DNA of 45,005 nucleotides. It comes from Myxococcota bacterium (lineage in GTDB: Bacteria > Myxococcota > XYA12-FULL-58-9 > JABJBS01). The notes under the pieces were generated by a model. That model searched no databases. It saw nothing but the letters and a program-made list of their open reading frames with translations, and was not told the DNA's origin. The stretch is from positions 1-45,005 of the forward strand of contig JAYZAY010000070.1 of the NCBI GenBank assembly GCA_036339465.1, written 5' to 3'. Below, one piece after another: positions 1-45,005 of the stretch (its first letter is position 1; each line of letters begins with the position of its first letter). The translations under genes and the position numbers were made by a program.

Positions 1-759
1 ATAAGCAACCTCAAACTCGGGTTCTTATGTTTCGAACCGGAGCCGTGAGATTATTTTATATGTTATTGATGCGCGGTGGTTCGGCTAACCTCCCCTCCTG
101 CACCGGTTTGGCACATATCCATAGCTGATGTGTGAGGCAAGGAATTTTCAGTGCTGGAGTTTAGGTTTTTGTGCGGGGTGGGTCGTAAAATAGGAATGGC
201 GCATCGGTGCACAAGGATGCGTGCTTGCGCAATTTGGGGTTTTGATTGAAGAGGGTTTTCTTTGGGCGTTTCATAGCGTTGGTCAGAATCTATAACAATG
301 GGGGGGAAACTGTATTTTGGAGATTTTATCAGTGTTTTGGGCTGATGAGTTTTTTTGCGCTCTAAGTCTCCTAGATATCATCACTTATTAAGTACTTCGA
401 GAGAAATGTGTTTTTGCTGGGGGGTGGTAGTGATGATTCGCGATTTCGGGACTTTAGGGTTTTGTGGTTTAGGTCGAAGGAAGTGAGGTGGTGGATGTTT
501 TTTGAAATTGATTGTAATTAGGGTTTCGCCACCTAATCTTTCGACGAGAGCGTTCATGAGGCGGGCTGGTGGTTTTAGTTGAGGTGTTAGGAAGGTGGGA
601 CTGGTGGGTTGGTTAAGGTTTTTCAGTGTTGTAGTCGCAGTTGGATACGATGGTGTTGGTTTGATGAGAGTGTTGAGTTTTAAAAGCGAGATTTTCTAGG
701 TGGAGAAGCGAGAGTTTCCCTTCGTCGTTTCTCTTGCCGAATTCTTCAGGGTTTTCCAA

Positions 760-1890
760 TCAGAACGAGAGCTGAAGTTGACTGCGGATCCGGATGTCGG
801 TTTCCTTGGTTTCTTCCGTTAAGCCTGCGATGTCTGTTTGCCATTGAAGGTTGTGACCGAAGAAGTACCCACTTAGGCCGAGGGCTATCTCTTGCTCTGG
901 ATTTCCTGCTTCCTGGGGTATGATGATGGCATAACGGAGTGCGGGTTGCCATTTTGCGTTGACCATGTAGCTGAGTTGAATGTGGGCGCCCAGTTTTTGT
1001 AGTTTGGCTTCTACCGTTTTGGAGACCGCATTCTCTGCTTGTTGTATGAGAGCGAAAACAGAACCCGTGGAGGCAAATCCATGGGCCTTTAAGGCATAGT
1101 CAACTTCAACGGCGGCTGAGCCATCGTGGGATTTATCACTGTCGATTTGCACGACGGTTGCGGCGCCGACTGCGAATCGGAGATCTCCCCCCTCGAGATC
1201 GCCTTCACTGTAGCCCTTGATTGCGCCGTGGTTATAGCCAACTCGAGCTACAATAGCCGGATTCAGTCTTTCGGGTACTTTATTGCTTCCGGCTCCATTG
1301 AATAGACCAAAAGCCCACTCGAATTCCGGTGATTTGTTGAATTTATTGTGGAGCATCAATCCCACATCGCGGCCGATCCAATCCTTGAAGGTTTTGTCGG
1401 TGATGGCTCGATCCACAAATTCCAATTTGCTACTGGAATTGAGTTGTTGTCTGGAGAATGGTTTTTTGAATTGGCCTAGGCTGAGGTGTAGTTTCTTGGG
1501 GATGAATCCGAAATCAACAACAAAGTCCTTCAGGGCTACTTTGCCTTTTCCGAAGTCGGCTTGGAATTTATAGGTGTAGTTCTTGTGGAATGCGTGACCT
1601 TTGAGGCTCAGTCGTGCTCGTTGAATTGTGAAATAGCTTTTGTCATCGGCACTGTTATTAAAGCCTTCGATTGCCTCGTAGGTAAAGCGGGTTTGTACGC
1701 GGCCTTGGATGGCGAGTTTGAAGGGGGCATGCTTGTCTTCAATAAAGAACCCTTTTTTGTAGCCGGCATTGAGTTTGGTTTCGGGAACTTCTTCTGCTCC
1801 AAAAGCGCTGGGACTCATAAGCGTGAACGGGAGCCCGAAGGTCAAGGCCAGTCTTAGGTGTCGTAGGGGGGCAAGGGATTGGGTCAACAT
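760..1890 (-). CDS. Phosphate-selective outer-membrane porin (OprO/OprP family)
   Basis: Signal peptide, motifs GRVQTRF, IQRARL, LGQFKKPFSRQQLNSS and GRDVG, and C-terminal QLQLSF beta-barrel signal. Start placed at ATG 1890 behind GGAGAG (ORF track start 1923). Lies near Pi-transport genes. Confidence 0.8.
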   Translation of the reverse strand: MLTQSLAPLRHLRLALTFGLPFTLMSPSAFGAEEVPETKLNAGYKKGFFIEDKHAPFKLAIQGRVQTRFTYEAIEGFNNSADDKSYFTIQRARLSLKGHAFHKNYTYKFQADFGKGKVALKDFVVDFGFIPKKLHLSLGQFKKPFSRQQLNSSSKLEFVDRAITDKTFKDWIGRDVGLMLHNKFNKSPEFEWAFGLFNGAGSNKVPERLNPAIVARVGYNHGAIKGYSEGDLEGGDLRFAVGAATVVQIDSDKSHDGSAAVEVDYALKAHGFASTGSVFALIQQAENAVSKTVEAKLQKLGAHIQLSYMVNAKWQPALRYAIIIPQEAGNPEQEIALGLSGYFFGHNLQWQTDIAGLTEETKETDIRIRSQLQLSF

Positions 1891-1965
1891 TCTATTCTCT
1901 CCATATTCAATGTTCATTTGCATTCTTGAAGAAATTTTTCCACCTAGAATTCTCTAATGGTCGCT

Positions 1966-1998
1966 AACATACTTTTTCAGGTGACGGCTTTGTGACAC
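1966..1998 (-). promoter_or_regulatory. Pho-box-like site (GTGTCACAAAG-CCGTCAC) followed by -10-like TATGTT
   Basis: GTGAC at 1981 and 1992 on + (11-bp period). On the minus strand this resembles the PhoB consensus CTGTCAT-N4-CTGTCAY. TATGTT at 1971-1966 lies 9 nt downstream. Confidence 0.65.
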
Positions 1999-2256
1999 TG
2001 ATATGCCAATTGAACCAAATCGACACAGCAATGGGTGTAACTGTGGTAAGTTGGTAGGCGCAGACGAGCATGGAGCTTTCAATGGGGCCTTTTGGTTCCG
2101 AGCTTGGCTGTTGCTGGTTCACCACTATCAACGATGCCCAAGCAATGAGTCCTGTGCCTACGTATCTCGATGACACCGTTTATTCTCCCCCCGCCCCCGA
2201 CAATCGAGCATCTACCAAGGTTTAAGAGGGTAAATCAGGTTTTGGGGTTCCACAGA

Positions 2257-2514
2257 TCACCTAGAAAAATCCGTGGGTTTTTCGAGAGCATCGATGGTTT
2301 CGGACACCAAGTTTTCCATTCGTTTTTCCATGGAAGCCAGCGCATCATAAAGCCCTCGATTATAGTAATATGCTCCCACGGTGGAGGTGAAAAAGTCGAG
2401 CAGTGATTCCGCGTCAAATCGACCGATCTCATGATCTAACTCATTTTCGAAATAGCGCAGGATATTCTTGGTGATGATGGTTCTTTCGTTTTCAGTGAAG
2501 TGAATTTTCTTCAT
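2257..2514 (-). CDS. DUF2164 family protein
   Basis: 85 aa, YFENELDHEIGRFDAESLLDFF...YYYNRGLYDA is typical of DUF2164. Confidence 0.8.
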   Translation of the reverse strand: MKKIHFTENERTIITKNILRYFENELDHEIGRFDAESLLDFFTSTVGAYYYNRGLYDALASMEKRMENLVSETIDALEKPTDFSR

Positions 2515-2808
2515 GGCTCCGGATTCTCGTGTTTTTGTTTTTGGGGATCAGGTTGGCTTCAAACACCACAAGACTCATACCATGCTACCGGGGATTGCTC
2601 CAGTTGCTTTGGGGTAAGGGGGATTTTAAACAGAGTCCTAGAAAGCCGTTTCTCTATACGGATAAGGGACAACTGGCCACCATGGGGAAGACGGGATTGG
2701 CGTTTGTCTCTCGGTTAAGGATATTTTAAAGGATGCGAATTTTTAGGGCGTCAACGGGAAATCTAGATTGATTGTTTCGAAGGAAAAGTTTCTTTTTGGG
2801 TTAGGTTT

Positions 2809-3483
2809 CTAGGTGTGGCCGAGTTCTCGGGAATCGTAAAAGTCGACTTTATGGAGTGGCATTACCACCGATGAAAGGATATTGAGTAGGTGCCCACTGA
2901 GTCGTTTATAGAATCGGGTTAATAGAACCATCGATGTGGTTTGAGCGGGGCTTAGATTACTTTTGGCCAATTGTTTTAATAGGTGGTCGCACCTCTTCCC
3001 AGCATTTCGTCCTCCCTGGATATATTCATTGGCGCGGTCTTGTTGCTCCTCTTGAATAATGGTGGGGGTGGCCTTCAGAGTTTCGATGGCGAGGTTCATA
3101 ATGTCACTTAGTTCATCCAGCAGTTCGCCTTGGGGAATGGGCTCGCCACCGAGTTCGCCCACTTCTGAAATATTTTTCATATAGTCGCCGATTCGTTCAG
3201 CATCTTTGACGATAGACATCAAAACCAGGCAGTAGGAGACATGACCTCCCTTAAGATTGAGATGGGTGATGATGCGTTTTCGAATAGACCGTTCGAGTTT
3301 GTTGATTTTCACGTCTAGCTTATAAACCTTCTTTCGATGATCCAGCGATAGACTGTGATCAAGAACAGTCGGTTGAATGAAATCCGACATCTCTTCGGCC
3401 AGGGTCAGCATTTCGATGAATTCTCTAGCCATGGGTTCGATAGGGTCATTGTCCCGTAAAATCTGAATAAGTTCTCGCCACAT
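2809..3483 (-). CDS. phoU: PhoU-domain phosphate transport regulator
   Basis: Helical protein with DVKINKLERSIR, IVKDAERIGDY and a second RFYKRLSGHLLNI repeat. Sits 43 bp downstream of nptA on the same strand. Confidence 0.75.
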   Translation of the reverse strand: MWRELIQILRDNDPIEPMAREFIEMLTLAEEMSDFIQPTVLDHSLSLDHRKKVYKLDVKINKLERSIRKRIITHLNLKGGHVSYCLVLMSIVKDAERIGDYMKNISEVGELGGEPIPQGELLDELSDIMNLAIETLKATPTIIQEEQQDRANEYIQGGRNAGKRCDHLLKQLAKSNLSPAQTTSMVLLTRFYKRLSGHLLNILSSVVMPLHKVDFYDSRELGHT

Positions 3484-3526
3484 ATTTTAAAGCCTCCTGG
3501 AATGGGACCAACCATGGATGTTTAGG

Positions 3527-4708
3527 TTAGATTGATTCGCTAATAAAGAAAATGATTGCTGGTAAGATATAAAACACCGCAAAGACGTACGCCACAGCCC
3601 AGCGTTTGGAGACGGTGGCAAATTCAGCCATACGGGTCGCCAAGCGAATGGGAATCATCCTTGTGGAAGTGGGGACATACCACAGTAGAATTCCCATTAA
3701 ATTGAAAAGAAGATGGACCAGGGCAATTTGTCGAGCCGCCAGTGCCGCATCTCCGGACACGACCATGGATGCTAATAATGCCGTCACCGTGGTTCCTATG
3801 TTTGCGCCGAGGGTGATGGGATAGGTTTGTGTGATGGTGATCAGTCCTGCTCCAGCCAAAGGCACTAAAACTGAAGTGGTAATTGAAGACGATTGAACCA
3901 TGATGGTTAGGACGATTCCGACCAATATTCCAATGGGCCCCCCGCTACCAAGAAATCGGTTGAGGTAGCGCTCCAGTTTGGACAGAACCAGAGTGCGCAT
4001 GACTCGAACGATGGCCCAGAGTGCTGCGAAGATAATGAGGCACCCTACGATGCCCAGCATGATAGAGGCGACTTTCTTGTCTGTGGTGACAGTATGAATG
4101 CCGTCTTTGACCAAACCGGCACCGGCTTTGAAAGCGGCTTTCAGTGGACTTTTGTATTTTGCGCCCCTGGCATCCATGGTGGTGGTGGCAATCCAACGCG
4201 ATATTCGTTCTAAGATCCCCGTTCCCGTCATGGCTCGGGTCACCAGTTCTAGGGGGAGCAGGGTTAACACTGAGAGAAAATTGAAAAAATCGTGGCAGGT
4301 AGCAGCCGCAAAAGCCCTCTTAAATTCGGTGGCGCGGGTGGCGTGGGCCAGGCTGGCAATGGTGTTGGTGACGGTTGTGCCTATATTCGCGCCCATGATC
4401 ATAGGTACAGCGGTGGCGACGGCAACTTCCCCTGAGGCGACGAGGCCGACAATCAAAGCCGTTGTGACCGAGGAGCTTTGTACCAGGGTTGTGGCGAGGA
4501 TACCGGCCAATAATGCAAGGATTGGGTTAAGGTCGTCTCCAAGGTATTGGTTCATGACGCCGGCGCCGAGTCCTTTTACCCCTTTGCTAAGGCATTCGAC
4601 TCCCACCAGAAAAATATAAAGTAAAATGACGGCGAGGATGGAATTGAGGACCAACTTTTTCGTTGATGCTGCCTTCATACCTGAATCTTCAGAAAAGGTG
4701 TTTTCCAT
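3527..4708 (-). CDS. nptA: Na+/phosphate symporter (NaPi-II/SLC34-like, NptA)
   Basis: Two inverted-repeat signatures LVQSSS...GANIGTT and MVQSSS...GANIGTT, plus HDFFN; multi-pass hydrophobic. Confidence 0.9.
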   Translation of the reverse strand: MENTFSEDSGMKAASTKKLVLNSILAVILLYIFLVGVECLSKGVKGLGAGVMNQYLGDDLNPILALLAGILATTLVQSSSVTTALIVGLVASGEVAVATAVPMIMGANIGTTVTNTIASLAHATRATEFKRAFAAATCHDFFNFLSVLTLLPLELVTRAMTGTGILERISRWIATTTMDARGAKYKSPLKAAFKAGAGLVKDGIHTVTTDKKVASIMLGIVGCLIIFAALWAIVRVMRTLVLSKLERYLNRFLGSGGPIGILVGIVLTIMVQSSSITTSVLVPLAGAGLITITQTYPITLGANIGTTVTALLASMVVSGDAALAARQIALVHLLFNLMGILLWYVPTSTRMIPIRLATRMAEFATVSKRWAVAYVFAVFYILPAIIFFISESI

Positions 4709-4981
4709 GGTGATTGCACTTGCCTTTGGTGGAGAGTTGGTAATTATTGGGGGGTTAGGCTGCTTTCGTCTCTTATCATTCTGATCTCGATTTTGGGCGT
4801 TCCTGTTTTTTATTTACCCACTCGCTCTACTCTTTATTGGGCGGCGTTATAGGGTGCTAGAATTTTCGTAAAACATGGATGCCCTGAAAACATGGTCGCC
4901 ATGAGCCACGTTTTGGTTAGGAGCACCTTTACTTCCTTGCTTACCCATTAAAGGTTGGGTCGGGAAAGCGTCAAACCTCTG

Positions 4982-5023
4982 AGGTGACGATTGTGTGACA
5001 ATTGCGTTTGATTGGGGTGACAC
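4982..5023 (-). promoter_or_regulatory. Pho-box-like array upstream of nptA-phoU
   Basis: GTGAC at 4984, 4995 and 5017 (spacing 11 and 22 bp). 4982-5000 aggtgacgattgtgtgaca closely matches 1979-1997 aggtgacggctttgtgaca. Confidence 0.7.
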
Positions 5024-5302
5024 GATAAATAGTCCAGTTATTATAGTCGCTTAATGGTTTATTTTTGTGTGCCGATCGTCGGGCATTTGCAAGCAACACG
5101 CGTCGTTGGGGGAGTTGATGATGGGCAGTCGTAGGATCTGAGAGCCGATTCCATGCCTAGCCCCTACCAAATAGTGGTCACAAATTTTACGGGTCGAACC
5201 ACGAACCATGAGAAAAATTTTGGGTTTGCGTCTCAAGTCTACGGTTTGGACCACCAAAACGCTCAAGGCTTCATGAGGATTGGCCTTCCACGAGGATTGC
5301 CC

Positions 5303-6328
5303 CTAAGACGAGAAATCTCGCTCCCCTATTCTCTCGATGACTTTTTGGGCTATTTTGGGTTTCAAGATATTTCGATGAGCCAACCAAGACAGACTTTCAT
5401 CCACCATTTCTTCAATTCCTTTGGCTTTCCAAGCGAAGGTTTCTTCGGTTTTTGAGCAGTCGTACCAGGACCAACGATGATAAAACTCTTCGGCCAACCC
5501 CTTCTTGATGGGACCCTTGGGACCTTGGATTTTTTCGAGCATGCCGGCCAATGGGACAAGCATCCAACGGGGCAAGAAATAGGGCATGGCCGAACTGTCG
5601 GTTCGGTGTGAAATCGCTTGGGCGAAATCTTTTGGGGTGAGATTCGGTCCGCTGACGATGTAGCGTTCTCCCGGTTTCCCTTGGGTGAGTGCCAAAGCGT
5701 GGATAAATGCAACGTCCCGGACATCGACGTAATTGACGCCTCCTTTGAAGACCCCCCCTAAGCCGTGGGCATAGTCGCGAACGAATGCATTGGATGGGGT
5801 CAGTTTATAATCGTGGCGGCCGATGATGCCGGCAGGGTTGATGACGATCAATGGAACGTTGAGTTCTTCGGCCTTGGCCCAGGCGATTTTCTCACTTTGG
5901 GTTTTGGCCATGATATAAGGTTCGCTGGTGTCGGTTGTCCAGTGACTGGCATCCAATACTTTTGCTTCTTTGGCCATACCCACGGCCACGATGGAGCTGG
6001 TGTGAACGACGCGCTCGATGTTGTGTTCTTGGGCGGCTTTTAATACATTTTCGACACCCTGTATCGCGGGTTCGACGATTTCATGGATGGTGCCCCCCCA
6101 GGCATAGACCGCCGCGAGATTAATGATGGTTTCACAACGGTGGGCGGCCTTATGGATAGAATCGGCATCTCTGACGTCGCCGTACTTCCTTTCCAATTCG
6201 AGCCCTTCCAGGCCCTCGTGATTTGAGTTTTCTCGTATGAACGCAACGACTTGATGCCCTCTCCCAATGAGTTCGCGAACCAGATTGGAGCCAATATGAC
6301 CATTGGCGCCGGTGACTAGGACCCGCAT
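5303..6328 (-). CDS. NAD-dependent epimerase/dehydratase (extended SDR, dihydroflavonol reductase/HpnA-like)
   Basis: VLVTGANGHIG Rossmann motif, HTSS, YxxxK (YIMAK), YVDVRDVA, GERYI. Confidence 0.85.
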   Translation of the reverse strand: MRVLVTGANGHIGSNLVRELIGRGHQVVAFIRENSNHEGLEGLELERKYGDVRDADSIHKAAHRCETIINLAAVYAWGGTIHEIVEPAIQGVENVLKAAQEHNIERVVHTSSIVAVGMAKEAKVLDASHWTTDTSEPYIMAKTQSEKIAWAKAEELNVPLIVINPAGIIGRHDYKLTPSNAFVRDYAHGLGGVFKGGVNYVDVRDVAFIHALALTQGKPGERYIVSGPNLTPKDFAQAISHRTDSSAMPYFLPRWMLVPLAGMLEKIQGPKGPIKKGLAEEFYHRWSWYDCSKTEETFAWKAKGIEEMVDESLSWLAHRNILKPKIAQKVIERIGERDFSS

Positions 6329-6628
6329 ACTTCCCCCCTTCTTTTTAGGAGAATTTTAACCACTTCGTTTTTTGATAGCCATGATATTAGAGCGTTCTTT
6401 CTTGAGGTGGAACGTTTTTCGCCGGTTAACATTTTGACCACGGATCGTGGGAGATTAATCAAAAAAAGGGGCAATAGTCCCGTTTATTGGGCACCTTAGG
6501 GAGGTAAAGAAATCTTTTATTTGAATTGCGCACTGCCTATGGACTTTAGAAATGAAACCCAATTGCGTTTGGGACTTACTTGATTGGCTTGGGTGGGTAG
6601 CGCCGTAGGCGCTTGAGGATTTTATGCC

Positions 6629-7180
6629 TTAGGTGTGGGGGTGAGGTAGATTGCTGTTAAACAGTTCTAGGGTTGCATCCATATTGTATTGGTCGCAATG
6701 GGCCACAAAGTCGTTTCTGAGGGCGTTGATGGAACAATCTCGAGGGATCCCGACGATGAAATGGGCCCCAAAGAGAGTGGTTCCTGTCATGGGGGCGTCG
6801 TAGGTTTCGGTGTACATGCTCTCGATGTTGATTGCGCGACCGATGAAAAATTCCGTGATGTTTTTGACCAAACCAAGATCGTCGATGGTGACCACTTCAG
6901 CGGCATAGGGAATCTTGTCTGAATGATCGGAAGGTGCGCTCATATGACGACATAGGAATTCGAGACCAGTTGCATCGGAGAGTCTCGGGAGTTCTTCTCG
7001 AAGTGCTTCGAGGTCTTTGTGCTCGCCCGATGTGTGCATGAGCAATGTGCATTGCCCTGCCATGATCGTCATGCGTGTTTCGCAGATATTGCAGTTGAAG
7101 TTGGTGGCAGTTGCCGAAAGTTGATTGATGATACCTGGTTTGTCGTCCCCTACGGCAACGATAACGATTTCTGTTTTCAT
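6629..7180 (-). CDS. gcvR: Glycine cleavage system repressor GcvR (tandem ACT domains)
   Basis: VAVGDDKPGII, CNICETRM, second ACT domain with AINIESM and APMTGTTLF; ATG at 7180. Confidence 0.8.
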   Translation of the reverse strand: MKTEIVIVAVGDDKPGIINQLSATATNFNCNICETRMTIMAGQCTLLMHTSGEHKDLEALREELPRLSDATGLEFLCRHMSAPSDHSDKIPYAAEVVTIDDLGLVKNITEFFIGRAINIESMYTETYDAPMTGTTLFGAHFIVGIPRDCSINALRNDFVAHCDQYNMDATLELFNSNLPHPHT

Positions 7181-7538
7181 GAGTTGATTCCAGTATTTCG
7201 CGGACAAGTTTTGTCAAAAGCGTAGTATTGTATATGGGCAGCCCCTAGGGAGGGTCAATGAGGTCAAGGTACCTTTGACCTTTCTTGGGTCAGCATAGAG
7301 CATTTATTTACTCGCGAATTAGGTGGGTTAGGGGGCAGATGCCATGGCTCTTTGTCTTATGAATTCCATCTCGATTTTTTCGCTTTTGGTTTGGTCCGTT
7401 GGTAAGGGCCAGGATCTTTGTGGTTTTGTCTACGTTACTCGCGCAAAGCTGCTATCGGGTCTGAGTTCCAAGAGTTGCCTCTGTTTTTATTCGGAAGCTA
7501 GGGAGACAAGTTTGAAAGGTTTATAGTACTTGGTCATT

Positions 7539-7582
7539 GGCCATGGTTTTTCGGCCATGGTTTTTCGGCCATGGTTTTTCGG
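7539..7582. repeat. 14-bp tandem repeat GGCCATGGTTTTTC x3 (+GG)
   Basis: Exact copies at 7539, 7553 and 7567, abutting the stop codon at 7583. Confidence 0.95.
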
Positions 7583-9028
7583 TTACCGATCGCAATCGGG
7601 ATCTTCTGGGTATCTCACACACCAAGGCTCATAAGTGGTGTCGCACTCTGGTGAATTGGGATACATATTGCAAAAGCTTTTCCACTCCGCACAATCGACT
7701 GAGTAGGGGTAATATTCACACATACTATCGTGGTCTTGGCAGTAGCTGTCTTCCGGATATTCATCGCAGTAACTAATGTTGCCATCACGACTCCAGCTTC
7801 CCGAGCTTTCGCCTTGGCAGAAAGCAGCATCGGGAAACATGATGCATGCTTCGACGGGATTGCATTCTTGAATATTGAATTCCTTGGGGCAGCGACTTTC
7901 GGCGGCCCAATCGGAACAAAAAGTCGATACTGGAGCGAATTCGCAGAAGGTCAAAGATGCGCTGTTGGCTTGGGCAGCGCGATACTTACACTGGATATCC
8001 TCGGGGTTGTTATTACAGAATTCGTCCAAATCAAGGCAGCCTGGATTGTTGGGGTGGCTCAAACAGAATCCATCTTCCAAGGTGTTGAGGTTACAGGTGG
8101 GATGATTGGGAATCACTTCGCATGAGGCTAGGCTCAATAATTTGGGGTATGAGTGAAGGTCAGCAGCCATACACGTGGCCACACATTGGTTGTAAGTGGT
8201 GTTGGGATCGTGATTGAGGAGTTCATTACATGATGTTGCAACACTGCAATTGGCAATGCATTGTTCGTCGGCTTGACAAATATTGTCTGTATTCCAGTCT
8301 GGGGAGACCGGATCGGCAATTCCTCGGGTGTTGCCGCAATATTGCATATAGGCTTTGGCGTCTCCACAGGTGGCGGGGCCGTTGGCGTAGCACGAAAAGA
8401 CACATTCGCCGTAGGCTTTTTTCTCGGCGGGGCTGTTGGAAGAGTTTGGTAAAATAGCATCGCAGTTGGTTTGTTCTAGGCAGGTTGCCTCACAGGCCAG
8501 ATGGGGGGTACAGATTCCGTTATAGCCGATTTGTGTGGCGGAGATGCCACATTGGGTCGCGAGGGCATCCATCACTCGGTCACAACTGGTGGTATCGAAA
8601 TACATGCCAAAATCGGGAGCGTATTCCTCTTCGACGCCGGTATTACTGTTGTCGTTGTTGTTGTCGTTGTTGTTGTCGTTGCTGTTGTCGTTGCTGTTGT
8701 CGTGAGGGGATGAGTCGGTGGGCGTTTCATCATTAGAGGATGGTTGCTCTGAAGTGTCGGTATTGTTTTCGGCAGGTGCTTCGTTTTCGTTCGAATTGTC
8801 GGCTGCCGATGATGAGGGTGCAGATGTCTCTGGGGTGGTATCCACTTCCGAACTGGTATCGGCGGCGGTATTTTCAGTGCTGGTTATTTCGGGGCGTCGA
8901 GCTTGGGGTTGAGTTCCACACCCCCAAGAACTGATAATTAAGGTGGTGGTCAATACTGTGATTATTCGGTTGTGCACTACTCTTTCCCGATTCCTTCTCA
9001 AGGAGTTTTGTCCTTTTGGTAGAGACAT
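7583..9028 (-). CDS. Cys-rich secreted lipoprotein with low-complexity linker
   Basis: Hydrophobic stretch ending SWG-C (lipobox-like), Ser/Thr/Asn/Asp linker, duplicated Cys-rich block, C-terminal C-x3-P-x4-C repeats; start uncertain. Confidence 0.7.
   Translation of the reverse strand: MSLPKGQNSLRRNRERVVHNRIITVLTTTLIISSWGCGTQPQARRPEITSTENTAADTSSEVDTTPETSAPSSSAADNSNENEAPAENNTDTSEQPSSNDETPTDSSPHDNSNDNSNDNNNDNNNDNSNTGVEEEYAPDFGMYFDTTSCDRVMDALATQCGISATQIGYNGICTPHLACEATCLEQTNCDAILPNSSNSPAEKKAYGECVFSCYANGPATCGDAKAYMQYCGNTRGIADPVSPDWNTDNICQADEQCIANCSVATSCNELLNHDPNTTYNQCVATCMAADLHSYPKLLSLASCEVIPNHPTCNLNTLEDGFCLSHPNNPGCLDLDEFCNNNPEDIQCKYRAAQANSASLTFCEFAPVSTFCSDWAAESRCPKEFNIQECNPVEACIMFPDAAFCQGESSGSWSRDGNISYCDEYPEDSYCQDHDSMCEYYPYSVDCAEWKSFCNMYPNSPECDTTYEPWCVRYPEDPDCDR
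8646..8703. repeat. In-frame 12-bp repeat (~5 copies) encoding DNSN/DNNN
   Basis: (c/t)tgttgtcgttg units inside the lipoprotein linker. Confidence 0.9.
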
Positions 9029-9128
9029 TGCCCTTTTCTATAGACCGCTTACTGATTTTAGCAAATGGGTTTTGGTGAGACAATATAAGCACTTAAAATG
9101 GATGAGGGTTAAATACTTCGGTTGGGCT

Positions 9129-9749
9129 TTAGTCGGGGGGGGCGTAATGGGGTAATAATGCGGCGTTTGCCAAATCCTCGATCGGGTTTACTAGGTGGTG
9201 GATTGCCTCTCTACTTGGGGAAATGGTTTGGCGTGTGGCTTTGGGTCGCTTGGTGGCGCCGAAGTGCTTCAGGTTTTCTAGAATTTTATCGGCTCTTACG
9301 AGAGATGAATGTGGTTGTTGGGGGAGCGTATCGGCCACGGTTTTGCTTCGTGTTTTCAGCGTTGTGGTTTTGAATATCTCGTGATTTTTGAGTGCGTGAA
9401 TATTGTTGGATATGGGAGAGATTTCTATCGAGTCGCGATTACCCTTTTCGGTCGGCGTGGTTTCTTGATTAGATTTACTTCGGTTTTTGGTTGGATTCAA
9501 TTTTAGCCGGGCTCTGACGGCTCTGGAAATGATTCTTGATTTTTGGCTTGCGTCTTCGACCTGCGCGGTTTCTTGGGTTGGTGTCGGGGTGGCATGTTCT
9601 GCTTCAACGCCCTGAAGGTTTAGGAGATAAAGGCTGCCCATCCCCGCAACCATCACCAGACACAAGATGGTGTTCAACAAAATTCTTTCATCGGACTTCA
9701 TTCTTCGCTCCTTGGGTTTGGCGCACTGCGTACTCCTACTCTCTGACAA
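9129..9749 (-). CDS. Hypothetical protein with one N-terminal TM segment
   Basis: ILLNTILCLVMVAGMGSLYLL TM followed by a polar tail; no recognised family; start uncertain. Confidence 0.45.
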   Translation of the reverse strand: MSESRSTQCAKPKERRMKSDERILLNTILCLVMVAGMGSLYLLNLQGVEAEHATPTPTQETAQVEDASQKSRIISRAVRARLKLNPTKNRSKSNQETTPTEKGNRDSIEISPISNNIHALKNHEIFKTTTLKTRSKTVADTLPQQPHSSLVRADKILENLKHFGATKRPKATRQTISPSREAIHHLVNPIEDLANAALLPHYAPPD

Positions 9750-10046
9750 GCATTAAACGTGCCATTAATTGAAAGTCATTACCGGGTGATTTTAGTGACT
9801 TACATTCGAAAACAGGGATTTTGTGATGGGGCACTAAATGATGGCTATTTGAAGAAAAAATTGGCGCCCTATGTCCCCATGAAAACGACTTTTAAGTGGG
9901 TTGTGGGTCTTTCGACTCTTGGTTTTTGGTCATTGGCTTGCCTGAATGCTACGGCGGGACGGACTGACATCGGTCATCATGATTTCCTTGTTCATCGTTC
10001 TCTCATCGGTTATCTAACGGCACTCAATGAATTAGGAGCAAGCTCC

Positions 10047-10949
10047 ATGAGCATTATCACGGATACCTTGGGCCGAATCGGCCTCTTCGTTTTGTCGGTT
10101 GGTTTACTGAGTTTGACGGCCGCTTGTGGAGGTTCGAATCTTTGTAATGGCTATGAGCGACTCTGTGACCTAAAACTCAATGAAGTCACTTTCCCCGCTA
10201 CCCACAATTCCCATGCATCCGAAGAGCTGGAGTACAACGAAGTGGCGATGACTCAATTCGATGCCATGGACAAGCAATTGGCGGCGGGTATTCGCGCTTT
10301 GGGGATCGATGTTTACTTCGACGACAGCGGGTCAAAAATTCCCCTTCTCTGCCACGGTGGTTGCAAGTTAGGAAGTCAACCTTTGGTCGATGGTTTGAGG
10401 AGCATCACTGATTTTATCGAGGCCAATGAGCGGGAGGTTTTGGTGCTTCTCGTACAGAATGAGATCCCTGACACCGCTTTGGTGGATTTTCTTTCCCAAA
10501 ACGAAATTTCCGAGTATTTTTATACCCATCCAGCCGGCCAACCTTGGCCGAGCCTCTCTACTTTGATAGAAGCCAATGCCCGAGTGGTGATGTTTAGTAC
10601 CACCCAAAACACGGGAGCGCCGGGCTGGTATCACAGCCAAGAGGATTATGTGCTTTCCACCAACTTTGGCGCCAAGGAGGAGGCGCAGTTAAGCTGTGAT
10701 TTTCCAAAAGCTATCGAGGACAATTCTCTTCTCTTATTGAAGCATGTTTTAGCCAACCCCATTGCCTTGCCGGATCTGGCCGAGGTGGTGAATACCCAAG
10801 CATCCTTGCGGACTCGAGTGGAGGCGTGCAGCCGGGGATGGAAGCGTAATCCCAATATTATTCAGGTGGATTTTCACACCATCGGGGACTGGCGAGAAGT
10901 GGTGAAGGAGTTGAATACCGGGAGGTTAACGCCGGTCGCTAATCCATAA
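10047..10949 (+). CDS. PI-PLC X-domain / PLC-like phosphodiesterase lipoprotein
   Basis: AGGAG then ATG 10047; lipobox LTAA-C; CNG..RLCD..LNEVTFPATHNS, QLAAGIRALGIDV, LCHG, FIEANEREV, PNIIQVDF. Confidence 0.8.
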   Translation: MSIITDTLGRIGLFVLSVGLLSLTAACGGSNLCNGYERLCDLKLNEVTFPATHNSHASEELEYNEVAMTQFDAMDKQLAAGIRALGIDVYFDDSGSKIPLLCHGGCKLGSQPLVDGLRSITDFIEANEREVLVLLVQNEIPDTALVDFLSQNEISEYFYTHPAGQPWPSLSTLIEANARVVMFSTTQNTGAPGWYHSQEDYVLSTNFGAKEEAQLSCDFPKAIEDNSLLLLKHVLANPIALPDLAEVVNTQASLRTRVEACSRGWKRNPNIIQVDFHTIGDWREVVKELNTGRLTPVANP

Positions 10950-11508
10950 GATTTCGATATTTGGGATCTTGCTCTAGAAAATAGAAGGCATTGATAACCA
11001 GGCCGTGGCTAATTTTACCTTCCATAATGTATTTCCGGATTTGATTGAGGGGAACCAACTCCACGCGAATTTCCTCGTGGAGATCGGGTTGGGTTTGGCC
11101 GGTGGCGGTGACGTTTTCGAGCAACACGTGACCGCACCAATTTTCTTGGATGGCGGGATTGGGGGCGACTTTTCCGAGGAGTTTTGCGCCCTCTCCCACG
11201 AAACCTGTTTCCTCTTCCAATTCTCTTAGTCCGGCTACCTCATAGCTTTCATTTCCATCGACCATGCCCCCTGGGATTTCCAGGGTCATGTCGTCGAGGC
11301 CGTGGCGGTATTGTTCGATGAGCACCACTTCCTGGTAGGGAGTGAGGGCGATGGTATTGACCCACCGAGGGCAGCGAAGAGCGTAGAATTCTCCTGCAAT
11401 TTCGGGTCGCAATTTCGAACGAGTTCGTCGCTTGAGGAGCTGAAAAATACGCGTATCGAAGGCGACTTCCTCATTTTCAATATCCCAGGGCTCTAGCTTG
11501 TCATACAT
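10939..11508 (-). CDS. NUDIX hydrolase (ADP-ribose pyrophosphatase-like)
   Basis: Nudix box GMVDGNESYEVAGLRELEEETG, EQYRH, LEIPGG; 11-bp convergent overlap with the PLC gene. Confidence 0.9.
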   Translation of the reverse strand: MYDKLEPWDIENEEVAFDTRIFQLLKRRTRSKLRPEIAGEFYALRCPRWVNTIALTPYQEVVLIEQYRHGLDDMTLEIPGGMVDGNESYEVAGLRELEEETGFVGEGAKLLGKVAPNPAIQENWCGHVLLENVTATGQTQPDLHEEIRVELVPLNQIRKYIMEGKISHGLVINAFYFLEQDPKYRNLMD

Positions 11509-11820
11509 CCCAATCTCCTATGCCGTTGTTTCTGGCTCTAATGGGCAGGCGGTACCCGGGTGATATGATTTTCGTTATGGTATGTCTAATGGACTTTCCT
11601 CGTGGCACTCAGATTGTTGTCAAGGGGAAATGAGCAAACTAAATGAGCGACCCGGGGCGTGTGCAGTTATGTGAAGATAGAATTTTTAATCATCGACGAT
11701 GTTTCTCTGTGTTTTTGATTGCATGGGGAGTACCGACTCTCGGAAGAAGCTGGTAAGCTATGGATTAGGAATATGAACTGAGCGCGCCTTTTGGGGCGGG
11801 GAGATGGGCGGAGAATAAGA

Positions 11821-12249
11821 ATGAATGCGCTGACACCGTTGTGGTCTGAAATAGAGCGTGCCGATATTATCGAGGTTCTTACGGACCGATGGAATGACCA
11901 CATGAATGATGATGAGAATTTTAGTATTGCTGCCGATGCGCTGGGCACCGAAGTGGTGGTTCGGTTGGACTTGGGGGATGTAAAGGCCGATTATCTTTAT
12001 AAGATTGAGGTGGGGATCGATCATGATCGTTTTAGCTTGTCCCGCTCCGAAGCGTTGGATGTTTTACTCAATGTTATTGATGTTTATCTGGAAGATTATT
12101 TGACGGAGGGCCGTCGTTCAAATCTTCCCATCAATTGGCGACCCTCTGAATATGACCGTATGGAAATCCAGATTAGAGGCGAGTTGCTTCGCCCTCGACT
12201 TGAGGCCATGGCGGATGAATGGTTGGAGCGTGGCAATACCATGCATTAG
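11821..12249 (+). CDS. Hypothetical acidic protein
   Basis: GGAG then ATG 11821; 142 aa with natural composition; fills the intergenic space. Confidence 0.65.
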   Translation: MNALTPLWSEIERADIIEVLTDRWNDHMNDDENFSIAADALGTEVVVRLDLGDVKADYLYKIEVGIDHDRFSLSRSEALDVLLNVIDVYLEDYLTEGRRSNLPINWRPSEYDRMEIQIRGELLRPRLEAMADEWLERGNTMH

Positions 12250-12345
12250 AGCGATGAAGTAATAACCTTCAATAATATCACATTTCAGACAGGATATGGG
12301 CGGACCCGGCGGGTTTTGAAAAGGCTGTCGATGTTTTTAGGATTT

Positions 12346-13572
12346 TTAGCATTCCACTAGGATTAAGGTAAGATCATCGCCAATTTTAACGTCTCCACAG
12401 TGCTTGTGTACAGCGTCTAGAATTTCCGTGAACCGATTTTCGTGGCTTGAGTTAGCCAGCGCTTGAACCAGGCCCTCTTGTGTAAATTCATGTCCCTCAG
12501 AGTTCAAAGCGTCGAGAAGTCCATCGGACAACATCAAGAGTTGGGCAGTATCGTGCCACTGAAATTTCTCTGTTTTACTTTCGAAAGATTTTTCATTCAG
12601 GATTCCAAGGGCCATGTTTCTCGATTTGAAAGAATGCAGAATGGTACCTTCCTTACTAATTACCAAGGTATCCGGATTTCCCCCATTCCATATTTCGAAG
12701 ACCTTATTGTCATAGTCGATGGCGGCTAAGGTGGCGGCGACAAAACGGTTTGAGGGGGAGTATTCTCCCACGGTGGAATTCATTTCGTGTAGAATTTGAG
12801 TCATTGAAAACCCACTTTTCACCATCTTGTAAAAAATTCGCGTAATGGGCAGCAAATTAATGGCGGCGGGAAGCCCATGCCCGGTGGCATCGACCAACAT
12901 GACATATAGGATATTATTCCACGCTCGAGTGGCTAAAACTAAATCTCCACTAAATCCCTCAGCGGGGATATTGCAGATTTTCAAACAAGGATCTTTGAGT
13001 CCAGGGTCGACAGTCATCAACGTCATTAAATGGCGGAGTAGGCGCTTCTCTTCCTCAGCGCTTTCGTAATATCTCTGTAACTCGGCGGTGGTTGCCTCTA
13101 ATTGCTTGGCGATTTCCCTTTCCTTGGACATGGCTCGGGACTCTGCAATCATATATTCTTGAAGTTTTTGCTGATTGCGGGCCATCACCACATAGCCGAT
13201 ATGTTCCCCAGATGGATCGATGATTTTATCCCCAGTGGCAGATAGAACCACCAGTTTTCCTTGGCTGGTTCGGAATGATACATCGGTGTCTTTGATGCTA
13301 CCAACCAGAAAGGCCGCTTCGATTCCTTCGAGAAAATAAAGGTTTCCGGTTTGGATTACGGTACTGACGGGTTCGCCGACAATGACATCCTGGACCTGTC
13401 CGATCACTTCCAAGAGTGCTCGGTTGATGTATTTGATGGTCAATTTGGGGTCTAAGATCAAAATCCCGTCGGTCATGGCATCAAGGGTGGCGGCCAGTTC
13501 CGACTCACTAAGGTTGGTAGTGAGGAGTTGAAGTCCGGGGGCTTTCATTTTTTGGTTGTTGGTTTCTTGCAT
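12346..13572 (-). CDS. PAS-domain PP2C/SpoIIE (RsbU-like) phosphatase
   Basis: PAS (LDAMTDGILILD...YINRA), coiled linker, PP2C motifs SGDL, VDATGHG, SDGLLD and GDDLTL; start may be 13572 or 13611. Confidence 0.85.
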   Translation of the reverse strand: MQETNNQKMKAPGLQLLTTNLSESELAATLDAMTDGILILDPKLTIKYINRALLEVIGQVQDVIVGEPVSTVIQTGNLYFLEGIEAAFLVGSIKDTDVSFRTSQGKLVVLSATGDKIIDPSGEHIGYVVMARNQQKLQEYMIAESRAMSKEREIAKQLEATTAELQRYYESAEEEKRLLRHLMTLMTVDPGLKDPCLKICNIPAEGFSGDLVLATRAWNNILYVMLVDATGHGLPAAINLLPITRIFYKMVKSGFSMTQILHEMNSTVGEYSPSNRFVAATLAAIDYDNKVFEIWNGGNPDTLVISKEGTILHSFKSRNMALGILNEKSFESKTEKFQWHDTAQLLMLSDGLLDALNSEGHEFTQEGLVQALANSSHENRFTEILDAVHKHCGDVKIGDDLTLILVEC

Positions 13573-13732
13573 CAAATTCCCCGTAGACACTCTCGTAGAT
13601 AAGTAGAGCATAATCCGGTATGTAAAACCAACCCTGTTGAGAGAAAGGGGGAGCCTTTTACTTGGGAGTTGGAGAGGCGAGTGGAAAGCGGGAGGGGGTT
13701 GTATCTAGATTGCACCCTTGCACTGGATGATA

Positions 13733-13751
13733 ACCGAGGACCGAGGACCGA
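13733..13751. repeat. 7-bp tandem repeat ACCGAGG x2.7
   Basis: Copies at 13733, 13740 and partial at 13747, ending 2 bp from the hipA stop. Confidence 0.75.
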
Positions 13752-13753
13752 AC

Positions 13754-15010
13754 TCACTCTATTTGAGTCGAAAAAAGATTCAGAAATTGTCGTTGCCAAA
13801 GTAGGTTTTTATCGACCTCACTGAGTTGGGCTTCCTGGCAAACCGGTTCCCAATGGTCCTTGAGGATGGTGATCTGGCATTCAAAAATATCCCGGGCTTG
13901 GTCGGGTGTGAGCAAAAAGTTGTGGGCGGTGGCCAAGCAGGTTTTCAGCTGGCTGAGATTGCGATTCCCCGCGATGAGCATGGCCTGGGAGGCTTCCTGT
14001 CCGGAACGTCCTTGGGGGCAGATATCGTAGGCTGGGGTGAGGCAGAGATTTTTTCCGTCCCAAAATGCAGCATGATTGCGGGCGTGGTCGTCGGTGTTGC
14101 CGCAGAGGATATTGAACACGAGGCGGGAGAAGATCTCCCTGAGGGTTTCTTTGGGGGTGCTAAATTGGTGGCGGATGATTTCAGCGAAATCTTCGTAGCT
14201 TGCGTAGCGGGCCATCATGTCGTCGAGTCCGAGGAGCGTGAGTGCAGACACCATGGATTTTCGGGTCCAACCGTGTTCGGTGTGTTCACGATCAAACCGT
14301 TCGATGAGTAAGACATCTTTGTTGGCAGCCTTGACGATCTTGACGGGGGCGACCTTGAGCCCCGCGAGTGCGGCGAGTCTCATGGCGATGAATTCTGCTT
14401 TGACCACGCTGTAGAGGTCGCTACTGGAGGAAAACTTCGCTACGTATTTCACCCCTTGGTCTTCCACCAAGGCCTTGGGTCGGGCGCCCCCAATGGAGCT
14501 TCCGCGGAGAATGGCTATATCCAATTCCGGCGTGAGTGGCACTCCCCTCTCCACCCGCTCGGCGGAGGCCAACAATTCCTCGAGGGAAACATTGTTGGCT
14601 GATCGAGGTGCGTATTGCGTAGGCGAAGCTTGGAAGTCCAAGGCGCCGATGCGGTCGGAGCCCGATTCTAAAAGATAGGTGAGTTCATGAAGCTCGGCGG
14701 TGTCGGTGCTGGCGCGTTTCAATCCGAGTTTCTTGTTGAGAATAACCCTTCGCCCCCAAGCATCGGGGGCGGCATCCCGGATGGCGCTGGGCATGGTGAG
14801 TCCCTGAGGCAAGGGCAAAACACCCGGTTTGAGGGGAAGCTCGGGCTCATAGATGGAAATGGCATTGGCCCGCCCCATGTAGCTCTTACCATAGTTGAAG
14901 AAAATATTGGGTCCAGAGGACTCGAGCTTACCTGCTACCACGGGCTGGGTTTCGTGGGGGAGCCATATCCACACAAAGGCTTCTTGGGGGTTTACACTAG
15001 AAGTCATCAT
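13754..15010 (-). CDS. hipA: HipA family Ser/Thr kinase toxin
   Basis: N-terminal HipA-coupled domain (APDAWGR, DRIGAL), SIGGARPKA P-loop, VAKF, ERFDR, GNTDDHARNH, LTPAYD. Confidence 0.92.
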   Translation of the reverse strand: MMTSSVNPQEAFVWIWLPHETQPVVAGKLESSGPNIFFNYGKSYMGRANAISIYEPELPLKPGVLPLPQGLTMPSAIRDAAPDAWGRRVILNKKLGLKRASTDTAELHELTYLLESGSDRIGALDFQASPTQYAPRSANNVSLEELLASAERVERGVPLTPELDIAILRGSSIGGARPKALVEDQGVKYVAKFSSSSDLYSVVKAEFIAMRLAALAGLKVAPVKIVKAANKDVLLIERFDREHTEHGWTRKSMVSALTLLGLDDMMARYASYEDFAEIIRHQFSTPKETLREIFSRLVFNILCGNTDDHARNHAAFWDGKNLCLTPAYDICPQGRSGQEASQAMLIAGNRNLSQLKTCLATAHNFLLTPDQARDIFECQITILKDHWEPVCQEAQLSEVDKNLLWQRQFLNLFSTQIE

Positions 15011-15335
15011 CGACTGCTTTTGCAGGTTTGCGTACTGACTTGGGTAAGAGGGTCAGTTTGTCTTCGGTTTGTCTTAGGTGTTTGGTGAGGGTGGTTTTTT
15101 CGGCGTCGAAGAGATTCACTCCCACGATGGTGGCCACTTCAAACACCACGCCAATGCTGCATTTTAAATCCCCTTTCTCAATTCGCTGCAGAAGCCCTCG
15201 CGATACCCCGGCCCGGTCGGCGAGCTCTTGGGCGCTGAGTTTACGTTCCTTGCGGGCGGTGCGGATCAATCCCCCCAAGAGACTGATTGCCTCGCGGCTG
15301 TAACGGGAATAGGTTCGAGTGACGGTCTTGGGCAT
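14997..15335 (-). CDS. hipB: XRE-family HTH antitoxin (HipB-like)
   Basis: IRTARKERKLSAQELADRAGVSRGLLQRIEKG; overlaps the hipA start by 14 bp. Confidence 0.85.
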   Translation of the reverse strand: MPKTVTRTYSRYSREAISLLGGLIRTARKERKLSAQELADRAGVSRGLLQRIEKGDLKCSIGVVFEVATIVGVNLFDAEKTTLTKHLRQTEDKLTLLPKSVRKPAKAVDDDF

Positions 15336-15347
15336 GGTTTACCTTTT

Positions 15348-15479
15348 GATTCGTAAATGGACCATGATAACCTTTTAGGGTTCTCTTATGAACCAAGTTA
15401 ATTGGGTTTTATGTCGTTGTCAATAAATAGATGATTCACATATAGAGCAATATCATGGCTTATGACTCACAAGTAGGCC
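15348..15479 (-). promoter_or_regulatory. sigma70 promoter TTGACA-N17-TAACTT flanked by four 16-bp operator-like sites
   Basis: -35 at 15423-15418 and -10 at 15400-15395. Related sites at 15348 gattcgtaaatggacc, 15379 ggttctcttatgaacc, 15433 gattcacatatagagc and 15464 gactcacaagtaggcc. Confidence 0.65.
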
Positions 15480-15806
15480 TTTTGTTTGGGGGGAAGAGCC
15501 CGGAAATCGAGAATGGCTCGCCGAGAAGCAATGCCTAGGTGGTGGGCGTGTCGGAAGGGGCGTTCTTTTCAAAACCACCGTACAAGTTAAGTCATGGGCA
15601 ACTTTAGAATTCCGTCTGATTTTTTATTGCAATATGAGGCAGTTCGTGGGCTACGATTTTTCTTGAATGCAATGTTTTTGGGATGGAGGACCTGAGAGAC
15701 GCTCATCTTTCCGGCTCATTTTGAGTCGTTGAAGGTTGTATCCACGAAACTGAATTTGTTTTGGCTTCAATGTTTGATAAGCCAATTCGATGCCACAAGC
15801 TTAGGG

Positions 15807-15875
15807 AACCGAAAGACGGAAAACCGAAAGACGGAAAACCGAAAGATGGAAAACCGAAAGATGGAAAACCGAAAG
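15807..15875. repeat. 15-bp tandem repeat AACCGAAAGA(C/T)GGAA x4.6
   Basis: Copies at 15807, 15822, 15837, 15852 and partial at 15867; 5 bp from the fbaA stop. Confidence 0.95.
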
Positions 15876-15880
15876 CCCCT

Positions 15881-16960
15881 TTATTGGGCGCCAGCGATGG
15901 TTTTTCCTTGGGCATTGAGGTCGGCAAAAGCTTCTTGAAGTCGCTCTGCCATACTCTCTTCACCGGCTCGAAGCAGTTTTCGAGGGTCGTATATTTTCTT
16001 GTAGGGGGTCGCGTCGTTGGGATCGATTTGGTATTTAAAGGCCCGTGGATTTTTTTCTACATAGGTGCCTACGGCTTTGGCGAAGGCAAATTGGGTATCG
16101 GTATCGATATTCATCTTGAATACCCCATAGCCTATAGCCTCGGTGATTTTGGATTTTTCAGAACCCGAACCACCATGAAAAACCAAATTGAGGGGATTGT
16201 GCTCGGTCGTGTGTTTTTCTTGTACCAATTCTTGAGAATTCTTGAGGATTTCAGGTCGGAGTTTCACATTGCCGGGTTTGTAGACCCCATGCACATTGCC
16301 GAAAGAGGCAGCCACAGAAAAATGGCCGATGGGATTTAGCAATTCATAGGCTCGCAAAACATCTTCGGGCTGGGTGTAAAGCTTGGGATTGTCCACACCT
16401 TCCTCGATGTCGTGCCCTACCCCATCCTCTTCCCCGCCGGTAACGCCAAGTTCCATTTCCAAACTCATGCCGATTTTGGCCATGCGTTCCAAGACCCGCT
16501 CACATTCACCTAGGTTGTAATCGATATCTTCCGCAGAAAGATCGATCATGTGGGAGGTGTAGAGGGGCTTGCCCGTTTGTTCGAAATGCTTTTCCCCTTC
16601 AGAGAGGAGAGCATCGATCCATGGGAGCAGCTTTTTGTTGGCGTGGTCGGTATGAAGCACCACGCAAACGCCGTAGCCCTCGGCCATCAAATGAATGTGT
16701 TTAGCGGCGGATACCGCCCCCAAGACCTTGCCTTCCAAATCATTAGGATAGCCCTTGCCTGCGAAAAATTGAGCTCCCCCATTGGAGAGTTGGATAATCA
16801 CATCAGATTTTGCTTTGGCGGCTGCTTCCAAAACGGCGTTGATGGTGTTGGTTCCAACGACGTTGATGGCAGGTAGGGCATATCCACCTGCTTTAGCCGA
16901 TTCCACGAGGATTTTATATTCCTCTCCACTGACGACCCCTGGTTTTAGTTGCTTCTTCAT
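15881..16960 (-). CDS. fbaA: Fructose-bisphosphate aldolase class II
   Basis: ATG 16960 (MKKQLKPGVV, 359 aa); LHTDH, SHMIDLS, ELGVTGGEEDG, FGNVHGVYKPG, VFHGGSGS, KMNIDTD, YDPR. Confidence 0.95.
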   Translation of the reverse strand: MKKQLKPGVVSGEEYKILVESAKAGGYALPAINVVGTNTINAVLEAAAKAKSDVIIQLSNGGAQFFAGKGYPNDLEGKVLGAVSAAKHIHLMAEGYGVCVVLHTDHANKKLLPWIDALLSEGEKHFEQTGKPLYTSHMIDLSAEDIDYNLGECERVLERMAKIGMSLEMELGVTGGEEDGVGHDIEEGVDNPKLYTQPEDVLRAYELLNPIGHFSVAASFGNVHGVYKPGNVKLRPEILKNSQELVQEKHTTEHNPLNLVFHGGSGSEKSKITEAIGYGVFKMNIDTDTQFAFAKAVGTYVEKNPRAFKYQIDPNDATPYKKIYDPRKLLRAGEESMAERLQEAFADLNAQGKTIAGAQ

Positions 16961-17418
16961 ATTTATCTTTCCTTTTCCGGCTCTGGCGCGGGATGGCTTG
17001 GCCGCCCAATAATACGGAAGTGAGTGCTTGAAAAGGGAGAAGATCGTAAGCCAGGGGCAAATCTCAGGGATCTGCTGGTCACGGGGCAGATGCGCAATCC
17101 ATTGCCTATGTAATGGGAGGGAATGGATTGGGCGGAAGGCGAGAACCTTGTGGGGCGGTGATCTAGGGTTTTCGGTGTTTCTGGGGTTAAGCCAGGGGAT
17201 ACAAAACAAGCGCATCGCCTCGGCGGCCACTTTGAAAAACGAAGCAGTTTTAGTGTGTTAGAACATCTGCGAATTTCAGCGGAATCAATCATAGGCTTTC
17301 GGGGTATTGATGTCGCTTAGATATTTCTTCTCGGCCTGGAGTTTGTAATTGACAGATCTGATTGCCTTAGGTTGAATGCACGTCCAGAAATCCGTTCTCC
17401 TCACCCAAGGTATTGTTC

Positions 17419-18546
17419 ATGCTAAAACATGTCTTTGTGGCCTCTTTTTTGGTTTTTCATCTCAGCGCCTGTGCCACCGACGACTTATGCGGGGGCGGCT
17501 CCCCTTGCCAAGAGGGATCGGAAGTGGAAGCCGAAACGACGGGGATCTCCGATGCCACCGAGCTTGCGGGCGAAACCGATGCGACTTTGGGCCAGGATCA
17601 AACCATTGTGGCCTTCGATGATGTTCATGTCTTTTTTGGTTCTGAAAACAAACGAACCGTGGATTCCACGGTGAGTTTTCCAGCGTTGGAGCAGGCCTTC
17701 CAAAAAGTCACCCTGCATTTTCGATTGAAGTGCCCGTCTCATGGTGGTTGTGACCATTGGGATCGCAAGGGTTGGTTGGGACTTGTTCAGAATGCCGGTA
17801 CGGACGCTGAATCTGTGATGGAGCTTTGGCGATTTATTACGCCCTACCGAGTTGCAGTGGATTGGACCCACGACATGACAGATTTGCGTCCCCTCCTGGC
17901 GGGTGACGTTCAGCTTCGGGTATTCATCGATACTTGGGTTGGTCCTGGCCACAGCGATGGAGCGGGTTGGTTGGTGGATTTGGATTTTGAATTTGAGGGT
18001 GGGTTCCCAGAGCGGATCCCACTGGCGGTGATTCCGGTGTGGACTGCCCGGAGCTTCGAATATGGAAATCCCGAGAAGCCCACCGATACTGTCTATTCCG
18101 AATCTATCACTCTGCCAGAAGGTGTGAACTATGGCAGTTTACGGCTGTTGATCACTGGTCATGGTCAAGGCAACGCAGAATATTGCGCTGAGTTTTGTCC
18201 AAAAAACCACTATCTTACGGTGGAGAATCAGGCGTTTTCCGAAAGGATTTGGCGCAATGATTGTGCTGTGACTGCGGCGTCAGGGCAGTATGGCAATTAC
18301 GCCTCGCCCCGCGCGGGGTGGTGCCCCGGGGCATATGTCCGGCCTTGGACGGTGGATGTTTCATCTCAGGTTGCAGGCAAGAGCCAAATTTCGGTGGATT
18401 ATGGGGTTGAGGCTTATGAAAATACTTGTCTCCCAGGGGCTGAGCCATGCACGGGCTGTGTTTATAATACTGGATGTGATTATAACGGTGGTACCCATAC
18501 TCAATCCCATTATCTCTTTTCCGGATTACTAACGGTTTATCGCTAA
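17419..18546 (+). CDS. Peptide-N-glycosidase F-like lipoprotein
   Basis: Lipobox LSA-C; CDHWDR, ELWRFITPY, TDLRPLL, ITGHG, CAEFC, RAGWCPG motifs. Confidence 0.8.
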   Translation: MLKHVFVASFLVFHLSACATDDLCGGGSPCQEGSEVEAETTGISDATELAGETDATLGQDQTIVAFDDVHVFFGSENKRTVDSTVSFPALEQAFQKVTLHFRLKCPSHGGCDHWDRKGWLGLVQNAGTDAESVMELWRFITPYRVAVDWTHDMTDLRPLLAGDVQLRVFIDTWVGPGHSDGAGWLVDLDFEFEGGFPERIPLAVIPVWTARSFEYGNPEKPTDTVYSESITLPEGVNYGSLRLLITGHGQGNAEYCAEFCPKNHYLTVENQAFSERIWRNDCAVTAASGQYGNYASPRAGWCPGAYVRPWTVDVSSQVAGKSQISVDYGVEAYENTCLPGAEPCTGCVYNTGCDYNGGTHTQSHYLFSGLLTVYR

Positions 18547-18791
18547 CCGTTTTTCCTCCTTGGTTAAGGCTTTGGCCTATGGCCAGTTGGGGGCTCTCGA
18601 AAAGCGAGATTAGAAGAAAGCTGCAGCTGGGGGTTACTGATGCCCAAGCAACAAAGCCAAAAACAACAATCAAACCAAAAGTGTAACCCATGTTCTTAGA
18701 ACAAAATGTGCTCCGTGTTTTGGGCTGTATTGCTAATTTATTTGGCTTTTCCGTAGCGTGTGAATAACATGTTCCAATCTTTCGTTCTTAA

Positions 18792-19445
18792 ATGAGGGAA
18801 AATTCTGTGAACCACATAAAAATGAATCCACCGCCCTTGCCGGGGTTGGCCACGAAGCGTCATTGCATGATGGGAAGTATGCTTGTGTTATCCTGTGTTT
18901 TTCTGCTTTCCAGTTGTCTGGCGGTGAGTCGCACGCCCCCTTTAACGGGGAATCATGTAGATTCGGCTGTGCTCTATGGCGGCGTTGCCATTACTTCCGG
19001 CCAATTTAAAAGGGCCCACCAAACCATTGGCATTATTCAAATGACCCAAGAGGGTTTTAGGAACTATCTTTTTGGGGAAATCAATCACCGGGGCACCGAA
19101 TCTGCTGAAATCATGGGGGCCGTCGGGCGTTATGCCCTTGCCCAAGGGGCGCATGGAATTCAGCATTTCTCCCTCATCGATCGGACGCCCAAAAGTGAGG
19201 AAATGAGGAAAGTGGAGCAAGTTGGTCAGACCCTCAAAATTATAGGGGCCGTGGTCGAGGGAAAACATGGGAATGCGGCAGGTGCCGCGGCTGAAGGAGA
19301 AAAAACGGAATATTTGGTTAAAGGAGAATTGGTGAAATGGATTGAAGAAGCGCCAGTGCCGGTTTCGATTGTTCCTGAAGGGGGCCTTGATGTGGCAAGC
19401 TCGAAAACTGAAGAAACGCAAAATTTGGGGAGTGAAGAGCAATGA
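18792..19445 (+). CDS. Lipoprotein, YbjQ/heavy-metal-binding-like fold (putative)
   Basis: Lipobox LSS-C; ITSG..R....IGIIQ, AQGAHGI, GELVK; true start may be a downstream Met. Confidence 0.6.
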   Translation: MRENSVNHIKMNPPPLPGLATKRHCMMGSMLVLSCVFLLSSCLAVSRTPPLTGNHVDSAVLYGGVAITSGQFKRAHQTIGIIQMTQEGFRNYLFGEINHRGTESAEIMGAVGRYALAQGAHGIQHFSLIDRTPKSEEMRKVEQVGQTLKIIGAVVEGKHGNAAGAAAEGEKTEYLVKGELVKWIEEAPVPVSIVPEGGLDVASSKTEETQNLGSEEQ

Positions 19446-19843
19446 ACAAATTAAGTGCATTGGCATTGGCATTGGTGATGTTGGCCGCATGTTCGGTTCA
19501 AAACGCTTATGTCTATCCGGAATCGGTGCAGAAAAAATGGATGATTACCACAGGGGATGTGGATCGGCCCTATGACTCCTTAGGGTTTATCCAACTCACC
19601 AAAACCGGAGCGACCCTCTTTGGCTTCTGGGATGTTCTTGATGCGGATCTCAAAGGACTTTTTGAGCAAGACTTGCTCAAAGAGATTGAGAAAGCGGGAG
19701 CCGATGGCATCATCAATATGCATTTTCACGAAATTCAATACACCAAGGCCACTCGGATCTTTTTCGCGTTTCCGCTTTTCTTTATTCCCCTACCTCGCGC
19801 GGTGGTGGTTACTGGCGAGTTGGTGAAATTCAAGACGCAGTAG
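19442..19843 (+). CDS. Lipoprotein, YbjQ-like; paralog of the upstream gene
   Basis: Lipobox LAA-C; ITTGDVDRPYDSLG, AGADGIIN, VTGELVKF; ATGA overlap with the upstream gene. Confidence 0.7.
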   Translation: MNKLSALALALVMLAACSVQNAYVYPESVQKKWMITTGDVDRPYDSLGFIQLTKTGATLFGFWDVLDADLKGLFEQDLLKEIEKAGADGIINMHFHEIQYTKATRIFFAFPLFFIPLPRAVVVTGELVKFKTQ

Positions 19844-19861
19844 TTTTTGGCCCATTGAATC

Positions 19862-22783
19862 CTAATTTGTACGTAGGGCTTCTTCCAGTTTGAGAATATC
19901 CTGAGCGAGGTGAGAGTTTTCACCAACTTCCAGTTCATTGGCTATTTCTCGGGCTTCATGCAATGAGGTTTGGGCGGTGGCTGAAGCGTCGCTCAGGATT
20001 GAGATATAACCTTTGCGACAGAGGAGCCTCCCCAGCTCTAATTTATCGTCTACTTCTCTTAACAGGCCTTCGCCATTTTCAATGCGCTTGTTGGCCAAGC
20101 TCAATTCTCCTAATTTAGCATAGAGGGCGGCGAGGGAGCCGAGGAAAGCACCCTGGGCCCTTTTGAGCCCCACAGAGGCAGCCGCTTTTACGGCGGCTTC
20201 TAGATTCGATTTGGCTTCTTCCAATTTTTCGGCGTCTAGGCAGAGGTCACCCAAATTTCCAAGGACCAAAGCTTCGTCACGGCGGTTTCCTGTTTCTTTG
20301 AAGATCAAGAGTGAATCTTCAAAGCTACGCTGGGCGACTTCGAGCTTCCCTTCTTGAAAATAGAGGTTGCCCAAATTACAGAGCGCGATGCCTTCGGAAC
20401 GTCGGTTGCCGGTACGGCGGTGAATCGTAAGGGCGTCTTGGTAATTTTTTCTGGATTCTTCACCATTGCCTTGGATGCGATTGAGGATGCCCAAATTACC
20501 GAGGACGATGGCTTCATCGGCCAGATTTCCAACTTCACGATGGATGGCCAAGGCATCTTCATAGTTTCTACGGGCTTCTCCCATCTTGCCGTCGAGCTCG
20601 CTGACCACGGCAAATTCACCCGTCGATGCTCCTTGGAGTTTTCGATCGCCAACGGCCAAAGAAAGGGCTTTTGATTCGCCAAGCGCTTGGCGTGCGGCCG
20701 CGAGCTGACCGACCAATCGCATGGCTCTTCCCTGCTCCAAAAGCACCATGCTCTTACTTTTTGTTTCGAGTCCAGGACAGTTGAGAATCAGATTTGCTAA
20801 TTCGATGATGAGTAGGCATGGTCCCCTTAGGGTGAGCACTTTGGAAACCGCTAAGAATGTCTTTAATGCTATTTCCCAATCATTGACCGATAGGGATCGG
20901 TGGAGGGCGGTTAATAGATTATCCAGATCGAGGGCGAGTGCCTTGGTTAATTCCACACCTCCATGGGTGTGAAGAGAAACCAGGAATTTTTCTTCGCCAA
21001 ATTGAGAATAATAGTTTGCGAAACGGTGGCTTGTGTTTTCCAGCGCTGCTGCCCCGGAGATACTTTCACCGTTTGGGTCTACGATGTTTCCTTTTGTTTC
21101 TAGCTGCTCGGTGGCATATTCGCGGATTGATTCGTAAATGGAGAAACGCTGATTTCCGGTGCTGTCTTTTCTCACTTGCAAAAGACTTTTATCCAAAAGA
21201 GCTTGTAGGATATCCATGGCCCAAAGCCCGTCATCAAGAATTTCGACGTCTAAGACTGATTCGGATGCTTCTAAGGTAAATCCTCCGCGAAAGACGCTGA
21301 GCTGTGCGAGTGCGAGCTTTTCCCAGGGCTGCAGGAGGTTCCATGACCAATCAATGGTGCCTCGGAGGGTAATTTGTTTGGGACCTAAGTCTCGTCGGTT
21401 CTGCCGCAAGAGTTTGAATCGCTGGGAAAGGCGCTCTAATAGTTGTTTGGGATTGAGAATCGTTATCCGTGCTGCCGCGAGTTCGATGGCGAGGGACATA
21501 CGGTCGAGCCGGTTCACGATTTCTAGGACGGTGTTTGTGATAGCATCGGTCAGTTGAAAATCTGGTTTTACCGCCAGGGCCCGCTCTTGGAAGAGTTGTA
21601 TGGCTTCTTCGGCGGGAAGTGGGTCGAGGTAAAAAACTTGCTCTCCCTCGATCTGCAATCGACTTCGGCTGGTGATAAGAAAATGGGCTTCTGGGGCGAC
21701 TCGGAGCCAGTGACTCAAGGTTTCAGCGGCGAAATCGGCCACCTGCTCGAAATTATCCACGATGATGAGGGTTTTGCCTCGAGCACAGAGTTCTTCCGCA
21801 AGCTGCTCTTTAGGGTTTTTGTGGGAAAGGGTGATGTCCAGAGCGGTTCCCACGGTGGTCCAAATTGCTGCAAGGTTTCTGGCTTCCGTAAGGTCGCAAA
21901 ACCAAACGCCTCCGCGATATTCATGGAGGCAAAGGCTACCATACTGTTGGGCGAGACGTGTTTTGCCTGTTCCCCCGGTCCCAACCATCGTGATCAGCCG
22001 ACTATTGTTTGCGAAATGTTGGCGGAGTTTTTCTAGTTCGTTGATTCGACCAATGAATGAATCTGCACGATTGGGTAGATTGGTTTTGGTGAGGTCGATG
22101 GTACGGATTTTTGGAAACACTCTTTCGGCGAAGCCGGTAGAAGAAATCTGTCGAATTTCTTCGGTGCCTTCCAAGCCTTTAAGAGCGTGTTCACCAAGGT
22201 TTGTGATGACGATATCACTTTTTTCTAGTTCGGCTTTGGCTTCTAGCCAGGTGGCTTGGGAAATAAGGATTTGACCACCATGGCCCGCGGCGCTGACCCG
22301 TGCAGCCCGATTTACGGTGGTGCCGAAATAGTCCATTCGTCCGGTATTTTTGTCTATTTCACTGGCGGCATGTCCTGTATGGATTCCTATTCGAACTCTG
22401 GCTCCTCGGAATAACGCGTTGTGATCAATCCCCACCGTTTCTTCTAAGTTTTGCTCCTCTAGATAGAAGGGGGACCAATTCGCATTTTGGAGCCGGTCTT
22501 GGATGGCGATGGCATATTGAATGGCATCCCATGCCTTTACAAAGGAAATCATGAAGGCATCGCCCTCAAATTTTACTTCATAGCCGTTAAATTCATTCAA
22601 GGCATGACGGAATAGTTGATTGTGGGTATCGATGACTTCTTTGAAGCGATCGCCGAAATGCTCCCACATGCGCGTGGAACCTTGAATATCAGAGAAGAAC
22701 AATGAAACGGTTCCGGTTGGTGCTTTTACCATGTTCCCCAATTTGTCCTTTTTAGCTGTTTTTTTCGCGGCGGGTTGCCCCAC
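19862..22783 (-). CDS. Class III adenylate cyclase - STAND/NB-ARC-like ATPase - TPR protein
   Basis: FSDIQGST, KFEGDAF, RIGIHTG, DYFGTTVNRAARV; Walker A GTGGTGKT, IVDNFEQ, LITSR, LAIELAAAR; C-terminal TPRs (GNLG repeats). Start GTG 22783 or ATG 22733. Confidence 0.88.
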   Translation of the reverse strand: MGQPAAKKTAKKDKLGNMVKAPTGTVSLFFSDIQGSTRMWEHFGDRFKEVIDTHNQLFRHALNEFNGYEVKFEGDAFMISFVKAWDAIQYAIAIQDRLQNANWSPFYLEEQNLEETVGIDHNALFRGARVRIGIHTGHAASEIDKNTGRMDYFGTTVNRAARVSAAGHGGQILISQATWLEAKAELEKSDIVITNLGEHALKGLEGTEEIRQISSTGFAERVFPKIRTIDLTKTNLPNRADSFIGRINELEKLRQHFANNSRLITMVGTGGTGKTRLAQQYGSLCLHEYRGGVWFCDLTEARNLAAIWTTVGTALDITLSHKNPKEQLAEELCARGKTLIIVDNFEQVADFAAETLSHWLRVAPEAHFLITSRSRLQIEGEQVFYLDPLPAEEAIQLFQERALAVKPDFQLTDAITNTVLEIVNRLDRMSLAIELAAARITILNPKQLLERLSQRFKLLRQNRRDLGPKQITLRGTIDWSWNLLQPWEKLALAQLSVFRGGFTLEASESVLDVEILDDGLWAMDILQALLDKSLLQVRKDSTGNQRFSIYESIREYATEQLETKGNIVDPNGESISGAAALENTSHRFANYYSQFGEEKFLVSLHTHGGVELTKALALDLDNLLTALHRSLSVNDWEIALKTFLAVSKVLTLRGPCLLIIELANLILNCPGLETKSKSMVLLEQGRAMRLVGQLAAARQALGESKALSLAVGDRKLQGASTGEFAVVSELDGKMGEARRNYEDALAIHREVGNLADEAIVLGNLGILNRIQGNGEESRKNYQDALTIHRRTGNRRSEGIALCNLGNLYFQEGKLEVAQRSFEDSLLIFKETGNRRDEALVLGNLGDLCLDAEKLEEAKSNLEAAVKAAASVGLKRAQGAFLGSLAALYAKLGELSLANKRIENGEGLLREVDDKLELGRLLCRKGYISILSDASATAQTSLHEAREIANELEVGENSHLAQDILKLEEALRTN

Positions 22784-23080
22784 AAATTAGTCCACAGATC
22801 AGGCCGCACGTGAAATCTATCCCCTTTTCTAACCAAAAACCAGTGGGTCATGACCGACAAGTTCCAATGCTTTCATTAAAGGGTCTGGCCCTAAGGGCAA
22901 TGGTGAATCTTTGGGGCATCATAAAATCGAAAGCCCAGCCAGGTAAAGCTCAGGGAAGGATGAAGAGTGTTGGTCTGTTGGGTTTTATGCCAAACACAGA
23001 AAGGGGCGTTGGGGATGGTTTTGCTTGATTTTTGAAGGGCCCTCAAGGATAGAAGTCTAAAACCCAATATCCGAGAGAGT

Positions 23081-23815
23081 TTGATGGCCTGTTTTAGAGC
23101 TTTAATTCGCCCCACCCTATTTCATTGTCTGTCATTTTTGGCGATTTCAACTTTGATTTCAGCTTCCCTTGGTTTTTTAACGGGATGTAGTGATGATACG
23201 TTGGGGCAAGTGCCTCTCACTCCCCCCCCGCCACCAGCACCGGTTGTGGATCCAGGTCCTTGTCCTGAGTGGCATGCGTGTAATGATGAAAACCCCTGCA
23301 CTTTTAATGATGTTTGTCAGGCGGGGGAATGCGTGGGAACCGCTTACAGCTGTGATGATGAGGATGCGTGCACAGCGGATACATGTGATGGAGCCGGCGA
23401 GTGTTTATACGAAGATCTCGATTGCCCCGAAGACCTACCCATCGAAGAGACAGAATGGGTCGGTTGGTACACCTGTAGTGGGGCTCAAGGAAAAACTGCG
23501 TTGACCCTAACCACTTCATGGAATCCAAACACCAATGGTATGTCGGGTATTTTTGCCTTTAGCGAGCATCCCGACAATCCAGGGCTTCCCTTTGGAAGTT
23601 TTTCTTTGGTGGGAACATACAATCCCGACGACCGAACCATGAGTTTGTTGCCCAAAGCGTGGATCGTTCATCCCGGGACTTGGAATATGGTGGGTATGAC
23701 TGGGCAGTACGATCGAGATGCGCGTCAAATCCATGGGAATATTACCAACCGAGAAGGATTCGAAAGTATGGTATGCGAAACCTTTGACCTCGACCGGGTG
23801 GACCCTGACCAATAA
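23081..23815 (+). CDS. Lipoprotein with Pro linker, CDD/CND-x-PCT-type Cys repeats and a C-terminal beta domain
   Basis: Lipobox LTG-C; CNDENPCTFNDVC and CDDEDACTADTC repeats; WVGWYTC domain. Confidence 0.65.
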   Translation: MMACFRALIRPTLFHCLSFLAISTLISASLGFLTGCSDDTLGQVPLTPPPPPAPVVDPGPCPEWHACNDENPCTFNDVCQAGECVGTAYSCDDEDACTADTCDGAGECLYEDLDCPEDLPIEETEWVGWYTCSGAQGKTALTLTTSWNPNTNGMSGIFAFSEHPDNPGLPFGSFSLVGTYNPDDRTMSLLPKAWIVHPGTWNMVGMTGQYDRDARQIHGNITNREGFESMVCETFDLDRVDPDQ

Positions 23816-23926
23816 TAGATTTTCGTTTCAGCGCTCCAGTTTCAGTCGTTTATGCCATGAGGGTCGCGCGATTTTTTTCTTAACTCTGTCATTAAATCTT
23901 CGAGCCAAACTGTGGGGGCGACCTCT

Positions 23927-24862
23927 TTAAGGCAGGATTTGGGTTCCGGCCTTCCCTTTCAAACCATCGGATAGATGCTCGGGATCGGTGATCAATACCC
24001 GCTTACCGCCTTGTTCGATGAAGTCCAGTGCTGCTTCGATTTTGGGACCCATACTTCCTTTCGGAAATTCTCCGGAATCATACAATTCCCTTAATTTTGG
24101 AGCTCGGATTTCCCTGAGCTTTTGGGCGTTATTGGTGTGGAAACCCACTTCGACGTAAGCGACTCCGGTGGATATGATGAAGAGGTCGGCTTTAAGTTGA
24201 GTGGCCAGTAGACCGGCGGTTCGATCTTTGTCGATGACCGCGTCCAAACCATCGAGGAGTTTCCCTCTTTTCACCACGGGCACCCCCCCTCCTCCGGCCG
24301 CGATGGGCACGTGGCCACTTTGGAGGAGGGCTTTAATGGCGTCTATTTCGATGATTTTCTTGGGTTTGGGAGAGGCTACGACCCTTCGCCAACCCCGGCC
24401 CGAATCCTCCACCATGGTCCAGCCCAATTCTTCTATTTTGAGTTGCGCATCTTCTTTTGAGAGAAATTGTCCGATGGGCTTGGAGGGATTGCTGAGTTCT
24501 GGGTCTTGTGTGGACACTTGGACTTGGGTAACCATGGCGACCACTTTTTTATCGATACCGTCGTAACTAAATTGATTCCCCAAAACTTGCTGGAGCATGT
24601 AGCCGATGCCACCTGCAGTGTTGGCGTCGCAAACGCCCAAGGGCAGTTCATAAATCTGTGGAGCAGCCAGTTCCGAACGTCTCAACATGGCACCGACTTG
24701 GGGGCCATTGCCGTGACTTAGGACCAGGTCCCAACCCTCTTGGATGATTTGGGATAAATGCTTGCATGTATTCCGCGCATTCTTAAATTGCTCTGGGATA
24801 GTACCAGTTTCCTGATCCAGAACCAGTGAATTCCCACCGATGGCAACGACTGCTACAGACAT
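23927..24862 (-). CDS. arcC: Carbamate kinase
   Basis: VAIGGNS, SHGNGPQVG, PSKPIG, GWRRVVASPKP, GGGGVPV, AVIDKD, GSMGPKI. Confidence 0.93.
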   Translation of the reverse strand: MSVAVVAIGGNSLVLDQETGTIPEQFKNARNTCKHLSQIIQEGWDLVLSHGNGPQVGAMLRRSELAAPQIYELPLGVCDANTAGGIGYMLQQVLGNQFSYDGIDKKVVAMVTQVQVSTQDPELSNPSKPIGQFLSKEDAQLKIEELGWTMVEDSGRGWRRVVASPKPKKIIEIDAIKALLQSGHVPIAAGGGGVPVVKRGKLLDGLDAVIDKDRTAGLLATQLKADLFIISTGVAYVEVGFHTNNAQKLREIRAPKLRELYDSGEFPKGSMGPKIEAALDFIEQGGKRVLITDPEHLSDGLKGKAGTQILP

Positions 24863-25238
24863 TCACGCCTCCGGGCCCAATGGGGCCTTCTTTATGTTTA
24901 AGCACGGAGCATGGGGGCTAGTTGATTTTTCCTCAGATGACCGTCGGTTCGGCTGACCGAGTTATGTTCATTGGGGCCTTCTCTTAGACTATAGTCTTGA
25001 TCTGATGTGGAATGAAATATGGGGAGGGCGTTTAGGCCTTCGATGGGGCTTTTTTTATCCAAGGGAAGTAGCGAATCTCAAAGGATTGCGCTCCACCAGG
25101 GCCCCATCTGGAGGAGGCGCCTATGCTTGGAGAGAAATCCAAGGGACTCTTTTGAGTTGTATGGGCCAGGTTTGACTTTCCATCCCACTGAGATAGACAT
25201 CCGCCCAACGAAATTGATCATTCAGAGGGGTAGAAACG

Positions 25239-25742
25239 ATGGCCACCGATACACACACATTCAAAGAAACACTCGCTTCTTGGGCTTCAGGGGTTACTGT
25301 GGTGACCACCGTCTATGGGGAAGAAAGACATGGGCTCACCGCGAGTGCATTTTCGAGTTTGAGCATGGATCCTCCTTTGGTCCTCGTGTGTGTGAATAAG
25401 GGGTCGCGTTCCGATGAGGCGATCAAGCAAGGCGAAGCCTTTGGGGTGAGTATTTTGGGAACCGATCAGGTCTTTTGGGGCGAGCGTTTTGCTGGATTCC
25501 ATGGGGATGTCGAAGACCGTTTTGATGGGTGTGAAACATTCACTAGGGAGACAGGCTCTCCCATCCTAACAGGCTCGCTCGGTTGGCTGGATTGTCGTTT
25601 ATGGGCGGTCTATGATGGTGGTGACCACCATATCTTTGTAGGCGAGGTAGTGGAAGCAGGTTCTGACGCGGGTAAAAAGCCGGTGATGTATTACGACCGT
25701 GCTTGGCGTGGGGTGGGTGCGCCCGTTGACCCTAAGGCATAG
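25239..25742 (+). CDS. Flavin reductase family protein (DIM6/NTAB, HpaC-like)
   Basis: ASGVTVVT, GLTASAFSSLSMDPPLVLVC, GGDHHIFVGEV. Confidence 0.9.
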   Translation: MATDTHTFKETLASWASGVTVVTTVYGEERHGLTASAFSSLSMDPPLVLVCVNKGSRSDEAIKQGEAFGVSILGTDQVFWGERFAGFHGDVEDRFDGCETFTRETGSPILTGSLGWLDCRLWAVYDGGDHHIFVGEVVEAGSDAGKKPVMYYDRAWRGVGAPVDPKA

Positions 25743-25752
25743 TAAGCCTGTC

Positions 25753-25827
25753 TCTATGGAGTTCTATGGAGTTCTATGGAGTTTGGCGAGTTTGGCGAGT
25801 TTGGCGAGTTTGGCGAGTTTGGCGAGT
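25753..25827. repeat. Compound tandem repeat: TCTATGGAGT x3 followed by TTGGCGAGT x5
   Basis: 10-bp units at 25753-25782 and 9-bp units at 25783-25827, starting 10 bp after the flavin reductase stop. Confidence 0.95.
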
Positions 25828-25874
25828 TTCTTGGGGTTTTTGACTATGGGGGGATGTCGACTTTGTGGGATCCC

Positions 25875-25900
25875 AAAAAGCCCGGCCGAAACCGGGCTTT
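25875..25900 (-). terminator. Intrinsic terminator, probably bidirectional
   Basis: AAAGCCCGG-ccgaaa-CCGGGCTTT hairpin with a T-run on the minus strand, between convergent genes. Confidence 0.8.
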
Positions 25901-25903
25901 AGG

Positions 25904-26092
25904 TTAGATGGTGATGTTCAGATGAGCACCTACACCTTGTTTGGGACGTGGAGCCGGCTGGTTTTTTTGAGCACTCGACTCGATGAGTTTGAGTGCCGCT
26001 TGCCCATTTTGCTCCATGGCTTTTTTCTGGAGTTGCATCACCTTGACGGCGTATTGCAACTCTAGGTCATTGCCAGAGTTGTTAATTTGCAT
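25904..26092 (-). CDS. Small YjfB-like (putative motility) protein
   Basis: AVKVMQLQKKAMEQNGQAALKLIES...GVGAHLNI pattern. Confidence 0.65.
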   Translation of the reverse strand: MQINNSGNDLELQYAVKVMQLQKKAMEQNGQAALKLIESSAQKNQPAPRPKQGVGAHLNITI

Positions 26093-26158
26093 GGCCCATC
26101 CTTTGGTTGAACCCGCTCGGCATTCTTCGTCTGATTTTATGGGAACTTAAATTGGGTA

Positions 26159-26851
26159 TTAGCGACCGACACTGCGGCAGCGGGTTGTGTTTTCTGGTGT
26201 GATCTCCAAACTCGATGGGCGTTGGTTGAGGATCCATTGGACCTTCAAACACATGAGATAAGTCTTTTCCCGTTCTTTGATGGTGTCGTTGTAGCTGGTC
26301 AAGGTTTCAACTTCCGGCAAAGGGGTGTCGAGGTTGAAATAGACTTTTTTTGGGCAATCGCTTTCGTAAAATTCGCCTGAAATCTTAATACCGGCCTGTT
26401 TCAGGTATTCGCGTGCGAATTCTAGACTTCGATGCGCGCGGCCCCCGTCTTTATTCCAGAGTTTGGCCCCTCCCACGAGAGCGGCCTCCATATTATGTGG
26501 CGAGGCACCTAAGAGTGTGAATCGGCTCAATAAATTTTCCAGTGCGGCCCGACCGTAATTCCGTATGGATTTTTGGCTTAGGCTATCCATGGCAGGCATG
26601 GCAGATTCTGGGAGCATGAAGTGGGTCATACCGACAAAGCGTTTGGATTTATCCCTTAGGCAGACCGCGCAGGAGGTGCCTAGGACGGTCACCAAAAGCT
26701 CATTGCTTGCCGAGAAGATGTATTGACCTGGTTTGAGTTTTGCGACCCTTTTCTCGCGAATGGGATCCCAATACCGATTGATATTCTGGGTGGTTGGCAG
26801 TGGTGTTGGTTCATAAAGGTCTCGATAATTCAAAGCCAAGCTTTGTGACAT
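26159..26851 (-). CDS. cheD: CheD chemoreceptor glutamine deamidase-like protein (atypical active site)
   Basis: KLKPGQY, TVLGTSCAVCL, GMTHFMLP, YG..A.E.L, VGGA, KKVYF, NDTIKERE. Confidence 0.8.
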   Translation of the reverse strand: MSQSLALNYRDLYEPTPLPTTQNINRYWDPIREKRVAKLKPGQYIFSASNELLVTVLGTSCAVCLRDKSKRFVGMTHFMLPESAMPAMDSLSQKSIRNYGRAALENLLSRFTLLGASPHNMEAALVGGAKLWNKDGGRAHRSLEFAREYLKQAGIKISGEFYESDCPKKVYFNLDTPLPEVETLTSYNDTIKEREKTYLMCLKVQWILNQRPSSLEITPENTTRCRSVGR

Positions 26852-27093
26852 TGTTTTCCCCCCTTCGATGTTTTGGTGCCCTTAAAGCCAATCGATCGGG
26901 TTGGCCCAAACCCCATCGATTTTATTTTGCGTTTCCTGTGGGTATGTTTTCATGCCACCCAAACTCAGATCAACCCTCAACGGGAGAGATTTTATGTTTT
27001 CGCAAAAAAGCAATTGCAAGGCTGAGGAAAAGGTGCGGAGATTGGTCCGCTATCTAGAAGGATGACCACCATTTTTCGCTCTTTTGGTGGGAT

Positions 27094-27996
27094 ATGGTCT
27101 TCAAAAAAATAGGATATGTTATTGAACCGCTAAGATTTTTGTGGCTGCTGTTGGTGATGCGGTTTAGGAGAGCTTCGTTGCGTCATTGGAGTGTAAATGT
27201 ATCTGTGGAGCGATTGGAGCGCCCTGGATTGAATTGTGATGTTGGGGCGTGGTGGGAATTATTCCAGCTGCGAGAGCGAGATCAACTGTGTCGCACCCTA
27301 CAAGTATTATGTCCCTGGGCTACCTTGGGGTTGGTGGTCAGCGAAATCGCGCCCCTCTTCAATCCCGAGTTTCCGAGTCAGATTCTAGAAACGTCGATGA
27401 CCATTGGTCTGATGAGCCTTCTTTATTGGGTTTCATGGAGGGCTTGGCCTCGGTCGGTTGTGGCGGCCTTACTTGTGGCGACGTCCATCGCTTCTGGTGC
27501 CTATATCGGTTGGGCTTGTGTGGCCAGTGGTAACTTTTTCTCGGCCCATACTCTAGCCATCTGTGTTGTTTTGACCTTTCTTGCCCTTGGCGGGTTGAGC
27601 ACCCGAGAAACGATTCTCGGAACTTTGGGAACGGTTCTGTCTTGGTTCTCGGTTTGTCGGTTTGGGGCGTTGGGGGAGTGGCATGAAGCGGTTCGCCACA
27701 TTCATGGCCCCTCAGGGGATTCACTGACATTGCGGGTGGGGATCCACCAAGGCGAGGTGGCTGTGGGGGCCTTTGGTGGGGCGCGTCGGGTTGATTACAC
27801 CGCGCTTGGGACCACCGTCAACTTGGCGGCTCGATTGGAATCATTGTGTCCTAAGGGGAAAATCTTGATTTCTGCCGAAGTCTTGAATCATGTGGCAGGC
27901 TTTGAACAACCCGAGAAAGTGATGGAGAATCTCAGGGTCAAAGGGATATCCGAACCGGTGACGGCATTCTTGCTCGCTTCGAAGTTATCGGGGTGA
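27094..27996 (+). CDS. Membrane protein fused to only the C-terminal half of a class III nucleotide cyclase (possible in-frame deletion or pseudogene)
   Basis: TM helices followed by LRVGIHQG, DYTALGTTVNLAARLES, ILIS and VKG; the FxDIxGF and KxxGD motifs are absent. Confidence 0.7.
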   Translation: MVFKKIGYVIEPLRFLWLLLVMRFRRASLRHWSVNVSVERLERPGLNCDVGAWWELFQLRERDQLCRTLQVLCPWATLGLVVSEIAPLFNPEFPSQILETSMTIGLMSLLYWVSWRAWPRSVVAALLVATSIASGAYIGWACVASGNFFSAHTLAICVVLTFLALGGLSTRETILGTLGTVLSWFSVCRFGALGEWHEAVRHIHGPSGDSLTLRVGIHQGEVAVGAFGGARRVDYTALGTTVNLAARLESLCPKGKILISAEVLNHVAGFEQPEKVMENLRVKGISEPVTAFLLASKLSG

Positions 27997-28206
27997 GTGT
28001 ATAGAGGTGACGAGCCGTGGGTTGGGTGCTCCCAAAGTGAGTCTTCATTGGCTTCTCTCTTGATTCACGTAGCTTATAAAACTGCTCTACACCGTGATTT
28101 TTGAACATTTTTTGCATCTCTAAACCCTCGGCTTACTTGTGCATACATAGGCTTTAGGGCTGCAAAGGCGTAGGCTAGGAACTGGGGTTCTACGGGGAGA
28201 CTATCG

Positions 28207-31200
28207 ATGACTTTTCGCTTCGTAGGGGCAGTGGGAATACTTCTTGGCGCGGTGACATTTTCCGCCTGTGCCGATCGGCGCTTTTTTGGCGAACCGGAAT
28301 CTAAAACCCTACGGGATTCCGGTGGGGCTGAGTACGCCGCCCACGAATTGGTGTTTATGCCCTCTGCCCAAGGCACCGCCGACAAACTCAAGGCCATCTA
28401 TGAAACCATGGGGGCTGAAGTTATCAACGAGACGGCCCCCCTTTCTCAGTCTTTGGGGTATGTGCATTTGAAATTGTCTCCTGCCATGAGTGCCGATGAG
28501 GCAGCGACCCTACTTTTGGATTCCGGACTCGCGGAGTCGACGGAAAAAAATTATGTGGCACGGATCGATGTGACGCCCGGTGACCCAAGTTGGGACAGCT
28601 TATGGGGGCTCAGAGCGATCCATGGGGAAGAAGCATGGGAGATTTCCAAGGGTTCGGACGAAACAGTGGTGGCGGTATTGGATACGGGTATTCAATACGA
28701 CCATCCGGACTTGGACGCCAACATCTGGACGAATGAGGGTGAGACTCCGGGAAACGGTGTCGACGATGATGGCAACGGATGGGTCGATGATGTTCGTGGC
28801 TGGAATTTTGGTCGGTCTACGGGCAGAGCGTCCAATGACCCTTACGATATTCATTCCCATGGTACCCATGTGGCGGGAACTGTCGGTGCAGTAGGCGACA
28901 ATGGTGTGGGTGTGGTGGGGGTGAACTGGACGGTTCAGATTATTGCCGTCAATGTATTTAGCAAAATCGGATCAGGCGTTGGGGCCTATTCCACCGATAT
29001 CATCAATGGTTTTGTTTACGCGGCCGCCAATGGGGCGAAGGCTGTGAATACGAGCCTTGGAAGTTATCGCCGTTCTTCTAATCTAGAAACCAATGCCGTG
29101 GCTGATTTGAATGACCGAGGTGTTCTCTTGGTGGCAGCTGCGGGCAATATGGAAAATGATAACGACAGAAATCCCCATTGGCCTTCCAACATAGATCTGG
29201 CCAACGTGATTGCCGTGGCGGCTATGAAATCAGATCTTTCGCTCACGGACCGAAATGATTGGGGCTATAAGAATGGACAACCGGCGGGTTCGAGTTATGG
29301 GGCCACCACAGTCGATCTGGCGGCGCCGGGGCATCAAATCAACAGTACGGTGCCTGGAAGTGGCTATGCAAAGTTCAGTGGAACCTCCATGGCGGCTCCC
29401 CACGTCGCCGGTGCGGTCGCTCTTTTCTACTCACAGTTTCCCAAGGTGGGACATCTAGAGATGAAAGCCCACCTCTTGGGATCCACGCAACCGTCATCGA
29501 GCTTGAGCGGCAAGGTCTTGACTGGCGGTTATTTAGATCTCAAGAAGCTCCTGCGGGATTTCCGGGGCCCCCCTGCTCCTCCCCGGGACTTCGTCGCTCA
29601 GGTGGGCCCGAATCGCAGCATTCAAGTTCAATGGAATTGGGAAGCGGTGATGGATCCCCCAAGCCAGGATTTGGCGGGTTTTGACCTGCGGTATCGACCT
29701 GTGGGCACCACGGCTTATCAAGAGCTTAACTTGAATCCATCGGACCGGGTTTATGAGCTGAAGGGCTTAACCCATGAAACCGCCTATTCAGTGGAGATCA
29801 GGTCTCGGGGTGAGAATGGTGGTTTAAGTGAGTGGGTTGTGTCTCAAGATGTGCTGGTGGGCGATAACGTCGCACCGGCTAAAGTGGTGGACTTGATGGT
29901 GAGCTATCCGGAGGGTGAAGAAGTGAACTTTGCCATCATGCCGGGTCTTGAGAGTATCGACGAGTATTGGTCCGGGGCCCATTTAAATGACCGCCGTTCG
30001 GAGACCGGTTGGATTGCCCCCTACCGCAGCATTGATTTTGAAGAGACCCTGTTGATTCATTTGAGTGAGGTGGTTGAGATTGACCAGCTGCATTTATTGC
30101 CCAACTCGGTATACCCCGAGTTTTTCCCTGGAACCGTTCAAGTTGAGACTTCGCTGGATGGCGCCGCTTTTGAATATGGTGGGGTATTAAGGACTGCAGG
30201 TAATGTCGCGTCTGGACAATGGCAGTCGGTGGTGATGATACCGAGGGAAGCTGAGTGGCTGCGTATTCATTTGAGCGATGCCTACAGTCATGCTTCCGGC
30301 CGTTACTATCTGGGGTTGAGTGAGGTCATGGTTCGTAAGTTGCGGCAAGACCCCATGCGATTGGGGTTGCAATTTAGGGCTCCGGGAGATGACCCCGATA
30401 GTGGCCGAGCCGCCAAATATGAATTTTATTACAGTCGTTATTTAGGCAACACCGGGGGGCTTGCCAATGCTCAAAAGTTGTTTGAGGACACCAATCCCAA
30501 GCCCGCAGGCGTTCTTGAGAATTTCACGACACCCGAATTGGAGCCCAATACGACCTTCTATTTTCAATTGAAAGCGGTGGATGCTGCTGGCAATTGGTCG
30601 GAGTGGTCCAATATAGCTGAAGGTCGAACCAAGACCCAGCCTCCTCCAGCCATTGCAGATCTTACGGTGGTGGAGGTGGGCTCCAATCAGGTGACCTTTT
30701 CTTTTACGCCCCCGAAGGTGGGCGATCCCGCCGAAGCCCTCACAAACTATGATGTGCGCTTGAGTGAGGCTCCGATTTCGCCGCTTAATTTTCTTCAGGC
30801 AACATCATTGGATGTTGATTTTTCCTACGATTCAGCCACGGATAAAATGCTTTTTACGGTGGGTGGTTTGGCTTCCAACCGAACCTACTATTTTGCCCTT
30901 CAGGCCTTGGGCGAGAATGGTATTCGGGGAGGGATCTCCAATACCGTATCGGCACAACCCTCCGATGGCACCGATGATGTGGCGCCAGCCACGGTCACGG
31001 CGTTGGCCACCATCGCAGACAATCAATTCATTGCGTTGGCGGCATCGCCTTTGGTCAACACCAATCTCAGTGCCAACAATCTTTCGGATCTGGTGGACCG
31101 CGACCCGACCACTGTTTTTTCCCAGCGTGCCAATACGGACCAGAGCTTTCAGATCGAGTTTGAATTGGCTGACCCCCGCGCGTTGCAGTGGGTTGAGGTT

Positions 31201-34200
31201 AAGCAGGCTGAAACGTCCATTGAGACCCACTTGCCAGGACTCATCGAAGTTTTCGTGAGTCGTGATCGGGCATTGTGGATGCCCGTCTTTAAGGGGAATC
31301 CTGCGGAAAATGACAGTTCCATTTTCCTGAGTGATGGTTTGAAGGTTTTTAGTGGGCATTATGTGAAGCTCCGCTTTAGCGCTCTTTCGGAACTCAGCGA
31401 TGGAACTTATGGGGTAGATATTGCGGATATTTTGTTCCAGGGGGTGTCTCGGGATCCCGCACCTATTTATCTTACGTGGGTTGCTCCGGGTGATGATGAA
31501 TGGTTGGGAACGGTGAGTCGGTATGATTTGTATTATTCAAGTAAACCCTTTACCGGCGCTTCTCTCGATGCAGCAGATGTGACTCGATTGGAGTACACCT
31601 CATCTGCACCCTCGGGGGTTATCGAGGTTTTGGAGTTTACGGACTTAGAATATGACCAGATTTATCATTTTGGTATTATAGCCGAAGATGATTTGGGGAA
31701 CCGAAGTGAACTCTCTGCGCTGACCTCCTTTGAGACTTTCCGAGTTCCTCCCTATGCTCTTGCGGATCTTCGACACATTCCAGAGGCCGCTACCACCACT
31801 TCTCTAAAATTGGAGTTTCAACCCGCAGGCGCTGATCTCGACGGTGGATTGGCTTATCGGCATGAATGTCGTCGCCACACCGGTGCCATAACCTACGATA
31901 ATTGGGAAACCTTGCCGGTGGTTCTGAATGTTGTGAGCCAATCCCTTCATCATGGGGAGGATTTGGGAAGTGGGCAGTGGTTGGGCGAGGTGGTTTTCGG
32001 GGCTCGTTTTGATTTTACCATGGATGGTTTGGAGCCTACCACGGCGTATCAGGTGGCCTGTCTTGCTTTTGATAAGAAGGGCAATTCTTCCTTGATTTCG
32101 AATATCGCCAAGGGTGAAACCGTGGATGGCACGCCGCCCGGGGTGATTTCTGATTTGAAAGTGGAAGCGCTTCCTTTGGCTTCAGGGGAAAAATTGGGGT
32201 TGGCGCTCGACGGCTTTAGTGGGGAGTATAGTCGCTATTTCGCGGCGAGTAAGCTTTTGGACGATGACGTTACGACCTCTTGGGCCCATAAGCACGATGC
32301 GGCTTTTGTTGAATTTTCCATGGCGCAAGTTTCTACGATCGGTGAGTTTAAAATTAGGACTTCAGACTACTATCCTCAATTTGCACCCCGTGAAGTCACC
32401 ATCCTCGTGAAGTCGGGCGAAAGCGACCCTTGGAAAATGGTGTTGCCTATTTCTAATTTTTCGGCCCAGGATGGTTGGCAGTCTTGGAAGGTGGGTGGGG
32501 TGGACGCAAAGTATATTCGTATGGAAACCAAGCCCGCCCAATCGGGTCACTATGTGGTGCTGTCGGATTTTGCTGCGGTGACCCCTCCCCCACTGACTGC
32601 GAGCGTTCGCCTAAGCTGGATTGCTCCGGGAGACGACGACTTCGATGCCCAGATCCCTGTTGACCGCTATACCTTAGGAATACACGGGGAATACTTTGAA
32701 GATTTGGGCGCAGCGGCCCATAGAAAAGTGATTAGTGCCAACAGCCAGGGGCGCGCTTTGGTTCCCGGTGGAAATCTTGAGGTGGTTACCGTCGACGAGC
32801 TCGAAGGTGCCGCCCATTACTGTTTTGGGTTGGCAGCGCAAGATATCGCCGGGAATGTGTCTGCACTTTCAAATCGAGCCTGTACCGTTACGGTGGGTAT
32901 TCCACCTCCTCCCGTGACCGATTTGGAGGTCTTAACGGAATCCATTGCGGCACGAAGCTTTGCCCTGCGGTGGAGTATTTCGTCTGAGGTCGCTACAGGG
33001 TATCAGCTTTGTGTCCAGCCCACTGGGTTGACTACCGAATCTTGGGCAAATTGCGACAATATGATTCAAGGAGGCATTGGGTCTAACGTTACCACAATTC
33101 AGGTTTCAGTTGATTCTCTCAATCCCTTCACCCATTACTTTGCTGCGGTTCGTCTTTTGGATTCTAGCGGGAGTTTGAGTCCCATATCTAATTTGGTTGA
33201 AGTGGATACCAAGGATGATTTAGGGCCGAGTGCCGTCGCTGACCTGTCGGGGCATGTCAATGGTGCGCTTCCGGGAGCTTTAACCCTTAACTGGTCGTCC
33301 CCAGAGGATTTCGGAACAGAAAAGACGGTGATTCGCTATGAGCTTTTCTACCGGGTTGGAGGGAGTGTCACTGGCGAGAACTTGGGCACGAGTTTGTTGT
33401 GGAGCGGTAGCGGCGGTCTTTCCCCAAAGGCACCAGGGTCCACTGAAATTGTCAATTTGAGCCAATTACCCCGCGATATGATGGTGCATTTGGCGGTTCG
33501 GTCCTTCGATGAATACGACAATGCCAGTCCGCTTTCAAATTCCGTGGCCATTGCGACTTTAGCCGAACCTCCTTCTCCTATTGGGGATCTAGAGTTGGCT
33601 TATGCAACTTCTTTAGGTGCCATCGAGCTTACTTGGAGTGCGCCATCGGCCAACTACACCCATACCCATCAACCGGCAGGGGATGGCAAGGTGGCCCGTT
33701 ATTTGGTGAAGTTAAGTGACCAGGCCCTAAGTATCGGTGAGTGGGTCAACCTCAATGCCCACTCCTTTTTAGGGGGGGCCTTTGTTAAGGGTATGGGAGA
33801 ATCGCAAAATTATACATTGACCGGCTTGGCTTCTGGCCAGGCCTATTACGTGGCGTTGATTTCTGAGGATGAACATGGCCGATTTTCAGGGGTATCGAAT
33901 ATTGCTTCCATCACTTCCCGAGACCGAATTGCACCCAACAATCCTCAAGGACTTACGGTCACAGCTTTGGTGCATGAGCCTACGACGCTTCATTTGGGTT
34001 TTGTGGCGCCTGGGGATGATGGCGCTCAAAGTTCCGATAAAGTGGCGGGTTATGTGGTGCGTTACTACCAGAACTTTGGTAGCGTTCCCGCTGGATTTCC
34101 CGAGAGTTGTGGGGATGGTTGTGTGGAAAAAACTTTCTCCAGCGACATCGCCGCTGTGGGCAATGATGAGATTTTGGTTTTGGAGAACCTGCTTGGGGAG

Positions 34201-37200
34201 TCATCCTACGGCATTGCGGTGCAGGCTCTAGATGAAGTGGGGAATGAATCGGGGTTTTCTCTCAAGGAGGGCGCGACTGGTCCGGTGGCTCCCCTTGCTC
34301 CGAGCAATTTTGTTGCGGTAGAAGAAGAGGTGGTGAGTGCAGATTCGGTGAAGATAGGTCTTCAATGGAAGGCTCCTTCTGATGTGGGCCCAAACGGGGT
34401 GTCACAAAGGGCGGCTCGCTATATCATCGGCTATTCACCCTCCACCAGCGTTAGCGCTCAAAATCTTTTGGACCCAGATGTTTCAGTCACCCTCATTGAC
34501 AGTCCGCCGACGCCTGCGGATCCTGGGGAGAATGAGTCTTTGAGTTTGAGTGGTATGACGGCGGGTGTTCATTATCAATTTGGTATTATTGCGTTGGATG
34601 AAAATTCAGAGGCGTCAGATGTGGCTCAGGCGGTGGTTCAAACCACCGATATTGTGAGCCCAGATCCACCTAGGGATCTCGTGGTGACTTCATTGGATGA
34701 TGTTACCAAGTTACGTATCCAGTGGGAGGCTCCTGCGGGTTCTGGGGAGGCCAGTGACATTGCGACCTATGGAATTGTGGTTGGGGCTCCGGGGGTTGAT
34801 CTTTCGGGGTGTGGCGATTGTTTATCGGCCCAAGTGAATGTGGTTGAGGGTGCGAACTATGACTTTGCGGGTTTGGTGGGTGAGACCGCGTATCGGGTGG
34901 GTGTTAGGGCATGTGATGAGTCAGACAATTGCAGTGATTTTACTCTTGCCGATGGAGAGACCTCGCCTATTTCGCCAGCGAGAATGGATTTTTCTGTGGT
35001 GGATGGATCTCGAAATACGACGTCTCTTTCTTTGAAGTTTGTCGCCCCCGGCGATGATGATTTTTCAGGTCGGGCGGCGTCCTTCGAGGTTTATTACAGT
35101 GCGTCGGAGATATCGGTTGAAAACTTTGGTGATGGGAATGACATCGAAATCTCTGTGGCGGTTGTGGATGGAGGGAGAGAGGTGGTGGTCCCTGTGACTG
35201 GTTTGCAACCGAACTCTGCCTATTATGTGATGGGTCGCGCGAAAGACGATAAAGGCGTGACTTCACCTTTGGGTGTCAACTTCGTTTTTCATACGTTGGA
35301 TACCCTCGCTCCAGGAATGGTGACTGATATTTCTCTCTCCGCGTATACCACGAGTCAGATGAAAATTTACTTTAAGGCGCCCGCAGAAGATGGCTCTGAA
35401 GGTGGTTCGCCTTTGGGCTATTATGTTCGGGTTTCGGAAAACAGTGAGATTGAAACCGAAGCGGATTGGTTGGCAGCGACAGATAAAGAAGTGGTGGTCG
35501 GTGAGCATTCTCCCGGCGACTCCATAAGTGTGGGTGTTTTTGGTTTGACCCATGAAATTAACTATGGCGTGGCCATACGGGCTTTTGATGAAGATGGCAA
35601 TCTAGGCCCCTTACACGGGCCATTGACCGGAAGTGTGGTACCCATCTCCCCCAGCGGAGTTGTATCCATCACCAGTGGCGTGGATGGCAAGACGGCCATC
35701 TTCACGTTTGTCGCCCCTGGCGATGATGGTGCCGCGGGGGGGGCGGTCACAGCCTATGAGGTAGCTCGATCGGTGTCGAATTTTGCGACTACGGATTTTG
35801 ATGACCATGTATTGGATGGGGTTGAAGCGGTGATTGCGCAACCCGGTGAAATTCAAGAGTTGCGGATTCTCTGTGCTGAGGAGTCCACACGCTATTGGTT
35901 TTCCATTCGAGCCGTTGATGATTGGGGGGCTAAGAGCAGACCTTCAGAAATAGTGAACGTGACAACGGAGGATTTAACGCCTCCCGCATCGTCGAACTTG
36001 ACGGCGCGAACCCTAGCGGACGAAGTGACGTTGGTGGAGCTGGATAGAGCTACGACCACCAGTTCCTTGGGGCCGGGTTGGGAATCCGGTTCACTTGTGG
36101 ATGGTAAGCTTTCTTCGAGTTGGGGTTCAGCGGCGTTGGCGGTGGGTGGTTACGAGGAAATCCGCATTGACCTGACGGATGTGACCATGATCGATCGCGT
36201 TCGGTTGGTGCCGGACGTGCTTTATTCTAAATTGTTTCCCAGGGATTTTGAGATTCAAGTGGGGGAAAACCTATCGATGTTGGAAACCGTTTATTCGGTA
36301 TCGGATCTGGATTTACGAATTGGAGAGCACGATTTTTCAAACGGTGTGACCTTTGGTTTTTCTCCTCAGTCGGCGAAGTATGTGGTGATCCGAGTTTCGG
36401 GGGCAGGTTCGCTCAGTGCTGGCGATGAGCAGGGCTATATTGCTCTAGCCGAGGTTCAAATTGTGGGGGCTCGGTTGGAATATCCTAGGGTCCAATTGGG
36501 ATGGACGGCACCTGGCGATGATCATACCGATGGTCGGGCGAGTGTGTATGAGGTGTTTGCTGATACGACGACCCTCGCTGCCGATCCCAGTAGTGCCCTA
36601 CGCTTAGCAGAACCGTCACCTCCAATACCCGGTCCAGCGGGCACCTTAGAGACAATGGTTTTGGAGTCGCTCCATGGCAAAACCACCTATTTTTTCGGGG
36701 TGCGGGCTGTGGATGAATCGAGCAACGAGGGTGAACTTTCCAATATCGCTTCACTTGCCACCGAAGATATTCCACCACGCAGCGCAGTTGCTCCACAAGT
36801 GATTGAGGCCACTCAAAATCAAATCGGTGTGAAGTTTCCTTCGGCATTGCACCCGGCAGCTGACACAGGCTATGCGCACCATTATCACCTTTATTACGAT
36901 TACACCCCATTTTATGACGAAGCATTACCGGCCAACTCGATGGATTCCTTTGTGGAGTCCGATGGCTTTTTTGAAGCTTCAATGACTGGGTTGGTTGCAA
37001 ATCAGGTGTATTATCTCGGGGTGATTGCCTATTCGGAATCCGGTCTTCCCTCCTATCTTTCCCCCCTATTGAAGGTGAAAACCCTAGCGGGTGAAGATAC
37101 CCAAGGGCCAGAAGCGGTTCGCTCTTTTAATGCATCGATTATTCAGGATTCATTTGAAGAGTTGGAGGTGCAAGGTGTGATCGAGCTTGGGAACAACGAA

Positions 37201-37893
37201 TCGACAGACAATCCCGTATCTCAATTGGTGGATGGCTTCAGCGAGACATTTTGGTCCTACAGTTCTGTTGATACCGCTCAAGTATCGGTTGAATATTCAT
37301 TTGTTTCCCCAAAAAGTCTGTCGAGAATGACACTCCAGGGTTCGGTTAACTTTGAGCATCTTTTTCCACCAGCGGTGGAGGTCTCGACTCGGACCGGGCC
37401 GAGTGCCCCTTGGACCTCTCAGATGATGCAATCTGATCTTGTGATTGCCAATGCAAGCACACCCATCGAATTGGTATTTCAGGCGCCTTTGGAAGGGGTT
37501 GTTCAGGTGAAGCTGGATTTTGAAGAGCTGGTGGAAGAACAAAGTCGTTTTCATGCGGCATTGTCTGAGATTCGTTCTTTTGCGCCGTTCTCCGAAGAGG
37601 GCAATGTGGTTCTCTCTTGGATTGCTCCGCAGGATCGTGGCAGTGATGGTGGCGCGGCTTCCTATGAGGTATTGATAGCCCTATGTGATGAGGGTGCTCA
37701 AACATGTCCTTGTTCAGATGGTCCAGATATAGAACAAGAGTTGTCGGCTGCTTTAAGCCCAGGTTCACCGGAGCGTTTGGTGATCAACCTCTCCACCGGC
37801 GCTGAGCATTGTCTGGGGGTGGTGGCATTTGATGCGCGTGGATTAAGAGGAGATGCTACTTGGTTGGCAGCACCCATCTCGGTTGATCCGTGA
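28207..37893 (+). CDS. Giant S8 (subtilisin) serine protease lipoprotein with FN3 repeats and F5/8-type-C (discoidin/CBM32-like) domains
   Basis: Lipobox FSA-C; triad LDTG (28681), HGTHVAG (28858), GTSMAAP (29386), oxyanion AAAGN; seven exact APGDD FN3 motifs and many variants; five discoidin-like units. Confidence 0.9.
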   Translation: MTFRFVGAVGILLGAVTFSACADRRFFGEPESKTLRDSGGAEYAAHELVFMPSAQGTADKLKAIYETMGAEVINETAPLSQSLGYVHLKLSPAMSADEAATLLLDSGLAESTEKNYVARIDVTPGDPSWDSLWGLRAIHGEEAWEISKGSDETVVAVLDTGIQYDHPDLDANIWTNEGETPGNGVDDDGNGWVDDVRGWNFGRSTGRASNDPYDIHSHGTHVAGTVGAVGDNGVGVVGVNWTVQIIAVNVFSKIGSGVGAYSTDIINGFVYAAANGAKAVNTSLGSYRRSSNLETNAVADLNDRGVLLVAAAGNMENDNDRNPHWPSNIDLANVIAVAAMKSDLSLTDRNDWGYKNGQPAGSSYGATTVDLAAPGHQINSTVPGSGYAKFSGTSMAAPHVAGAVALFYSQFPKVGHLEMKAHLLGSTQPSSSLSGKVLTGGYLDLKKLLRDFRGPPAPPRDFVAQVGPNRSIQVQWNWEAVMDPPSQDLAGFDLRYRPVGTTAYQELNLNPSDRVYELKGLTHETAYSVEIRSRGENGGLSEWVVSQDVLVGDNVAPAKVVDLMVSYPEGEEVNFAIMPGLESIDEYWSGAHLNDRRSETGWIAPYRSIDFEETLLIHLSEVVEIDQLHLLPNSVYPEFFPGTVQVETSLDGAAFEYGGVLRTAGNVASGQWQSVVMIPREAEWLRIHLSDAYSHASGRYYLGLSEVMVRKLRQDPMRLGLQFRAPGDDPDSGRAAKYEFYYSRYLGNTGGLANAQKLFEDTNPKPAGVLENFTTPELEPNTTFYFQLKAVDAAGNWSEWSNIAEGRTKTQPPPAIADLTVVEVGSNQVTFSFTPPKVGDPAEALTNYDVRLSEAPISPLNFLQATSLDVDFSYDSATDKMLFTVGGLASNRTYYFALQALGENGIRGGISNTVSAQPSDGTDDVAPATVTALATIADNQFIALAASPLVNTNLSANNLSDLVDRDPTTVFSQRANTDQSFQIEFELADPRALQWVEVKQAETSIETHLPGLIEVFVSRDRALWMPVFKGNPAENDSSIFLSDGLKVFSGHYVKLRFSALSELSDGTYGVDIADILFQGVSRDPAPIYLTWVAPGDDEWLGTVSRYDLYYSSKPFTGASLDAADVTRLEYTSSAPSGVIEVLEFTDLEYDQIYHFGIIAEDDLGNRSELSALTSFETFRVPPYALADLRHIPEAATTTSLKLEFQPAGADLDGGLAYRHECRRHTGAITYDNWETLPVVLNVVSQSLHHGEDLGSGQWLGEVVFGARFDFTMDGLEPTTAYQVACLAFDKKGNSSLISNIAKGETVDGTPPGVISDLKVEALPLASGEKLGLALDGFSGEYSRYFAASKLLDDDVTTSWAHKHDAAFVEFSMAQVSTIGEFKIRTSDYYPQFAPREVTILVKSGESDPWKMVLPISNFSAQDGWQSWKVGGVDAKYIRMETKPAQSGHYVVLSDFAAVTPPPLTASVRLSWIAPGDDDFDAQIPVDRYTLGIHGEYFEDLGAAAHRKVISANSQGRALVPGGNLEVVTVDELEGAAHYCFGLAAQDIAGNVSALSNRACTVTVGIPPPPVTDLEVLTESIAARSFALRWSISSEVATGYQLCVQPTGLTTESWANCDNMIQGGIGSNVTTIQVSVDSLNPFTHYFAAVRLLDSSGSLSPISNLVEVDTKDDLGPSAVADLSGHVNGALPGALTLNWSSPEDFGTEKTVIRYELFYRVGGSVTGENLGTSLLWSGSGGLSPKAPGSTEIVNLSQLPRDMMVHLAVRSFDEYDNASPLSNSVAIATLAEPPSPIGDLELAYATSLGAIELTWSAPSANYTHTHQPAGDGKVARYLVKLSDQALSIGEWVNLNAHSFLGGAFVKGMGESQNYTLTGLASGQAYYVALISEDEHGRFSGVSNIASITSRDRIAPNNPQGLTVTALVHEPTTLHLGFVAPGDDGAQSSDKVAGYVVRYYQNFGSVPAGFPESCGDGCVEKTFSSDIAAVGNDEILVLENLLGESSYGIAVQALDEVGNESGFSLKEGATGPVAPLAPSNFVAVEEEVVSADSVKIGLQWKAPSDVGPNGVSQRAARYIIGYSPSTSVSAQNLLDPDVSVTLIDSPPTPADPGENESLSLSGMTAGVHYQFGIIALDENSEASDVAQAVVQTTDIVSPDPPRDLVVTSLDDVTKLRIQWEAPAGSGEASDIATYGIVVGAPGVDLSGCGDCLSAQVNVVEGANYDFAGLVGETAYRVGVRACDESDNCSDFTLADGETSPISPARMDFSVVDGSRNTTSLSLKFVAPGDDDFSGRAASFEVYYSASEISVENFGDGNDIEISVAVVDGGREVVVPVTGLQPNSAYYVMGRAKDDKGVTSPLGVNFVFHTLDTLAPGMVTDISLSAYTTSQMKIYFKAPAEDGSEGGSPLGYYVRVSENSEIETEADWLAATDKEVVVGEHSPGDSISVGVFGLTHEINYGVAIRAFDEDGNLGPLHGPLTGSVVPISPSGVVSITSGVDGKTAIFTFVAPGDDGAAGGAVTAYEVARSVSNFATTDFDDHVLDGVEAVIAQPGEIQELRILCAEESTRYWFSIRAVDDWGAKSRPSEIVNVTTEDLTPPASSNLTARTLADEVTLVELDRATTTSSLGPGWESGSLVDGKLSSSWGSAALAVGGYEEIRIDLTDVTMIDRVRLVPDVLYSKLFPRDFEIQVGENLSMLETVYSVSDLDLRIGEHDFSNGVTFGFSPQSAKYVVIRVSGAGSLSAGDEQGYIALAEVQIVGARLEYPRVQLGWTAPGDDHTDGRASVYEVFADTTTLAADPSSALRLAEPSPPIPGPAGTLETMVLESLHGKTTYFFGVRAVDESSNEGELSNIASLATEDIPPRSAVAPQVIEATQNQIGVKFPSALHPAADTGYAHHYHLYYDYTPFYDEALPANSMDSFVESDGFFEASMTGLVANQVYYLGVIAYSESGLPSYLSPLLKVKTLAGEDTQGPEAVRSFNASIIQDSFEELEVQGVIELGNNESTDNPVSQLVDGFSETFWSYSSVDTAQVSVEYSFVSPKSLSRMTLQGSVNFEHLFPPAVEVSTRTGPSAPWTSQMMQSDLVIANASTPIELVFQAPLEGVVQVKLDFEELVEEQSRFHAALSEIRSFAPFSEEGNVVLSWIAPQDRGSDGGAASYEVLIALCDEGAQTCPCSDGPDIEQELSAALSPGSPERLVINLSTGAEHCLGVVAFDARGLRGDATWLAAPISVDP

Positions 37894-38028
37894 AATCGGA
37901 TCTGGGTTGAAGGAGAATTTAATGTCGTTAAATGTAGTCAAGTGAAGGCGTTACTTCATCGATTTTCTAGGCAGAATGCTTCAACTTTTTGTGTTTCTAC
38001 TCCGAAAGTCTGTTAGATTTAATGTATC

Positions 38029-41000
38029 ATGTGGAGGGGAAGTATTCGTCATTGCAGATATTTCGTATTTCTCGTTTCGGTGACTTTTTCACTTTCTTGT
38101 AGCGACGAGTCGCCTCAAAATGAAACAACGCACGGGTTTGTCGATCAAGCACAGCCCATCCAAAAGCTTGAGCAAGGTGTCGATATTGTATTTGGTCTGG
38201 GTTACGATTGTGACGATACTGACGATTGCGGCTCGGCGTTTTGTGTGGATGGTGTGTGCTGCGAAAGTGCGTGTGATGGTCTGTGTATGGGATGTGTCCG
38301 GAGCCAAACGGGTTTTGAGGATGGGCAGTGTGAGCCCGTCGCGGTCGACACGGATCCCGAGGGAGAATGCACCGATTCGCGCACTGAGGGTGAGGACCCC
38401 GATGGGGATGGTGACGCAGGGTACAAGTACTCCTGTGGAACCACTGGTGTGTGCAGTGGCATCAAGAATGGAACGACATCAAGTTGCGCATTAGAGCCCG
38501 TGGGAACAATCTGTCTGCCCCCTCGCTGCAACCGTTCTGAGTTTGTCCTGAACCAAGAGTGTGTGTGGGATACCGATTGTGGGCCGTATTCAAGGTGCAT
38601 CGATTACCAATGCACCACAGATCCAAGGCGGCGGCAATTTGTATTGAGGGAGTCTTATTGTAATGGTCTAGGTGCATGTAATGTAGAATACGGCAGCGGT
38701 GCGATTTCCCTCGATTGCTCTAATTATGCCTGCGCTGATTATGTCAATGCAGGCACTTCGGAGTGGCCGATTCCCCCAGACTCTGTCACATGCGAATCAG
38801 GCTGTGCAGGCGACGACGACTGCAATACCGGTTATCGGTGCGACGACCAGACAGAGTGTGTCCCCGATTCGAAAATTGAACCAGGACAAGAGTGTATTTC
38901 GAATGCCCAGTGTTCTTCCGGGAAATGTGACATGGGGATATGTTGCGAATCGGATTGTGCCACCTGTCAAACCTGCAATCCTCTTTATTGGGTGAAAAAC
39001 TGCACCAATGGTGAGTGTGTAGACGGTAGCTTGTGTACAAGTAGCTCTGATTGCCAGAGTCTTGAGAATTCGACCGGTACGTGCCGAAATGTTCGGAACG
39101 ATGATGCCCTCATTTGGACCCGCACATCTGGTGGGGCTTTGGAGTGTGCTCAGAATTCCTTTGAGCAATGTGGGACCGATGGGCATTGTAATGGTAGTGG
39201 AGGGTGTCGATATTGGGAACCGGGCACTCTTTGTCACCCACCCTACTGCTCCTGTTCGGAAGATGGGACCTCATGCTTCGCTCAAGAGTCTGTTAGTGTG
39301 TGTAGCGCGGTGTCGGATGGAACTCAAAGCTGTAACAAGTCTTCATGCACCAAGATCTCCACGTCCTGTAATTGCAGTGATTCTAACAATTACGGTGTCG
39401 ATGTTCTCTTAAGTGATACATGTGAATGTAGCAATATGGAGGACGTAAGCTGTGCTTTGGGGCAAGGCATCGTCCAATGCGGATTATATGGATGTGATGG
39501 AAACAACACCACGTGTTTATTGGCGTGTCAACAAACAGCAGAATGTACGGCGTTGGCCTATTGTGCGGAGGGAACATGTGAGCCCAAAAAAGAGAAGGGT
39601 TTTTCGTGTGGGTTGGATGAGGAATGTTTGACCGATTATTGCGCTAAAAACTATTGGGATGGTTCCGCCGCTCAAGTTGGGGTATCCACAGGCGTGTGTT
39701 GTGACGCCGGCTGTCGAGGAACATTGGAGGCCACAAATGATGCTGCCACAGGCATTTTCGGTTGTAAGGTGTGCGACAATTTGGGCGAGTGCAGTAATAC
39801 TGCAGTGGATACGGATCCTTTCGATGTCTGTGCTGCACCCGGTGTTTCTTCATCGGAGCGTTGTCAAAAGGGGACCTGTGATGGAAATGGGTATTGCGAC
39901 TATCACGGCCGAGAGGGAGAAAACTACGTGTGTGCATCGGGCTGCAAAGATAAACTGAATGTTTATGATACGAAATATTGTGAGTATTTAACTGCTAGTC
40001 ATTCGGCTTTTTGCCCCGCAAATACCTCGACCGACTGCGGTCTCTTTTCATGTGATCAGACAGGTGGCACCAATGAGTGTTTTCGCACCTGCACGCCGAA
40101 TTCAGGCTCATTGGATTCGTCCCAGTGTGAGTCGCATGACATCGTTTGCATCGACCAAATCTGTATCGACAAATATGGGCTAGGCGTTGACTGTGAGAAT
40201 GATTCACAATGCGCTTCTGGGAATTGTAAACCATTTTATGATGCATCTTTCGCAATCTCTGGAGATTCTGAAAAAAAATGCTGTGAAGCAACTTGCAGCT
40301 CAACCAGCCCATGTCAGGGTTGCAACGCAAACGGGCTCTGCACAAGTCTCCCAGCTGGAGTCAATGCCCGCACCAATGATTGTGATCCCGATGAGAATGA
40401 TCCCTGTGGTTTCTCGGGCCAGTGTGATGGTGCAGGGGCGTGTGGGTATGCCCCTTCAGGGACAGAATGTCAGGCTGCCGTGTGTAGCGGCAGCTCGAAA
40501 CAATTTGCCTACTATTGTAATACCACAGTCCCCACGCAACCAGGGACCTGTGGACCCAGTGCACAGGATGTGTCGTGTAACGATTATAATTGTTTCATTT
40601 CGAGTGGTGAACCTTCTTGTTATAGCGCATGTGAGTACAGTGGCCAATGTGTAAACGGTGCTTATTGTTTTGATGGAGAATGTAAGACCAATCACCCATC
40701 CAAGGCTCTCGCGATCTGGGATATCAAATTTCAAGCGGTAAGTGTTGTTGAACAGTTTGTGTTTTCTCTCGATCAAACCAGCCATCTTTGGGACTCTTTC
40801 CCCAATGATTGCTTGGGGGCGACTGAAGAGCGAGCCTACTGTGAACCGGGTCATGTTATGGTTGGCTTTGAACCCTACAGCTCTATGCAGGGCTTTAAAT
40901 TGGTTTGTGGCGAATTGGAATCTGATGGTAGCATCGCCATACCAGCCACTCAAAGCGGCGATAATAAGCTTTTACGAGGCCAGGCGCTGGGTGTAGCTGA

Positions 41001-44000
41001 CCCTCAGCAGCTTTGTACCTCGCCTGAGTATGTAAACAAGATAGACTATGAATCCGATGGAAGTGCTTTGTCGAGTTTTCAAGCCTCTTGTGGCGTTGGG
41101 AGTATGAGGAGTGGTGATGTGCTTGCGTGGGGGAGCTCGGGTAATTCGAGCAACGTCACAAGTGATTGTGAATCGAATGAGGCAGTGGTGGGAATCAAGG
41201 CACAGCTCATGGGGGACCGCATTTGTTCTATGGCGGTTCGGTGTGCTTCAGTGGTCGGTGTGGAAATCGATGCAACTGCGGAGGCAGTGACGTGGGCGCA
41301 TCCTATGGCTTTTGATCCAGATGACGTGGATACAATTGTTTGGCAAACGATAAGTGGCGCCGATAAGGAGGGTAACCAAGCGAAGTGGCAAGCCGACAGT
41401 GCCGACTTTTCGGGCAATGATAGTTATTCCTATACGGTTGACAACGCATCCTACTACGGCACCGGTAGTGCATGGCAGGCGGATGTTAATATTGTTGTGG
41501 GGCGCACCGCGCCTTTCTTCATGGATAGTTCCTCCGGCCTCATCTGGATGAAATGCCCCCAGGGCATGATCTACAATGTGGTTAGCGATACGTGCGAAGG
41601 TGTGATGGATAAATTTAACTACTGCCACCACAATTCAAATGCCTGCAATGGGGACATCTTTGATGCCTTGGTGAAAATCGATGGTGATGCTCCCGGGGGG
41701 ACATGTCCTTACGGAGGCATAAAGATTAAAGGCGCCCTTGATGCCAATTACAACGGAGCGCTGGATTGGATTGAGCTAAGCCCCGGCGGCGAATATTATG
41801 AGGATCCTCTTTTGGGTCACCGAAGTACCACTTATGGGAAATATGTTTGTGCCCTAGAAAACCAGGGGGCCACAGTTAACTTCATCCATGAGCCAGCTGG
41901 CCCCAACTGTTTGTTTGGCGGCCAGAAGATAGAAATTAATAATGGATGGCTCTATAACGATAGCGGCACAACTGACCAGACGGAGGACTATTTTTGTGAT
42001 GGCGATTACGTCATTGGCGCGGGCCAACACCGACCGGAACACGATCATGGGATTTTGCGAGCGGGTGGACTCTTTGATACTTGTAATGATTTAAACAGAG
42101 GTGGTCAAACCGGTTGGCGAGTCCCCACCCTTGATGAGCTTAAGTCTATGACTCGTTGTGCCGATGGGAGCACTCCTAAAAGTGTTGATGTCCCATTTGG
42201 TACCCCACCCTATAAATCGTGGCAGTGTGATGACCAGATCGAATCTCAATCCATTATTGATCTTATTCCTCACCCAGAGTTTAAGGCTATCAGCGATCCA
42301 ACCAGTGGCTTGAGAGTTTGGTCGGCAAACGCGGGGGTTCATGGGTCGATATTAACTCCAACCACGGCTAAGGCCGCATTCCTGAATTTTTATGGCTCAA
42401 CATTTCTTCAAGACGGCACTTACAATGTTGACAGATTCGATAGCAATTCCGCCGGCGATCCGATTAATCAATATGGGGTGTTCTGTGTAAATGGGCCGCC
42501 GGAGCAGATGCCCCAAGAGATTGACCCGAACTCCACCTGCATTGATCAAGGGGATGGTACATGCATATGGACATGCAACGAGGGCTACCACTACCATCAT
42601 TCAAGCCTTGGGCAGGTTTCGGAATATCAGGCCTCCGAGGATTGCAAAACCTGCCACCTTGATTTCTGTGTACCGCCGTCATTTTCCGATCCACAAGTTT
42701 ACGATCAATGGGGTAAGCCTTTGTTTAGCGAACACGGAACTTACGTCGCCGAATATTCTGAAGATACGTATCATGACCATAGCCGTGCCTGGCCTGCATT
42801 CGGGAGCAAAGCCACTTTTTCCTGCAAGAATGGCTACTATCTAAGCGGCGAGGCCGAACGATACTGCGTGGCAGGTGGCGAGTGGTCGGATTCTATGGAT
42901 GCCGAGTCCTCGAGGGAGTTTCCTCTCTGTGAGCCCTGCACAACCGTTGCCAATTGCAAAGCGAACAAGATTACTTGCACAAACGACACCGACCAAGTGT
43001 GCAGCGAATGCCAAGACGGATATGTGGGCGACGGCAGCCCTACCGGCACCGCTACCTGCTTGGTGGACTGTGGCTCGCTATCAAACACCATTACGGATGG
43101 CACGGTGGTGCTTGACGGCGGGGCGACCACTCACGGGTCCACTGCTTCTGTTCAATGCAATTCAGGCTATTATCGCGAAGGCACTTCTCCCCTTAAATGT
43201 GAGGACACGGGCTCATGGGAATGGGAGAGCAATACTTCCCCCACCTGTCTGCCCTGCACAACCGTTGCCAATTGCGAGGCGGTGACATGCACCAATTCCT
43301 GCGCAGCTTCTTATCATTATATTGCTCCGGGACGAGTGAACCAAAGCCACTGGAACAATAAGCCTGAGTCCATATGCACAGACCCCACTTCCAATCAGGG
43401 AGCTGAGAGCGGAGTTGGTTATGCTTCCGCATATGGAACCGACATTACCGTCACCTGCTGCAATAGCTCTGGCTCGAGCGGCGCACGTCCAGGTTGTGAA
43501 AGGCCAAAAACTTATGCGGAAGCAGTAGAAATCTGCGAAAATGCCGGTTATCGACTGTGCACTCTTGATGAAATGTTGAACGAAGTGACGCGGGGTACGG
43601 GCTGTAATTTTGATAATTCGTACAACTGGGTGTCGGATACATGCGATCCACCCAGTAATGACGTAAACTCGGGGGGGGCGGTTGGTTGTTCCATCTCCAG
43701 CAGCTGCGAAAGTGGATATGCGGGAGACCAGGTAACTTGCACAAGCGCCACCGACCAAGTGTGCACCACCTGCAAAGATGGATATGTGGGCGACGGCAGC
43801 GCTACCTGCACCATTAAATCCTGCGATGCCCTCACAACAGCCAATGGCTCCGTGGCCTACACCGGTGATGACCTTGGGAATAACAACTCCCACACGTTTG
43901 GAGCCACCGCTACGCTCAGCTGTGATGATGGCTACTACCTAAGCAGCGACGTGACCCCCACCTGCAACGCCAACGGAGCATGGAGTGGTGCCTTGCCCTC

Positions 44001-45005
44001 GTGCAACGTTTGCAACGATGTCTCTCATTGCGCGGGGACGGTGACTTGCACAAGCAACTCCAACCAAGTCTGCAACCAATGCGCAGACGGATATGTGGGC
44101 GACAATACCAATACCTGCACTTTCTACGCACCGGGCGCAGCATGCCCTCCTGGAGCGCTTTATGGGCAATCCTGCTATCCTATTATGCCCACGGGCATCA
44201 CCGAGTGCTATGATGAGAGCAGCGCGATTTCTTGCCCAGGTACCCCCGGCGGATCGTCTTATCCTATTTTTGGTCAATGGTATCTCGTCTTTAGACAAAC
44301 GAGCCCTTATTTATGGACATCCCATCAAAGTTTTTCCTTAAATGCCGGTGATCCAGAAAATGATAATTATTCTATTTTAGACACGATAACTGATTTTAAA
44401 AGTGCTGATGGTACATATCGATTTAAGTATGTTGATCCAGACACGGGTGATTACAACGATTGGAGACAAACAAATAACCTAACAAACGAAGCACAAGCTG
44501 GATACAGTTCCGTTGATGTTGCGTTCGATGCGAGGGGCTTTGAGGGTTTAGCTCCTACTAGCCGTGAAGAGACCCATATTGATGGTACTGTAAATGATAA
44601 TTGGTGGTATGCCATTGCCGCTACATACAAGGGCAGTAATGGGTTTCCTGGTTTAGACCGTTGGCAGGAAAAAGTAGAACTCTATGCAATGAAAGAATGG
44701 AGTGATCATTCATCTACCTGCAAAGATACGGAATTTTGTGGTCAAGACGGGCAATACCCAGATGTGCCCAATCCCCGTTATACCTGCATAAACGCAAATG
44801 GCGCAGACGTCGCCTGCAGCACCCCTCCTTCGGCCACGGGAGAGACGGTCTACGATAATTTCACAGGCCTCACTTGGCAACGACACGAACCTACAACTAA
44901 AACGGTTTCTGAGGCAGAGAGTGCGTGTACTAGCCTCAACGCCGGCGGTCTAACCTCTTGGCGGATGCCCACAATCACCGAATTGCGAACCCTACTCAAT
45001 TGGAG
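38029..45005 (+). CDS. Giant (>=2325 aa, 3'-truncated) Cys-rich multidomain lipoprotein/adhesin: Cys repeats, beta-prism-like, Ig-like, Lcl/DUF1566, Sushi/CCP, fibrinogen-like
   Basis: Translated by hand: in-frame TAA at 38020, ATG at 38029 (MWRGSIRHCRYFVFLVSVTFSLS-C lipobox), no in-frame stop to the window end. Missing from the ORF track, presumably because it has no stop in the window. Confidence 0.88.
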   Translation, partial: MWRGSIRHCRYFVFLVSVTFSLSCSDESPQNETTHGFVDQAQPIQKLEQGVDIVFGLGYDCDDTDDCGSAFCVDGVCCESACDGLCMGCVRSQTGFEDGQCEPVAVDTDPEGECTDSRTEGEDPDGDGDAGYKYSCGTTGVCSGIKNGTTSSCALEPVGTICLPPRCNRSEFVLNQECVWDTDCGPYSRCIDYQCTTDPRRRQFVLRESYCNGLGACNVEYGSGAISLDCSNYACADYVNAGTSEWPIPPDSVTCESGCAGDDDCNTGYRCDDQTECVPDSKIEPGQECISNAQCSSGKCDMGICCESDCATCQTCNPLYWVKNCTNGECVDGSLCTSSSDCQSLENSTGTCRNVRNDDALIWTRTSGGALECAQNSFEQCGTDGHCNGSGGCRYWEPGTLCHPPYCSCSEDGTSCFAQESVSVCSAVSDGTQSCNKSSCTKISTSCNCSDSNNYGVDVLLSDTCECSNMEDVSCALGQGIVQCGLYGCDGNNTTCLLACQQTAECTALAYCAEGTCEPKKEKGFSCGLDEECLTDYCAKNYWDGSAAQVGVSTGVCCDAGCRGTLEATNDAATGIFGCKVCDNLGECSNTAVDTDPFDVCAAPGVSSSERCQKGTCDGNGYCDYHGREGENYVCASGCKDKLNVYDTKYCEYLTASHSAFCPANTSTDCGLFSCDQTGGTNECFRTCTPNSGSLDSSQCESHDIVCIDQICIDKYGLGVDCENDSQCASGNCKPFYDASFAISGDSEKKCCEATCSSTSPCQGCNANGLCTSLPAGVNARTNDCDPDENDPCGFSGQCDGAGACGYAPSGTECQAAVCSGSSKQFAYYCNTTVPTQPGTCGPSAQDVSCNDYNCFISSGEPSCYSACEYSGQCVNGAYCFDGECKTNHPSKALAIWDIKFQAVSVVEQFVFSLDQTSHLWDSFPNDCLGATEERAYCEPGHVMVGFEPYSSMQGFKLVCGELESDGSIAIPATQSGDNKLLRGQALGVADPQQLCTSPEYVNKIDYESDGSALSSFQASCGVGSMRSGDVLAWGSSGNSSNVTSDCESNEAVVGIKAQLMGDRICSMAVRCASVVGVEIDATAEAVTWAHPMAFDPDDVDTIVWQTISGADKEGNQAKWQADSADFSGNDSYSYTVDNASYYGTGSAWQADVNIVVGRTAPFFMDSSSGLIWMKCPQGMIYNVVSDTCEGVMDKFNYCHHNSNACNGDIFDALVKIDGDAPGGTCPYGGIKIKGALDANYNGALDWIELSPGGEYYEDPLLGHRSTTYGKYVCALENQGATVNFIHEPAGPNCLFGGQKIEINNGWLYNDSGTTDQTEDYFCDGDYVIGAGQHRPEHDHGILRAGGLFDTCNDLNRGGQTGWRVPTLDELKSMTRCADGSTPKSVDVPFGTPPYKSWQCDDQIESQSIIDLIPHPEFKAISDPTSGLRVWSANAGVHGSILTPTTAKAAFLNFYGSTFLQDGTYNVDRFDSNSAGDPINQYGVFCVNGPPEQMPQEIDPNSTCIDQGDGTCIWTCNEGYHYHHSSLGQVSEYQASEDCKTCHLDFCVPPSFSDPQVYDQWGKPLFSEHGTYVAEYSEDTYHDHSRAWPAFGSKATFSCKNGYYLSGEAERYCVAGGEWSDSMDAESSREFPLCEPCTTVANCKANKITCTNDTDQVCSECQDGYVGDGSPTGTATCLVDCGSLSNTITDGTVVLDGGATTHGSTASVQCNSGYYREGTSPLKCEDTGSWEWESNTSPTCLPCTTVANCEAVTCTNSCAASYHYIAPGRVNQSHWNNKPESICTDPTSNQGAESGVGYASAYGTDITVTCCNSSGSSGARPGCERPKTYAEAVEICENAGYRLCTLDEMLNEVTRGTGCNFDNSYNWVSDTCDPPSNDVNSGGAVGCSISSSCESGYAGDQVTCTSATDQVCTTCKDGYVGDGSATCTIKSCDALTTANGSVAYTGDDLGNNNSHTFGATATLSCDDGYYLSSDVTPTCNANGAWSGALPSCNVCNDVSHCAGTVTCTSNSNQVCNQCADGYVGDNTNTCTFYAPGAACPPGALYGQSCYPIMPTGITECYDESSAISCPGTPGGSSYPIFGQWYLVFRQTSPYLWTSHQSFSLNAGDPENDNYSILDTITDFKSADGTYRFKYVDPDTGDYNDWRQTNNLTNEAQAGYSSVDVAFDARGFEGLAPTSREETHIDGTVNDNWWYAIAATYKGSNGFPGLDRWQEKVELYAMKEWSDHSSTCKDTEFCGQDGQYPDVPNPRYTCINANGADVACSTPPSATGETVYDNFTGLTWQRHEPTTKTVSEAESACTSLNAGGLTSWRMPTITELRTLLNW
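42933..44103 (+). repeat. Dispersed intragenic DNA repeats encoding CTTVANC and TCT-x3-QVC-x2-C-x-DGYVGD modules
   Basis: Identical 25-mer at 42933-42957 and 43251-43275; three similar ~60-bp copies near 42973, 43735 and 44044. Confidence 0.85.

Follow-up and report, generated by a model that had tools for sequence, protein, structure and literature searches.

Subtilases (family S8) that are displayed on the cell surface and followed by FN3-type domains are known from Gram-positive bacteria, including the lactococcal PrtP, which digests external protein for nutrition, and the streptococcal C5a peptidase. Enzymes of the PrtP and C5a-peptidase type are held by a C-terminal LPXTG anchor, are much shorter than the subtilase described here (gene 1) and lack discoidin modules; the anchor of gene 1, if any, is N-terminal, upstream of the putative prodomain. 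NCBIfam models matched by gene 1 far below their thresholds include dentilisin PrtP (49.6 bits vs 300) and the SGO_0316 family (24.6 vs 1400). In Omnitrophota and further phyla, giant proteins combine an S8 domain with F5_F8_type_C or adhesion modules, and have been proposed to act on the surfaces of other cells in predation (10.1101/2023.11.21.568195). Gene 1 resembles them as a very large predicted surface protein that joins S8 with F5_F8_type_C modules. However, the survey in question describes classes of at least 5,000 aa and of more than 10,000 aa with transmembrane segments, whereas gene 1 has 3228 aa and a lipoprotein signal, and its family is absent from the survey passages.

The second gene of the locus (gene 2) carries two copies of a Pfam domain (Lcl_C) that takes its name from the C-terminal domain of Lcl, the Legionella collagen-like adhesin. 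Lcl is the founding member of this family and recognises sulphated glycosaminoglycans on eukaryotic cells (PMC11162425). In contrast to Lcl, gene 2 has no collagen repeats, and two DUF7151 modules are inserted into its first Lcl_C domain. The Sushi/CCP modules of gene 2 match chains of complement receptor 2, CD46 and poxviral complement regulators, but differ from complement proteins in their bacterial lipoprotein setting and in alternating with EGF-like Cys-rich linkers. A further, fibrinogen-related-domain-like (FReD-like) domain has, in a predicted model, the same fold as ficolins, angiopoietin-like proteins and fibrinogen, although it measures ~140 aa against ~215 in canonical domains and gene 2 has no recognisable A-subdomain.

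Both genes lie on the forward strand of the window, the whole stretch of 45,005 nucleotides analysed here, which is the entire contig C70 (Table 1). A first-pass annotation described two co-oriented lipoprotein genes 135 bp apart, encoding 3228 and at least 2325 aa, and the ORF calls and lipoprotein-type signals agree with this. Gene 2 is truncated by the assembly, since the window is the whole contig. The extension of the contig for which the annotation had asked was not obtained: no contig of the same genome overlaps the end of C70, and JGI metagenome contigs scanned with the last 300 aa of gene 2 yielded distant DUF1566 matches only (39-53% identity) and no extension. Contig C37 holds a candidate continuation of gene 2.

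Table 1. Features of the two genes and their intervening spacer, in window coordinates.
Feature	Position	Strand	Description and basis
Gene 1 ORF	28207..37893	+	3228 aa; lipoprotein-type pre-pro-subtilase with FN3/discoidin array; ORF, Pfam, colinear family alignment
Gene 1 signal peptide and lipobox	28207..28269	+	..VTFSAC, Cys21; read from sequence
Subtilase prodomain (putative)	28303..28539	+	aa 33-111; Pfam Fervidolysin_NPro-like, 20.6 bits vs cut-off 21, E 5.9e-4
S8 catalytic domain	28657..29487	+	D159, H218, N314, S394; Pfam, motifs, family alignment
FN3/discoidin array	29569..37875	+	18 FN3 and 5 discoidin-like domains; internal HMM iterations, Pfam on 29 overlapping segments
Discoidin-like domain 1	29914..30351	+	aa 570-715; Pfam F5_F8_type_C 3.5e-6 on segment; internal HMM
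Discoidin-like domain 2 (weak)	31084..31434	+	aa 960-1076; internal HMM only; no Pfam match at E <=0.001
Discoidin-like domain 3	32179..32601	+	aa 1325-1465; Pfam 3.6e-6; internal HMM
Discoidin-like domain 4	36016..36462	+	aa 2604-2752; F5_F8_type_C 1e-8, F5_F8_type_C_2 5.8e-7; internal HMM
Discoidin-like domain 5 (weak)	37216..37443	+	aa 3004-3079; internal HMM; NCBIfam NADase_discoid 0.0079, under its cut-off
Intergenic spacer	37894..38028	+	135 bp, A+T-rich; sequence
Gene 2 ORF	38029..45005 (codons to 45003)	+	>=2325 aa; Cys-rich mosaic lipoprotein-type adhesin, open at contig end; ORF, Pfam
Gene 2 signal peptide	38029..38100	+	lipobox-like ..FSLSC, Cys24; sequence; holds if ATG at 38029 is the start
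Cys-rich region	38191..40683	+	aa 55-885; four degenerate super-repeats from near aa 61, 289, 527 and 721; Cys counts and motif positions
VOMI-like (beta-prism) stretch, unconfirmed	40801..41223	+	Pfam VOMI 4.2e-4, 20.9 bits vs cut-off 25
First DUF1566/Lcl_C domain, with two inserted DUF7151 modules	41506..42348	+	DUF7151 4.8e-13, 2 stretches; Lcl_C 2.4e-5 on segment
Sushi/CCP module 1, then EGF-like linker	42739..42936	+	Pfam Sushi; PDB sequence matches
Sushi/CCP module 2	43066..43254	+	Pfam Sushi; PDB sequence matches
Sushi/CCP module 3	43822..44004	+	aa 1932-1992; Pfam Sushi profile positions 1-56 of 56
Compact FReD-like domain	44272..44697	+	~140 aa (aa 2082-2223); 571 relatives at E <=0.001; structure model
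Second DUF1566/Lcl_C domain	44842..44997	+	Lcl_C 4.1e-12 on last segment; contig end at profile position 57-58 of 117

The lipobox pattern rule for bacterial lipoproteins was applied by eye to both genes. By this rule gene 1 is a predicted lipoprotein, with a signal peptide ending in a lipobox, and a lipobox-type Cys is present in all eight N-termini of its family that were inspected. The putative prodomain separates the predicted lipid anchor from the catalytic domain, and the homologue P0006 carries a precomputed PF22148 annotation. Peptidase_S8 (PF00082) matches aa 151-427 of gene 1 at 1.3e-45 (156.4 bits vs 21.8; 161.6 bits in the genome search), and the motifs DTG159, HGTH218 and GTSMAAP392 are all present. 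The intact S8 triad reported in the first-pass annotation is borne out: D159, H218 and S394 stand in unbroken Asp-His-Ser order and, together with the oxyanion residue N314, are invariant in the four family members aligned. A genome profile search identified gene 1 as the sole S8 locus in the 92.8%-complete assembly.

The array behind the catalytic domain is ~2770 aa in size, so that ~86% of the gene 1 protein consists of binding and spacer modules, with discoidin-FN3-FN3 blocks on both sides of a central run of ten FN3 domains. Pfam on the whole protein returns fn3 at 3.1e-63 and F5_F8_type_C at 2.3e-26 (92.8 bits vs 28.2, three stretches). Five discoidin-like domains had been claimed for it; three of these are strong, while copies 2 and 5 are weak (internal HMM i-E 0.005 and 3.6e-6, respectively). 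The accompanying picture of a protease carried on a long FN3 stalk does not hold, as the S8 domain is next to the predicted N-terminal lipid anchor, with the FN3/discoidin array beyond it.

Of the five other genomes in the same family of the phylum, three carry a colinear homologue of gene 1, and so does one genome from a different family (G001, G004, G002 and G034). The gene 1 family comprises colinear proteins of 2930-3694 aa, for which the NCBI name is 'discoidin domain-containing protein'. Three database homologues, all uncharacterised, are P0006 (3694 aa, labelled Pseudomonadota bacterium), P0007 (2930 aa, labelled Deltaproteobacteria bacterium) and P0008 (JGI, 3037 aa), with 33, 31 and 28% identity to gene 1, respectively, in end-to-end alignment. 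They share with gene 1 the lipobox, putative prodomain and S8 domain followed by FN3 and discoidin blocks, and the catalytic residues are invariant; P0006 differs in an additional C-terminal extension. A contig scan with S8-core patterns of the family alignment A2, from which the genome itself was excluded, yielded 80 subtilase loci of a generic kind, spread over many phyla, and no useful context.

Judged from its sequence, gene 1 on its own would suit the role of a feeding protease armed with lectin modules. Its order of lipoprotein signal, prodomain and S8 domain, then FN3 spacers with discoidin-type sugar-binding modules, suggests that after export the array may hold glycan-rich material, such as prey envelopes or glycoproteins of algae or particles, for the protease to digest as food. 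Because the putative prodomain sits between lipid anchor and enzyme, self-processing, which is ordinary for subtilases, would detach the mature enzyme, array included, from the anchor if the prodomain does not remain bound. This position of the prodomain, and the large share of the protein taken up by the array, would also suit an S8 domain that acts mainly on its own polypeptide, cutting the precursor into FN3/discoidin pieces or releasing it, in which case gene 1 would be chiefly an adhesin or matrix protein. Self-directed cleavage of this kind has been proposed for giant proteins with an N-terminal S8 domain in other phyla, in a preprint that gives cleavage of other substrates as an alternative (10.1101/2023.11.21.568195). 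The catalytic residues and the architecture are kept colinearly at only 28-33% identity, which fits any function, and we regard a mainly self-directed protease as unlikely. If gene 1 is instead a feeding protease, some uncultured marine bacteria concentrate all their subtilase activity in one enzyme of 3228 aa with five predicted sugar-binding modules, which would bear on marine glycoprotein breakdown and predation.

The signal peptide and lipobox of gene 2 depend on the ATG at 38029 being the start codon; one database gene call places the start 17 codons further on (2308 aa). A homologous N-terminus in a relative (G002:C149) reads ..LLLSAAC. Gene 2 encodes 190 Cys residues (8.2%), with ~12 per 100 aa across its first 880 aa. 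The super-repeats of this part are defined solely by the positions of Cys motifs, and self-BLAST of the Cys-rich region detects no repeats at E <=0.001. The region matches no Pfam or NCBIfam family, and a Cys-rich module of ~60 aa within it (aa 58-117) recurs in giant proteins of G027, G006 and G017 at 46-55% identity. For the VOMI-like stretch, a single-sequence structure model reaches a pLDDT of 35 only, and in the Atlas VOMI is present on 16-21% of the members of the nearest named clusters.

Over the whole gene 2 protein, Pfam matches Lcl_C at 6.2e-19 (68.8 bits vs 34.9, two stretches) and Sushi at 4e-16 (59.6 bits vs 20.7, three stretches). The Sushi pattern of four Cys and a Trp is visible in the third module, and among PDB sequences the Sushi modules matched complement receptor 2 and viral complement-control proteins at 1.3e-6 to 1e-3. 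The Cys counts and the Pfam Sushi and Lcl_C matches agree with the first-pass description of gene 2 as having Cys-rich repeats and several lectin-like and complement-like domains. The domain matches are likewise in line with the overall reading of the locus, in which a lectin-armed subtilase lies next to a multidomain adhesin of eukaryote-like make-up and each has a lipoprotein-type signal.

The compact domain near the contig end of gene 2 shares the fibrinogen-related fold according to its structure model (pLDDT 91.7). When this model was compared with 48161 chains (VIA), the best six were all fibrinogen-related, namely 6eua (Z 8.8, rmsd 3.4 over 135 residues) and five other fibrinogen-related domains (Z 6.7-7.2), and the next unrelated fold had a Z of 4.0; the top rows in Foldseek are ficolins, tenascins and angiopoietins. 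Pfam Fibrinogen_C gave no match on gene 2 (E up to 0.1) or on 27 aligned members of the FReD-like family (E up to 1), and the family profile against PDB sequences gave a single chance-level row (E 0.76). The protein P0043 shows the usual order, with a canonical Fibrinogen_C A-subdomain ahead of the FReD-like domain. Across the 27 relatives scanned, no Pfam model was matched consistently, and the domain is a candidate lectin family that could be given a description of its own.

Among 3697 scored candidates of 1278-4069 aa, the only full-length match to gene 2 is gene 2 itself. Matches at E <=1e-8 occur in six of 41 genomes, its own included, and the foreign ones are all domain-sized (<=155 aa); this search used a stricter first look and may have missed weak matches. 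A word-index search with aa 881-2325 returned 0 of 8000 candidates at E <=0.001, which reflects the method, since an exhaustive search finds the 571 relatives of one domain. A narrow literature search found no paper combining 'DUF1566', 'Sushi' and 'bacteria', which is no proof that the combination is unpublished.

Gene 2 can be pictured as a lineage-specific mosaic adhesin, in which a disulphide-rich N-terminal rod would bear DUF1566/Lcl_C, Sushi/CCP, EGF-like, FReD-like and possibly VOMI-like modules that may bind glycans or proteins on the surfaces of eukaryotic cells or of particles; roles other than adhesion are also conceivable for the Sushi, FReD and DUF1566 modules. It would exemplify how a large bacterial adhesin is built from shuffled modules that are otherwise animal-typical. 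The match of the Sushi modules to complement regulators, the clusters labelled Cnidaria and viruses among the Atlas neighbours of the FReD-like domain, and the recognition of sulphated glycosaminoglycans on eukaryotic cells by Lcl (PMC11162425) could point further, to a bacterium that lives on a marine eukaryote as symbiont or pathogen and for which both genes are host-interaction factors, with the animal-like modules of gene 2 (Sushi/CCP, FReD, EGF-like, VOMI-like) mimicking host proteins so as to bind the host or escape its recognition, and gene 1 degrading host matrix. However, the public runs that contain the locus carry marine or seawater metagenome labels rather than host-tissue ones, and the many other giant mosaic proteins of the genome fit general surface adhesion. 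We consider a dedicated role in host interaction very unlikely.

The first-pass annotation had joined the two genes into a candidate for an undescribed capture-and-digest system, and had set conservation of the pair in relatives beforehand as the observation that would decide against it if lacking. A gene-2-like gene lies 3' of the gene 1 homologue in none of three assembled downstream contexts (G001:C215, G004:C2 and G002:C402), all of them in fragmented MAGs and two from one genus. The first two contexts have a convergent Ser/Thr-kinase-receiver gene in this place, and the third a 120-aa ORF followed by a convergent gene. When the 23 ORFs of the window were compared with eight loci of relatives (tblastn, E <=1e-8, rows >80 bits), gene 1 alone was matched, and at a contig edge in G000 there is no syntenic counterpart of the genes downstream in G001. 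Where parts of gene 2 recur, a subtilase does not accompany them: in G002:C149, a divergent gene for a Cys-rich lipoprotein lies next upstream of the gene-2-like N-terminus, and the 4704-aa protein of G027 with the shared Cys-rich module has no S8 neighbour. Since the pair is not conserved, the capture-and-digest system is unsupported as a two-gene unit. The genes are not together in relatives and therefore appear to encode separate surface proteins instead of a new machine of two parts, and the locus does not amount to a new kind of system.

Youth of the unit would explain this lack of conservation. The only subtilase of the genome may recently have gained a co-transcribed downstream mosaic adhesin (Sushi, FReD-like, EGF-like, DUF1566), forming a young capture-and-digest unit against eukaryotic cell surfaces or glycoprotein-rich particles, a history that we find unlikely. 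The tethered apparatus itself, newly assembled in the lineage and expressed from one promoter upstream of gene 1, would have gene 2 bind the target and gene 1 digest it, or gene 1 mature gene 2. It is favoured by lectin-type modules in both proteins, by their similar signal peptides (..VTFSAC in gene 1, ..VTFSLSC in gene 2), by the status of gene 1 as the only subtilase of the assembly, and by the arrangement of the genes: an operon is possible because they are co-oriented and 135 bp apart, and no terminator-like site lies in the gap. A consensus scan, at background level throughout, found no promoter-like site in the spacer either. Also, chance adjacency of two among about a dozen giant genes in ~4 Mb is not likely a priori (a few percent, as a rough estimate), which speaks against independence. 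In addition to the absence of co-conservation and of a full-length relative of gene 2, however, the ATG of gene 2 has no Shine-Dalgarno-like sequence in front of it, and the other Cys-rich giants of the genome cannot have an S8 neighbour, since there is a single S8 locus. On balance, a two-gene apparatus appears improbable.

The genome has 12 stop-free frames of at least 2000 aa, several of them Cys-rich, and large frames lie side by side elsewhere in it as well (C96, C66 and C67). Among the 20 of 69 pieces listed of public-run contigs, none spans 37859-37952, and such contigs cannot show a transcript; positions 36000-37893 of gene 1 have no cover in two RNA libraries, which is not evidence of silence. 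The two giant proteins, secreted or of the cell envelope, are probably independent products of an uncultured marine bacterium, and their genes are adjacent but form no conserved two-gene unit. The genes may share transcription, and each would be expected to work without the other. A PNGase F-like gene is located 10 kb upstream of the pair.

The window, 45,005 bases, is the entire contig C70 of a 4.17-Mb assembly (102 contigs, 92.8% complete, G+C 0.489), and its last 16.8 kb are filled by two co-oriented open frames, gene 1 and gene 2 (see table). The first-pass annotation had described them as tandem giant lipoprotein-type genes, the second of at least 2325 residues, with the same orientation and a 135-bp gap, and this description is confirmed. 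It had also read them as one tethered capture-and-digest system, or as a protease that matures its neighbour. We consider that the two genes probably encode surface or secreted proteins that are independent of each other: gene 1 a feeding protease and gene 2 a lineage-specific mosaic adhesin.

Features of the two-gene locus, neighbouring genes and RNA contigs
Feature	Window position	Strand	Residues	Remarks
PI-PLC-X-like gene	9759-10949	+		2e-5
PNGase F-like gene	17413-18546	+		N-glycanase_C 6.4e-19, N-glycanase_N 5.7e-9
Gene 1	28207-37893	+		3228 aa, open frame
Discoidin-like domain 1			Gene 1, 570-715	Strong
Discoidin-like domain 2			Gene 1, 960-1076	Weak, i-E 0.005
Discoidin-like domain 3			Gene 1, 1325-1465	Strong
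Discoidin-like domain 4			Gene 1, 2604-2752	Strong
Discoidin-like domain 5			Gene 1, 3004-3079	Weak, i-E 3.6e-6
Gene 2	38029-45003	+		2325 aa, stop-free up to the contig end
Unnamed FReD-like domain	44272-44697		Gene 2, 2082-2223	About 140 aa
X16 RNA contigs	38701-38886, 41325-41581, 44164-44382
X17 RNA contig	38195-38365

In gene 1, whole-protein Pfam searches place Peptidase_S8 at residues 151-427 (1.3e-45), fn3 (3.1e-63) and F5_F8_type_C in three stretches (2.3e-26); all NCBIfam models stay below their cut-offs. The protein contains the catalytic motifs DTG159, HGTH218 and GTSMAAP392, and D159, H218, N314 and S394 are invariant across the family alignment, in agreement with the intact S8 triad reported earlier. 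The N-terminus, read by eye against the general lipobox pattern, ends in ..VTFSAC with Cys21 as the putative lipobox cysteine, and residues 33-111 resemble the fervidolysin N-terminal prodomain slightly below the cut-off (20.6 vs 21 bits). Models built from the protein's own copies, together with Pfam on 29 segments, delineate 18 FN3 and five discoidin-like domains, arranged as discoidin-FN3-FN3 blocks flanking a run of ten FN3; of the five discoidin-like domains previously claimed, three are strong and domains 2 and 5 weak. The parts follow in the order lipid anchor, prodomain, enzyme and array, hence the enzyme lies next to the anchor with the array beyond it, and the protease does not sit on a long FN3 stalk as had been thought. 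Gene 1 is the sole S8 locus of the assembly (tblastn; Pfam model). A 2576-aa frame on contig C25 runs out at the contig edge within a 'WTAPGDDG' FN3 repeat resembling those of gene 1; it has no S8 domain.

The discoidin modules of gene 1 would hold the protease on glycan-rich substrates, for feeding, and self-processing of the subtilase after the prodomain would detach enzyme and array from the anchor. S8 self-processing has been proposed for other giant proteins in a preprint (10.1101/2023.11.21.568195); as the main role of the gene 1 domain it appears unlikely. The same preprint describes, in general terms, giant surface proteins combining S8, discoidin and adhesion modules. Both genes add members to a known kind. 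Upstream genes in the window include adenylate cyclases, CheD, a PNGase F-like gene and a PI-PLC-like gene; no secretion partner is among them, and none corresponds to the relatives' loci among the matches listed. Enzymes of the PNGase F and PI-PLC-X types have eukaryote-type glycoproteins and lipids as substrates, in keeping with a diet of eukaryotic material. That the two genes serve interaction with a host is the least probable of the readings considered.

The gene-1 family is already in databases under a generic name. A word-index search with gene 1 retrieved 32 proteins, and its architecture is common to three: P0006 (3694 aa; 1235 bits, 31% identity, 72% query cover; NCBI 'MAG: discoidin domain-containing protein [Pseudomonadota bacterium]'), P0007 (2930 aa; 1086 bits, 28%, 73%; NCBI 'MAG: discoidin domain-containing protein [Deltaproteobacteria bacterium]') and P0008 (3037 aa; 722 bits, 28%, 40%; JGI, unnamed). 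Aligned end to end with gene 1, they show 33%, 31% and 28% identity, respectively. Matches to the first 1000 residues at E 0.001 or better occur in 38 of 41 genomes, chiefly via the S8 core, with long colinear matches in G004, G001, G034 and G002 only; the last 800 match three of the five other genomes of its own family and none of the 16 from the order's other families. All eight readable N-termini of the gene-1 family carry a lipobox-type cysteine.

Gene 2 behaves differently. Among 3697 scored candidates of 1278-4069 aa there is no full-length relative, and the three matches at E 0.001 or better are gene 2 itself (as a 2308-aa call), one that spans only 2% of the query and a 48-bit Kelch protein, 'MYXO-CTERM domain-containing protein'. 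In a six-frame search with a stricter first look, five of 40 relatives' genomes match at E 1e-8 or better, each over at most 155 aa. The gene-1 homologues of two genomes of the same genus (G001:C215, G004:C2) are followed by a convergent Ser/Thr kinase-receiver gene; after that on G002:C402 there is a 120-aa ORF and, beyond it, a convergent gene. A gene-2-like N-terminus on G002:C149 (36% identity over residues 8-162, lipobox ..LLLSAAC) has as its adjacent upstream gene a divergent Cys-rich lipoprotein and no subtilase. A 4704-aa protein of G027 combines the Cys-rich module of gene 2 with FG-GAP, Kelch, PKD and invasin domains, and has DnaJ/TPR and acyl-CoA dehydrogenase genes as neighbours. 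Since gene 2 lacks a full-length relative, its genome matches are short and the neighbourhoods disagree, the two genes do not form a conserved unit. Their coupling, which proximity, orientation and similar signal peptides favour and nothing else does, is improbable. The 135-bp gap is A+T-rich, and a consensus scan, at background level overall, placed no promoter-like or terminator-like site within it; GGGGAG is present upstream of the gene 1 ATG, with nothing comparable upstream of that of gene 2. Stop-free frames of at least 2000 aa number 12 in the assembly, some being rich in cysteine, and large frames adjoin each other elsewhere too, so that neighbouring large surface genes are not unusual in it. 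The locus is probably not the undescribed system for which it was proposed as a candidate.

On G002:C149, the divergent frame beside the gene-2-like N-terminus (L045, 14842-16116, minus strand) is of lipoprotein type, at least 425 aa long, with repeats 'DC.GV.GG.A..D.CG.C' and without a Pfam match. Further giant frames of our assembly lie on C26, C68, C78+C48, C4, C12 and C25, and its Cys-rich giants include frames of 6177 aa (6.0% Cys) and 3536 aa (7.0%), and one of 1932 aa that extends into a further 792 aa.

Gene 2, which would be a lineage-specific mosaic adhesin, contains 190 cysteines (8.2%), with 10-16 per 100 aa over the first 880 residues, and four degenerate super-repeats with a C..G.C..G.CC motif near residues 61, 289, 527 and 721; neither Pfam nor NCBIfam has a family that matches this region. 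There follow a VOMI-like stretch (20.9 bits vs a Pfam cut-off of 25), from which the protein cluster resource Atlas leads to VOMI-bearing clusters, and a weak Ig-like stretch. Next in order are a DUF1566/Lcl_C domain with two inserted DUF7151 modules, three Sushi modules that each have an EGF-like Cys-rich linker after them, the unnamed domain, and a second Lcl_C domain broken by the contig end at profile position 57-58 of 117. In a search of solved structures the Sushi modules hit complement receptor 2, CD46 and poxviral complement regulators (1.3e-6 to 1e-3). Cysteine counts, Pfam, PDB matches and fold search uphold the Cys-rich repeats and lectin-like and complement-like domains noted initially. 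The hints of Myxococcota are a sub-threshold match to the MXAN_2561 family, the name of P0005 and Atlas clusters with that phylum as the commonest.

At least a quarter of the sampled words of 36900-39100 occur in each of 12 runs, which come from six studies and are described as marine or seawater metagenomes except for one labelled only 'metagenome' and one unlabelled; these labels are the basis for regarding the organism as marine. X1 and X2, runs from different studies, contain long, near-identical pieces over the locus. Two RNA libraries, X16 and X17, yield four short identical contigs, all within gene 2, only a weak hint that it is expressed, since such libraries may also contain DNA.

As gene 2 stops partway through the first half of a DUF1566 domain, a 351-aa frame at the end of contig C37 (L128, 14663-15718, minus strand), its 5′ end open at the contig edge, is from its sequence a plausible 3′ end across a short gap. 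It comprises a DUF1566 tail (by eye; no profile match reported), a full Lcl_C (82.7 bits), one Sushi-like module, EGF-like modules and a stop; the gene after it codes for a receiver-adenylate cyclase and is no secretion partner. The other Cys-rich open head, on C48, can be assigned to C78, whose tail it overlaps. One low-depth X1 contig (depth 2.5) joins window base 45005 to 43305 with 18 other letters between, in frame by arithmetic and absent from the assembly. The join may reflect a repeat of the modules from 43305 onwards further on in gene 2, hence the contig break, or may be an assembly artefact.

The most original by-product of the analysis is the unnamed domain of gene 2, which fold comparison of a model and the domain order of a relative identify as a compact, divergent fibrinogen-related domain (FReD). 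An exhaustive phmmer search recovered 571 relatives of the domain at E 0.001 or better, and 164 of these reach 1e-10 or better. Its sequence profile does not place it in Pfam Fibrinogen_C, no Pfam family matches the 27 aligned members consistently, and a family profile search of PDB sequences returned nothing. The structure model, from the relatives' alignment, has a pLDDT of 91.7. Its top Foldseek rows are all ficolins, tenascins and angiopoietins, at weak E-values (about 0.01; TM 0.4-0.5). In a wide VIA search the best match is 6eua (Z 8.8, rmsd 3.4 over 135 residues), followed at ranks 2-6 by further fibrinogen-related structures (Z 7.2, 7.1, 7.0, 6.9, 6.7), with intelectin at Z 4.7 and the first unrelated fold at 4.0. 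In the relative P0043, a copy at residues 597-744 comes directly after a canonical Fibrinogen_C A-subdomain (residues 559-605, Pfam profile positions 3-48), and similar A-subdomain-like sequence precedes a second copy. Other Pfam families, among them H_lectin, PA14, C-type lectin, SASA, Laminin_G_3 and Fibrinogen_C, occur on nine of 20 relatives scanned. The family is a candidate undescribed lectin family.

Over 44127-44427, contig depth rises about fivefold in two marine DNA runs (24.6 and 28.3 vs roughly 5 elsewhere), and loose contig ends there lead into A+T-rich sequence of no relation; short, nearly identical pieces of the FReD-like coding sequence appear to be present in other organisms of these samples.
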